Positions 1 to 64,000 of a stretch of 64,000 nucleotides of DNA are shown one piece after another. How positions within the stretch are numbered: the first letter of the stretch is position 1; each line of letters starts with the position of its first letter. A program made the translations under genes and the position numbers. The stretch comes from Giardia intestinalis (taxonomy: Eukaryota), in NCBI GenBank assembly GCA_000002435.2, contig CM018792.1. One strand, given 5' to 3'. Under the pieces are notes generated by a model, which was given only the letters and a program-made list of their open reading frames with translations, did not search any database and was not told the DNA's origin.

Positions 1-825
1 CTCATCTGTATATGCCTCCTGTATTTGGTGGCGAATCTCTTCTGCTACTACTTCATCCTCGGTCTTTGGCGGAGGTGGTTGATAGAGTGTTGCCTCAGTG
101 AGGCTCAGAGGAATGCTGTTGAATGGTAAAAGAATACGCTTAGGAAGTACCGGTTCAGGAACTGCTTCAACAACCAGCTGGCCTTTCTTGCCAGTGGCTC
201 CCCCCTGCCGGTCTCCCCCAGCGGATGAGCGCGGCTTTGCAGTACTAGAAAGTGCCTTGGAGTCTGCTGCGTGTGAAGTCTCCGTTGTCGTTTCTGCGAC
301 AGCACCATCTGCTTCGTTCTCCGAATAGCCCAACTGGAGCAGCGACTGGATCTCTATCAAGTCCAGTGTTTTCTTGGTCTTTATTTCGAGCACAGGAACT
401 GGGCAGAATAGATAGCGCCACAGCTTATAGTTATTTGTATATGAGAAATCGATGAACTCGGCCGTCGCCTTGATGACATCCATCTCAAAAAATGCTGTGT
501 AGAATGGGGGGCACTCTAGTGAATACCCGACCAATCTTTTCTTCGCAAACTCTCGCAAATCCTCGTAGGATATAAAGGTTTTTGATATATTGAGCTCATG
601 GAGGTCAACAAGAAGCGTTACCAGCGCGCAGGCGGCATCAGAGCTAGCCAGGTGAGTGCGGGAAAAGTCAAATGTGTTTAGAAGTAGCTCTTTTACAGCT
701 GCATACTGCGTATCACCAGGTGCCGTGCGGAAGAAGTCGTAAATAAAGAGTTCTAGCTTCTCTTCATCTCCAGCGATTTCCTGGTATTCATGGGTTGTTA
801 TGTGCAGTGGGGACCGATTGGACAT
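1..825 (-). CDS. Hypothetical protein, 3' end beyond the window (partial). Starts MSNRSPLHITTHEYQEIAGDEEKLELFIYDFF...
   Basis: My own translation of the minus strand from the ATG at 825..823 runs to position 1 with no stop codon, which is why the ORF track omits it. An AT-rich initiator (caacaaataaaatttcaag) lies 20-35 nt upstream of the ATG. I found no recognisable domain. Confidence 0.5.
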   Translation of the reverse strand, partial: MSNRSPLHITTHEYQEIAGDEEKLELFIYDFFRTAPGDTQYAAVKELLLNTFDFSRTHLASSDAACALVTLLVDLHELNISKTFISYEDLREFAKKRLVGYSLECPPFYTAFFEMDVIKATAEFIDFSYTNNYKLWRYLFCPVPVLEIKTKKTLDLIEIQSLLQLGYSENEADGAVAETTTETSHAADSKALSSTAKPRSSAGGDRQGGATGKKGQLVVEAVPEPVLPKRILLPFNSIPLSLTEATLYQPPPPKTEDEVVAEEIRHQIQEAYTDE

Positions 826-943
826 GCGCACGATCACCTGGTCTTGAAATTTTATTTGTTGGGCTCTCTTGTCGCCTGTCTAACTCACTCGACCCGCTCA
901 CAATGCTGTCCCGTCACATGACCTTAATGGGAAGTATGGTAAT

Positions 944-3900
944 TTACATTCTTTTACTTGTGATCAGCAAGTTTTCAAGCAGAGACTTGAGGGCATGATC
1001 ATCACAATCGCGGTCTATCATCCGCAATAGTGACGCCTGAGATTTGAGGGCTGTGGTTACCGGGTCAAACTTCGCCAGTTCCAGAAGGACTTTAGCGTAT
1101 ATCATCTTGTCCGAGAGCTGGTCGCAACTAGACATGCAGTCAACAAGGCTAATGACGCCTTCTCCTGAAACAAACTCCGTAGCTAACTCTTCATGGGCTA
1201 GAATAATCTTGGCAGACGCTACGGCCGCGCAGGTCTTGATGTCGTCTAGAACGCGAGCGTTCATAAGAGTCTTGCAGATGCAGCCAATGCACTTACTGAG
1301 GCTAAATGCATCATCAACTGTCTTGGCAATATGCATCATTGCAAAGAGAGACTTAGTAACTATAGCTGTCCTCCGCGTCTTAATAAGCTCTATTAGGCTG
1401 TCTAAGCATGTTTTGTATTGTTCAGAAGCCGTGGGTCGCGCCTTTATTAAATAACCAACAAATTCGCAGGACTTCACAATAAGCTCTTCTGATGACTCAA
1501 AGGAAAGAAACTGAATGATGGTGCTGGCAGAAATAGTGTTGCTTACTAGCTCGGCGTACTCTTGTGAGACTTGCACAGCTCTAAGAAGTAGAATTAGAAT
1601 TTCAAGGATACACGAGTGAGGATTGTTCCGCTGACTTATGTTCTTCTGAGAAAATATTGCAGACAAAAGGTTCATTGAAACGCCTCCACTGAAGATAAAT
1701 TGGTTAATCCACGGTATCACTATCGAGTCTTGGGGGTGCATTGCGAAGAAGACCATCGTCACAAGCGCATAATACAGTGTGTGGAAGCTCCTAAGGTAAT
1801 ACAATGAGTCTATAACGTGCTTGATGAAGTTGAACTCCAGCAACACAGATGAGACGTACTCTGTCATGTAATAGCGATCTGGATCATAGACAAGACGGGC
1901 CGTGTCTGTGTGCTTGTCCTTTTTAGTTGTGTTAGTAGTCCTTTTGAGTTCCTCCATCCTGTCTCCAATCTTCTCTGTACTGGGACGGCATGACAAATAG
2001 ACGATTTGGTATATGGCTAACAATGCGTATCGCATCAGAGTCTCTGCAGCTCTTTGCCCTCCTCCAAACTGATACGGACAGAGTATGATGTTGTCGAGTG
2101 ATTGTGGAGAGATCGCTGCACACAAGGTCCTCACAACTTCTGGCAAGGGGTAGGACATGTACTGATTGAACTCATCGATGGAGCTTATAGCCGTCCACCC
2201 AGCCGAGTTATAGTTGACGTCGCCTGGAGGGTCAGTAAGACCAGATACGCGTTTGTTGGCCAATAAAGAAAGCGTGTTCCGTACTGAGATAATGTACTTG
2301 ATGAGGCCCTGTGGGGATGCAAGAAACCGCCAGTGCCAATTAGCGTTGGATATTTCCTGATTTCGGCCCTCAAGCCCTCCTAAGTCATACCTCCGGGTAT
2401 CTAACCCAAGGCAATCCGCCATGCAATCGCTGCAGTTGTTGATTAAACTGCACATAAGAATCCCATTGTAATGCGTCGATCCAGGCCCTAAGTAAGTAGA
2501 TATGATTGGGTATCCTGTCTCAGACTTCTGTTCATATAGAACTGCTGGTTTTGTTGAGTAGCTTCCTAACTTGAGCGGTGTCTTACCGCGTGCGGTACTA
2601 CGACTAGTAGTAACCTCCGGAAGATCATGTTCATTAGCATTGGGTGTATGGGCTCCATAGCTCGGCGGACGACTTGTCAGCTTCAATGATTGACTAGGAG
2701 TCAAGATGGGAGTCTTCATTTCTGCTGGTCGTGCAGATAACAACGGTGTTCCCAAAGAGACGGTAGAGGAGACGCTGGTGGCAGTCGATTCTTCCTCGCC
2801 CAAAATTGCACCGTGGTGGGGCGCAGCATATGCGGCACAAAAGGCAGCTTCTATAGAGTTGTATAGAGAGAGGTTCAAATAAACTGATAGCTTCACAAAG
2901 AGAGGCAAGACGTCGATGTGTTCCTGCGCTAATATATTAATGTAGTTAAGTGCGCTGTCCAAGAACCCCACGTAGTTATGACATGGCATTAGAAACGCCC
3001 GAAAGCTCGGCTCCACAAGCACATAATCCAGGCTAGCAAATATGGCACGCGAGATACCAATGCAATCTGCTATTACTCCTTCCCTAGATTCCGAGGCAAG
3101 AACGGAATAAACTGTTGAATTGTGCGGCTGTTTTATTGAGATGTCCTTGCAATGCTTGAGGATTGGGGTAATAGCATCAATGCACGCATAGAATACTGGA
3201 ACGGGGACTTCCAACTCTAAATAGTTATTAATAGAAGGAACTTCTATTGCTGTTCCAGTGGATAAATAATAGTACGAGCGGCGTAATTGCCTGACGTTAA
3301 AGTCTATGTGAACATCGGTTAGTTTGGGGTAGTTGTATCTATCGAATCCTCCATCAAAGTCCGAGTGTCCATAGTCGATGATTCCGCCTGCCTTAATTAA
3401 CTCCCTCATGATGCGCTCAACGCGGAGAGCGCCATGAGACAAGATATTAAAGTCTTGAGGATTGGAGCTAATAACGGCGTCGTCTTGAGCTTTTGTGTAT
3501 ACATCATCAACACGGCTGTAACTACTTCCGTTCATAATCAGTCGCGCTTCTGCCAGCGATTCCTCAACGCTACCTGCGAAGACACTCACGCGTCTTACTA
3601 GCGACAACAGAACCAAGTCTTTAATGGTGGACATGCTATCTGGCTTATAGAGCTTGACGAGGTATTCACTGTCCCTCTGCAAACAGTTCATGTTATACTC
3701 AAAATTGGAAGTTAGAAGCAAGCCAAATAGGCTCAAGCGAAGATCGTCCTCCTCACCGTGGGCTTGGAGCCAAAGACACGATATTGCCAACATCGTAATA
3801 ACGCTAAGCTTTGTTTCGTCTTTATTCTCCGTGATAACGTCCGAGATCGGAAACGTTATCTGACTGAGGTTCCGAGCGTAATCTTCACTGCAAAACGCAC

Positions 3901-6900
3901 AGTTATAGAGGGTCAAAAGGGCATTGACCCGCACATCTTCTTTATCTAAATAGTCCAGTTGCGCATTTTTATCAATAAGGATTTTATCTGTTCCACCTTC
4001 ACCCTGCTTCACATTCACATAGGCGCAAACCGGAAGGCCCTGATATAAATAGTCCGATGGGGGTATGGTGCCATCCGTTGATGTAGCAAAGATAACGTGG
4101 ATGTCGATATATTTCTGGACAACTACGTTTGAAATCTGGTACATCTGCACATCATTCTCTGTGGTCAGTACCAGAAGACCGTTCAAGAAGGCCTCCTCCA
4201 CGACCATTCGGATGCACTCAGAAAGGATCATATAGGTTGAAACGAGATTGGCATTGGTCTGGTAGAGAGAAAACGTAGAAAAGGGATCGCTAGAGATCTG
4301 GATGGAGAATGGGTTTCCTGGAAGGCTCATACCATCAAAGATATAGCACACCTGAGGAATTGTGATGATAAAATGACCCCTTCTAGGAAGGTCTGCCTGG
4401 ATGAGGAGCTTCACTAAAGTCTTAATATCGTTATCCCTTATGTCGTTCAGGTTGATATCATCTCCGTTAGGTATACCGGACTGCTGGAACCGTCGCTTTA
4501 AGTATAGAGCATGGTGGGCCAGGGGAGACGGGTCCTTGCGGGAATATGTGTACAGCGGGAACAAGTATTGAAAGGACGGCGCAAAGATATGCTTTAAGAA
4601 CCGGAAGGAGTTCAGTTTGAGAGACTGTATTTCCGCCAAGACAGTCCTTACAAAGCTAGTAAAAATAGAGTCCACCGTCTCTGCATCGGTCTGTAGCTTG
4701 TTTTGCATTTCAATCACGGAACCGCGATGAAATTTCTTGGATAGCTGCGTTTCTACAAACTCTTTTTCTGCTACAATCCGGCGGAACTCTTCCCGAGACG
4801 AATTCAGTTGCCTAAACACTTCTTTCTCATCACTCTGTATGTACGCAAAGGGAAGGAAGCAGTAGCACATAGCTAGTTGCTTCTTAAAGGTGTTAAGGTA
4901 CTCTATCAAAAAAGTGTTCTCAGAGTTCAGCAAGATAGACATCTCGGTCTTGCTCCGCCCACTCACCATGTTATTAAGCTCCACAGCTGTCGAGCCGTGG
5001 TATGTCTCCACAGTGATTCCGGCCATGTTCGACCCTTTCGAGACCTCCAGATTAAAACAGTACGGCTCTCTGTAATAGGCATACAGAGCAGATAGTTTTC
5101 CTGTAGAAAGCATTTTTGCAGGCATCCTGACTGTAAACATGTTAATAATAGCCTGATGGTTCTGCAAAAGTGTTTGGCGCAAATGAAGAAGAATGAGCGC
5201 GAATTCTACGGTTGGGTAAATAGCAGAGACGGGCGTCAATGTATGTGGATTTATAGACTGATTCATTCCAGCCATGCTGGTCGCTGCTAGACTCACTGTC
5301 ATACTTCCGGCACGGAGCATATCAAAATTGGATCTGAGACCATGCGCATAACCGTCACCACTGGCTCCCTTGCCTTCGCGCGGGGTGGAGGGGTTGATCT
5401 TGGTTTGGCCAGACAGCACATCTCCTACGGCTGTTTTCCCAATTGTCTGACCGAGAGAGGGCATGGTATACTTGAGGACGCCTGACGATGACGAATCTGC
5501 CGAAAGAATAGGGAGGTTGAGGTTTTTTATTATTGTCGCTATAGCTGCTTGCATAGCGTTGTTGGGGTCTGTTTGAGAAACCGCATCTGCTGCTTGAAAG
5601 AGAGTTTGTAAACAGGTGGTTGTGTAATTGTTATATATTGTGATGTAGCCTTCATCCAGCTTGATGCCATTTTTGAAATTGATGAGCCGCTTGAAGATAA
5701 CGTAGAGACGAGTGAGCAATATGGGATAGTCACGGGAGCAGCGTCCGGAAATAAGATCAACGAATCGATTAATATACGCCTTAAAGTTTTCGCTGAGAAA
5801 AATCCCAACATAGCTATACTCATCTTCCCCAAATAAATCTGTGCTAATCACTGTGGCCTTCTCAGAACTAGTAAACTTTTTAAAATACTCCGGCAAAAAC
5901 CTGAATTTGTTGTAGTCACGTGTATCTATCTGACCGAAGAGGCTGTTTCTAATATTAACATCGTAGCGCACATCTATTGTCCTGAGCTTGAACCCGTCGT
6001 TCCCAGACCCCTTCTTCACTTCGTCGCCACCCGAGCCCATATCAGCATCGGCATAGTCATCTGTGAGTAGGTGTTCTAAACCTATCATGCGATTTCCCGA
6101 AGGGAGATAGAGAACATACTCCTGCATTAAGAACTGAACACTTGATTGAGCAGTGGTCCCCATGCAAAAAGAGACATTGATACAGTAAAGAAGGCACTTG
6201 ATTATAAACGACTCAGTTGACGTCTCAATAACACCAATGCTTTTGGAGATGATTGTGTTGAAGGACTCAAATAGCTTTTCAATCGTGCTTGTGGCAGATA
6301 AAGTGTTGATGGCTGCAGCCACTATGTGTGCCCTCCTGGTAAGCACAGGCTTGTCCTCCGCCTTAGAGGGGAAGACAACATCCTCTGCCTTAATGTACAT
6401 GTCGTAAGGGAAGGACACTATTTGACCAAAGCTTATCGGAACATTCCACGTGAACATACAGCCGAAGCATACAGCAGAAACCCGCAAAAGAAGAACGATT
6501 GAAATGACATCTGTTTGTGCAAGATTTGTCTTGGAGATACAGCGCAGAGCTGACTGTATCAGTTGGAGGAAAGTGCTGGAGGATCTTACAATAAGGAATG
6601 CCATGAAATCTGCCACACGGTAGAATGCCTCTTCCTTATCTCCGGGGTGCGAATGAATGTAGGCCAGTATGCGGTAATAGTCTTTTTCAAGATTCCGTGA
6701 GTCGGCGTTGTGAATGTGCGAGGAAACAACCTCTGACGTGAAGATGGCCTCTGCCTGATTAGAATTGATGGATAAAAGGGCCATTAAGGCTATCACAATG
6801 GGTGGAAGGTCATGAGCAGAATTAATCGCCTCGTTGATCGCATCGATGAGCCTATTGTCATAGAAATTATCCGCATACTCTTCTGTGAGGGCACCCTGTT

Positions 6901-7828
6901 CGACAACCTCAACCACAGCCTCTGTGTTAACCGTAAGAAGGATGGATTGAAGAGCACTTTGCTGTTTCATTGTCCGGAGCAAAGCGAGCCAATCTTTAAA
7001 CTTGTAAGCGTCATTAACATGCTTAGCCAATCGTATAGCAGAGCCCTCGTTGAGAAACGGATGATCTAGCATCTGCTTGGAGGCCCAGCGCTTATCGGGG
7101 TTACGCTGGAGCATGCACTCGCAAAAGCTCTTGAAAAGAGGCTCTCGCGCAAAGATAGGATACTTGTCATACGGCACCTTGTTGGAGTCGTCCTGGAGGA
7201 TGCTCATGAGAGTAAGAAAGTCAGTAGCAGTGAACGGGGTCCTGCCCGTGGCCAACTCAAAAATCATCACGCCAAATGCCCACATATCAGAGATTGTATT
7301 ATACTTCTTTCCTTTGGCAATTTCGGGGGCTAAGTAGAGAGGAGTCCCCTTGATAGACTGGAGAGCAAGGGTCTGCTGTGACATCTGGCGCGCAAATCCG
7401 AAGTCACAAAGCTTACAGACACCCTGAGATATCAAAACGTTCTGTGACTTGATGTCTCTGTGTGCAATCCGGCGGGAATGGAGGTATGTTAAAACATTAA
7501 GCAGCTGAAAGCACACCTTTTGAATAGTCTCAATATTAAGCGGCCCGTCGCTGGCAAAGATACTGTGAAGGTCGGACTGAGCCAACTCGGTGACGATGAC
7601 AACGCTGCCATCCTCTTCAAAGGATTCAAAAAACCGAATTGTATTGGGGTGATTGATTTCCTTCAGTAAGGATATCTCTGAGTTGAGCGCTGCAAGTTCG
7701 GAGGATGACTTGCCATAGGTTGATATCTGCTTAACGGCTACAAACTGCCCTGTCTGCTTGAGGCGACACTTGTATACAACGCCAAATGAGCCCTTCCCTA
7801 TCTGGGCAATCTGTTCGTAGCGATGCAT
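944..7828 (-). CDS. Giant Ser/Thr protein kinase of the Fused/STK36 (ULK) family with a very long HEAT/ARM-like C-terminal region (~2294 aa from the first ATG)
   Basis: The ORF track starts at 7963 on a GTG; the first in-frame ATG is at 7828..7826 (MHRYEQIAQIGKGSFGVVYK). The kinase domain begins immediately after it and has a glycine-rich loop, VAVK, HRDIKSQN, and CKLCDFGFAR...SIKGTPLYLAPE. That last stretch is nearly identical to the Fused/STK36 signature (KLCDFGFARAMS...SIKGTPLYMSPE). An AT-rich element lies upstream on the minus strand. The stop codon TAA is at 944..946. Confidence 0.85.
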   Translation of the reverse strand: MHRYEQIAQIGKGSFGVVYKCRLKQTGQFVAVKQISTYGKSSSELAALNSEISLLKEINHPNTIRFFESFEEDGSVVIVTELAQSDLHSIFASDGPLNIETIQKVCFQLLNVLTYLHSRRIAHRDIKSQNVLISQGVCKLCDFGFARQMSQQTLALQSIKGTPLYLAPEIAKGKKYNTISDMWAFGVMIFELATGRTPFTATDFLTLMSILQDDSNKVPYDKYPIFAREPLFKSFCECMLQRNPDKRWASKQMLDHPFLNEGSAIRLAKHVNDAYKFKDWLALLRTMKQQSALQSILLTVNTEAVVEVVEQGALTEEYADNFYDNRLIDAINEAINSAHDLPPIVIALMALLSINSNQAEAIFTSEVVSSHIHNADSRNLEKDYYRILAYIHSHPGDKEEAFYRVADFMAFLIVRSSSTFLQLIQSALRCISKTNLAQTDVISIVLLLRVSAVCFGCMFTWNVPISFGQIVSFPYDMYIKAEDVVFPSKAEDKPVLTRRAHIVAAAINTLSATSTIEKLFESFNTIISKSIGVIETSTESFIIKCLLYCINVSFCMGTTAQSSVQFLMQEYVLYLPSGNRMIGLEHLLTDDYADADMGSGGDEVKKGSGNDGFKLRTIDVRYDVNIRNSLFGQIDTRDYNKFRFLPEYFKKFTSSEKATVISTDLFGEDEYSYVGIFLSENFKAYINRFVDLISGRCSRDYPILLTRLYVIFKRLINFKNGIKLDEGYITIYNNYTTTCLQTLFQAADAVSQTDPNNAMQAAIATIIKNLNLPILSADSSSSGVLKYTMPSLGQTIGKTAVGDVLSGQTKINPSTPREGKGASGDGYAHGLRSNFDMLRAGSMTVSLAATSMAGMNQSINPHTLTPVSAIYPTVEFALILLHLRQTLLQNHQAIINMFTVRMPAKMLSTGKLSALYAYYREPYCFNLEVSKGSNMAGITVETYHGSTAVELNNMVSGRSKTEMSILLNSENTFLIEYLNTFKKQLAMCYCFLPFAYIQSDEKEVFRQLNSSREEFRRIVAEKEFVETQLSKKFHRGSVIEMQNKLQTDAETVDSIFTSFVRTVLAEIQSLKLNSFRFLKHIFAPSFQYLFPLYTYSRKDPSPLAHHALYLKRRFQQSGIPNGDDINLNDIRDNDIKTLVKLLIQADLPRRGHFIITIPQVCYIFDGMSLPGNPFSIQISSDPFSTFSLYQTNANLVSTYMILSECIRMVVEEAFLNGLLVLTTENDVQMYQISNVVVQKYIDIHVIFATSTDGTIPPSDYLYQGLPVCAYVNVKQGEGGTDKILIDKNAQLDYLDKEDVRVNALLTLYNCAFCSEDYARNLSQITFPISDVITENKDETKLSVITMLAISCLWLQAHGEEDDLRLSLFGLLLTSNFEYNMNCLQRDSEYLVKLYKPDSMSTIKDLVLLSLVRRVSVFAGSVEESLAEARLIMNGSSYSRVDDVYTKAQDDAVISSNPQDFNILSHGALRVERIMRELIKAGGIIDYGHSDFDGGFDRYNYPKLTDVHIDFNVRQLRRSYYYLSTGTAIEVPSINNYLELEVPVPVFYACIDAITPILKHCKDISIKQPHNSTVYSVLASESREGVIADCIGISRAIFASLDYVLVEPSFRAFLMPCHNYVGFLDSALNYINILAQEHIDVLPLFVKLSVYLNLSLYNSIEAAFCAAYAAPHHGAILGEEESTATSVSSTVSLGTPLLSARPAEMKTPILTPSQSLKLTSRPPSYGAHTPNANEHDLPEVTTSRSTARGKTPLKLGSYSTKPAVLYEQKSETGYPIISTYLGPGSTHYNGILMCSLINNCSDCMADCLGLDTRRYDLGGLEGRNQEISNANWHWRFLASPQGLIKYIISVRNTLSLLANKRVSGLTDPPGDVNYNSAGWTAISSIDEFNQYMSYPLPEVVRTLCAAISPQSLDNIILCPYQFGGGQRAAETLMRYALLAIYQIVYLSCRPSTEKIGDRMEELKRTTNTTKKDKHTDTARLVYDPDRYYMTEYVSSVLLEFNFIKHVIDSLYYLRSFHTLYYALVTMVFFAMHPQDSIVIPWINQFIFSGGVSMNLLSAIFSQKNISQRNNPHSCILEILILLLRAVQVSQEYAELVSNTISASTIIQFLSFESSEELIVKSCEFVGYLIKARPTASEQYKTCLDSLIELIKTRRTAIVTKSLFAMMHIAKTVDDAFSLSKCIGCICKTLMNARVLDDIKTCAAVASAKIILAHEELATEFVSGEGVISLVDCMSSCDQLSDKMIYAKVLLELAKFDPVTTALKSQASLLRMIDRDCDDHALKSLLENLLITSKRM

Positions 7829-7895
7829 AGAGGTGAAGGAGGCTGGCCTGCCCCGTCTTTGCCCAATTAATTTCCATTTATTTTTCCTGCCCTCT
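7829..7895. promoter_or_regulatory. Putative bidirectional AT-rich initiator region between divergent genes
   Basis: A 67-bp spacer containing caattaatttccatttatttttcc separates the kinase ATG (7828, minus) from the ATG at 7896 (plus). Giardia promoters are short AT-rich elements directly upstream of the ATG. Confidence 0.4.
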
Positions 7896-8588
7896 ATGAA
7901 TTTGAAGTACTTTATCCTGCCGGAAACGACGACAGTGGCTATGCACACATCTACTTTTGTCACACTCCATGGAGTGCATCACTGGACAGTAGCTTGCGAG
8001 GACTCCAGAGATATTCTTCCCCTAGCATTTAATTTTATCACCAGCTGGTTGCGAACTAACCCCCAAGATACGCTCATTTTAGCTAGTAGCATGCCGGTGG
8101 AATACATATGCAGGACGCCGTCTTTTCTTTTTTTCCAAGACAGCGATATATTTGCAGAGCTACGTACCCGGTTCTCCATCTTCTACCTGGACAGCTACGA
8201 GTCATTTGTCTCCAAATTCTCTAAACAGTGGAAGCGCCCCATCCAGTGTCTTGTTCTATACGATCCTGTCCGTTTGACTCATGAGTATCTTGCCTCCCAC
8301 CAAAAAATACTCCTGGGGACCATTCTTGCTGTGTCTGCAAGCAAAGTTCTTTTTTCCACAGCATTTGGCGGGCCAGAACTTCTCTATATGCGCCCCAATG
8401 CGGTGTTGCTCAGGCGAAGGCTCAAGCCACACGGAGTCAGCATTCTACAGATACATCACACAACAGAAACGGATTTATATGACAATAAGGGTGCACTACT
8501 AGTGATGTCTCCGCGCGGACTACTTACGTGTCACGCTATTGTATTGCAACTGGACCAATATTTGGCAATTTTGAAGTTCAAGCGATAG
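7896..8588 (+). CDS. Hypothetical protein (~230 aa)
   Basis: The ORF track starts at 7833 on a GTG; the first ATG is at 7896 (MNLKYFILPETT...), directly after an AT-rich element. The stop TAG is at 8586..8588. I see no recognisable domain. The gene is divergent from the kinase gene. Confidence 0.4.
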   Translation: MNLKYFILPETTTVAMHTSTFVTLHGVHHWTVACEDSRDILPLAFNFITSWLRTNPQDTLILASSMPVEYICRTPSFLFFQDSDIFAELRTRFSIFYLDSYESFVSKFSKQWKRPIQCLVLYDPVRLTHEYLASHQKILLGTILAVSASKVLFSTAFGGPELLYMRPNAVLLRRRLKPHGVSILQIHHTTETDLYDNKGALLVMSPRGLLTCHAIVLQLDQYLAILKFKR

Positions 8589-8601
8589 ATTTAGTCCATT
8601 C

Positions 8602-9171
8602 TCAATAGAAAGATTCTTTTAGACAGTCTTGATAATCAGGTTTATTCTTCCATAGCTTAGTCTTGGTGTGAGATATTATCTGTATATCCACTATGACCCG
8701 TCTGTTGTTAGCTCTCACGATTATCCGAACCTCCTCAGGTGTTAGAGTCCCGACCTCGTTCTTCTGAATGGCCTTGCATATATCATCAAAGACGACAGGC
8801 GCGCGTCCCACCGCCTTGTACACAAGGGCAGACAGCTTGGAGAGTTCGTCATCGCTGAACCGGCCGGCCAAGGACGAGGAGACGGCGTCGCTGGCCCGGG
8901 AAAGCTCCTTTGGGAAATAGTATCGCGCCTGCTTTTCCTGTACCGAGACTATCAGCTGCCGTGTTTCGAGCTTCTTCAGTGAGTCGGCGACGTTTCCTGC
9001 GGTGTAGCCCCGCCTCTGCAGGACGTCCTTCACCTCAGAGGCCGTGATTCCACGTGTCCGGGCCTTCAGCGAATGCATGCATACGACGACGTAGACATTC
9101 CGGAGATCCGTTTCCTGTAGTCCTGCATAGTTCTTCTTCATGGTTTCTGAAAGCTTCACGTCGGGGGGCAT
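8602..9171 (-). CDS. Hypothetical protein with an apparent winged-helix-like fold (189 aa from the first ATG)
   Basis: The ORF track starts at 9342 on a TTG; the first in-frame ATG is at 9171..9169 (MPPDVKLSETMKK...), preceded by ctgttctaaaaaaccaATG. One segment (VYVVVCMHSLKARTRGITASEVKDVLQRRGYTAGNVADSLKKLETRQLIVSV...) looks like a winged-helix DNA- or protein-binding module. The family is not assigned. The stop TGA is at 8602..8604. Confidence 0.5.
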   Translation of the reverse strand: MPPDVKLSETMKKNYAGLQETDLRNVYVVVCMHSLKARTRGITASEVKDVLQRRGYTAGNVADSLKKLETRQLIVSVQEKQARYYFPKELSRASDAVSSSLAGRFSDDELSKLSALVYKAVGRAPVVFDDICKAIQKNEVGTLTPEEVRIIVRANNRRVIVDIQIISHTKTKLWKNKPDYQDCLKESFY

Positions 9172-9845
9172 TGGTTTTTTAGAACAGGTAGTGGAGAGGC
9201 ACAAGCGTGGGCCCTGGACGGTAGCGTGACGACCAGTACTGACACAAAGGCCTTCCAGAAGTTGTGTGGCATTCGGGAGCCATAGGCTGTGCAGGGCGTT
9301 GATCTGGTGTCTTGAATGATTGCGCACGCCAGGCTTCTTCAATTAGAATGGTTACTAACATTACAGCTTTCTGCTAGTCGTCCTTTGCAATCCTTCCGTG
9401 ACGGCCTTCATCTGACGCTCTATACAGCTACTCACTGCGGTGATCTCGCAAACCACGTGAAACATATCTGTGCTGCAGTAGAGCCCACCTAGACTACTCC
9501 AGACCAGAATCGCCTTGCCTTGTCCTCAGCTCCAGCGACCATAGGCTTTCCCTAGAAGGCCGACGCATCCTTCCCTACTATCGTGCAGCTGAGGATCACA
9601 TCGGGATACAGCTCTTGTTCTAAGGAAGAGCCGAGCTGCACTTGTCCTGTATACTTGCGCAGCACAGAGAACTCTACAAGTCGTGATGCTGGGTCCCCTA
9701 CTTTTCTTTTGTTTTGTCCGAGAGTGATTCCATGCACTGGTATGATCATACGGTAGTGGAACTAGTGCATCAAATGATTGTCATGAGCACTTAGTTCGCG
9801 AGTGCACTTCGAGCGTTGCCCGTAGGATATTATGATAGTTGATGC

Positions 9846-9861
9846 ATTTACTAACTAAGTC
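9846..9861 (-). promoter_or_regulatory. VSP-type extended polyadenylation signal (ACTTAGTTAGTAAAT on the minus strand)
   Basis: On the minus strand, 11 nt after the VSP stop codon, the sequence reads GACTTAGTTAGTAAAT. It matches the conserved Giardia VSP 3' motif ACTYAGRTAGTRAAY with one mismatch and contains the general Giardia poly(A) signal AGTAAA. Confidence 0.6.
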
Positions 9862-9871
9862 ACATCTAAAT

Positions 9872-12466
9872 CTACGCCTTTCCTCTGCAGATGAACCACC
9901 AGCAGAGGAACCCAACAAGACCCCCCACGATAACGATGACTGCGACAGAAATGCCTGCGATGGCGCCTGTGCTAAGACCGCTCTTGTTGACGTTTCCACC
10001 GGTACTGTCGCCATCTTTCATGAGGTAGCAGAGAACGGGGCCAGTATTGCTAGGTGGAGGGGCGCAGTTTAAGCAGCCCTTGACGCCAGTGATCCCGTTG
10101 CTATCATTTTCGCAGGATGTGCAGGCGCCTTCTAATGCAATCTTGTAGTATCCTGTGGCGCACGTCGTGCAGGTGTTTGCAGCATTGGCGGCTGAGCATG
10201 TCTTGCAAGTAGGATCGCACGAGGGGCAGGTTCCAGCACCATCCGGACCAAGACTATTGGTGCATGTCTGGCACTTTCCTTTGTTATCAGTTAGTGCACA
10301 TACCTGCTTCCCAGGCTGTCTCGTTATTTCATAGCACCCGCCTCCCTGGACGAAGTATCCGGCGGCGCAGACCGTGCAGGCACCGTCAGCGGCAGTGGTG
10401 CAGAACTGAGTCCTGGCCGCATTGCTTGTGCAGACGCCATTGAGCGGCACGTTGTTCCCCTTGCACTTCGAGCAGTACTTGGTACCTCCAATTGTTAGGC
10501 CGCATGTCTCGCACTCCGGGCCCTCCACGCATTGCTCCACGCACTGGCCGCCCTCATTAAGCTTGCTCTCGTCGGCGTACCTCAGCATCTTCCCGGCGGG
10601 ACAGGCCGTGCACCTGGAAGCGCCGGCCCCGCTGCACTCCGCACAGGAGGGGTCGCAGGGCGCGCACGTTTGCCCGGATAGATACGTTCCGGCAGGGCAG
10701 TCGGTGAGACATGCCTTCTTCGTCGGGGTCAGATGCTTGCCTGGTTCACACGCGTCGCAAGTCTGCTTGTCCTGGGAGCACGTCTGGCAGTTCACGATCG
10801 GGCACTCGGCCGGCGCTGAGTTGCACTCCGTGTTACCCTCGTTGGGCACGAATCCCTGCTTGCACGCCACGCAAGTCTGCTTGTCCTGGGAGCACGTCTG
10901 GCAGTTCACGATCAGGCACTCGGCCGGCGCTGAGTTGCACTCCGTGTTACCCTCGTTGGGCACGAATCCCTGCTTGCACGCCACGCAAGTCTGCTTGTCC
11001 TGGGAGCACGTCTGGCAGTTCACGATCGGGCACTCGGCCGGCGCTGAGTTGCACTCCGTGTTACCCTCGTTGGGCACGAATCCCTGCTTGCACGCCACGC
11101 AAGTCTGCTTGTCCTGGGAGCACGTCTGGCAGTTCACGATCGGGCACTCGGCCGGCGCTGAGTTGCACTCCGTGTTACCCTCGTTGGGCACGAATCCCTG
11201 CTTGCACGCCACGCAAGTCTGCTTGTCCTGGGAGCACGTCTGGCAGTTCACGATCAGGCACTCGGCCGGCGCTGAGTTGCACTCCGTGTTACCCTCGTTG
11301 GGCACGAATCCCTGCTTGCACGCCACGCAAGTCTGCTTGTCCTGGGAGCACGTCTGGCAGTTCACGATCGGGCACTCGGCCGGCGCTGAGTTGCACTCCG
11401 TGTTACCCTCGTTGGGCACGAATCCCTGCTTGCACGCCACGCAAGTCTGCTTGTCCTGGGAGCACGTCTGGCAGTTCACGATCAGGCACTCGGCCGGCGC
11501 TGAGTTGCACTCCGTGTTACCCTCGTTGGGCACGAATCCCTGCTTGCACGCCACGCAAGTCTGCTTGTCCTGGGAGCACGTCTGGCAGTTCACGATCGGG
11601 CACTCGGCCGGCGCTGAGTTGCACTCCGTGTTACCCTCGTTGGGCACGAATCCCTGCTTGCACGCCACGCAAGTCTGCTTGTCCTGGGAGCACGTCTGGC
11701 AGTTCACGATCGGGCACTCGGCCGGCGCTGAGTTGCACTCCGTGTTACCCTCGTTGGGCACGAATCCCTGCTTGCACGCCACGCAAGTCTGCTTGTCCTG
11801 GGAGCACGTCTGGCAGTTCACGATCGGGCACTCGGCCGGCGCTGAGTTGCACTCCGTGTTACCCTCGTTGGGCACGAATCCCTGCTTGCACGCCACGCAA
11901 GTCTGCTTGTCCTGGGAGCACGTCTGGCAGTTCACGATCGGGCACTCGGCCGGCGCTGAGTTGCACTCCGTGTTACCCTCGTTGGGCACGAATCCCTGCT
12001 TGCACGCCACGCAAGTCTGCTTGTCCTGGGAGCACGTCTGGCAGTTCACGATCGGGCACTCGGCCGGCGCTGAGTTGCACTCCGTGTTACCCTCGTTGGG
12101 CACGAATCCCTGCTTGCACGCCACGCAAGTCTGCTTGTCCTGGGAGCACGTCTGGCAGTTCACGATCGGGCACTCGGCCGGCGCTGAGTTGCACTCCGTG
12201 TTACCCTCGTTGGGCACGAATCCCTGCTTGCACGCCACGCAAGTCTGCTTGTCCTGGGAGCACGTCTGGCAGTTCACGATCGGGCACTCGGCCGGCGCTG
12301 AGTTGCACTCCGTGTTACCCTCGTTGGGCACGAATCCCTGCTTGCACGCCACGCAAGTCTGCTTGTCCTGGGAGCACGTCTGGCAGTTCACGATCGGGCA
12401 GTCGGTTGATACTGATGTACGGTGAGCTTGTGTCACTGTAAAAACTAGGAGAAATCCTACCAACAT
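9872..12466 (-). CDS. VSP: Variant-specific surface protein (VSP), 864 aa. It has a signal peptide, about 14.6 tandem 38-aa cysteine-rich repeats, a Cys-rich body with CXXC and GGCY motifs, a transmembrane helix and a CRGKA tail.
   Basis: The ATG is at 12466..12464 (MLVGFLLVFTVTQA, signal-peptide-like). There are numerous CXXC motifs and the sequence FVQGGGCYEI. The C-terminus reads ...GAIAGISVAVIVIVGGLVGFLCWWFICRGKA*, which is the hallmark VSP transmembrane helix plus the invariant 5-residue CRGKA cytoplasmic tail. The stop TAG is at 9872..9874 and the VSP poly(A) motif follows it. Confidence 0.95.
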   Translation of the reverse strand: MLVGFLLVFTVTQAHRTSVSTDCPIVNCQTCSQDKQTCVACKQGFVPNEGNTECNSAPAECPIVNCQTCSQDKQTCVACKQGFVPNEGNTECNSAPAECPIVNCQTCSQDKQTCVACKQGFVPNEGNTECNSAPAECPIVNCQTCSQDKQTCVACKQGFVPNEGNTECNSAPAECPIVNCQTCSQDKQTCVACKQGFVPNEGNTECNSAPAECPIVNCQTCSQDKQTCVACKQGFVPNEGNTECNSAPAECPIVNCQTCSQDKQTCVACKQGFVPNEGNTECNSAPAECPIVNCQTCSQDKQTCVACKQGFVPNEGNTECNSAPAECLIVNCQTCSQDKQTCVACKQGFVPNEGNTECNSAPAECPIVNCQTCSQDKQTCVACKQGFVPNEGNTECNSAPAECLIVNCQTCSQDKQTCVACKQGFVPNEGNTECNSAPAECPIVNCQTCSQDKQTCVACKQGFVPNEGNTECNSAPAECPIVNCQTCSQDKQTCVACKQGFVPNEGNTECNSAPAECLIVNCQTCSQDKQTCVACKQGFVPNEGNTECNSAPAECPIVNCQTCSQDKQTCDACEPGKHLTPTKKACLTDCPAGTYLSGQTCAPCDPSCAECSGAGASRCTACPAGKMLRYADESKLNEGGQCVEQCVEGPECETCGLTIGGTKYCSKCKGNNVPLNGVCTSNAARTQFCTTAADGACTVCAAGYFVQGGGCYEITRQPGKQVCALTDNKGKCQTCTNSLGPDGAGTCPSCDPTCKTCSAANAANTCTTCATGYYKIALEGACTSCENDSNGITGVKGCLNCAPPPSNTGPVLCYLMKDGDSTGGNVNKSGLSTGAIAGISVAVIVIVGGLVGFLCWWFICRGKA
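10753..12413. repeat. Tandem array of about 14.6 copies of a 114-bp unit; each unit encodes the 38-aa repeat CPIVNCQTCSQDKQTCVACKQGFVPNEGNTECNSAPAE of the VSP
   Basis: The period of 114 bp can be read directly; for example, gcaagtctgc recurs at 10871, 10985 and so on. The copies are essentially identical apart from one recurrent CGG/CAG difference (Pro or Leu in CPIVNC versus CLIVNC). The array produces long spurious stop-free ORFs on the opposite strand (10422..12425 and 10711..12441). Confidence 0.95.
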
Positions 12467-13499
12467 TAGCCGGGTTAGTATGCCACTGCTCTTCCGTCAG
12501 GCTGGTGTGTTGCCGCGAGCAGTGAGAGACAGCCGCTCTTGCTCTCTTGATCGGTTGGACTGGAGAAGGACGAGATAGGAGCACACCCACCGGAGGCCAG
12601 TTGATAGCGCAGTTCCCCCTGGCTTCAGTAGGAACAGGACCAGTGAGGGACAGACTCAGATCGCACCTCTCTTGTGGAATGATTGGTCGGGGTGCACTCT
12701 TGTACATTGCTGTGGAGTATTCGTTGGCTTCCTCTGCAGGGGCAGGGCGTCCCGGTAGTAAATGCGTCACATTACATCTGCTCGCTCCATGGCCTCTGCG
12801 GCGCTATTCTATAAAGCTGCTGATTAGAGATCTCTAAGCGAATGCTCTCACTGGTCACAAGAGGGCAGAAGATAGACCCCCATAACTTTCGCTTCTCATC
12901 TGACCACCACGAGCCTGTTGCTTTCCATCCACGCCTCTCTTCCCCCGGACCGGCCTCGTGCTCCTTCGTCCAGCGCACCATAGTGGAGTACACAGCCTCC
13001 TGTGCTGCCTGGCCGCAGGGTCCGCTGACGTGTGGGCCTACTCGCCCCAGACCCCATTGCAGAGCCAAAGGCTTCAGCGGAGAGACGTGCTCAGGTGCAC
13101 CGCCAGACAGTGTCTCGGCGCCCCGTGACCACCTGGATCCATCCCCGGAGGTAACAGATGCAGCTCCGCCTTATGAGGGGGAGAGCGCCGGCGGCTGACT
13201 CCGCGACTGCAGTGCTCCACGTAGGGACAGCCGGGCCATCCTCTGGCTCTCTGGACGGCAAGCGTGTGCCGAGAAGGAGGCGTCGGTGGACCGTGGCCCT
13301 CCACAGACTGGGTAGGTGGCCAGTGCCGGGGCTCGTCAACCATGGTGAGCTAGCTGATCGGGTGTCTCCCTACCGCATGGCTGGGACGTACAGAATAGCT
13401 CTGGACAGAACGCCAGACGCGAAGGAGCCGTCTCGCACAGGGCAGCCCCACGCTGCGGCCTATTTTCATTTAATCCCGCCTCGCTTGCCCGCGCCCCGG

Positions 13500-14645
13500 A
13501 TGGCTCTTTCGTTCCAGTTCACCCTGTCGCAGACCCCCGAGGCCCTCACGGCCTGCGTGCGGGTCCCGGCGGGCGTGCCACCCCGGTCGCTCGAGGTGAC
13601 GGTCACCGACCTGTGCATCACGATCTCTGCGCCGGAGCGCTACGTCTCCAACATAGACCTCTACGACGCCGTCCAGCTGGAGAACGCGCGCTGCAAGTTC
13701 AGCGGCGGATGCCTCGTGGTCCACCTCCTGAAGAAGACCCCGGGCACGTGGGCTGCGCTGGAGTTCGACGGGAGCCCCGAGGAGGCCGCGAGGCGCCGCG
13801 AGGAGTCCTATGCGCGGTATGATGCATACGTCCGGGAGCAGGCCAGGAGGGAGGCAGAGGCCGCGGCGGCCGAGAAGCGCAGGCAGGTCGACGCGGACAT
13901 CGAGGCCCGCCAGCGGCAGGCCGGCGAGGAGCGGAGGATGCGCGAGCAGCAGGTCTCGGCTCTGCGGCGGCAGGTGGAGGAGGCCCCGGACGAGGCGCCG
14001 AGGCCCCCCGCCGACCCCGAGGCCCGGATGCCTGCGGTGCGCACGGAGAGCACGGTGGTCATCGAGGCGTCCTTCACGAGGCGCACGGTCGCCGTCCCCG
14101 CGCGCGACGGGCGGGACATCTACGCAGACGGGCAGCTGGGGCCGGTCGCAGGGGCTGCCCAGCATCCGCCCCCCGGCGAGGCCGACGTGAAGGCCGGCGA
14201 GCACCGGCGCCGCCTTACCCCGTACGAGCTCCTCGACCAGGCGAAGAGGCTCGCCACGCGGGGCGTCGGGGCAGACCTCCCGGCCGCCATGGAGCTCGCG
14301 GGCCAGGCGAGGGAGCAGCTTCCCCTGAGCATGGACGCCGTCGTCCTCTACGCCTCCCTCTCCCTGCGCGAGGGGCGCTACGAGCAGGCCCTCGAGGCGA
14401 CGGACGCGGGCCTCACGGTTCTGGGCGGAAGGCACCCGCTGCAGCAGAGCAGGGAGCCCCCGGTCTACAGCAGGGAGCTCCGGAGCGCCGTCCACGCGCT
14501 GAGGGGGGCAGCCCTGGCGCAGGCGAAGCGGGTGCGCGAGGCCCTGGCCCACACCGAGGCTGCGCTCGAGCTCACCCCCGACAACGAGGGGCTCGCCCAC
14601 GACGCCCGCCTGCTCCGGGAGATCGTCGCCCAGGTGCTCGCGTAG
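13500..14645 (+). CDS. DNAAF4: DNAAF4/DYX1C1-like protein (382 aa): an N-terminal CS (p23/HSP20-like) domain, a charged coiled-coil linker and C-terminal TPR repeats. It is a candidate axonemal dynein assembly factor.
   Basis: From MALSFQFTLSQTPEALTACVRVPAGVPPRSLEVTVTDLCITISAPERYVSNIDLYDAVQLENARCKFSGGCLVVHLLKKTPGTWAALEF the protein aligns with the DYX1C1 N-terminal CS domain. That is followed by an Arg/Glu/Ala-rich helix and a TPR-like C-terminus (...AKRLATRGVGADLPAAMELAGQAREQL...YEQALEATDAGL...). The ORF track begins at an upstream ATG (13158), but the 114 additional residues are Arg/Pro-rich junk with no AT-rich initiator. The ATG at 13500 sits 25-40 nt after tattttcatttaatcc, so I prefer it. 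The stop TAG is at 14643..14645. Confidence 0.7.
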   Translation: MALSFQFTLSQTPEALTACVRVPAGVPPRSLEVTVTDLCITISAPERYVSNIDLYDAVQLENARCKFSGGCLVVHLLKKTPGTWAALEFDGSPEEAARRREESYARYDAYVREQARREAEAAAAEKRRQVDADIEARQRQAGEERRMREQQVSALRRQVEEAPDEAPRPPADPEARMPAVRTESTVVIEASFTRRTVAVPARDGRDIYADGQLGPVAGAAQHPPPGEADVKAGEHRRRLTPYELLDQAKRLATRGVGADLPAAMELAGQAREQLPLSMDAVVLYASLSLREGRYEQALEATDAGLTVLGGRHPLQQSREPPVYSRELRSAVHALRGAALAQAKRVREALAHTEAALELTPDNEGLAHDARLLREIVAQVLA

Positions 14646-14685
14646 CCGCCCGTCTGTAAACTAGCCGGCCTTAAAAATCGCGGCC

Positions 14686-15945
14686 ATGGACGGCGCCCCG
14701 CACCTGGTCTTCCACGCGCCCGTCGGAGAGGCGGACGCGACGACGGCCTTCGCCAAGCAGCTGGCAAACGCGTTCCCGGGCCGGCTCTCTGTCGACGTGA
14801 CCTCCTCCCTCTCGAGGCCGCTTCCCGAGCGCGCCCTGCTTGTCGTCTCTGCGGGGCTGGAGACCCTCAGCCAGGCAGACGTCCAGGCGATCAAGGGCCA
14901 CAGGCGCTCCGGCGGCCCCGTGCTCGTCATGGTCGCCGACGCGGCCCGGACCCGCTTTTCCGAGCACGCCGAGAAGATGCTCAACGAGCTGGGGATCTCG
15001 GGCATCAGGGCAGACCCCGTGATATCCTCCGTCCACACCCCCGGCCTGTACCACCCGACGCACCTGCTCCTCACCGCCTCGTCCTTCGTCTGCTCCTCGC
15101 TGCTCACCAAGCTGGAGAAGGCGCGCCCCGCGGCGGAGGCCCGCGACGTCTCCGTCGTCTACCCCTGCGGGACGTCGTTCGCAGTCAACCCGAGCCTGGC
15201 GGCCGTCGTGCTCTCGTCGGGCGACAGCGCGTTCCCGCCGAACCAGCCCGTCGCGGCCGCCCTGCGCGAGGACGGCGCCGCGAGGCTCGGCCGGTGCGTG
15301 GTGCTCGGCACGTCGCGGATGTTCGCCGACGGCTTCCTCGCGAGGTTCGACAACCGCGCCCTCTTCGAGCTGATCCTCCAGTACCTCCTGCGCCACCCGG
15401 ACGCGCCCGCCCTCGCCTCTGCCGCAAACGTGAACGAGTCCCTCCTGGGAGGGGCCGAGGAGTCCGTTTACATCCCAGACACGCAGACGGTCGCGCTGAA
15501 CATGCGCGCCTGCCTGCACGCCCCCGACGCGCTTCCAGACGACTTCACAGACCTCCTGGACACCGTCCCGTCGGCGAACCCGAGCATCCTGCCGCAGGTC
15601 TCGGCCCTGTACGAGAAGATGGGATTCAGCAGGTCAGAGCCCACGCTGAAGCTGGTGAACCCCAGCTTTGAAAAGCCCACGCCGCCCCTCATCCCGGCGG
15701 TCCACTTCCCCGTCCTCCCCGACCCGCCCGGGGCGCCCCTGCTGGAGCTGTTCGACCTGGACACAGAGCTGGCCAGCGAGCAGACGCGCCTGAACAAGCT
15801 CGCGTCCAAGTGCACAAACAGCGACGTCGAGTTCTTCCTCCGGCAGGCCGGGGACCTCCTGAACATAGGCGGCTCGCCGAAGGAGATCCTGTACCACGTG
15901 CTTGTCTCCACGGTCAACTTCAAGAAGGGCATGGCCGGCAAGTGA
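14686..15945 (+). CDS. IFT52: Intraflagellar transport protein IFT52 (IFT-B complex), 419 aa
   Basis: The ATG at 14686 is preceded by ccttaaaaatcgcggccATG. The N-terminal GIFT-like region (LLVVSAGLETLSQADVQAIKGHRRSGGPVLVMVADAA...NELGISGIRADPVISSVHTPGLYHPTHLLL; VVYPCGTSFAVNPSLAAVVLSSGDSAFPPNQPVAA) and the C-terminal segment (PAVHFPVLPDPPGAPLLELFDLDTELASEQTRLNKLASKCTNSDVEFFLRQAGDLLNI) align closely with metazoan and Chlamydomonas IFT52, for example PAVFPPSFRELPPPPLELFDLDETFSSEKARLAQITNKCTEEDLEFYVRKCGDILGV. The stop TGA is at 15943..15945. Confidence 0.9.
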   Translation: MDGAPHLVFHAPVGEADATTAFAKQLANAFPGRLSVDVTSSLSRPLPERALLVVSAGLETLSQADVQAIKGHRRSGGPVLVMVADAARTRFSEHAEKMLNELGISGIRADPVISSVHTPGLYHPTHLLLTASSFVCSSLLTKLEKARPAAEARDVSVVYPCGTSFAVNPSLAAVVLSSGDSAFPPNQPVAAALREDGAARLGRCVVLGTSRMFADGFLARFDNRALFELILQYLLRHPDAPALASAANVNESLLGGAEESVYIPDTQTVALNMRACLHAPDALPDDFTDLLDTVPSANPSILPQVSALYEKMGFSRSEPTLKLVNPSFEKPTPPLIPAVHFPVLPDPPGAPLLELFDLDTELASEQTRLNKLASKCTNSDVEFFLRQAGDLLNIGGSPKEILYHVLVSTVNFKKGMAGK

Positions 15946-15960
15946 ATGGTGCCCGCGGGC

Positions 15961-16248
15961 TCAGTAGTAGTAGACGGCATACAGGTTGGCGATGCAGATG
16001 ATGTCGTCGTTCTGGTACACGTGGCGGAGCTCCGCGTCGGCGTCGGCGTCGAAGTAGCACTTGTTCTCGCTCCGGATGCCTTGGCCCTTCTGGCCGATGA
16101 TGGTCACGGAGACGCAGATCTTGAACCTGCTGTCCGAGATGAGCCGCACCTTGGCCCGGATCTCGTCTGCGAGCTCCTTGGACACCTTGGCGCAGTCCTC
16201 GGAGTCGTACTGCCGCCCGCGCAGCCGCCTCTCCACGATCTGCTTCAT
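15961..16248 (-). CDS. DYNLT: Tctex-1 family dynein light chain (DYNLT-like), 95 aa from the first ATG. The 5' end is uncertain.
   Basis: The C-terminal sequence ...FKICVSVTIIGQKGQGIRSENKCYFDADADAELRHVYQNDDIICIANLYAVYYY* matches the Tctex-1 signature (V.IGQ.G.G....SRCLWD...D......Y.N...FCV...FGVY). The ORF track starts at a GTG at 16302; the first in-frame ATG is at 16248..16246 (MKQIVERRL...). The stop TGA is at 15961..15963, 15 bp from the IFT52 stop on the opposite strand (convergent genes). Confidence 0.75.
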   Translation of the reverse strand: MKQIVERRLRGRQYDSEDCAKVSKELADEIRAKVRLISDSRFKICVSVTIIGQKGQGIRSENKCYFDADADAELRHVYQNDDIICIANLYAVYYY

Positions 16249-16759
16249 CTCCTCGTGGGCCTTCTGCCGGTCGAACCTTTTGGTCGGCGCCGAGGGACGC
16301 ACAAGCTCTATAATGCCTAATCATATCAGCCTCTGAGGTGAGTAGTGGTGTATAAGTCTGAGCTCAGCTTCTGAATAACAGCCCCAGCCCTGCCTTTCTG
16401 TGTTGCACACAGATCTGAACATCAAGCCAGGACAAGTGAGCAGGCACACACGGAGGGGCGTTCCACACTGCAAGATAAAAGCAGTCATTCTCTTGCTGCA
16501 TCTATTAGTAAGCCAATCGATAAGTAACCAGTCTGCATGTTCTCCGAAGTAGTGATGTTGTAAGAGATTGTCTGAATAACACTTAAGTGCTTATTCAGTC
16601 GTCTTGGATTGCCTTCAGAGTTAGACTCGTAGTCTGCAAGGATGATTACACTTATGTTTAATAGGACAGGAGTCTCAAGGACACATGTGTCTGGACTTGT
16701 GGAATCACAATCACTACACCCAATCACTCAAGATTGGGACAATCCTTTATTAAACAAAA

Positions 16760-23565: not shown

Positions 23566-26388
23566 ATGCGTTCACCAGCTGACCCCGCTGTCACTCGTCT
23601 GAGCGGATATGTAGCATATACCCTTGCAGGCTCCGGCATCGCAGGGTTCTGTGATGGTACATTACAGAGTTGCACCTTAGCAAAGCCTTCGCGCATAGCA
23701 TATGACCAATCCAGAGAAGCCTTCTTCATTTTAGACCAGCAACTAGTCCATGGTCTTAGAGTGATAACTAAGGATCTAGGCGTGCACACGCTTTCATGGC
23801 GGCCCGACTGCGTTCTCCGTGCTCCGCGTAGCCTCGCCATTCTAAACAATATCCTCCTTATCGCGGACACTGGCAACGGGTCTGTGAAATATTTACTGTT
23901 AACTAACTACTTCAAACTAAGTCAGAAGCGTTCTACGGTCCAGTTCTGCTCGTCTACTTGTGGGGTTCTTCGAACGCTTTCATTAGACGTCACGCAGCCA
24001 GTGGACATTCTGCCATATTCTCCCACAAGCTTTTTAGTCCTTGATGCTGTCCAGCGATCGCTTAAGCTGGTTCTCCTTGACATTTTTCTCGAGCAGCCAT
24101 CTGGAGAAGCTCTACTTGCCATCCAGGCAGTCGAAACTCTCTATGTCGGTGTTCTACGTCTTCCCAGTAATATGATTGATCTCTATAAGCGCAAATATCT
24201 ATTAGTTTCTGAGAAAGCGTCCTTGGTGGTCATTTCACTTGAAACAAAAAGGGGCGTAAAGTTCCGACTCAAATGTCGTTCGTCTTCTATGTCCCAAGCT
24301 AGCGAGAGCAGAATGCGATCTAAGGATGAACAACGTTGTGGTCAAAATGTAAAGCCAGATATTCATCAATCCTATCTATCCGAGCCTGAGCACATCAGCG
24401 GACTTTCTGCGTACAAGATGTCATCTACTCAGACGATTATATTTTTAGCAGATAGCCATACACATATGCTATATTACGCCATTCTCGATTTGCAGTCTAC
24501 TTTAGATTCTCTTGCCGAAGGAGCTCCAAAAGAGCCCACGGACGATCGCTACATAGACGTATATCAACTAACTAACCCTATGCGACGAAGTGGGTATCTG
24601 AATGGAGCGCTCAAAAAAGCAGAGTTTAGCAATCCTCAGGGTATCCTTGCATTTACATTAGATGGACAATTATGCATATCTGTTTGTGATACCGGAAATA
24701 GCGTCATCAGACTGATAGGGCCCGATTTCTTAAAACAAGAAAGAGAGCAGCCGGCGTATCTTCAAGTGCAAGCAAACAATCACGACCTTATACAAGGGAG
24801 GGTAAGAGCAGGAGCGGACAAGCATTTCCTTGCTCTTCGTAGAGTACTTCAGCAGACTAAGGTCCATAATATTAGCAGCGCTACCATAAGGAATACAGAT
24901 AAGAACAATCGGGTGTGTGCATCAATAGCCCTGCCGGCCCCTCCGTTACTTAAAGAAAAACACGAACATAATAAGCAGATTTTGTACCATTACCTGACCA
25001 AAGCAAATGTAACCCATGCTATTGATGGAGACATGCACCTAGATGCGTGCAGGCTTGAAGATCTTGATGAAAGTGACACTCCAAGTCTGACAAGTGAGGA
25101 CCCTCTGACAGCAGAGCTAGAGTCAATAGAGAAATCAGCAGAGACTATCGGGCACGCAGAACAAGCAAGAAGACCCTCATCAATCCATAAGACTCTACGT
25201 TCGTCTGGTAGAGCGAAGGCACATGCCGATGCATCTGTGCAGTATGAGTCAGAAAAGACGATCTCGACCGCTGACAGATCAACACAAGTGTTATCTGAAG
25301 TCGAACCTAAGCTTGGACAAGAATCTGACTCAAATCCAGACTCCTTTACGCCAGAATCACCAATCTCAGTTCAAGATTCACTGACCATTGATACAGAAAT
25401 ACCAGAAGTTCCTCCATCATGTTGTACCAGCGACGCGACAAAGTGGGAGTTCCAGATCATAGGACGCACATGGTTTGTTGTTCATAACTTTGACGAAAGC
25501 GGCTCCCTTGTAAAGCAGCTAGACGATCTTATGGATGAAAACCATTTGTTCGACATACATCAAAAGATAACGGGGCTTTCCACTGCAATCTTGGCGCAGA
25601 ATGATAGCAGACTGATCAAAGATCTCTTGCAGCTAGCGTTTTTATTTTTCAAAAAATTTTCCAATCTCAATGAGTACATTACCCTCTATCAATCTCTTCC
25701 ATTCCCAAAAAAATTTAAGCCGTCAATTAAATGCTTAATGCTGCTGCGGTGTATTTCGACTAACCGTCTGACCCAGCTCTCAGATGCTATGATAAATGAG
25801 ATTCTTTTACCACTGACTGCTCAGGGTTGGTTCTCCTCCACTTCAGCTGATATAAACTATTTGAGCCTCCTGGGATGGGGCAACGGATGGGCGATGGTTC
25901 TTGCCATTAAGCTTCTGGTGAGAGATACTCCAGTACCACTAACAAGGCCACCTGAGAATAAACTAAGCGTACACACCCCGGGGCACACAATACAGTCGGC
26001 ATTTGCTTTAGATCTCGAAGTCACCGATCCGGACTTCAGGCTCTCCGTTGCTGTCATTGTAACTGATGAAAGACTCGAAGGAAGGCAAGTCTTTGTTAAG
26101 GTTACAGATGGAATGGAGATTATGGCTCTAGAAAACTGCAAATTAACAAAAGTTCATAACCAGGAGCCATGCAGGCCTGTCTTATCTTCACATCTATCCT
26201 TGCCACTGACATCAGTTACTGACCTCATAATTAAAGTTTCGTGCGCAGATACAGTCATCAGAACACAAGTACCCATCAAGTCAATAGCAGAATTGAGTGA
26301 CATTGCTATAGACAAGGGCCTGGACTCAGGTCTAGTCCCTGCATGGGCAGTCAATCTAATGAAGTATACACTTATCGTTAGTCAATAA
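23566..26388 (+). CDS. Hypothetical protein, 940 aa, with NHL/beta-propeller-like repeats in the N-terminal half
   Basis: The ATG at 23566 is preceded by gaatcgattttttcaATG. Segments such as AGSGIAGFCDGTLQSCTLAKPSRIAYDQSREAFFILDQQLVHGLRVI and YLNGALKKAEFSNPQGILAFTLDGQLCISVCDTGNSVIRLIG resemble NHL repeats. The C-terminal half has no recognisable domain. Confidence 0.65.
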   Translation: MRSPADPAVTRLSGYVAYTLAGSGIAGFCDGTLQSCTLAKPSRIAYDQSREAFFILDQQLVHGLRVITKDLGVHTLSWRPDCVLRAPRSLAILNNILLIADTGNGSVKYLLLTNYFKLSQKRSTVQFCSSTCGVLRTLSLDVTQPVDILPYSPTSFLVLDAVQRSLKLVLLDIFLEQPSGEALLAIQAVETLYVGVLRLPSNMIDLYKRKYLLVSEKASLVVISLETKRGVKFRLKCRSSSMSQASESRMRSKDEQRCGQNVKPDIHQSYLSEPEHISGLSAYKMSSTQTIIFLADSHTHMLYYAILDLQSTLDSLAEGAPKEPTDDRYIDVYQLTNPMRRSGYLNGALKKAEFSNPQGILAFTLDGQLCISVCDTGNSVIRLIGPDFLKQEREQPAYLQVQANNHDLIQGRVRAGADKHFLALRRVLQQTKVHNISSATIRNTDKNNRVCASIALPAPPLLKEKHEHNKQILYHYLTKANVTHAIDGDMHLDACRLEDLDESDTPSLTSEDPLTAELESIEKSAETIGHAEQARRPSSIHKTLRSSGRAKAHADASVQYESEKTISTADRSTQVLSEVEPKLGQESDSNPDSFTPESPISVQDSLTIDTEIPEVPPSCCTSDATKWEFQIIGRTWFVVHNFDESGSLVKQLDDLMDENHLFDIHQKITGLSTAILAQNDSRLIKDLLQLAFLFFKKFSNLNEYITLYQSLPFPKKFKPSIKCLMLLRCISTNRLTQLSDAMINEILLPLTAQGWFSSTSADINYLSLLGWGNGWAMVLAIKLLVRDTPVPLTRPPENKLSVHTPGHTIQSAFALDLEVTDPDFRLSVAVIVTDERLEGRQVFVKVTDGMEIMALENCKLTKVHNQEPCRPVLSSHLSLPLTSVTDLIIKVSCADTVIRTQVPIKSIAELSDIAIDKGLDSGLVPAWAVNLMKYTLIVSQ

Positions 26389-26416
26389 CAGTTTAATAGA
26401 TTATGGAGACAGTGTG

Positions 26417-27109
26417 TTAAAGTCTGCGCCTGGTGCTTGCAGGCCAAAAGCCCGATTCTGCTCCTCGTGGCCCGCTAACACCCGATGGCTTGAAGTAAGT
26501 TCTATCGAAAAGTTCGTCGAAGGGGCTCTTTTTCTTGGGCACTGTTGTGTTCTGGGTATGAGGTGGTTCTACTGATAGACTGGATTTTGTAGTGCAACCC
26601 TTTTGGTGTCTTACGTATTCAGAAGAGTAGTCGACTGGAACGGCTGTAAAAGGTCTGACAACAGTTTTCAGCTGGGCAGAACTGAACGACTTATGCAAGG
26701 GACTGTCCAATATCTCTGGCTTGACCAATTTCTCCGAGCGTACCCGCATTGATATAGTAGGGGTGAACTCACGTTGATATGATGTCTGATGTGGTATAGC
26801 CTCGTTATATGCGGGTAACGGCCCCGGAGGCTGCAAGTAAGGAAGTTGGCGACGAAAGATGGGTGTTACAAAGGCCTTACTATTCCTTCTGTTCTCATAC
26901 GTATTATCGTACCATTTCAAGTCCCTGGGATCTCTTCTGTGACTCAGGTGTTGTAGACTGGGAGCTGAACTGCTAAGATAGGCAGCGTTCCAAGCCGCAG
27001 CAGAGTCAGTGCTATTTCGTGGGATTTTAACGATAGGGTCCAAGCAGCCGTGATTTCCACAGATGCATGGAGATGAGCCTATACGACCCAAACCATTCGA
27101 AGAATCCAT
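26417..27109 (-). CDS. Hypothetical low-complexity (Ser/Pro-rich) protein, 230 aa
   Basis: There is an ATG-to-stop ORF with the ATG at 27109..27107, but no strong AT-rich initiator directly upstream and no recognisable domain. Confidence 0.35.
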   Translation of the reverse strand: MDSSNGLGRIGSSPCICGNHGCLDPIVKIPRNSTDSAAAWNAAYLSSSAPSLQHLSHRRDPRDLKWYDNTYENRRNSKAFVTPIFRRQLPYLQPPGPLPAYNEAIPHQTSYQREFTPTISMRVRSEKLVKPEILDSPLHKSFSSAQLKTVVRPFTAVPVDYSSEYVRHQKGCTTKSSLSVEPPHTQNTTVPKKKSPFDELFDRTYFKPSGVSGPRGAESGFWPASTRRRL

Positions 27110-27241
27110 ACGCTTGAGCAGAGGACTCCAAGGGGTCGATCCGCCAATTATGAAATTTTGAGCTTTCTAATTGCAAATTCACAAGACTTAATGCCAAGTG
27201 CATCCATGCACCATCTAGCAGCGACTTTTCCGAGGATGGTG

Positions 27242-28081
27242 TCAGTTATAGAAGTATGTATTTCCCAAGTCCGGCCGAAAGTGACAATAGGAGGATGAGG
27301 ATTGCCTGTACTCAGGTCTGTAGAGCTTTGGGTTTATGTGGCAGGAGTCGCTCACAGAGGATGTCCTGAAGGACCCTGGCATGGAGATAAATCCATCTTC
27401 AAAGCCGTTGGGGTTCAAATGGGCACGTCTCTTGCCGTTGGTAAAAGCAACATGTGAACGATGTGGGGCGCTTATAGGGGGTCGAATATCGCCGCTATCC
27501 GTCCAACAATCTGGCCCCCGTACTCCGTAGCCAGAAGTACTTGATCCGTGGGTGCCATCGGACTGAGGACGCGATGAATATTGAGAGGTAGATGAGTGTC
27601 GACGTGGTCTCTCTGATAGTGCCTCATGTTTAGCAGATGAAGTATATCCTGTATGCGCGGAATAGGTTGTTCGAGGACGACGGTGTACATTCTCCTTTAC
27701 AACGGAATGCAGGGTCGAAGACATGTACGGCTGGACTTGATCTGAGGGATACCTGTGTAAAGTGGGGGCGTACGGACCGCTTCGCCTGATAAGTATGGCG
27801 CCCGGGTTGTTGTCGATAGTTGCGGTTGCGGTTGCAGACTCAGCTGCAGATGCTCGTTGGATAGCAAGCTGAAGAGGGGACTGGTAAGGTATTCCGGTTG
27901 CACGGCAGTGTGCCATACGTCGGGCTTCGCGGACAAGCAGGTGAACTAGCTCTTGCTTAGACAGCTCATTGCTGAGAATGCACCCAGTCTGCTGTTTCCT
28001 ACCAGCGCTATGGTGCGTCGAAGACGGCCAAGAGAAACACGGAGAAGAGGACACGCTGGGAGGACATCCTGGGCACCGCAT
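27242..28081 (-). CDS. Hypothetical Ser-rich protein, 279 aa
   Basis: The ATG at 28081..28079 is preceded by gcaaaataaaATG, a classic initiator. The stop TGA is at 27242..27244. No domain recognised. Confidence 0.45.
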   Translation of the reverse strand: MRCPGCPPSVSSSPCFSWPSSTHHSAGRKQQTGCILSNELSKQELVHLLVREARRMAHCRATGIPYQSPLQLAIQRASAAESATATATIDNNPGAILIRRSGPYAPTLHRYPSDQVQPYMSSTLHSVVKENVHRRPRTTYSAHTGYTSSAKHEALSERPRRHSSTSQYSSRPQSDGTHGSSTSGYGVRGPDCWTDSGDIRPPISAPHRSHVAFTNGKRRAHLNPNGFEDGFISMPGSFRTSSVSDSCHINPKLYRPEYRQSSSSYCHFRPDLGNTYFYN

Positions 28082-28293
28082 TTTATTTTGCGATCGTCGA
28101 CGCTAATGTACCTACCAGATTTTAAAAAGAGCTACTTGTCGCAGACATTTACACGTAGGGCAATTGTAGCGCACAGAGAAGTTAGTACTGCCTAGCTGAC
28201 GCACCTGCAAACACTGGGTTCAACAGAATCTATAGAAACAAAACTAAAATAAAGATCGCGTCTGAGCCAGCGCTTGTGAAGGAGCTCTGATGA

Positions 28294-29388
28294 TCATGAA
28301 CATCCGGCAGGTCCGTGACACCCCATAAACCGGCAAGCAGTGGATACAGTTGGCAGATATTCCAGAGATGCCCTTTGCCCGGCTATGTCATTGAGATCCA
28401 TTCGGCAGCGACTCATAGGGAGTGCTGATGCCTTGAAGGAGTTTATCCCGCTAGAAAAGTTGTTGAACATGACGCGCGCCTCCTCTGCCTCTTGTTCGCG
28501 CCTCTGCTGCTTCTCCCACTCTGAGAGACACCGCCTTTGTTTTGGCGGCTCCACAAAGAGCTCTCGCTTTATCGGTTGTATAGTTTCATGATGCCACTCA
28601 GAGTAGCCAGGCTTAAAGACATTTTCAGGATGATTGGGGTATCTAGGGTACTTGAGTATAGTTGCGTTAGGTCCGAACTTCCTTGTGCTTCTGTCTCTCC
28701 CATCGTGGGTTGCGCAGTACGGATCAAACATGGTAGTGCAGTGTTCTCGTATTACCGCCTCTGTTTCAGCGGGATACTCGATTTCTTGCCGAACGCAGAG
28801 TCCAGTATTCGACCTTGGCTGTGTTTCTGTCTTTGCCGCTAGTGGTTGGGGCAAGCGCTGCTTGGACGTCCGCGAACATGGAGGCTTGTATTCGAAGTCA
28901 AGGGGGTTTAGCACTGTGCCTATATTTATTTCACCGGTCCTGCTCGGCGCGGAATCTTGGTCCAGTAGCATTGTTGCATTCGGTGTCAGGGGCCGCCCTT
29001 GGGCCTTTTGTGACTCTGTACCCCACTCCTGTGCCTTGAGGCTTTGGGTGTCCGGAATGCCTTGAGATTGTTTCATTGTAGGGCGGTGAGAGCTGAGGAG
29101 GCGGCCGGTTTCCTCAGCAGTGAGGGAGCTGGTCACGACTGGGGTCCTGGGAGGCTCTTTCAAAGGAATAGTATTCATAATAAGCTCTCTGTAGTTAGTT
29201 GGGGTGCGGTGTATATTTGTCCGGACCCGATGGGTATACAGCTGTTGTTGGAACGGGATGCATTTGTAAGGCAAATGGGGGAATGTTATACACTGTGCGC
29301 AGTTGCAAGGTCCCCCTTGATACCCGCATCCGTGATTCTTAGCATTCAGAGGCGACGGCCCGTTATAGCTCATTTTTTGAATTATCAT
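28294..29388 (-). CDS. Hypothetical protein, about 364 aa from the first ATG
   Basis: The ORF track starts at a TTG (29484). In-frame ATGs at 29388 and 29373 (MIIQKMSYNGPSP...) are each preceded by AT-rich sequence (tgataattcaaaaaATG). The stop TGA is at 28294..28296. Confidence 0.45.
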   Translation of the reverse strand: MIIQKMSYNGPSPLNAKNHGCGYQGGPCNCAQCITFPHLPYKCIPFQQQLYTHRVRTNIHRTPTNYRELIMNTIPLKEPPRTPVVTSSLTAEETGRLLSSHRPTMKQSQGIPDTQSLKAQEWGTESQKAQGRPLTPNATMLLDQDSAPSRTGEINIGTVLNPLDFEYKPPCSRTSKQRLPQPLAAKTETQPRSNTGLCVRQEIEYPAETEAVIREHCTTMFDPYCATHDGRDRSTRKFGPNATILKYPRYPNHPENVFKPGYSEWHHETIQPIKRELFVEPPKQRRCLSEWEKQQRREQEAEEARVMFNNFSSGINSFKASALPMSRCRMDLNDIAGQRASLEYLPTVSTACRFMGCHGPAGCS

Positions 29389-29559
29389 TAGCGATAAATT
29401 TTTGCGCAAAGTTGCGCTTTCGGATACTGTGGGCCGAGAACCATAGCCTAAGCGTTTACTGTGAATTGACGGAGTATAGTACAAAGGCTACCAGTTTTCA
29501 GTTAGTGGACTTGGCGCACTCAATCCATTAATAGGGTATAAGCATGGTTGAGAAGGTTA

Positions 29560-30915
29560 TTACGTGTTTGAAAGAAGCCGGGGATTATATACAGTATTGT
29601 CCAGAAGGGTTTTGACGGTTCTGGCTGCTTCACGGTATTCAACAAATCGTGCCTTGGACGGTTGGGAAGAAAGGTCTGTCGTTGCTGGCCGTACTTCAAA
29701 AACCGGCGACTCAGCGAAGTAGAGGTTTTTAGATATCCGAGTTCTGTCTGGGTCTCTGTCGTGCTGAAGCCCAAGAGACTCTCGAAGACAGTCGCGCTCA
29801 AGAATCTTCAAGCGGCGAGATTTTTCATCAGCCATTTGCTTTAGCGTGGTCAAGCAGGCCTCCTCGCGCCCCCACATATCCATCCGCTGGTTCTGATCTC
29901 GCTGTAAAGAGTTAACTATCCTTTGTTGCTCATTCATAAACCACTGATGCTTCTTATCTGCTTTCGGATCTCTAGAGAGATACTGCCGGCGCCAGGCGTC
30001 GTATTTTGGATTAGACTCTACGAGGGATGAAGTACTGCGGCCCAGGGTTCCCGTTGGCGTGCAACACTTACAATACCCTGTGTCATTGTTGTCTAAGGAA
30101 GGCGTAGAGTGGTCAGAAAGGTCTATCTTATCTACTGGCACGTCAGCATTTTCGGTGGTACAATTGTTAGAACAGGGCAGGGCATCACTCTCCCTAGTAG
30201 TCTTTGCGTTAGACGTATTTATCATAGGACACTTGAATGGGAAGCTTTTAGTGAGGTCCTTGCAGCATAGAGAGCCTTGGCGCACATTCGGAGGCACACA
30301 TATCGCCTTCGTTAGTTTGCTGGAGCACGGTACCGGCGGATTGCAGTCGAGATGGCAGTTGAATTGCTCAAAAGAAGGGAGAGTTGTACGCAATCCGCCT
30401 AGCTTGGACCCATCTGACCTGTAAACCTGTGGGTGTGTGCGTGGTTTGCTCTGTAACACCGTGCCGTCTGCTAAGTAAGTTCGCCGCGAAGTATCTCCTC
30501 CACAGGCCTCTGCGCGGACAAGATTGCGAAACATGACTTGCTGTGCCTGGAAGTCAGAGTCGTCCTTATTCAGTTCCCAAAGGCGATGGCATGCATTGCG
30601 CCTAGCATAATCCTTGTAGTCACTCTCAAGATAGGCTAGTCGCTTTCCAGTGCTATACAGGTCGTGGCCAATGTGTCTCATCCGCTTTTGCATACATGTG
30701 CATCCCTCGTAGCAGCCGTTGTCACACTTGGGGCACTTTCCAGCGTGTGTTGCATAACAGTATTCCGGGGGGATCATTCGCTTTTTAAGATTTGCCGCCA
30801 TGGTGTAGCCTCTGCGCATTAATTTACTCATGTCCATACAATCACAAAGAGAGCTTGTGTACATCACTTTGCTGCGGAAGGGGGGAGATCCTTGCAGTCC
30901 CAAATGCTCTTGCAT
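29560..30915 (-). CDS. Hypothetical Cys-rich protein, at most 451 aa. The true start may be an internal ATG (30864 or 30777).
   Basis: The first ATG (30915..30913) lies inside the 3' end of the upstream same-strand gene. The ATG at 30864..30862 forms TGATG with that gene's stop codon. The ATG at 30777 follows cttaaaaagcgaATG. The protein contains CPKCDNGCYEGCTCMQ and several other CxxC pairs. The stop TAA is at 29560..29562. Confidence 0.5.
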   Translation of the reverse strand: MQEHLGLQGSPPFRSKVMYTSSLCDCMDMSKLMRRGYTMAANLKKRMIPPEYCYATHAGKCPKCDNGCYEGCTCMQKRMRHIGHDLYSTGKRLAYLESDYKDYARRNACHRLWELNKDDSDFQAQQVMFRNLVRAEACGGDTSRRTYLADGTVLQSKPRTHPQVYRSDGSKLGGLRTTLPSFEQFNCHLDCNPPVPCSSKLTKAICVPPNVRQGSLCCKDLTKSFPFKCPMINTSNAKTTRESDALPCSNNCTTENADVPVDKIDLSDHSTPSLDNNDTGYCKCCTPTGTLGRSTSSLVESNPKYDAWRRQYLSRDPKADKKHQWFMNEQQRIVNSLQRDQNQRMDMWGREEACLTTLKQMADEKSRRLKILERDCLRESLGLQHDRDPDRTRISKNLYFAESPVFEVRPATTDLSSQPSKARFVEYREAARTVKTLLDNTVYNPRLLSNT

Positions 30916-31766
30916 GTCCTCTGGCCCATATATTCGATGTCATGCCTGTAAGGGACAGTCGCGTGACTAGATATCTGCTCATTAAAGTCTGCTTCATACG
31001 CTCTCACCATTCCTAGGCGACCCTTCGTGGCGAGGACAGTCTTAGGTATGCCCTTACGTTCCTCGTTCAATAGCCGACGAAGCTCCTCGTTATCCTCTAG
31101 GAGAGCTATCTCTTGTGCGCGGAGGTCCTGGACAAGTTGTTCTTTCTGAAGGCGGTCGCGGTTGAGTTCGTCCATCTCGCAGATGTTCCGCTCTCGGGCT
31201 TCTCGTACCTTATTGCCCATCTTCATGGTGTAGGCGCGCTTAAGATCCAAGCTATCGAGCGTCTCCTGGAGCCTATCCGACTTTACCTGGGTCAGATAAG
31301 CATCGCGCCGTACACGAAGATCCTCCAGCTGCTCCTTAGAATCTTGCCGCACGTCTGCAGCGAGTTGCTTGTTGCGTAGTAAAACATTCTGCCGTGCTGT
31401 ACGTGCTTTGGCAAGAGTCGTGAGCTTGTTTTCTTCGTTCACATCATGTTGGATTTCTATCCCGATCTGCTTGGCAATCCTACGATCTGTACGCTCTAGT
31501 TCGTCTTGCAAGTGTCTCTGTTTCCGACGGACGGCCTCCACCTTCAATCTCTTTAGCAGCTCTATCTCGTCCTGGATTGCGCGGGCATCCCGGATAAGAT
31601 GGTTTCTGTGCGAGTTGAGAGCTTTAATCGTAGTATCTGCTTCCCGGACAGCGTGCTTTGTCTGGCTAGCATAGCTGGTATGGAGGTATGGATCGTGGGC
31701 AGGCTTCCACGGCTTTAGAGGCGCAGTGTGCATTTTTGATTCAGTATTACTTTCAATTAGCCGCAT
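30864..31766 (-). CDS. Hypothetical coiled-coil protein, 300 aa
   Basis: The ATG at 31766..31764 is preceded by gcaataaaagttaaaattaATG. There is a long charged heptad region (ELLKRLKVEAVRRKQRHLQDELERTDRRIAKQ...). The stop TGA is at 30864..30866. Confidence 0.6.
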   Translation of the reverse strand: MRLIESNTESKMHTAPLKPWKPAHDPYLHTSYASQTKHAVREADTTIKALNSHRNHLIRDARAIQDEIELLKRLKVEAVRRKQRHLQDELERTDRRIAKQIGIEIQHDVNEENKLTTLAKARTARQNVLLRNKQLAADVRQDSKEQLEDLRVRRDAYLTQVKSDRLQETLDSLDLKRAYTMKMGNKVREARERNICEMDELNRDRLQKEQLVQDLRAQEIALLEDNEELRRLLNEERKGIPKTVLATKGRLGMVRAYEADFNEQISSHATVPYRHDIEYMGQRTCKSIWDCKDLPPSAAK

Positions 31767-31816
31767 TAATTTTAACTTTTATTGCACAGAAGAAGTCGAA
31801 GAAAAAGTAAAAGGAT
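31767..31816. promoter_or_regulatory. AT-rich bidirectional initiator region between divergent genes
   Basis: A 50-bp spacer (taattttaacttttattgcacagaagaagtcgaagaaaaagtaaaaggat) lies between the minus-strand ATG at 31766 and the plus-strand ATG at 31817. Confidence 0.4.
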
Positions 31817-33745
31817 ATGTTTAAACAGGGCGGGAAGCAGGGGCCCGTTGTCGAAAAGCGTCCAAAGAACTGTCCTAATGATGGCTTCCTGGGCTCCACC
31901 CTTACTATTGGGGGACGCTCCTTGCTAGTCACTAAGTTTTTGGCACAGGGAGGATTTGCCTTTGTCTACGTAGCAACGAACCCCATGAACGTGAACGAGG
32001 TCTATGCGGTCAAGCGAATGATTATACAAACTAGTGCTGCCCTTAAGGACTGCCTGATGGAGACTTATTACCACGTCTGCTTCAATAGTCATCCCAATGT
32101 TGTCAAGCTCTACGCCGCCCGGATTGCAGGACACGAGACCCAGTTGTCTCCAAGTGCTGTTGCTGAACTTTGCAACGCACGCCTCCAAATTCCATCGGAA
32201 ATTGTTCTTTTGATGGAGCTGTGCGTGGGAGGATCCATAGTCGATGTCATGCAGCGGGCACCGAACAGTAAGTTCACTGAAGACTTCATATGGAATGCCT
32301 TTGGCCGTGTGGTTTCGGCCGTTTGCATGATGAGCTCTATGGGCATCATAAACCGCGACCTCAAAATCGAGAACCTTCTGATGTCTTATCCCCTCGACGA
32401 GCATATTTCTCCGGGACAGCTTACGGCCAAGCACGCAGAGTATCTCAAGGTTTGTGACTTCGGGTCGTGTACCAAGGCCCAATACCCCGACGGGAGTGTG
32501 TTTACAAAGGATCTGGCCCTGAGGACAGCCGTGGAAAACGAGATACAGAAAAAGACAACGCCGTCCTATCGTGCACCTGAAATGATTGATTTCTTTGCAA
32601 AATTTCCAATTACCATTCGAAGTGATGTCTTTGCTCTTGGAGTGATGCTTTATCGAATGATGTACTTTACTCTTCCGTTCCCTGATGGCGAGGTTCTTGC
32701 TAATTTTAACTGCAAGTACAGACTGCCTACGTCACCTGGGTACTCTGAAGATCTTAAGCGTTTAATCTCTGTCTCATTAGTTAAAGATCCTATGCAGCGC
32801 GCCGACGTTTGGTACCTTGCTGAAGCAATCCAGGCCAAGACGGGGATTCAATTTACTCCTCGGCCGGCCGATCTGATGTCTCCACAGTTAATGACCCAGA
32901 GTATTGGGTCTCCTCCTCAGGATATTCTTCTTTCTGCTCAACTGCCGCAACAACCCATGGGTTCAAATACCACGCCGGTCTTTGACTTCAGTGCCCTACC
33001 CCCGCAGAACCAGGGCCAGGGCTTGACGCGAGAGTCTTCCTGTGTCTCTGTTGCTTCCACCGAGGACACACCTCTCTTTGGCTTTGAAGCGATGGCTAAA
33101 AAGGATAGTCATGCTAAGGCCGGCGGGGGAGCCCCCAATAGCGGCGATACTTTTGGCTTGCAGGTTAAAAAGTCGTCCTTAGCCGCCGCGCAAGGTTTCC
33201 AGCTCTCTTCTGGATCCACTGCGCCCGCCTTTCGTGCTGGCGGAGGAGCTGGTAGCGCTGTACAGCCAGCGCTATCTCTCCCATCACCCTCCACAGCCAA
33301 AGGGCTGCCAAACTTCAACTTCAATGGAAAGCCTATGTTCTCGACACAACAGTCGCAAGCTCCTCCGCAACTTCAAGCTCAGCCTATGGCTTCTAGTCCA
33401 CCTGCTATGCTTAGCAATCCTCCGGTACCTGTTCCAAGTGTGCAGCCTAATATGAATTCCTTATTAGATTTCTTTAGCTCAGGATCTGAACCCTCACCTT
33501 CTCCGCAACAGCCCCCAGTTCAGCAACCACAGGTTCCCACCCAGAACCCAGGAAATCCAACGCTCGACTTGTTTGGATGGGGGAATCAGGCTACTCCGTT
33601 TACTCCTTTTGAACAACCAAAGATTCCGGCGCAGGATCAAGCTGTGTTCAATATGATGACGCCAGAACAGCAGAAGGTCTACACACAGCAGCTGCAAATG
33701 CAGCAGATGTTTTGTATGCCAAATGTGTCCCAAGGGAATAAATAG
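31817..33745 (+). CDS. NAK-family Ser/Thr kinase (AAK1/GAK/Ark1-Prk1-like), 642 aa, with a Pro/Gln-rich C-terminal tail
   Basis: The kinase domain has LAQGGFAFVYVA, VYAVKRM, IINRDLKIENLLM (Asn replaces the His of HRD), and KVCDFGSCT...TPSYRAPEMID. Those are typical of the NAK family (LAEGGFA..., KLCDFGSAT). The low-complexity PQQ/PS-rich tail resembles endocytic adaptor-kinase tails. The stop TAG is at 33743..33745. Confidence 0.8.
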   Translation: MFKQGGKQGPVVEKRPKNCPNDGFLGSTLTIGGRSLLVTKFLAQGGFAFVYVATNPMNVNEVYAVKRMIIQTSAALKDCLMETYYHVCFNSHPNVVKLYAARIAGHETQLSPSAVAELCNARLQIPSEIVLLMELCVGGSIVDVMQRAPNSKFTEDFIWNAFGRVVSAVCMMSSMGIINRDLKIENLLMSYPLDEHISPGQLTAKHAEYLKVCDFGSCTKAQYPDGSVFTKDLALRTAVENEIQKKTTPSYRAPEMIDFFAKFPITIRSDVFALGVMLYRMMYFTLPFPDGEVLANFNCKYRLPTSPGYSEDLKRLISVSLVKDPMQRADVWYLAEAIQAKTGIQFTPRPADLMSPQLMTQSIGSPPQDILLSAQLPQQPMGSNTTPVFDFSALPPQNQGQGLTRESSCVSVASTEDTPLFGFEAMAKKDSHAKAGGGAPNSGDTFGLQVKKSSLAAAQGFQLSSGSTAPAFRAGGGAGSAVQPALSLPSPSTAKGLPNFNFNGKPMFSTQQSQAPPQLQAQPMASSPPAMLSNPPVPVPSVQPNMNSLLDFFSSGSEPSPSPQQPPVQQPQVPTQNPGNPTLDLFGWGNQATPFTPFEQPKIPAQDQAVFNMMTPEQQKVYTQQLQMQQMFCMPNVSQGNK

Positions 33746-33762
33746 CGCTTGTGTACACTGAT

Positions 33763-34449
33763 TTATTGGTTTACAGATAATAGTTCTGTAAATGTCGATG
33801 CAACGTGGATTGACAAATCGGGACGGTCAGTGGGTGGGCGCGGGCCCGTCAGCATAGCCACGGCCCTTGCCCCTGAGCGCCTAGCAGCCTCTAAGCCGTG
33901 GATGGAGTCCTCGAATATTAGAGCCTCAGATGCACTGATACTAAGCCTCTTGAAGCACTCCAAGTAAATGGCAGGGTCTGGTTTGCTGGCAGAAACATCG
34001 TCACAAGAGATAATCGCGTCGAAGAGGTCTCTGTCCTCTGGTCGTCCAGAGAAGAATGCATCAATGGCACCATGGGGACATGCGGTACCTATAGCGAGGA
34101 GCATGCCGCGACTCTTGGCAACACGCGCAAACTCAATTGCTCCAGGAGTATATGAAACCTGAGTTCTGAAGAGCTCAATGTATATATCTTTCCACTTGTC
34201 TGCAAGCTCCTCCGGTGTCACATCGTTGAAGTTATATTCCTTGACACAATATGTGGCAGCATCTATAGCTGTTTTCCCGCTAATTTTGTCCATAAAGTCG
34301 TCTGGATAGTCCATACCCCTAGTCAGAAAGGTACTACGATTAACTGTGTCCCATGCACCTGTTGAGTCTAGGAGAGTGCCGTCAAGGTCAAAGATGATCG
34401 CACGCACGCCGTCCAGCAGATCCCTTACGTCCTTGACTCCCAAGGACAT
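33763..34449 (-). CDS. HAD-superfamily hydrolase (beta-phosphoglucomutase/phosphatase-like), about 228 aa
   Basis: The ORF track starts at a TTG (34470); the first ATG is at 34449..34447 (MSLGVKDVRDLLDGVRAIIFDLDGTLLDS...). Motif I is DLDGTLLDS, followed by downstream K and D motifs (ASKPDP, FEDSIHGLEAA). The upstream sequence is aaatctctgaataaaATG. The stop TAA is at 33763..33765, 17 bp from the NAK kinase stop (convergent genes). Confidence 0.8.
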   Translation of the reverse strand: MSLGVKDVRDLLDGVRAIIFDLDGTLLDSTGAWDTVNRSTFLTRGMDYPDDFMDKISGKTAIDAATYCVKEYNFNDVTPEELADKWKDIYIELFRTQVSYTPGAIEFARVAKSRGMLLAIGTACPHGAIDAFFSGRPEDRDLFDAIISCDDVSASKPDPAIYLECFKRLSISASEALIFEDSIHGLEAARRSGARAVAMLTGPRPPTDRPDLSIHVASTFTELLSVNQ

Positions 34450-34466
34450 TTTATTCAGAGATTTAC

Positions 34467-35000
34467 TCAATTACGCAGAGTCAGAGCAAGCACCGAAAGC
34501 AATTCCTTAGGAATTGCTGGTGGAAGAGGGGCTTCCTGCAACTTTACGCCCCGGGTAAGCTCGGGAAACATAGCTCTAACTACGGCAGAGTCTGAGGCGG
34601 TACCTACAAACTTTAGCTTGCACCTCTTATCCGCCTGAACGATAAAAGGCTCCTTATCCTCCGGACTGTAACTGGCAGCTAAGACCGGTCTGTCTAAGGA
34701 GAAGTAAGCGCACGCATCATGCACCACATCAGATGGCACATGGTGCTCTTGACCGATAAATATTATTCCAACAGGAGTGAGATGGCTGTAAAAGGTTGAC
34801 TGAGCATCCACAGCATGCTTGAGTGCCTTTACAAGGCTAGGATCTTCTACATTGAAGTTGAGCCCCAAGACCTCGCAAAGCTCAATACAGTCGGCAGAAA
34901 TCTTTCCTAGAAGCATACCAAGGCACGAGTCAACTCGGGTACTAATCTTTACAAGCTTCATGTAGAGATAGGGTCCGATAGTTATGATGGGGTCCGTCAT
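34467..35000 (-). CDS. Hypothetical MPN-like protein (possibly EMC8/9/UPF0172-like), about 177 aa
   Basis: The ORF track starts at a TTG (35021); the first ATG is at 35000..34998 (MTDPIITIGPYLYMKLVKISTRVDSCLGMLLGK...), preceded by gggaaagataaaaATG. The N-terminal pattern resembles MPN-fold proteins (compare EMC8 [28 protein letters not shown]). That assignment is weak. The stop TGA is at 34467..34469, 17 bp before the HAD hydrolase ATG. Confidence 0.45.
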   Translation of the reverse strand: MTDPIITIGPYLYMKLVKISTRVDSCLGMLLGKISADCIELCEVLGLNFNVEDPSLVKALKHAVDAQSTFYSHLTPVGIIFIGQEHHVPSDVVHDACAYFSLDRPVLAASYSPEDKEPFIVQADKRCKLKFVGTASDSAVVRAMFPELTRGVKLQEAPLPPAIPKELLSVLALTLRN

Positions 35001-35157
35001 TTTTATCTTTCCCAGCCTCAAACCTGGCTGGATCGCTCACTGGTCTCATTACTTGGAGCTATCCGGCCACATTCTTTTCTAGTGGCAGCAGGTACACAGG
35101 CTGTCTGGGCGCAGAGCGAGATCCGCGCAAAGAATAATCAATTTTCCAAAAAATACT

Positions 35158-36825
35158 ATGAGCTACGACCAGCAGTACTCTGCTCTGCTTTCACAGCAAA
35201 CGGCTGTGCAGAAAATCATCATTGACCTACAGGCTACACTAACCCGGACAGATCTCGATCTGGACGAGCGAAGTCAAACAGAAGCCATGCTGCAGAACGC
35301 CATCGCTCTGCTCAACTCCTACATTGGTTCTATCTCTTCTCTCCATACAGAGGTGCAGAATCAAATATCTAGCCCGACTCAAGGATCAGTGGGGATTGCA
35401 AATCCCTCCCAGTGTACATTCAGTGAAAGTGACCCAACTCTAATGGGGACTGGGAGTGGCATGCACCAGACCCGTACGGGGTCTCTTGTAGCAAAGAAGG
35501 TGGATGGGGAGCATAGATCCCCAGATATCCTCAGTAAAAACTATTTGTGCGGCCAGACAACAGTCAGCTGCGCACAGCTGCCGACATACGTGCAATCCAA
35601 TAACGCAACCCCTCAGCTTGCCCATTCTCAGTCAACAAAGACAGCATTTCTGGACCGGCCCAATAGCGAGCTCACTAACATCATCGTTGGCAATCCGCAC
35701 CTCCAGCACGTTCCTTCAAGAGAGACTGAGAGCGTCTCTTATTCTAGCTCTTTACCCTCTTTTGTGGCCACTCGGGTGTCTCCGCATTATGCCCCTAGAG
35801 AGCTGGTTCCACGGCACATTTCGAATTCCCTTCCCGAAGAGTCTTTGTCCGCAGGATCCATGCAATTAATATACAGTATCCCAAAGACGTACAAGTACGT
35901 CAAATCGGTTCCTAAGTATTACAGCACAACGGGCCAGTCTATGTGTCGCAAAGCCGTTGCCAAGGCAACCAACGACGACACGCCCAAGTGGAAGCACGTA
36001 CGTAAGATCTCTTGTGAAGTGTGGCACCACCCAGATATGGTCCAGATCGCCATCCATGAGATGACTGCGAACATATACTCCCAAATATCGAACAAGGAGT
36101 TCTCCAAACTGGAGATCTCTACTCTACTCCGGGCATACAACTCCCTCGCTGTGCTTTTACGCTTCTTGCAACTCTTACCACAAGGCATTAACAATAAGAT
36201 AGTTGATAGTATGCTTTCCGACATGCTGCACTTGATCACAGAGTCCACCAACCGCATGCGCGCAGGTCCTGGGCACAAAAGAGACATTACGAACGCGATA
36301 TCGTATGACTTTCAGGCCATGCTTCACCTCATCATTGCGTACATGTTCGTTCTGCAGTACCAATATGTTACCTCTACCCTCAGCTTCTCTCGGCAGATGG
36401 ATACTCTACTCATAACGGATGTCTTCCTCAAGCGATACCTTTGTCTCGGAGATTGCCTTGTGGTGACACTCAGCAGGCTCATTCATAGCCGGAGGGTGAC
36501 TCGAGGCGTGTTCTCTCAGTCGTGTATCCTGGCAATCTTCAGATTGGCAACAATATACGTGTCATCTATGGCACCTATATACACGTTTCTAGGCGAGCAG
36601 AACACTCCAGATGCTGATATCAAGCGCGTAGAGCTGGAGGACTTATATACAAGGTTGTGTAACAATTGGGAGGCAGCGTACGATTGCAAATCCGATAGTG
36701 CAGACGGAGACTTGCTTGATAACGTGAAGCCCACGATACCAGAGACAATTGGTGGTGTTGACTGGGCTGTAGAGATAGAGACTGATATCTTCTATGAGCG
36801 TGATAACGACGAAACTAGCGATTAG
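35158..36825 (+). CDS. Hypothetical protein, 555 aa
   Basis: The ATG at 35158 is preceded by caattttccaaaaaatactATG. The ORF runs ATG to stop with no recognisable domain. Confidence 0.6.
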   Translation: MSYDQQYSALLSQQTAVQKIIIDLQATLTRTDLDLDERSQTEAMLQNAIALLNSYIGSISSLHTEVQNQISSPTQGSVGIANPSQCTFSESDPTLMGTGSGMHQTRTGSLVAKKVDGEHRSPDILSKNYLCGQTTVSCAQLPTYVQSNNATPQLAHSQSTKTAFLDRPNSELTNIIVGNPHLQHVPSRETESVSYSSSLPSFVATRVSPHYAPRELVPRHISNSLPEESLSAGSMQLIYSIPKTYKYVKSVPKYYSTTGQSMCRKAVAKATNDDTPKWKHVRKISCEVWHHPDMVQIAIHEMTANIYSQISNKEFSKLEISTLLRAYNSLAVLLRFLQLLPQGINNKIVDSMLSDMLHLITESTNRMRAGPGHKRDITNAISYDFQAMLHLIIAYMFVLQYQYVTSTLSFSRQMDTLLITDVFLKRYLCLGDCLVVTLSRLIHSRRVTRGVFSQSCILAIFRLATIYVSSMAPIYTFLGEQNTPDADIKRVELEDLYTRLCNNWEAAYDCKSDSADGDLLDNVKPTIPETIGGVDWAVEIETDIFYERDNDETSD

Positions 36826-36973
36826 CAGGCCCGTGTAAATAGATTTATCAGTTTCCTTTTGAGAACACTTTTTTCTCTTTAGCTACCATGCCAGCGTCCT
36901 TCAGACACGATAGGTACCTCAGCTCAGCCGCCACTTAGCGTTTGTATCAGTCATTCTTCAAAATTCCCAAAAA

Positions 36974-39900
36974 ATGAGCAACTCGGCAGATGCCGCAGAG
37001 TCGATGCTTGCTCCATCTGCTCTTGGCCTGGGCTATTTAGAGGCGGGGAGCTCTACAAAGCGGTTGGCATCAATAATAGTGGAAACACTTCTATCAGACT
37101 ACTCGGCAGTAATTCTTAACTCCTTTTCACAGCTACGAGACAGTATTCACAACAGGCCTCTCTACATCATGATGGAACCATCTCTTGGCTGTGACCCCAT
37201 GCATGACCATGAGGCTCCAAAGGATGTGTCACCTCTTTTTGGCTCATACATCGACCGTGCGGAATCTCAAATCCTTACTTTGCCCACCTCTATTTTGAAG
37301 CTCAAACTGGAGGAGCAAATAGTCCAGTTACTCAAAGAGCTGTCGAGTGAAAATGCAGATTTGCAAAGACAACTAGACAATGTCAGATCTTTACTAACAG
37401 ATAGCCATGTGCAGGTAAGCAATAAGGACAGCCTCATGTCCTCGATCCTAAAATCGAAGTCAGATGAAAAGGTGCGTCTTCTGAGTGAGATTCAGCTCTT
37501 GCGCGAACAGCTCTATCAGAAGCGTATTCACGGAGGGGTTAACATATACAAGCCTGACTTTGGGCATACAGAAGGAGGACACGGAGACGCAGATGAGCGT
37601 GACGCTCGAGAGTTCTGGAATTTGCGGCTGAAGGACAAAGACGACGAGATTCTTCAGCTCAATAAACAGATTGTATCTCTGAAGGAAGAGGTGTCGGTTC
37701 TCAAGGGGTTCACAAAAGATTCCATGGACGAGGCAGAGAGACATAGACTTGAGGCATTGAGCAAAAGTAAGGCAAGCGTGAGTCTAGAGGACGAGAATGC
37801 TTTGTTGAAGAGGGATCTCGAGGAACTTCAGATGCGGTATCAGACAGATATGAACGCTGCTACAACGTCAATCGAGGCTTTGCGCACAGAGAATACAACC
37901 CTGAGTAAAGCAGCAGAAGAGCAAGAGGCAGACGCAAGCACCATGCGACATAAGATGGAGACCTTAGAGTCAAAGGCTCTGGTACTTGAGGCACAATTGA
38001 CAGAAGCTAAACAGCGGCATATGCAGGATACCGAGGTACTTCGTAGAGAGCTTGAAAGAGCTAACGCTGCAGCTACATCTGCTAAGGATGATTTAAAGAA
38101 GCACGCTATTATGACTGATCGATTGAAGGCGGAACTGGAGATGCTTATGAAAGAGAATGGAGAGAACTCCCTTGTCAGCGGTCTCAAGGATCAGATTGAA
38201 AAACAGCGGAAAGACATCTCGAAATTAGTGAGTGACATTAAAATCTATCGTGGCAAGCTCGCCCATGCCAACAACAAGATAGCAAAACTTACGGGGCGGC
38301 CAGTTCCTCAAAGGAAAGCACTTAATTCGGACGATTCAAACGACTTTACTGACGACGATCTATATGAAACCGAAGGCCATGGTGATACCGATAACCTGTA
38401 TGGTAGATCTACTCAAGATACCACTATAGAAGAAACTATAGAGTGTACATCTACTAGGTCCAGCTTGAGTAGTGCTCAATTAGAGAGGGCAGAAAATTCA
38501 AAGAAATCGGATGTGGACAAAATGGCGGCCTTAATTGGTAAGTATAGAGAGATAGTTTGTTGCTTAGCACGACTCCCAGATGCAAAGTTACCAAAAACAC
38601 TTGCTGGCCTATCTAAATTTCTTTCTAGTCGCATGAAGAAAGCAGATACTGCCAATATGGGTGGGGCGTTCGACCCTGCCAACGATTCTGACTCCGATTC
38701 TCATCCCAGGAAGAAGGAAAGAACAGCTAAGGCAAAGCAAGGAAAGAGTGGTAAAGGTATCAAGGGACCTAAGCTAGGAGGTAATGGAAAATCGGCTAGT
38801 GGGGGTAAGGGAGAGGTAGCGGTTAAGCGTAAAGGTACCGATAAGAATGTGACTCCAGCAAAGGCTTCTGGAAGCAAGAAGGAGCACACTGAAAACAGCG
38901 ACAGTGACTCTTATTATTACAGCTATAGCATAAGCTCAAATGACACCTATCTTCTTGAGGACAAGATAGATGACGACTTCTTTGGAGTAGGTGGCGATCC
39001 AAATGCAATGGTCCGCCGAGGTGACGTTGAGGAATACGTCTCTATGAAAATTCAGGCTGCTCTAGAGAACTTTAGAATGGAGTATGATAATGAGGCCGAG
39101 CTTCAGGCCATGGGGATTGCACATATGACAGCAAAGGCGATACTAGAGAACTATTCCCACAGATCTTGTCAGACATATGTAAGCTACCTCACAGATACAA
39201 TGCGGATACTTACAGACGCGGATATCATTGACGAGAATGATGGTCTATACCTTGATGATGCTGGAAATTGGCGGCGCATTGGCGACGTTGCTGTAAAGAG
39301 TGGCCTGCAACCTAAAGACATAGAGCTAAACCGACGGCGCTTGGATCTGTTTAATCACACGTCTATGACAAATCTTCCGCTGGCGGACCCCAATCATCCA
39401 CTGCACCGCAGAGATGCACAGTTGGCTATGACAGCCGCTGACAAGGTAATGAATCTACAAGCCACTGGAGCGAACTATCGCCTTCACCATAACTTAAAAG
39501 GAGAAGGCTTAACAACAGACCAAATCTTTGATCAACTCTACAACGACACTCAGCGAATGCGCCTTGAGGCCAATACGCGTCGTGAAAAGATGGACTCCAC
39601 CTCATTACAACAGCTAAAGCTACGCGAAACTCCCAGCCCCTACAGAGAAGTTGCTCAGGCAGACCATAAGATTGGTCTCTTTGGCTCTCTAATTGTCAAA
39701 GCATCAGTTGTGCCAGAAAATGCTACATCGCCATCACCTGCCCCTTTAAATGTTCAGCTAGATAAGAAAACTCCTGGTGCGCCATCTGCCGCGGCTGTTC
39801 CTTCAAAGAGCAACACTGCGACGAAATCAGGGGAGAGAGTAATTCAAACAATCAACAATGTGCTTGGTATGAATGTTGCCTCAGTCAAGGTGGATCATCC

Positions 39901-42900
39901 GGAGGAGCCTGCTAAACCCAAGAAGCCAATGCTCGTTCAGCAGCGTTTCGATCCTAGACAACGACGAGGAACCGGCACCAAGGAGGTCCGTAGCCACCAA
40001 TCAGATCGGGTGATCGAGACCTCCAAATCGCAGCAATATGAAGAGGATAAACCCAGATCACTGAGTCCTCTATCTCAGAATAACCTTGATACGCCTATTG
40101 AAAACATGGTCAACATCATATCCTCGGCCCGTTCTTTACATAGCCCGCTCACTGCTTGCAATGATACTCGCTCTGAGCCTCAGCAAGAAACTCCAGATCT
40201 AGGAACTCCTAGGGCATTTCGATTGGTCAATAATTCTGAAGCAGATGGTATTTATGTCCGCATGAGTAACGAGGGCGTCATCAATGGCCAGATAATTGTG
40301 TCTGATGGGTTTGTTACCAATATTAGTTATAAGAATATGTTCGGGGATAACCTTGACCGAGTTATATACTCTCACACGGACAGTCAATCCGGCGGTCAGC
40401 TGACCTCATCTCCAGGGGCTCCATCTCACAACAGCATTGCCATCACAAAGGGTACATGCTTGCCAAATAACATTATTCAATCTCCTGAGCTCAATATAGA
40501 CACCAGAGCTCAGCTTCCTAAATATGACGCTGATCAGGGAGTAAGCGTCCAGCCAACTCTCTTTATTGAAACTGTAGTGGAGGATGGCGATTCTGGAACC
40601 CTACGAACAACCGGGGATGATTCTATTCGGCCAAGCATTGACCTTACTCGTACACCTCTTCACAGACCCCCCTCTGGAGCAGCCACCGGGGCCCAGCGCA
40701 ATAAGTTATCTATAGCCTCAGAGATAGATATGGGGTCCATCTCAGAGATCCAAAAGCTCTCCATATCAGTTCCGTCCACGTTGGAGCATAACGATCTAGC
40801 AGACCAGCTACCGTTACGAGGATCTCTTATCAAGGAGGATCTGGAGCAAATCCATGTTGCAGATGTAACAACGCTTCTAGGCAAAAACGTAGTTGATTTC
40901 CAGCGAGCAGCAATGCTAGATCAGAGTGGACCTGATGTAGTACCGGTCTCAACGCAATTCTCCGAAGACAAAGGAGCGGTGCTTCTTGATGAAAGTCTTC
41001 TTCGCATTCTTTCTCTCTTACCAACAACACCGGCAGAGGACGAATTTCTTAGCCTTCCTAGGGCCAAGAGTTGCTATAAAAAGCAGCGAGAAAAAGACCT
41101 GCTGGCACCGGGTGCCGCTCTTCGGCTTGTCAAGATCACAGTTAAGCCGGGCCATGAGAGACTGATTGAAATAATCACAAAGCCAGACGACACTCCATAC
41201 TTTTATGACCCGAAAACCGAGTATAGGTACTCCGATATACACTCCCTTCAAGAGTCTCTACAGCAGGAGCAGCAAGTGGATTACCACCCGAACACAACTC
41301 AGCCAATAGACAGATCTCAAGCTCGTGAGGACTCCTCTGCGATGCACCCAGAGCTGGACAATTCGACAATGGGGTCAGAAGAGAACTCGAGGGTAAGTCT
41401 CCAATTGGAGCCAGATGGGCCTGAGATATCCATAAAGTCTCTTGCAAACACAGCTGATGAGCAGATACGGCAGTTATTCAAATTGACTGTCGACAAGCAC
41501 GGGCGTCCCAGGAGACTCACTGAGGCAGAACTCTATCTTCTTAGCAAGATTGGGGACTATAAATCCAACAGTACTGCAACCATCCGGCTTCAGCGCGGAA
41601 ATAACATTGGGCAACGTCCAACTATTGCCAATCTTGTTTCCATTAATGAGACATCAAATTTAAAGACACAGGATCTGTCAGAAAACGCTCACCTACGGAA
41701 GGATCCAGTGGCATCAGCTCCCCATTCAAAGACCAGTGTCGAGCTGACACCAGATGAGCTTGTGTCTCTATATTTAAAGAAGACAGAAGAAAAGCAAGCT
41801 GGACACTCAACCAGGGCCGTTGTAGGGCATGGATTACAAAGTAGACCAGTTAAGATTGCTCCTCAGGTAAGCAGTATTCCTGTTACTGCCAGACAATCCC
41901 TAGAAGGACCATCCGATAGCTCTTTCACTGGGAAATATGTGACCGTCGACGGAAAGGTGATAGAGTATACAGAGGAGGATCAATTCGTTACTGAATTGGA
42001 CAGGATTGTTAATTCTATGGTTAGCACGGCTTCTGCCACAAACAAGAAAAACGATGACTTAACCACAGATGATCTTATGGTACTGCAAACTAAGATACGC
42101 GACTCTGCTACTTTAGATTCTAAGCTTGAGAGCAGGATTCAATCTATTAGACATATACAGGAACAACTCACGAAGGGGGTCATTAAAGTAGTTCGTGCAG
42201 ATGACGGATCAAGGCTGTTCATGGACTCTAGGGGCTTTGTTCTCAACGGAGCAATTGTTGAAGATATGCTCAAGGAGGAGCCCGATAAGCTATGCACACA
42301 ATTGGACATACTAGCATCCTTAGCCAGTTCTGAATTACAGTCGCACGGACTGTTAAATGGCATAAAGGTGCGGAATAAGAATGGGACTATAGAGGCAGAT
42401 CTTCTTCTTCCGCGCATGCCAATCCAAACAATTAAGGAGTCAACGTCATCTACTCGTCTTCGATCTGATCATTCTACTGCACAACCCATTATGACAACAG
42501 ACGGCCTCTTTAACAGTTCGTATTATCTAGATCTTTCTACGAATAATTCAAAGCTCCAGACAACCCCTCCTGGGAACAGTCTCGTGTCCATGACTGTTTC
42601 TACCCTCACCGAAGACGGTCACATTGGAGTGCAGATGCCTCAGACACAGATTCCACATAGGGCTAGTACATCAGGCGCACAACCAGGTCAGTTCGTTGCT
42701 CGCAACATGACGCGATCCATAGTCCGCTCACAACTCGGCACTGCATTATCCACAGCAGCAAGTAGCGCACGAGGCAGCCCGGGTCAGATCCTCAAACCAT
42801 TGAGAAGCATAGAAGGGGTAACTACAGACGGCAACCAGCAGCCAATAACTACAGCTGGTCGAACCATCCCTATGCAGAGAGTCTCTGGAGAGTATCGCGA

Positions 42901-43471
42901 CTCTGACGGCCTCCGCTTTGTTAAATCCTCTGCTTCCAGTGCTCTCATCCGTGGCTCTAAGGGCTCCCTCGTCGACGACTCCGAGGCACATGCATATATC
43001 CGTGGCGGAGTAGTATCCCACGGGGTAGCTGAAATACTCTCTTACTCCAAGCAAAACAGCCATTCTCTTCAGCCAGGGGCTGTAGCACGGGAGGTAGGTC
43101 TTCCAGAAATCTCTCCCACTGCAGCGCACGCGCTAGAAGAAGCGATAATATGTCGGGGCATTTCTTTCAAACGATCCACGGAAAAGCCTTCAAGTACGGC
43201 TTCTTACCCGCTACTCAATAGTAATCCTACAGGAAAGCAGTATCAGTACAGCACTACTAACTCGATCAAGCCACATGGTGAGTTTGATTCTGATGGGCTA
43301 GATTCTAAGCTACTGACGTGCTCTATTATAATAGATTCCCCCATTTCCCCGGTAAAGTCGTACCGACAAACATCAGCCGTGGAAGCAAGGAGTCCGTTTG
43401 TTGCTGGTCCAGGAGCGGCCACAGAAAAAACCCAGGGTATTATCGAAGAAGTCTCGGATATCCAGGTGTGA
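36974..43471 (+). CDS. Giant hypothetical protein (2165 aa), member A of a local paralog family. It has a conserved N-terminal domain, a coiled coil and a long Ser/Thr-rich tail.
   Basis: The ATG at 36974 is preceded by caaaattcccaaaaaATG. The N-terminal block ...LRDSIHNRPLYIMMEPSLGCDPMHDHEAPKDVSPLFGSYIDRAES... is shared with the genes at 46401..48788, 49531..55809 and 58553..>64000. It is followed by heptad coiled coil and the motif NIYKPDF. The stop TGA is at 43469..43471. Confidence 0.8.
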   Translation: MSNSADAAESMLAPSALGLGYLEAGSSTKRLASIIVETLLSDYSAVILNSFSQLRDSIHNRPLYIMMEPSLGCDPMHDHEAPKDVSPLFGSYIDRAESQILTLPTSILKLKLEEQIVQLLKELSSENADLQRQLDNVRSLLTDSHVQVSNKDSLMSSILKSKSDEKVRLLSEIQLLREQLYQKRIHGGVNIYKPDFGHTEGGHGDADERDAREFWNLRLKDKDDEILQLNKQIVSLKEEVSVLKGFTKDSMDEAERHRLEALSKSKASVSLEDENALLKRDLEELQMRYQTDMNAATTSIEALRTENTTLSKAAEEQEADASTMRHKMETLESKALVLEAQLTEAKQRHMQDTEVLRRELERANAAATSAKDDLKKHAIMTDRLKAELEMLMKENGENSLVSGLKDQIEKQRKDISKLVSDIKIYRGKLAHANNKIAKLTGRPVPQRKALNSDDSNDFTDDDLYETEGHGDTDNLYGRSTQDTTIEETIECTSTRSSLSSAQLERAENSKKSDVDKMAALIGKYREIVCCLARLPDAKLPKTLAGLSKFLSSRMKKADTANMGGAFDPANDSDSDSHPRKKERTAKAKQGKSGKGIKGPKLGGNGKSASGGKGEVAVKRKGTDKNVTPAKASGSKKEHTENSDSDSYYYSYSISSNDTYLLEDKIDDDFFGVGGDPNAMVRRGDVEEYVSMKIQAALENFRMEYDNEAELQAMGIAHMTAKAILENYSHRSCQTYVSYLTDTMRILTDADIIDENDGLYLDDAGNWRRIGDVAVKSGLQPKDIELNRRRLDLFNHTSMTNLPLADPNHPLHRRDAQLAMTAADKVMNLQATGANYRLHHNLKGEGLTTDQIFDQLYNDTQRMRLEANTRREKMDSTSLQQLKLRETPSPYREVAQADHKIGLFGSLIVKASVVPENATSPSPAPLNVQLDKKTPGAPSAAAVPSKSNTATKSGERVIQTINNVLGMNVASVKVDHPEEPAKPKKPMLVQQRFDPRQRRGTGTKEVRSHQSDRVIETSKSQQYEEDKPRSLSPLSQNNLDTPIENMVNIISSARSLHSPLTACNDTRSEPQQETPDLGTPRAFRLVNNSEADGIYVRMSNEGVINGQIIVSDGFVTNISYKNMFGDNLDRVIYSHTDSQSGGQLTSSPGAPSHNSIAITKGTCLPNNIIQSPELNIDTRAQLPKYDADQGVSVQPTLFIETVVEDGDSGTLRTTGDDSIRPSIDLTRTPLHRPPSGAATGAQRNKLSIASEIDMGSISEIQKLSISVPSTLEHNDLADQLPLRGSLIKEDLEQIHVADVTTLLGKNVVDFQRAAMLDQSGPDVVPVSTQFSEDKGAVLLDESLLRILSLLPTTPAEDEFLSLPRAKSCYKKQREKDLLAPGAALRLVKITVKPGHERLIEIITKPDDTPYFYDPKTEYRYSDIHSLQESLQQEQQVDYHPNTTQPIDRSQAREDSSAMHPELDNSTMGSEENSRVSLQLEPDGPEISIKSLANTADEQIRQLFKLTVDKHGRPRRLTEAELYLLSKIGDYKSNSTATIRLQRGNNIGQRPTIANLVSINETSNLKTQDLSENAHLRKDPVASAPHSKTSVELTPDELVSLYLKKTEEKQAGHSTRAVVGHGLQSRPVKIAPQVSSIPVTARQSLEGPSDSSFTGKYVTVDGKVIEYTEEDQFVTELDRIVNSMVSTASATNKKNDDLTTDDLMVLQTKIRDSATLDSKLESRIQSIRHIQEQLTKGVIKVVRADDGSRLFMDSRGFVLNGAIVEDMLKEEPDKLCTQLDILASLASSELQSHGLLNGIKVRNKNGTIEADLLLPRMPIQTIKESTSSTRLRSDHSTAQPIMTTDGLFNSSYYLDLSTNNSKLQTTPPGNSLVSMTVSTLTEDGHIGVQMPQTQIPHRASTSGAQPGQFVARNMTRSIVRSQLGTALSTAASSARGSPGQILKPLRSIEGVTTDGNQQPITTAGRTIPMQRVSGEYRDSDGLRFVKSSASSALIRGSKGSLVDDSEAHAYIRGGVVSHGVAEILSYSKQNSHSLQPGAVAREVGLPEISPTAAHALEEAIICRGISFKRSTEKPSSTASYPLLNSNPTGKQYQYSTTNSIKPHGEFDSDGLDSKLLTCSIIIDSPISPVKSYRQTSAVEARSPFVAGPGAATEKTQGIIEEVSDIQV

Positions 43472-43586
43472 TAGCGACGATCTATCTCTCTTTAGTCAGG
43501 TGCTTGTAAACAGGCGTCTTTTTATCGTGTTTGTCTAACATTATCGTCTATACTTTGCAGATGCAACCCTGCCAAAAATTAAAACG

Positions 43587-45080
43587 ATGTCGCTGGCAAC
43601 TAACATAACTCCTACCCCCAAGATACACCCGCTTCCATGCTACAGCAGTATTTCTTCCATTAATGGTCCTATTGTTGTTGTGGACAAGGTGCAGAGACAG
43701 TGCTATGGGGAAATCGTGACGCTCCGTCTTGGAAACGGTGAAATCAGGACTGGGAAGGTTTTGGAGTGCCATGGGTCACAAGCTGTCCTGCAGGTTTTTG
43801 AAGGAACAGAGGGCCTTGACATTAAGCAGACATCTGCAAAGTTCACTGGAGAGGTCATGAAAGTTGGTGTCAGCCGTGCACTCTTGGGACGTACCCTCTC
43901 TGGATCCGGCGAAATCATCGATGGAGGTGCCCCTGTTCTTGCAGAAGAGATCCGGGACATTGAGGGGTCCTCTCTTAACCCCGTTAGTCGTGAATACCCG
44001 AAGAACTGCCTTGAGACAGGGATATCAACAATCGATATCCTTACCAGTATTTGCCAAGGTCAGAAGATCCTTCTCCTGAGCGGAAGCGGTTTACCTTACA
44101 ATCCCCTGCTCGCGCAAATCGCTAGAAACGCCCGCGTCTGTGTCTCGTGGGAGAAGGCTGTAACAGGTGAGGAGATAAAAACTTCCGAGGATGACAAGTT
44201 CATGATCGTCTTCGCAGGAATCGGTCTTTCTCATGAGCAGGCCATGTTTTTCAAGACGCAGTTTGAACAGACTGGCGCTCTTAATCGTTCGGTAATACTC
44301 CTTAATTTGGCTTCTGACCCCGTTGTACAGCGCATCAGCACACCAAGGATTGCTGTGACAATTGCAGAGTACTTTGCATATACTCTGGGGTATCACGTCC
44401 TTGTTCTTCTTTCGGATATCTTTAATTATGCGGACGCACTCCGCCAGATATCCTCTGCCAGAAACGAGGTACCCGGCAGAAAGGGATATCCACCGTATCT
44501 TTACTCTGACCTTTCGACAATTTACGAAAGAGCCGGACGCGTCCATGGGATCAAGGGGTCGATTACGCAGATCCCGCTAATCACTCTTCCAAACGATGAT
44601 ATCACACATATCATTGCAGATCTGTCAGCGTTCATTACAGAGGGCCAGATCTTTCAGGACCGCAAGTTGTTCAACAAGAACATCATCCCTGCGGTGGACC
44701 CCCTCCCCAGCCTTTCTCGTCTGCAGAAATCCGCTATAGGTAAGGGGAGAACCCGCGAAGACCACCCTGACGTAGCTAATCAGCTATATGCATCATACGC
44801 TATCGCAGTTGAGGTTTTAAGCCTTAAGTCCATCGTCGGTTCTGAAGGTCTCAGTGACAACGACCATAAGTATCTGAAGTTCTTGGAGGTCTTTGAGGAG
44901 CAGTTTCTGAAACAGGACTTCAACACCAGACGATCTATTTACGAGTCTCTCGACCTAGCTTGGAAGTGTCTGCGTGTTTTACCGATCAATCTGCTGAGCC
45001 GTATCTCGGATAGTATCCTTGAGAAGTACTATTACGTGCAGACTGACGCCGCTGAGCAGCCAGGAGCTAAGACTAAGTGA
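43587..45080 (+). CDS. ATP6V1B: V-type H+-ATPase subunit B (497 aa)
   Basis: The ATG at 43587 is preceded by gccaaaaattaaaacgATG. Diagnostic stretches include [85 protein letters not shown] and [53 protein letters not shown]. These are near-identical to eukaryotic V-ATPase B ([24 protein letters not shown]...[32 protein letters not shown]). The stop TGA is at 45078..45080. Confidence 0.95.
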   Translation: [497 protein letters not shown]

Positions 45081-45867
45081 ATCTTTGATCGCTTTCATTG
45101 CTTGTAGAAGATGCTAATACGAAAAAGCGGATAGGATAAAGATTGCTCGGCCAAGTTGGTTGCTCATCTATGGTCAGCACCGTCAAACCTGCTTGAGAAC
45201 AGAGGTCCTTTATCATATCAAGGCTACGGATTAAATTGATGTCTTCTTTATCCAAGAAGAAACCATCGTTAATGATGCAATTTTCTTTCATGATGATTCT
45301 ACCGGTTGATGGAGTTAGAAGATGATCCTTGGCAAATTTGAGGAACCTCACGACATCGCGGTCCACTAAGTGACCAATCACCCACTGGAGAAACACAACA
45401 TCGTAATTAATTCCGCGAAATTGCTGTTGTAAGGCTTCTATATCCTGCAGCTCCAAGTTGTAACGCGCTCTGATACTATTTCTGGCAAAATTCGTTGTCG
45501 ATGCTTGGACAAACAGCTCACAGCCTTCGATCATGTCAACATGCTGAAAGACGGGCTTCAAGGCATAGTGAGATACACGGCCTATACCTCCTCCGCAGTC
45601 GAGACAGGTGTTCGTTTTGATGGCCTTGTCTGAAGCCAACTGTTTGAGTCTTAGTGTGGTCCACTCAACCTCATCCTTGTGAACATAGGAGAGCCCTCCA
45701 AGCATACCGTCAATGGTGGGCTCCACAAGGGACGAGTACCACGTGGAGCAGGAGCCATACCACGCTGAGGTGCCCATCATGTTGATAATCTGGCGGTACT
45801 CTAGCTCTTCGCGGTCAGAAGTCACACCAATCACGTTCCCAAAAGCATCTAAGGGCTCGTCAGTCAT
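45073..45867 (-). CDS. NTMT1: Protein N-terminal (X-Pro-Lys) methyltransferase NTMT1/METTL11A-like, 264 aa
   Basis: The ATG at 45867..45865 is preceded by ccaattaaagtATG. The protein contains WYSSLVEPTIDGMLGGLSYV, TNTCLDCGGGIGRVSHYALKPVFQHVDMIEGCELFVQA and YDVVFLQWVIGHLVDRDVVRFLKFAKDHLLTPSTGRIIMKEN. They align with human NTMT1 (YW..IPPTVDGMLGGYGHIS..., [28 protein letters not shown]..., [40 protein letters not shown]). The stop TAG (45073..45075) overlaps the 3' end of the V-ATPase B gene by 8 nt. Confidence 0.9.
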   Translation of the reverse strand: MTDEPLDAFGNVIGVTSDREELEYRQIINMMGTSAWYGSCSTWYSSLVEPTIDGMLGGLSYVHKDEVEWTTLRLKQLASDKAIKTNTCLDCGGGIGRVSHYALKPVFQHVDMIEGCELFVQASTTNFARNSIRARYNLELQDIEALQQQFRGINYDVVFLQWVIGHLVDRDVVRFLKFAKDHLLTPSTGRIIMKENCIINDGFFLDKEDINLIRSLDMIKDLCSQAGLTVLTIDEQPTWPSNLYPIRFFVLASSTSNESDQRFT

Positions 45868-45916
45868 ACTTTAATTGGAGAGTAAGAAAAACGCCTGGGC
45901 ACTCGTTCACTTACCG

Positions 45917-46411
45917 TTAATACTTGTACTTTTTCCTTTCTTTATAGCTTGATTGAGAGCCAGTAGCTCGAGTGGTTGCCTCTTGCATGTCTGTCAAATG
46001 CATCATGGGCTTTATGACAACTGACCAGAATCCATATGAGATAGACACCGGGATAAGCAAGTCGGCCCAGTAGATCTTGACTGTGATGGGTGATAACGTG
46101 AAGACCAGTAAAACAACGTAGAGTATGTCAAATGCAACATTGATTATTGTTCCAGAAAGCTCCGAGCCGCCATCGATCAGACGCCCCGTAGAATCGTATT
46201 TTTCTCGTGACAGATGCCGAAACATCTGATAGATGACTATCGCAAGACTATAGTGGACCATTGATACGCTAACTGAGGTTGCTGTGGCGTTTTCCCTATA
46301 GATGTACACAAGAAGCAAGTACACAGCAAGAGACCCTAGTAGTGCTACACGCACAGTCGTGAGGATCCTGCTATTCTTTCTCAGAGTCTTCTTGGCAGAG
46401 TCATTGGCCAT
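45917..46411 (-). CDS. Hypothetical small multipass membrane protein (3-4 predicted transmembrane helices), about 164 aa
   Basis: The ORF track starts at a TTG (46450); the first ATG is at 46411..46409 (MANDSAKKTLRKNSRILTTVRVALLGSLAVYLLLVYIY...), preceded by cttacctcttaaaaATG. That ATG lies 11 nt inside the 3' end of the upstream same-strand gene (46401..48788). There are several hydrophobic helices. The stop TAA is at 45917..45919. Confidence 0.5.
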   Translation of the reverse strand: MANDSAKKTLRKNSRILTTVRVALLGSLAVYLLLVYIYRENATATSVSVSMVHYSLAIVIYQMFRHLSREKYDSTGRLIDGGSELSGTIINVAFDILYVVLLVFTLSPITVKIYWADLLIPVSISYGFWSVVIKPMMHLTDMQEATTRATGSQSSYKERKKYKY

Positions 46412-48788
46412 TTTTAAGAGGTAAGGATTTAACAGGCTTAGACTCAACAACTGCCTCCACTATGCCAGTTGTATTAAATTGTGGAAGTGGCCGCTTACTG
46501 ATCAGCTTAGATGCTGAAGTATTAGATCGTTGTATGTGCTCAATGGTATGAATTGGAGAGCGCGCAGAGAGGAAATTGTTACTTCGCCTCGGTGAAAGCC
46601 TTTCGTTTGGGCTATTTGGTAAGTGCCTAAAACTTTTCCCAGCAGACATGACACCATGGGACTTAGGTGCGCTGGAAGAGCTACGTATGAGAGGACGTCG
46701 AGGTGATGCTGAGGAAAGGAGAGCGCCTGAGGCTGCTCTTCTAGTAGATGGGGTATATGACGAAATAGTCCGTGCAGATGTCTTAGTTGGCCGAACTATT
46801 GAAGGCTCGTAAAGCATGCTGCTGTATTGAACTTTCTCAATGTGAATGTCACTTAAAGTATCATCAGAGTCTTCACAGTTGGGGTTTTCATAGTTGTATT
46901 CGTTATATGGTGTCCTTGCTTGCGAGAGAGCGTAGTTCTCAAAGATATTTTTCTTCAATACCCGGCGAACCTTTTGCATATATAGAATAGGATTGGTTCG
47001 GATTGATTCAGGGTAAAATGAATATGACTCACAGTCAGATATTTCACCAGAACACTGTATAGCTTTTGATTGGCAGGACGTAATGTCTGAGTGCGAACCT
47101 ACCCATCTTTTGGCAAATAGGTTTAGTGCTAAATCAATATTTTGCCACAGTTGCTCCGCTGTGAACAGGCCACCACTTAGTGTTTGAACAGCTTTATCGC
47201 TTACGTCAACTGACTGCCGGGAATGTGGACGTAGGCTGGTGGTAGGATCTTTGCTGACACCGCAACTTGTCATCAGAGGAGTCTTTCCTTCGCTTACAGT
47301 CTCACAAGCCACAGCAAAGGAAGAACTGTCCTCAGACTCGCAGGAAGAGAGTTTCTGATCACAAAGGTCATCCAAGGGCGTAGGAGCAGGCCTCTCAAAC
47401 AAGGTATCTTCCTTTACCGGTGAATGTATTCTCATAGAAAGCTCCCGCATGGTATGTGGTATCAGTGGAGAGAGAAGGGATGCACGGGTTAGAATATTAC
47501 TCGAAGGTGGAGGGTTGCTATGCAGTAAAGTAAACTCCCCAGCACTCCGGCAGTCAGGAACATAAGAGGATGCATCAAGCTGCAACGGAGGTACAGAGGA
47601 CCGTTCAAGAGGTTGCTCAAGGGATTGCCGATCTTCTACACATTGTGGGCTGCTATCAGGTTTGAAGCCCTTACTGGATGATAACGTAGCTAGGCCCATA
47701 TTGCTAGGCTTTATAGATTGTCGCTCAGTTTGCCACTTGCGTAAAATAGGACTAGAGAACTTGAAGATGGGTGGCACACACGATTGCCTTTTAGAATCCA
47801 GGAAACCGTCTCGCTCGTTTGCGCTGTGCTGAAGCTGTATCTCGGTCTCAGGTTTGCTCTCAGGTGACATTTTACCGAGATCTTGTACGCCACGAGGTGT
47901 GCTCATCAGTCCCAGTATCATGCTAGTGCTTCCGATAAAATCTTGGTCGGTGCTACAGGCAACGCTGTCGACGTGCTCGGAGCCAGCTGAAGTGGGATAA
48001 GGCCGGGTTGTGTGAACATCTGATGACTGCCTGGAGAAAGATCGTGTCAGGATACTGCGTGTTCGTGCCTTTGCTTCAGTTAGTTGATTGCTTAGGAGTT
48101 GCATCTTGCTCTTTAGAGCGGCAATGGTTACATTCTTGCTTTCGATTTCTCGCTGGAACTGCTCATTCTCCCTACCTTGTGCTAAAAGGGACGTATCTCT
48201 TAGTAACGTATAGTCAGCATCATAACTCTGAGAGGCTGTGTTCGATCTAGCATACCCACTGATAATATTGTTAAGCTCATGGATCTTCAACTGACTGCGC
48301 TTAGTCGACGTGGCCTTCTCTACTAGGATGGCCTGAAGAATTTCAGTTAGCTCGCCAATTCGGCGTGTCAGCGAGTAAATCTGTCTGCTCATTTTGTCAT
48401 GCTGGAGCTCCAGGTGGTCACGGACCTTAATGTACTCAAGAAGGTGGTCTCTGATCCCATCTTGCAATCGGGCCCGCATGTCTTTCATTCCGCGGTCCAT
48501 GATCATAAGCTCCGCTGTATCGATAGAGGCACTATAAATGGGGTATACATCTTTTGGTGCTTCGTGGTCTGTCTTTGGGTCGCAGGCCAACAGCTGCTCA
48601 AACATGACGTACAGCTTTCTGTTATGGATCTCGGCTCTTAAGTAGGAAAATGCTTGCCCGACGCTACTTGCTAGGGCCGTAGTCAACTGACCACTGATTC
48701 GCTCGGCCAGCATCTGAACAGAACTATCATGTGTCCTTGCACCTGCAGGAGACAAGGCCAGACCAAGCTCAGATGCTGTCAGCGGCAT
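46401..48788 (-). CDS. Hypothetical coiled-coil protein (795 aa), paralog-family member B
   Basis: The ATG at 48788..48786 is preceded by ccctaaaaagactATG. The N-terminal block ...FSYLRAEIHNRKLYVMFEQLLACDPKTDHEAPKDVYPIYSASIDTAEL... is homologous to members A, C and D. It is followed by a coiled coil and a Ser/Pro-rich C-terminal half. The stop TGA is at 46401..46403. Confidence 0.75.
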   Translation of the reverse strand: MPLTASELGLALSPAGARTHDSSVQMLAERISGQLTTALASSVGQAFSYLRAEIHNRKLYVMFEQLLACDPKTDHEAPKDVYPIYSASIDTAELMIMDRGMKDMRARLQDGIRDHLLEYIKVRDHLELQHDKMSRQIYSLTRRIGELTEILQAILVEKATSTKRSQLKIHELNNIISGYARSNTASQSYDADYTLLRDTSLLAQGRENEQFQREIESKNVTIAALKSKMQLLSNQLTEAKARTRSILTRSFSRQSSDVHTTRPYPTSAGSEHVDSVACSTDQDFIGSTSMILGLMSTPRGVQDLGKMSPESKPETEIQLQHSANERDGFLDSKRQSCVPPIFKFSSPILRKWQTERQSIKPSNMGLATLSSSKGFKPDSSPQCVEDRQSLEQPLERSSVPPLQLDASSYVPDCRSAGEFTLLHSNPPPSSNILTRASLLSPLIPHTMRELSMRIHSPVKEDTLFERPAPTPLDDLCDQKLSSCESEDSSSFAVACETVSEGKTPLMTSCGVSKDPTTSLRPHSRQSVDVSDKAVQTLSGGLFTAEQLWQNIDLALNLFAKRWVGSHSDITSCQSKAIQCSGEISDCESYSFYPESIRTNPILYMQKVRRVLKKNIFENYALSQARTPYNEYNYENPNCEDSDDTLSDIHIEKVQYSSMLYEPSIVRPTKTSARTISSYTPSTRRAASGALLSSASPRRPLIRSSSSAPKSHGVMSAGKSFRHLPNSPNERLSPRRSNNFLSARSPIHTIEHIQRSNTSASKLISKRPLPQFNTTGIVEAVVESKPVKSLPLKNGQ

Positions 48789-48895
48789 AGTCTTTTTAGG
48801 GATCCGACATTCATAAAGGCGTCAGGTCATAGAGCAAAGGAGTGATAATTCACAAGTGTATTTGACTGTGAGCAAATGCTTATATAAAGCAAGCA

Positions 48896-49435
48896 TTAGA
48901 TTCCACGGTCAAAACCGACAGAGGTCGTCATCACAATCCCGCTGATGAGACCGATAAGTGCAATCGCCTCCGCAAAAATTTCTGAAATAAAGAGCTTGAC
49001 GAAAAGCGACGAGTCGCCGCAGTGGGAGACAGCAACAGAGCTCCCCAGAACACCCACGGTGATTGCAGCAGCAAAGTTAGAAAACCCAACAGAGAGACCA
49101 GCAGCCCCATAGCCATACCCAGCTTTCAGGACTTCTTGCTTAGTAACATAATCTCTGGTAAGAGACCTCTCAGCTCCCTCCTTAATGGCAGTAAGTATTA
49201 TAATCGACATGATGACGCCGTAAAGAGCAATAGCCTCGCAAAACAGGATAGACAGAAGGTTCTTGGATCGTATTTCAGGGTGCGCAACCGTGGACGTCAC
49301 CAAGGTGGCACCAGTGTTGAAGATCCCGATGGCAGAGCCCAGGATGGAGAAGCCAAGGACAACATAGATCCCCATTTCTGCAAAAAAGTACGGGGAAAGA
49401 AGCTCAAGAGCCTCCTGGAGCGCTTCTAACGTCAT
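48896..49435 (-). CDS. ATP6V0C: V-type H+-ATPase proteolipid (16-kDa c) subunit, about 179 aa
   Basis: The ORF track starts at a TTG (49477); the first ATG is at 49435..49433 (MTLEALQEALELLSPYFFAEMGIYVVLGFSILGSAIGIFNTGATLVTSTVAHPEIRSKNLLSILFCEAIALYGVIMSII...). Four transmembrane helices are apparent. The conserved proton-binding Glu lies in helix 4 (FISEIFAEAIALIGLISGIVM, compare [20 protein letters not shown]). The upstream sequence is gaagcaaagataaagacccaaATG. The stop TAA is at 48896..48898. Confidence 0.85.
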   Translation of the reverse strand: MTLEALQEALELLSPYFFAEMGIYVVLGFSILGSAIGIFNTGATLVTSTVAHPEIRSKNLLSILFCEAIALYGVIMSIIILTAIKEGAERSLTRDYVTKQEVLKAGYGYGAAGLSVGFSNFAAAITVGVLGSSVAVSHCGDSSLFVKLFISEIFAEAIALIGLISGIVMTTSVGFDRGI

Positions 49436-49530
49436 TTGGGTCTTTATCTTTGCTTCATCTTTGGCATTTATTTTCAATTGCTAATGGCCAGATTTTGAAA
49501 AGCCACAAAGGATTTGCTCGGCTTCCCTGC

Positions 49531-52500
49531 ATGGAAGATTCCGCCACTTTCCAGACAGGAATAGGCTACGACCAAGACACCCTGTTTGGCGGAGAAAGTA
49601 CTAGTCAGCCTAGTGGGGTGGAATTCTTCATTCGTTCATCGGTCTCTCCAGCGAATCCAATACGGCTCGTCGACGCAGGGGACATTTCTGCAGATGAAAG
49701 GCGCGCATCCATCTATGCGTATCTCGACAAGGACTTTCGGGAGCACACCAGCAATCTGGTTACCTCTCTCAATGGGTATATGACACAAATGATATCAGGG
49801 CTCTTTCAGGAGCTACGGACAGATATACAGAGCCGAAAGCTATACGTTCTCTTTGAACAAGCCCTGGGGTGTGACCCCATGACAGACCATCTTGCTGCCA
49901 AAGATGTCCTTCCAATATATGCACCCTACATCGACAAAGCGGAAAAAACGTTTCGCCGGTTAACTCTTCATAAGTTCAAGCATGACATAGAGACGGAGTT
50001 TTGTGCCGCCATAATATCCGAATTGCGCGCGCGCCTCAAGATAGAAGACACTAATATGAACATCTCCACTGAGCTCGAAAAACTGCGGCTTCACTGCAAG
50101 TCTCTCTTAGACGAGAATATTCGTATCTCGAGCCAATGGCAACAGGAGCGTGAAAAGCTACTTCAACAGATAGGCACATTATCGGAACAACTGGTGCAAA
50201 AGAAGAGGGCAGGCAATATCTATAAGCCAGACTTTATGGCATCTGGGTCATCGTGGGATGCAGAGGCCCCTGTACCTGATTTCACCAGGGTCCCATCCAA
50301 GGGTGTGAAGGAGCTCCTTGAGCTGGAGACGAAGCTAGCTAATGAAGCAGCAGAGAAGGAGCGGCTTAAGATGGAACTGGATGCTACCTCTATGAAGTAC
50401 CAGCACCTCCTAGAACAATGCAAACAGATACCAGAACTGCAGAATCAAATTGACGAACTTAACCAGCGCATAGAGGAACTTCTTCGCCGCATAGCAGAGC
50501 AGGATGATACGATTGTAGAACAACAAAAGGAAATAGCTGACCTCTTGGACCAGTTGGCATCCCTTAAGAAAGCTTACGATGGATTAGATAGCGATCACCT
50601 TGCGCTGCAAAACACAGTGGATACTCTTAATATGGAGAAAGGAGAAAGTGCAGCGGAGAATGAGAAGCTTAAAAGGCAAATAGCAGACCTTCTCAAGCGA
50701 GTAGCTGCAGCAGAAGCAGAGAGGGACAGATACAAGCAACAGATCACAAAGGGGGATTCTGACCGCAATATTTCCCTAGTAGATATCAATAATAACACAG
50801 TCAAAAGCGCCCGGCTTCCCGGAAGCCCTGACGACGCTGGGTTTGACAACAGGACCCTGCTTTCTGTTAAGCAGCTTCTCTATGAGCTTACTGGATTCAA
50901 TCTGCTAGGTCATCAAGATGGCTTCACAGAGGCTTATGTTGGCGACAAAGGTTTGCCACAAGACGGGGAATCGCGAACACGTTTTTCATGTCCTACTCCA
51001 GGCAAGGAATCAAAGCCGACCCTGCCCGATATGGGCCCTCGAACAGGATCCAGAGCCCTATCCAGGAAAGGAACACCCAAGTCTACAGCTATGAAGGAGG
51101 ACCCTGCATCAATAAGGGTACGGCTGCAGGGTCAAAGGCCAAGCGTTGGAAGCATCGAAGCTGCTCTAGTAGCTGCTACTACCTCTAGCCCATGGAATGC
51201 AGCTAGAAGCATCTCCGGTAGGAGATCTTCCAAGAATGTCGTTAGCGAACGAATAGACACGGATGGCGTCTCTAGGAATACAGAGGTCACACCGTGTAGA
51301 GGCTCCAGGTATAAATTTATAGACACAGGATTAAATCCAGCGTATTTCAACCCGGGAGTAGAGAACCCTTATGATAATGTAGTGTCCGGCTTTTACAAGG
51401 ATCGAGACATCTGTTTATCGAAGCTGACAGACAGATTAGGCATTGAACACGCTCAATTAAGAACTGTCCGTGATCTAGTTGGTCGCTTCTTCTCCGGAGA
51501 CCCTGTCTATGCAGAGCTTTTACGGTTACTTGCCGAAGGAAGTATCTCTCCTGACCTAGTAGCCAAAATCCTTGCAGGCATGCACACAGGGGAACTTCAG
51601 GCATTTTTAGAAGACCTTCTGAAAGTGGATGAGAATGGAAATCTTGTCCGCAATGGAGATAAACAGTACATTGCAGGAAGGGGTGTGGTCGAGGATGAAC
51701 CCTTGAGCAGTGAAGCGGCGAGCTTGTCTGACTATACTCAAAGCAAGAAGAGCCGTGGAGAAAGATACTTACGGAACGGCGCACAGAGACAGCCTGATGA
51801 CCAAGGTCCCAGAGAGGATTATGACGGAGTTCCTTTAGCATTACCGCTCCCCAGGGGATCCGATAACTATAATAAACTTAAGCCTGACATCGATAGTCAC
51901 AGAAGTGTGGCCTCTAATCTAGATGAGCTCTCTGCAGGCGGTACCGAAACATTGCCCAGTGGCCTGCTAGGGTTCTGGAAGCAAACGCAGACTATATTGG
52001 GTATGGACGACATGGAAGAGCTCATGGCTCTTCGGGAACTCATGTTGGACAAAGGAACGAACACCGACGCGTCTAAGAAAAATAAAAAGGGTGGATACTC
52101 GAGCGTTAGCCGATCTTCTTCAACACGGAATCTATATGGAAGTGACGGACATGTTAGTAAAGATGATGGATCAACGGACCCTAGCAGTGCACGGGGCATT
52201 CCTCCAGATATTCTCAAGGATAAGCAGATAGCAACATACATAGATGAGCGGCTGCAAATAGAGCGGGAACGCGTTCGCGATGAAGTGACAGCAGAGCAAG
52301 AATTGGATAATATTGAGAAGATAAAGGTTGCCGTGGAAGTGGCTGCAAATACAATGGACTTTTGGTGCCAGGTCAACTATGATGATAGTGAATCCGATGA
52401 CTATGGCACTAAGAAGGGGGGAGCAGTCATGCAAAAGGTGCAGAACGCCATAGATCGATTTTCAAAGCCAGGAAAGCCGGGATTTCAAATTAAGTACGAT

Positions 52501-55500
52501 AGAACGCCCAGGGATTGGACCGTAAAGGGTGTCTTTGCCCGTCTCTATCAAAATGCAGAAGAAATCCGAGCACGACTCAATATGAAACGGGCGGAGCATC
52601 AGAAGCGAGAGGCTCTTCTTTATGCAAAGTATCTTCGTAGTCAGAATTCCATTCTAAAGGACGACGGTCTTCTGGTGGCAGCGTCGGAGTATGATAACGT
52701 GTCCAAACGATACGCCCAAGAGGCACAAAAGTGGAACGACGAGGTAAAGAAGTTATCTGCATACGACAGTAAGCAAGAAGATTTTAGTAAGACCCCTCAG
52801 CTTTCTGGCTCTAACGTTAGGGGAGAAGATGCGCTTATGAAGACAGGAAAAATGACCACTGCGGACCTAATCGAGGAGGTTAATTCACGCTCATCTAAAG
52901 AGCACTTGATCAGGATCACTTCTGTATCAACTAAGTCGCCAGACATGGACGATATAATAGTTAACACGTCTGGCATCAGGAGTGCACCACGAGGTCTCAT
53001 GGGGAAGCAGCGGGACAGGATAACAACGGTATTTGACATGGAGGGGTCATCGATTCGGGGAACACCTAGAAGTTCTATGACTGGCTCTTCGTACAGAAAC
53101 TTAAACAACACACCGAGAGAAAGCATCAGTGGCTCCCAAGATGCATATGTGACGGGAACACCAGGTGCTCCCAAGAATATGTTTAGTACTCTCAATACTG
53201 GTGGAAGGAAGCTACCAGGGATGCAGCTTACCATAAAGGATCACTCTACACACCACTCACTTAAGCAGCAAGGACCTGGCCAGATAGCATATGGAGCAGA
53301 ATTAGTGACTATGAACTTATCAAATGGTTATAGTGGCTCTAAGGGTAGCAAGCCCATTCTGATAGCATCCGGAAACAGTGGAAACCCGCTTCCTTATATC
53401 AGTAAAAAGAGCAACACAGACACGCCAGGATCCACAGTCGTGGATGCTTTCCACGAATCCGATATTAAGCTGACTCAAAGTATTGATAACTCTAACGTAT
53501 CTATCGCACCAGTAAGTAGTAGTACAAGCTGCGAGCCAAGCACAAACTTATTAAAATCTGGCAAAATTCTACAACCGCTTACTTCAACTCCTGAGCACAT
53601 CCGACCGTTCTCTGGAAAAGGTTTTGGGAGTGGGAAAATAGTTTATGACCAGTACGGAAAACCCATGCCAGCACAAGAGATACAAGATATTATCGCATAC
53701 AAGTACATATTCGGGAACGCCTCTATGCTTAAGGTTAAAGATATGGGGCGACGCCTTCTCGTCTCTGTGCCAGATAGCTCGCAATTGATAGAGGTATCTA
53801 AGGAGACGCTGCGCACGATCAAGGAGAATGTAGACAAGCTGGTGGAATACTTTAAGGTGCCAGGGATATCAAATTTGTATGGAAATGATGTCGTGGGACG
53901 CGCAACTAGCGCAAAAAGAGATTCCAATTCTGCTAAGTTAAATACTCTACCTAGAGATCCGCCTATTGATGATAGACTGGATTGTCCAGCTGTTTCTATC
54001 AATAGAGATGCTTTATCGACTACGGATGAATTAGTGCAGGAAGAGAAGAGAGCTCTGCTAGAGTTTGACAGACCCGACTTATCTGCTATCCCTGGTACAC
54101 CGATTGCTCTTCAGACAGACGTAACCAGGTCTGCATCTGTATTAAATATTGAGCCAGACCCACAGCAATCCTTTACTGATAAGGAGAACGTTGATACTGA
54201 TTTTCTTATTCCTTCAACGATAGCCTCGAGCGCGATGAAGAAAGACAGGTACGGGGTTGAAAAAGAGTTAGAAGATAACTTGGCGACAGTGCTCAGAAAA
54301 AGCGTAGAGGCGCTAGAAAGTTTCACGCCTCCACTGCGATTATCAGAAGACCAAGATTTAAGCAAGCAACGCAAAGGCAAAGAGCTAGTCTTATCTGATC
54401 TTGATCTTCAAATAGCCAGTATTAAGGATCCGTATGCAGAAAAGATAAACCATCTAGACGAGGAAGGAAGCATCACTCCGAATAGCCTAGAGTATGGACT
54501 CAGTGTCGTTGAGGTGACACCAAACACAGAATTTAACCAGCAACGTGAAGAAACTATCACCCTTAACAGCTTTCGAGGCAAACATAGCGATCGCACTAAG
54601 TATCGGAGAGAGAGTAGCAACTGCATATCCGATGATGGCTCAATAGACCTCACCAGTCATAGCAGCGGTCAAAATCAAATAGACGATCGTTCTACTCATT
54701 TCGAGGATCTAGTCGAAAACGCACTTGAAGATCCAACAAAACAAGCGTCTCAAATAAGAGTTAGCACCACTGTAATAGCATCAACAGAATCACTCAACGC
54801 TAATCAGGTGACTGCACCAGAACCCAGTTCAGCATATACACAAGGTAATACCATACGGAGAAGCATCGTTAGGGGAATAGAAGTAGCAGACAGTGCCGTA
54901 TCAACACACTCAACAAGGACCAACACCCCATCTCAGGGTATGCTATCATTAGATGAACAGATTTCTCTACGACTGGCCGATCAAAGCCGTACAGCGACCG
55001 CTATTAACATAGAGTCCCCGCTTTCTGGCTATGAGAGGGACAGTATCAATCGGATGGACCCCGGTGCTATTCCAGAGTTTCTGACTGGAACAACATCCAT
55101 ACATATAGGTGGACGTCGGCTCTCAGATGACGACCGCCATAGTTTAGAAGGTACTCTTAGCATTCCTGGACCGGGTGAATTAGACCGATATGATACTGCC
55201 CATTCGGGATATGAACACCATAGGCTGCCATCATATAATCCACAGGATTCCAATTTTGTGGCTTCTTCTTTACATATGAAGGCAAAGCCAGGCGCTATTA
55301 ACCATATAAATACTTTTATCCAATTTGAGAATCCACAGGCTCGTGCAGGAACACAACACGCCGTTACAACTTCATTAAATAGCGACGATCCGCACGCTTT
55401 TGGGGATACCAGCGAGAAAACGACTTCATCTCCGAATGTGGCAGGAGCTGTGCGTCATACGGTTGTCCAAAAGCAGTCATCTACTTCCAAGCATGGTTTT

Positions 55501-55809
55501 GTACCAAACAACTATCTTATTGGAAAGATACTGCCGCAGGAGCCTTTTATTAAAGGCCCGTCAGGACCCATTAATATGGGAGAACCAGGTCTTTTAGCCA
55601 GCGCAAGTGAGTCGCTAGTTATCAGAAAACGCTCAGCCGAAATCTCTGGAGCGAAGGAACCGACCACAAGCGGCGGTCAAAATGCAGATTCCGACACGCC
55701 AAGTCAATCGAATATCTTTTCTCAGCCAAAGCTGTACATGAGTAGATTGCATCAAGATCTTAAAAAGGCTCGCGATGCTGATGGAAGTTCGCTATTTGGT
55801 AAGAAATAA
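49531..55809 (+). CDS. Giant hypothetical protein (about 2092 aa from the first ATG), paralog-family member C. It has the conserved N-terminal domain, about 250 aa of coiled coil and a very long low-complexity tail.
   Basis: The ORF track starts at a TTG (49450); the first ATG is at 49531 (MEDSATFQTG...). The N-terminal block ...LRTDIQSRKLYVLFEQALGCDPMTDHLAAKDVLPIYAPYIDKAEK... and the later motif NIYKPDF are shared with member A. A long heptad region (ELEKLRLHCKSLLDENIRISSQWQQEREKLLQQ...; ELNQRIEELLRRIAEQDDTIVEQQKEIADLLDQLASLKKAYDGL) follows. The stop TAA is at 55807..55809. Confidence 0.8.
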   Translation: MEDSATFQTGIGYDQDTLFGGESTSQPSGVEFFIRSSVSPANPIRLVDAGDISADERRASIYAYLDKDFREHTSNLVTSLNGYMTQMISGLFQELRTDIQSRKLYVLFEQALGCDPMTDHLAAKDVLPIYAPYIDKAEKTFRRLTLHKFKHDIETEFCAAIISELRARLKIEDTNMNISTELEKLRLHCKSLLDENIRISSQWQQEREKLLQQIGTLSEQLVQKKRAGNIYKPDFMASGSSWDAEAPVPDFTRVPSKGVKELLELETKLANEAAEKERLKMELDATSMKYQHLLEQCKQIPELQNQIDELNQRIEELLRRIAEQDDTIVEQQKEIADLLDQLASLKKAYDGLDSDHLALQNTVDTLNMEKGESAAENEKLKRQIADLLKRVAAAEAERDRYKQQITKGDSDRNISLVDINNNTVKSARLPGSPDDAGFDNRTLLSVKQLLYELTGFNLLGHQDGFTEAYVGDKGLPQDGESRTRFSCPTPGKESKPTLPDMGPRTGSRALSRKGTPKSTAMKEDPASIRVRLQGQRPSVGSIEAALVAATTSSPWNAARSISGRRSSKNVVSERIDTDGVSRNTEVTPCRGSRYKFIDTGLNPAYFNPGVENPYDNVVSGFYKDRDICLSKLTDRLGIEHAQLRTVRDLVGRFFSGDPVYAELLRLLAEGSISPDLVAKILAGMHTGELQAFLEDLLKVDENGNLVRNGDKQYIAGRGVVEDEPLSSEAASLSDYTQSKKSRGERYLRNGAQRQPDDQGPREDYDGVPLALPLPRGSDNYNKLKPDIDSHRSVASNLDELSAGGTETLPSGLLGFWKQTQTILGMDDMEELMALRELMLDKGTNTDASKKNKKGGYSSVSRSSSTRNLYGSDGHVSKDDGSTDPSSARGIPPDILKDKQIATYIDERLQIERERVRDEVTAEQELDNIEKIKVAVEVAANTMDFWCQVNYDDSESDDYGTKKGGAVMQKVQNAIDRFSKPGKPGFQIKYDRTPRDWTVKGVFARLYQNAEEIRARLNMKRAEHQKREALLYAKYLRSQNSILKDDGLLVAASEYDNVSKRYAQEAQKWNDEVKKLSAYDSKQEDFSKTPQLSGSNVRGEDALMKTGKMTTADLIEEVNSRSSKEHLIRITSVSTKSPDMDDIIVNTSGIRSAPRGLMGKQRDRITTVFDMEGSSIRGTPRSSMTGSSYRNLNNTPRESISGSQDAYVTGTPGAPKNMFSTLNTGGRKLPGMQLTIKDHSTHHSLKQQGPGQIAYGAELVTMNLSNGYSGSKGSKPILIASGNSGNPLPYISKKSNTDTPGSTVVDAFHESDIKLTQSIDNSNVSIAPVSSSTSCEPSTNLLKSGKILQPLTSTPEHIRPFSGKGFGSGKIVYDQYGKPMPAQEIQDIIAYKYIFGNASMLKVKDMGRRLLVSVPDSSQLIEVSKETLRTIKENVDKLVEYFKVPGISNLYGNDVVGRATSAKRDSNSAKLNTLPRDPPIDDRLDCPAVSINRDALSTTDELVQEEKRALLEFDRPDLSAIPGTPIALQTDVTRSASVLNIEPDPQQSFTDKENVDTDFLIPSTIASSAMKKDRYGVEKELEDNLATVLRKSVEALESFTPPLRLSEDQDLSKQRKGKELVLSDLDLQIASIKDPYAEKINHLDEEGSITPNSLEYGLSVVEVTPNTEFNQQREETITLNSFRGKHSDRTKYRRESSNCISDDGSIDLTSHSSGQNQIDDRSTHFEDLVENALEDPTKQASQIRVSTTVIASTESLNANQVTAPEPSSAYTQGNTIRRSIVRGIEVADSAVSTHSTRTNTPSQGMLSLDEQISLRLADQSRTATAINIESPLSGYERDSINRMDPGAIPEFLTGTTSIHIGGRRLSDDDRHSLEGTLSIPGPGELDRYDTAHSGYEHHRLPSYNPQDSNFVASSLHMKAKPGAINHINTFIQFENPQARAGTQHAVTTSLNSDDPHAFGDTSEKTTSSPNVAGAVRHTVVQKQSSTSKHGFVPNNYLIGKILPQEPFIKGPSGPINMGEPGLLASASESLVIRKRSAEISGAKEPTTSGGQNADSDTPSQSNIFSQPKLYMSRLHQDLKKARDADGSSLFGKK

Positions 55810-55830
55810 ATAGAGGACATACCAGAGACT

Positions 55831-58449
55831 CTAAACCACAGGTTGTCTAAGTGGGGCAAGAGTCTGAACGGAAAGCCGTACCATCCGTAATGCAATTTGC
55901 TGCTCGGGAGTCACTAGAGATTCTTCATCATCATTGGACATTATCCTAGTTGTGATCTTCTTTAGTACCTGAGATAGTATTGTTATAAATATCTCATAAA
56001 TCTTATCATTAGTGACCATTATTAATTCTGTAAGAGATGATACCAATGCGCGCTGGCTCACCTTATCAGCAACTACCCTCACTAGTGTCAAGATGACAGG
56101 AAGAAGGCAACTTGTCTCGATCTCTCCAGTGAATTCTTTTATAGTTTGTAAGAGAGTTTGTACAGAAGATACGAGGTTCTCAAAACTGCGCTTGTCAAAA
56201 TAGTCTCCTACTGCTTTGGTCAAGTCAAGAAGGGCAGAAATTAGGATACATCCGCCAGAGTACTCATCCGAGGTAGACCTGTCAACGTCGTGAAGAACGG
56301 GGGCCAAAAATAATGCAGCTGTACCTACAAACGGAAACATCACAGCAGGATACACACACAACAACAGTAATGTTAAAAGAGAATGATCGTACGGACGCAC
56401 AAGGAAAGAGCCAAAGCTTGTAGCATAAGACTCTCGAAGAAATTCTTCTACAGCGGCAGGCGTTTCATGAACAAGTTCTCCTGACTCAAATAAGTCAATA
56501 TCTGACAGTGCAATAGAAGCCAGCTGTGTACAGGGAGTATCATACCAGCCAATGCCGAATAGTTGCGCAAGAGAGTACGAAAGGGTTATCTGGTCTTTAA
56601 GCTCCGTGGAACTGGCGCCTATGTAGCTTGCGATGAGATCTAGCATAGAGTCAACTGAACTGAATGGTCCCACTAGTTCTGCACTCATCGTATTGAGGGA
56701 GCGGGGTGACAAATCCAGAGTAGAAAGGCTTAGGTTAGCTGTGGAAAGGTGTAACGGAGTATCTTGCGGCCCTCCTGTCAATGAGATATTAACCACTGAA
56801 TTTGAGCGCTGCTTCATCTCAGGATGGTTTCTAACGATAGCCTCTACAACTACTTCATCTCGGTCCCTGTCTGCTACCACAGCGGGGATGAACTCAGCAG
56901 TTGAACGACGAGGTGGTGATATTGCAGGGCACTCAACAGAAACATGAGGGGAAGTACCTATACTGTACGTAGAAGATGCAAATACCTGGACTTCTTTGTC
57001 TGTAAAGGTTGTAGCTAAAATCCGTTGTTGTTCAGGGTGACGATCAGTAAGACAACAGGATATGGCCTTGTCAACGAGGTTCATGCATTCATAAGTTGGT
57101 TTGCGCACAAGTGTGCTGGAAGATTGGGGAAGCAAGAGTGACCCGTTCAAGGAAGAAGCTGCGTCACAACCTTGCAAGCAGCCAGCTTTCTCAGAGATAA
57201 AAGCTTGTAGCTTGGCTGTCTTTTCCATTTCTTTGTTAAGTTGCATGGTGACATTGTCCAACTCATGGACTACAAAGTCGTGGCTTTGCATCAATTTTGA
57301 GTTCAGTTCTCGTAAATTTGCCAACTCATCTTGGGCTGTACTAAGTGTGAGGATAGTGCTGGCTTGTAGTGTTCGGTGAGCTGGCCCGTCTCCGCCAGAC
57401 TCAGATTGATCAAGGCAGATAGAAGGCTCTGTTTGGGCAGTCTGTGTCGATGAATCGTTGGTTAGTGAGGGCTCATTTGAGAGACCAGCAGCCAGATGTA
57501 GATAGTAGTCTAAGCCAGGCATAGATACAGCGGTTTCATTAGCATCAGTAGCTAAGTGGGGTGTCTTTACTTCTGCTTTGGGCTTGAGCCGCTTCTTGAG
57601 TCTTCTTTTTGATGGCTTTATGGTCTTAACTGGTGAGGATTCTGTACATGGAAGTGCAAGAGGAGTATGCGACGTGCTTGGGCGGAGAATATCAACTAAT
57701 TTTTCTCGAACCTCAGCGCTCTTTAGGGACGTGCACATCGAATTTAAGGCCGCGTTATAAGGAAATAGAGAGAGGATCTTGTTCAAATCGCAAAAGTTAC
57801 GGTGCTTTAGCGCAAGTAGTAGAGATAGAAGCTCATCATACTCAGATACAGAAACAGTTTCCGGTGTCAGTCCGAGTTTTGCAAGAAACTCTCGGGCAGA
57901 TTGCCTTTCTATGTGAGTAGATTTATGGTTTGTAGAGGCCTTTCCTCGATGTCCATGCCCATGTGCTCTATCTTTTTGTGCTTGAGGGGTGCTTTTTTTA
58001 TTGATGGGCTGTCTACTCGGTGTTCCAAGTGCACTGTACGATAGAAAAGAGCGATCCACCTTACCAATATGGGCTGAGTCGCGTTGAAACCTGACCATAA
58101 TATCGGAGTCTCGCTGGTACTGACGTTTGGGCGCCAGTACTGGTGTTGTCATACGGCCATGCTTCGCCGATCCCTGAGAATTATTATGCAAGCGTGTTTG
58201 TAAAGAACTCGACCTAGATTCGGGTGTTGAACAAACTTCGTAAGCGTCCTGAGACGTCGCTGATAAGTAAACATCTGCAATAAGATCTGCACGGTGAGGT
58301 GATGAAACAACTGGTGTCCTGCCAGCAGAAAGTGCAAGGGCAGAGTTGTAGGCTTCGGTGCTGAGATCCAATGCACCAGAGCTTATTATCTGTTTGATTG
58401 CTTCCTGGTATGCGGCATCAATGGAAATATCCAGGTTTTGAGGATACAT
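55831..58449 (-). CDS. Hypothetical protein, 872 aa
   Basis: The ATG is at 58449..58447. The ORF runs ATG to stop, and AT-rich sequence (aaataaagcaaaagcaacc) lies about 25 nt upstream. The stop TAG is at 55831..55833, 21 bp from the stop of family member C (convergent genes). No recognisable domain. Confidence 0.6.
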   Translation of the reverse strand: MYPQNLDISIDAAYQEAIKQIISSGALDLSTEAYNSALALSAGRTPVVSSPHRADLIADVYLSATSQDAYEVCSTPESRSSSLQTRLHNNSQGSAKHGRMTTPVLAPKRQYQRDSDIMVRFQRDSAHIGKVDRSFLSYSALGTPSRQPINKKSTPQAQKDRAHGHGHRGKASTNHKSTHIERQSAREFLAKLGLTPETVSVSEYDELLSLLLALKHRNFCDLNKILSLFPYNAALNSMCTSLKSAEVREKLVDILRPSTSHTPLALPCTESSPVKTIKPSKRRLKKRLKPKAEVKTPHLATDANETAVSMPGLDYYLHLAAGLSNEPSLTNDSSTQTAQTEPSICLDQSESGGDGPAHRTLQASTILTLSTAQDELANLRELNSKLMQSHDFVVHELDNVTMQLNKEMEKTAKLQAFISEKAGCLQGCDAASSLNGSLLLPQSSSTLVRKPTYECMNLVDKAISCCLTDRHPEQQRILATTFTDKEVQVFASSTYSIGTSPHVSVECPAISPPRRSTAEFIPAVVADRDRDEVVVEAIVRNHPEMKQRSNSVVNISLTGGPQDTPLHLSTANLSLSTLDLSPRSLNTMSAELVGPFSSVDSMLDLIASYIGASSTELKDQITLSYSLAQLFGIGWYDTPCTQLASIALSDIDLFESGELVHETPAAVEEFLRESYATSFGSFLVRPYDHSLLTLLLLCVYPAVMFPFVGTAALFLAPVLHDVDRSTSDEYSGGCILISALLDLTKAVGDYFDKRSFENLVSSVQTLLQTIKEFTGEIETSCLLPVILTLVRVVADKVSQRALVSSLTELIMVTNDKIYEIFITILSQVLKKITTRIMSNDDEESLVTPEQQIALRMVRLSVQTLAPLRQPVV

Positions 58450-58552
58450 TAAGGCGTTGTTGATTGGGCTGGTTGCTTTTGCTTTATTTGCGTTTGTGCA
58501 AAGCCATAATGTATTAAAAGCTTAGGCATTAGAAACAGATTTTGGCAGCTCA

Positions 58553-61500
58553 ATGATGGCAACAGATCCTCTGGGCCTTGACATGGCCGAACTGGGGATT
58601 GTCATTAACCACGGCGACTTGCAAGATGTGCATTCAGGTTGCCTTAAGTATACCCCAGAGGCCTTGGCCCTCGTGAACGAACTGACCGCTAACATTGCCA
58701 CCATCCTCACAGACTCCATCACAGCGGTATTTACTACACTCAAAGATCGCATACACGAACGTCCGCTCTATGTCCTTTTCGAGCCTCAACTAGGTTGTGA
58801 TCCTCTTACGGATCATCAGACCCCAAAAGATGTATATCCAGTATTCAGTGAAGCAATCTCATCGGCAGAAAAAAGGCTGAGCGAGACATCTATTGTAATG
58901 ATAGCGGATGAGCTGCGAGCAAAGATTGTCACCATGTTGAATTTAGAAGTTAGTAAGACCAACGCCCTTAAAGCACAGGCAGAGGATGCCCTTGGAGAGC
59001 TAGCTACTCTGAAAGCTAAGCTACTCATGAAGGACAAGTTCATTCAGCAGATCATGCAGTCCAAATCCGAAGACCATAGCAAGTTCATATCAGAAATAAC
59101 CGTTCTCAGAGAGCAAGCCTTTATGAAGCGGCGCTTTGGAGATAGGTACAAGCCAGATAATATTGACAAAGCAGCAGATGATGGCCAGCAGCAAGGCCTC
59201 GGCGGATCCCTTTTGGGGAGCACAGGAGAGTTCGCTGTAGGCCAAGGAAACCAGGCTAACAAGCTGATTCGTGACCAGCTAGCAGCTACAGTAGCAGAGA
59301 ATAAAGAGCTGAAGCTTAAGCTGGAGGCAACAGGGCTTGCACACAAAAAAGTAGAGGAGCTGGAGGAGGAGTGCACCGCACTAAGGCTCAACATTCAAAA
59401 CTTGGAGTCATCTCACACAGAAACAATAGCCAAACTTGAAAGCAGTCTCAAGGAAAAGAATTTGCTCATATCAACCTATCAGGACAATGAACGGGCACTC
59501 AATACATCTGTTCAAGAGCTTACAAAGCAACTGCGCTCGTTGGAGAAAAGGCGGCCCACTTCTTCAGATATTACTTCTCGTACAGACACAGATTTATTTA
59601 GAGAAAATACTGAGCTAAAATCTAGAGTCTTTGAACTGCAAGAGCAGCTCATGACTAATCAGCTAGAGAAAAAGCAGGACCCTACAGAAGATGCGAGCCT
59701 AGCAGAGACTCTTTCCAATCTACAGAAGGAGCTTCAAGAGAAAACTGCTGAGGCAAGCCTTTATAGGCAAAAGCTAGAAGAGGCTGGCCTTTTGAACGCA
59801 CCGGTTGACGCATTTATCAAGCTCGCTGATCATAATACGGCTGTGGCTGCATTCACCTCTCAGATTGACGAGCTTGAGGCTCAGAACCAGGCTCTCGTAG
59901 AGCTCTCAGAAAAACTTCAACGTCAAGTAGATCAGCTTATAGAAAATGAAGCCGCCGAGATAAATAATGTCCTTGAGGCTAACGAAATCTTACACAAGCA
60001 GAAGCTGAAAAACGCAGTTGAGGCTGCCGTTTGTATCGACAGTTTCAACGAGTCTATTCAGGCAGCCAAGCGAGCTATCACAAACTTTGATGACTTCGGG
60101 TGTCAGGTCCCAGATAAGCGCGCTCGTAAAAGTGCTCTACGATCTGGCGAAGGGGATGACCTGGATGTGCAGGATGATGAGGGCTGTAAAGAAGACGCTG
60201 AAGCATCTCGCATTCGTCGCGCCATTGATGCAGCTAGGAAAATATATGCCAGCCGTCTTCCCGCGATGAACGAGCCTACATTGTCCTATGACGTGAGCAG
60301 TGTTGACGAGGTCTTTAAACAGTTATTCGACACGGCAAAGACAGCCAAGACGCAGCTCATGAAAAAGCATCACGAGACGCTGAAAAATGAAGCGCAAACA
60401 CTGATGAGAAACTTAAACCTTCATGATCGCATTGCCCGTACAATTTCACATTATACTAACTTTGTTGACCAACCAGCTAAGGACCCGTTGAAACTACTGT
60501 CTAAAGAGCAGCTACGCGATGTGCTCTGCGAGAATATAGACGTAGGCCCCTTTGACGACTCGTCTCCTGAACAGGATGAGATGTTAGCTAGACTGCCTGA
60601 TGCATCACATGAGATGCAAGACGAAGCTTCGAATAGAGACTCAGCTGTAAAGGAACCTCATGACTCGCCTCCTGCAAAACCTGATGGTCCCGCTCCTAGA
60701 AGTCGTAAGCGCCGTGCCTCTCCTTCTAAGGTTAGGGGCGGCAGATCTACCCTTTCCACACCAATCTCTTCCACTACAAGACCAGCAACCCGAAAGAGCG
60801 GAACTACACTGAGCGGTACAACAACCTCACGTGCTTCTGAGTTAGAAGAGCTCGACGGCGAAAAGGACTTTTTTCGTGCCTCAGTCCCAGACAGCCCCGT
60901 CAGAGAGACCTTCAGCGTACGAACCCCAGCATCTCGAGGTATAGAGAGCGATAGAGATTCAGACGACCAGGTGGCTTATGCGCTAGCAGACAACGGTAAG
61001 CGTATAGCGCCCATGAAACACGTTCGTGTACCACGTTTGAAAAGTAGTGGACGAGGCCCAAGGCTATTAATTCGACTATTAAAAGACAAACTCACTGGAG
61101 AAATCCGCGATGAACTGGGAAGGCTGGTATCTTCAGAAAACCTATATATGTACGGGTATTGCCTGGACATTAGAGGCGACCTAGTCTACTATGGTGATTG
61201 CAGTGTCAATAAAAAGGCTTCAGATGACCCAGATACCATTGTACGGAGATTTCTGGCCGGTGACGAAGGTGAGTTGCTACTGCCTAACGGACAGCGCATT
61301 TTCCGAGAGGATGCACTGCGCTTTGGATATAAGGGTCCTGCACGTAATGGAACTTACATTTTCATTGGCCAACCTCTTGACCTATATGATCAGGTTATGC
61401 GACTATCACCGGATGGTGTTTCTGCTATGGTGACTAAGATCTTAGGACAAGATATAGAATATGACGATATCATTGCTGACTTTACCTTCAAGCTGGATTT

Positions 61501-64000: not shown

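Follow-up and report, generated by a model that had tools for sequence, protein, structure and literature searches.

Giardia builds its unusual cytoskeleton largely from lineage-specific coiled-coil proteins, and about 40% of its proteome is uncharacterised. The described Giardia cytoskeletal proteins HPSR2, GASP-180 and the median body protein, with head-and-stalk or coiled-coil architecture, resemble those reported here in being large, coiled-coil-containing and specific to a diplomonad lineage; they are set apart by P-loop, ankyrin or other heads, and none is known to have the hairpin motif described below. A further point of comparison is Rad50, in which a CxxC hook lies mid-way in a very long antiparallel coiled coil linking the ABC ATPase halves. 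Our proteins likewise place a short conserved Cys loop at an antiparallel helical tip on a long coil, a possible head-to-head joint, whereas they differ from Rad50 in having one Cys and one His, an N-terminal hairpin with a first helix of ~34 residues and no ATPase. With SMC proteins, the long coiled coil is the sole likeness, as the family lacks both ATPase halves and hinge.

We analyzed a 64,000-nucleotide window of Giardia intestinalis contig CM018792.1 (assembly GCA_000002435.2), to which all positions refer. A short conserved helical hairpin, found at the N-terminus of four proteins encoded in this window, is the mark of an undescribed protein family.

A conserved N-terminal head in four clustered genes

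Gene A (GL50803_12217; 36974..43471, plus strand) is an ORF of 2165 residues matching KAE8304341.1 exactly, and gene B (GL50803_12213; 46401..48788, minus strand) is an ORF of 795 residues matching KAE8304345.1 exactly. Gene C ('Coiled-coil protein', formerly GL50803_41258; 49531..55809, plus strand) encodes 2092 residues, counted from the ATG chosen in the first-pass annotation, and is an exact match to KAE8304347.1; all three matched proteins belong to G. intestinalis WB. The ORF of gene D (58553..64000, plus strand) continues past the window end, with the first 1816 of its ~2252 residues inside, and shares 99% identity with P0196 (2252 residues). The housekeeping genes already reported to be interleaved with them were found again, namely V-ATPase B (43587-45080), an NTMT-like methyltransferase (45073-45867, minus strand) and V-ATPase c (48896-49477, minus strand), to which we add TMEM208/SND2 (45917-46450, minus strand), absent from the first-pass annotation. 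An 872-residue ORF lacking a Pfam match lies at 55831-58449 on the minus strand.

A family HMM run on the six-frame translation of the window retrieves exactly four copies of the head, with E-values of 7e-34 to 4.5e-33. The HMM envelopes span residues 27-127 of A (37052..37354, plus strand; E = 7e-34), covering a helix, the apex loop and the start of a second helix, residues 22-123 of B (48420..48725, minus strand; E = 4.5e-33), residues 70-168 of C (49738..50034, plus strand; E = 3.4e-33) and residues 36-136 of D (58658..58960, plus strand; E = 8.6e-34). These matches and the alignments bear out the earlier claim that one conserved block, aligned at residues 55-97 of A, 51-93 of B, 96-138 of C and 64-106 of D, is present in all four genes. 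The pattern proposed for it needed mending in two places, as the spacer ahead of I[DS].AE has three residues rather than four and a T was required where A has H; once both are corrected, it matches all four.

The apex motifs are NRPLYIMMEPSLGCDPMHDHEAPKDVSPLF in A (residues 60-89; 37151-37240, plus strand), NRKLYVMFEQLLACDPKTDHEAPKDVYPIY in B (residues 56-85; 48534-48623, minus strand), SRKLYVLFEQALGCDPMTDHLAAKDVLPIY in C (residues 101-130; 49831-49920, plus strand) and ERPLYVLFEPQLGCDPLTDHQTPKDVYPVF in D (residues 69-98; 58757-58846, plus strand), and they share the consensus R-P-L-Y-V-x-F-E-x-x-L-x-C-D-P-x-x-D-H-x-x-P-K-D-V-x-P-x-F. Across the family, the loop motif is near-invariant and reads R-[PK]-[LF]-[YF]-V-[ML]-F-E-x-x-L-x-C-[DN]-P-x-T-D-H-x-x-P-K-[DNS]-V-x-P-[IL]-[FY]. 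Among 103 representatives, the Asp and the His are kept in all, the Glu in 102, the Cys in 101, the Leu in 100, the Pro in 96 and the Lys in 94, counts that are partly forced by the search pattern used.

That the shared stretch is a mere compositional resemblance between coiled coils or low-complexity regions might be suggested by its flanks, which are helical and heptad-like. The core, however, has a high content of Pro, Gly, Cys, Asp and His and is modeled as a non-helical loop, the profile E-values of ~1e-33 compare with 1.1 for the best background match in the window, and the motif has been kept across the divergence of Giardia and Spironucleus. We regard the chance of such a resemblance as negligible, the E-values and the structural model together ruling out a low-complexity explanation.

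Predicted structure of the head

An AlphaFold2 monomer model of residues 32-153 of D has a mean pLDDT of 94.9 and comprises, in model numbering, a helix (5-38), a loop (39-64) and a second helix (65-121). The first helix, of 34 residues, leads into a rigid 26-residue apex loop that carries the motif, and the long second helix packs back on the first before running on to the end of the modeled fragment. The model thus shows the head as a folded α-helical hairpin and not coil, in keeping with the first reading of the block as a folded head.

The head matched no Pfam family and no solved structure, by sequence or by fold, which upholds the earlier view that this N-terminal module is not a named domain; nor did any profile search assign it to a known one. 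Prefoldin-type α-hairpins, Mis12/MIND, Ame1-Okp1 and Cep63-Cep152 appeared in Foldseek searches with E-values of at least 2.7, no better than noise for helical hairpins. These prefoldin-type hairpins and kinetochore or centrosome hairpin heads are without the conserved apex-loop motif, and we do not claim homology.

The position of the loop raises the possibility of a metal-dependent hook, in which two heads would share a zinc ion through their Cys and His (with the Glu or Asp), as in Rad50, joining two rods head to head and building filaments or networks. The conserved residues do lie within a loop that caps an antiparallel pair of helices, and the Cys, Asp and His, which show no variation across a 45-sequence alignment, are present in at least 101 of the 103 representatives. 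Each chain, however, offers a single Cys and a single His, Thr replaces the Cys in two Spironucleus-type members, the loop is modeled confidently (pLDDT 93-98) without metal, and the fold searches retrieved no hook-like structure. We therefore consider a metal hook unlikely.

Family size and taxonomic range

Word-index searches with 4- and 45-sequence profiles gave 5 and 2 proteins, respectively, and an exhaustive profile search was needed to recover the family. The latter yielded 120 clusters at 50% identity (E ≤ 1e-3), 72 of them at E ≤ 1e-10, a family far larger than the four members first counted. A fifth gene of the WB isolate, GL50803_112784, lies elsewhere in the genome, G. muris has at least six family genes, and the genus Giardia holds at least seven orthogroups. 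The data show the N-terminal hairpin to be the family signature.

Named members, looked up for 30 of the 120 clusters, come only from Giardia, Spironucleus salmonicida and Hexamita inflata. Two metagenomic members are encoded by a 966-codon ORF with 38 TAA/TAG codons read as sense and by a 762-codon ORF with 16 such codons. A code in which TAA and TAG specify Gln is used by Hexamitinae. The lineage-specific character suggested earlier therefore stands for the clusters named, and, judged from these sequences, the family appears to be restricted to diplomonads as far as could be seen (30 of 120 clusters).

This distribution bears on the proposal that the proteins form part of attachment or reserve structures peculiar to Giardia, such as the ventral disc or the median body. 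The number of Giardia orthogroups would fit such a role, and the head-coil-tail architecture fits many disc-associated coiled-coil proteins. The family is, however, equally present in Spironucleus, in Hexamita and in the contigs with the TAA/TAG=Gln code, and to our knowledge Hexamitinae have neither a ventral disc nor a median body. In addition, the gene numbers are absent from the main texts of the disc-protein and basal-body studies checked and from the main text and searched supplements of the 608-protein localisation atlas. Such a role for the family is improbable, and membership of Hexamitinae argues that the disc and median body, put forward in the first-pass annotation, are not the ancestral site of action; individual Giardia paralogues could have been recruited to either.

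Full-text searches turned up no mention of GL50803_12217, _12213, _41258 or _112784, nor of LGCDP together with Giardia. The same gene numbers do not occur in the main text or searched supplements of the 2026 localisation atlas or in the main texts of the actin-interactor, basal-body and disc-protein papers. In the papers searched, we found no experimental report on the localisation, interaction or phenotype of any member.

Coiled coil, second motif and misleading names

In A, C, D and many relatives, the second helix ends at a second motif, situated at a constant distance of 117-119 residues from the loop Cys, with the consensus L-[RK]-E-Q-L-x-x-K-x-R-x-G-x-x-Y-[KR]-P-D-[FGY]. It reads LREQLYQKRIHGGVNIYKPDF in A (residues 176-196; 37499..37561, plus strand; Cys-to-Tyr spacing of 119 residues), LSEQLVQKKRAGNIYKPDF in C (residues 217-235; 50179..50235, plus strand) and LREQAFMKRRFGDRYKPDN in D (residues 185-203; 59105..59161, plus strand). 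The strings NIYKPDF and RYKPDN noticed earlier are located as described, at residues 190-196 of A and 229-235 of C and at residues 198-203 of D, respectively. The second motif is absent from B and from many Spironucleus members; because B lacks it, it is not universal, and on present alignments it probably defines a subfamily and not the family in its entirety.

The second helix is followed by a Gly/Pro-containing linker, the heptad coil and the tail. The segments behind the head have heptad scores of 0.45-0.78 on a crude, home-made scale that is not a calibrated coiled-coil predictor, and by this score the coil extends over about residues 100-460 of A, 100-260 of B, 170-430 of C and 137-520 of D. 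In the gene layouts, it is placed behind the head, at about residues 128-460 of A, 124-260 of B and 169-430 of C. Each protein thus contains an extended heptad-periodic helical segment, as in a generic coiled-coil rod, and Myosin_tail and Filament gave weak Pfam matches. The coil expected behind the block is there, although with about 140-380 residues per protein it does not make up their bulk.

Family genes are currently labeled 'hypothetical', 'coiled-coil', 'SMC' or 'spindle pole', and taking these names literally would place the proteins in mitosis, as SMC or chromosome-segregation ATPases or as spindle pole proteins. Orthologues and paralogues do bear such source names, among them 'Chromosome segregation protein SMC' and 'Spindle pole protein', but the names seem to be automatic transfers from coiled-coil similarity. 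No Pfam match to SMC_N, SMC_hinge or any ATPase family was found for A-D even at E ≤ 1, and Walker-A-like strings occur only by chance, in the tails of A (residue 585) and B (residue 712). Moreover, the head is a helical hairpin of 100 residues, and the coil is confined to the segment behind it, with no hinge between coil arms. The missing SMC domains refute the SMC reading, and the misleading annotations can be corrected. Domains of spindle pole families (Spc110/PACT, CM1, MPS2) were likewise not detected, C giving a sub-threshold match to MPS2 (E = 0.24; 10.8 bits, where the cut-off is 28) and the paralogues P0055, P0033 and P0051 none to a spindle-pole domain. Papers that mention a 'spindle pole protein' either deal with different genes or leave out the gene ID. 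Overall, we judge a mitotic role of the kind implied by the database names highly improbable, while a location at spindle poles or basal bodies is conceivable.

Paralogue-specific tails

The bulk of each protein is a non-coil tail that is long, fast-evolving and paralogue-specific, and no similarity was detected between the tails of different paralogues. In A, the head and coil precede a tail of 1700 residues; in B, which evolves fast (55% identity between assemblages), a short coil separates head and tail; in C, the tail includes a conserved island at about residues 800-1200, visible when identity to assemblage B and G. muris is profiled along the sequence. The description of the tails as Ser/Thr-rich low-complexity regions was overstated, since Ser and Thr together account for 16-23% of their residues versus 14-15% in the housekeeping ORFs of the same window.

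The tail of D contains seven copies of a repeat of ~30 residues (residues 855-1286; 61115..62410, plus strand), detected with a repeat HMM and conforming to x-I-x-x-E-D-A-x-x-x-G-Y-x(4-6)-G-x-Y-x-Y-x-G. The same HMM finds seven copies with identical placement in two orthologues of D, P0006 (E = 3.9e-57) and P0011 (E = 7.7e-17), and none in A, B, C or shuffled sequences. Visual inspection had suggested similar repeats in the A and C tails, for which the HMM gave no support. AlphaFold2 models the D array as units of a strand, a short helix and a β-hairpin with local pLDDT values of 65-82; with an alignment of five sequences, the mean pLDDT is 53.9 and the model does not settle the global fold. 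The idea of a seven-bladed propeller is neither favoured nor disfavoured by this model.

Rod-like scaffolds with a putative docking or assembly head

We give an even chance to the view that these genes represent an undescribed diplomonad family of rod-and-tail scaffold proteins with a shared docking or assembly head, a role that we infer from architecture alone. The coils would dimerise into rods, and the hairpin head, exposing its conserved polar loop (Glu, Cys, Asp, Asp-His and Lys), would serve as a common docking or assembly module that ties every member to one same partner or members to each other. The tails, including the seven-repeat array of D and the conserved island of C, may equip each paralogue for cargo or neighbours of its own. 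Since the family is common to Giardia and Hexamitinae, the common partner would form part of the basic cell plan of diplomonads, for example basal bodies, cytoplasmic axonemes or nucleus-associated microtubule fibres, rather than to organelles found only in Giardia.

A bolder version, which we hold to be a long shot, would make the Glu/Cys/Asp-His tip loop of the modeled head an intermolecular metal-binding or covalent hook joining rods of different paralogues head to head into a lattice for the doubled karyomastigont. Such a diplomonad-specific filament lattice, composed of neither tubulin nor actin, would organise the two nuclei and eight basal bodies, and the fixed 118-residue spacer to YKPDF would set its period.

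The docking or assembly head that we favour predicts a docking site that all diplomonads share and, if the head is an assembly module, would provide a handle on the organisation of the diplomonad cell plan. Because no relative was detected outside diplomonads among the named clusters (30 of 120), the head could in that case also be a parasite-specific target. The hairpin signature is compact and searchable and unites five or more genes of G. intestinalis, no fewer than six of G. muris and many of Spironucleus and Hexamita, and a head of ~100 residues is a short construct for structural and binding work.

Age of the cluster and other contents of the window

By their sequences, A-D are evidently true paralogues, and local duplication, as initially proposed, is a plausible origin of the cluster. 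In G. muris, orthologues of A, C and D share a cluster with V-ATPase B and c, the methyltransferase and TMEM208, with no counterpart of B at this locus; A and its G. muris orthologue TNJ30575 share 30% identity over 1441 residues. The conserved clustering of A, C and D with the same housekeeping genes implies that the duplications are ancient. One orthogroup outside the cluster covers Giardia and Spironucleus with 100% bootstrap support.

Elsewhere in the window, a G+C-rich stretch at 10-16 kb was suspected of containing rDNA, and Rfam gave no match there. The region contains a VSP gene, a TPR ORF and IFT52.

The four paralogues share an N-terminal head

The translations of genes A (36974-43468, plus strand), B (46404-48788, minus strand) and C (49531-55806, plus strand) exactly match the G. 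intestinalis WB proteins KAE8304341.1 (GL50803_12217, hypothetical), KAE8304345.1 (GL50803_12213, hypothetical) and KAE8304347.1 ('Coiled-coil protein', formerly GL50803_41258), respectively. Gene D (plus strand) starts at 58553, runs past the window end and shares 99% identity with the 2252-residue database protein P0196. An ORF check upheld the coordinates of the first-pass annotation for all four.

The four N-termini can be aligned, with 29 invariant columns concentrated in a single stretch, and a family HMM run against the six-frame translation of the whole window detected exactly four sites, those of A-D (E = 7e-34 to 4.5e-33), the next best match having E = 1.1. The conserved N-terminal block is therefore real. 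BLASTP among the paralogues confines the similarity to their first 130-420 residues and reveals no mutual relatedness of the tails. The residue pattern originally proposed for the block fits A-D (residues 51-138) after mending, but as written it contained one spacer that was 1 residue too long and required Thr where A has His. Upstream of the head, the first ~30 residues of A, B and D (36974-37060, 48700-48788 and 58553-58640) carry a short [SP]-x-L-G-[LV] motif with an invariant Gly 7 residues after the first; two Gly are invariant in the four-way alignment.

The absence of any named domain, suspected at first pass, holds in Pfam, PDB profile and Foldseek searches. Pfam returned no family for A-D at E <= 1, only sub-threshold coiled-coil noise, and no recurring family when 45 heads were scanned singly; profile searches against all PDB sequences gave nothing credible for the head, and a Foldseek search of the head model against the PDB gave no match better than E = 2.7. 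Orthologues are named 'Chromosome segregation protein SMC' or 'Spindle pole protein' in databases, names that no domain supports, as SMC_N, the hinge and the head Walker A are all absent.

The head is predicted to fold as a helical hairpin with a conserved loop

For D residues 32-153, AlphaFold2 modeling based on a 45-sequence family alignment gives a confident prediction (mean pLDDT 94.9, pTM 0.75). A helix (model residues 5-38) is followed by a loop of 26 residues (39-64, pLDDT 93-98), in which one beta-bridge and a short 3-10 turn occur, and then by a second helix spanning residues 65-121 up to the fragment end. The block is thus predicted to be a folded element separate from the coil, and its conserved motif corresponds to the loop together with the ends of the two helices. 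In 103 family representatives, the core motif reads R-[PK]-[LF]-[YF]-V-[ML]-F-E-x-x-L-x-C-[DN]-P-x-T-D-H-x-x-P-K-[DNS]-V-x-P-[IL]-[FY], with counts partly forced by the search pattern (Glu 102, Leu 100, Cys 101, Asp 103, His 103, Pro 96 and Lys 94 of 103). In the 45-sequence alignment, which is independent of that pattern, only Cys, Asp and His are invariant columns.

A second motif (consensus L-[RK]-E-Q-L-x-x-K-x-R-x-G-x-x-Y-[KR]-P-D-[FGY]) is present, as first noticed, in A (NIYKPDF, residues 190-196), C (residues 229-235) and D (RYKPDN, residues 198-203); it also occurs in their G. muris orthologues, the GMRT_14397 group and some Spironucleus proteins, and is absent from B and many other family members. 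In A, C, D and the family proteins P0010 and P0012, the loop Cys and the second-motif Tyr lie 117-119 residues apart. This fixed length implies a putative rigid helical spacer and hints that the head loop and the second motif may act together, perhaps across an antiparallel chain pair. More speculatively, Cys and His from two chains could form a metal-bridged hook.

Coils and tails

A crude heptad score places the coil at residues ~100-460 in A, ~100-260 in B, ~170-430 in C and ~137-520 in D. On this score, the heptad coil expected after the block is present in all four proteins and makes up a minority of each. The initial description of the tails as long Ser/Thr-rich low-complexity regions is overstated: their Ser+Thr content is 16-23% versus 14-15% in housekeeping ORFs of the window, and they are not simple repeats.

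The D tail harbors seven copies of a 30-residue unit (61115-62410, residues 855-1286; consensus ..I..EDA...GY....G.Y.Y.G). A repeat HMM detects these copies at equal positions in D orthologues with overall identity as low as 29%, among them the distant P0011 (E = 7.7e-17), and finds none elsewhere in the family or in shuffled controls. AlphaFold2, with only five sequences, models the unit as a strand, a short helix and a beta-hairpin (local pLDDT 65-82) and yields no confident overall fold for the array (mean pLDDT 53.9). The C tail contains a conserved island (about 51930-53130, residues ~800-1200) with 84-93% identity between assemblages A and B; its residues 900-1100 retain ~43% identity to G. 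muris, and the rest of the tail is fast-evolving. Pfam gives no match to this island, which probably forms a folded domain. In the Spironucleus salmonicida member P0044 (SS50377_24285), tail residues 770-980 match the Pfam I-TevI DNA-binding domain in several fragments (32.6 bits; cut-off 27 bits), none of which is significant alone, and also match PQQ_2 weakly. This suggests that the P0044 tail may hold short beta-hairpin repeats.

A diplomonad family larger than the cluster

A-D account for all the heads in the window, but the family extends well beyond a four-member cluster: when 1.84 billion cluster representatives were searched exhaustively with the profile, 120 proteins scored at E <= 1e-3, of which 72 reached E <= 1e-10. 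Many of the 120 are 1000-2250 residues long with the block inside the first ~230. A fifth G. intestinalis WB member, GL50803_112784, lies elsewhere in the genome, and G. muris has at least six. In agreement with the proposed lineage specificity, a source look-up of 30 of the 120 clusters found no member outside diplomonads, every named source being G. intestinalis (assemblages A, B and E), G. muris, Hexamita inflata or S. salmonicida, the last with at least 11 distinct clusters.

Two metagenomic members are encoded on contigs that require TAA and TAG to be sense codons, as in the genetic code of Hexamitinae. Read with code 6, a 115-residue fragment on contig L001 becomes a 966-codon ORF (3333-6230) with 38 in-frame TAA/TAG and an 'IAIYKADG' version of the second motif; the member on L005 is a 762-codon ORF (164-2449) with 16. 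Both reading frames terminate at TGA or run to the end of the contig. Gene calling under the standard code had split them into fragments of 40-120 residues, and such cutting of TAA/TAG-reading members is the probable reason why many of the 120 matches are short 'proteins'.

The cluster appears to predate the Giardia species split

The G. muris locus CM016925.1:2436741-2461267, compared with window positions 31817-64000, encodes in order a D-like gene, an orthologue of the 872-residue ORF, the C orthologue, V-ATPase c, the A orthologue, a ubiquitin-conjugating enzyme (extra relative to WB), V-ATPase B, the methyltransferase, TMEM208 and the orthologues of WB ORFs 35158-36825 and then 31817-33745. 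Because this locus keeps the cluster and its neighbors, we conclude that the A/C/D cluster with its housekeeping genes is older than the split between G. muris and G. intestinalis, and, from gene order, that the block from A to TMEM208 is inverted between the two species. The locus contains only three heads and no B counterpart. In WB, B sits at one inversion boundary; it is the shortest of the four, lacks the second motif and is the fastest-evolving (identity between assemblages of 55%, versus 68% for D and 76% for C).

A neighbor-joining tree of the head and spacer supports each orthogroup (bootstrap 73-100), including a Giardia-Spironucleus orthogroup outside the window cluster (bootstrap 100), and does not resolve the branching among A, B, C and D. 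The local duplication invoked at first pass is thus plausible as tandem duplication, but old and unproven.

Proposed organization and role

The architecture combines a hairpin head, whose polar loop is invariant, with a helical spacer of fixed length, a coil, and variable tails in which folded islands occur. The coil would form a dimeric rod, the head could be a common module docking every member either to one shared partner or to other members, and the tails would make contacts specific to each paralogue. Our confidence in these roles is low, because a literature search found no localization, interaction or phenotype data for any family member. Since the family is common to Giardia and Hexamitinae, its ancestral site should lie in the general diplomonad cell plan rather than in the ventral disc or median body, to which individual Giardia copies may have been recruited. 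The four-gene paralogue observation is confirmed and its initial interpretation partly supported. The finding is an undescribed, apparently diplomonad-restricted domain family that, on present evidence, belongs to the well-known class of head-rod-tail scaffold proteins and is not a categorically new type of system. The head family has value for annotation and is well suited to tagging and structural studies.

Neighboring genes

V-ATPase B, V-ATPase c and an NTMT-type proline methyltransferase lie between A-D as previously listed, together with TMEM208/SND2 and the 872-residue ORF, which has no Pfam match. The TMEM208 ORF (45917-46450) is listed with a TTG start and in that form shares 50 nt with the 3' end of B (46401-48788), so translation probably begins at an internal ATG instead. 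V-ATPase B (43587-45080) and the methyltransferase (45073-45867) overlap tail-to-tail by 8 nt; overlapping gene ends fit a compact genome. Window positions 10001-16000 have a G+C content of 62-71%, versus 44-51% in the rest of the window; both strands carry long ORFs here, and Rfam identifies no RNA gene. This stretch carries a VSP gene (9872-12466, minus strand), a TPR-containing ORF (13158-14645, plus strand) and, in 70% G+C sequence, IFT52 (14686-15945, plus strand).
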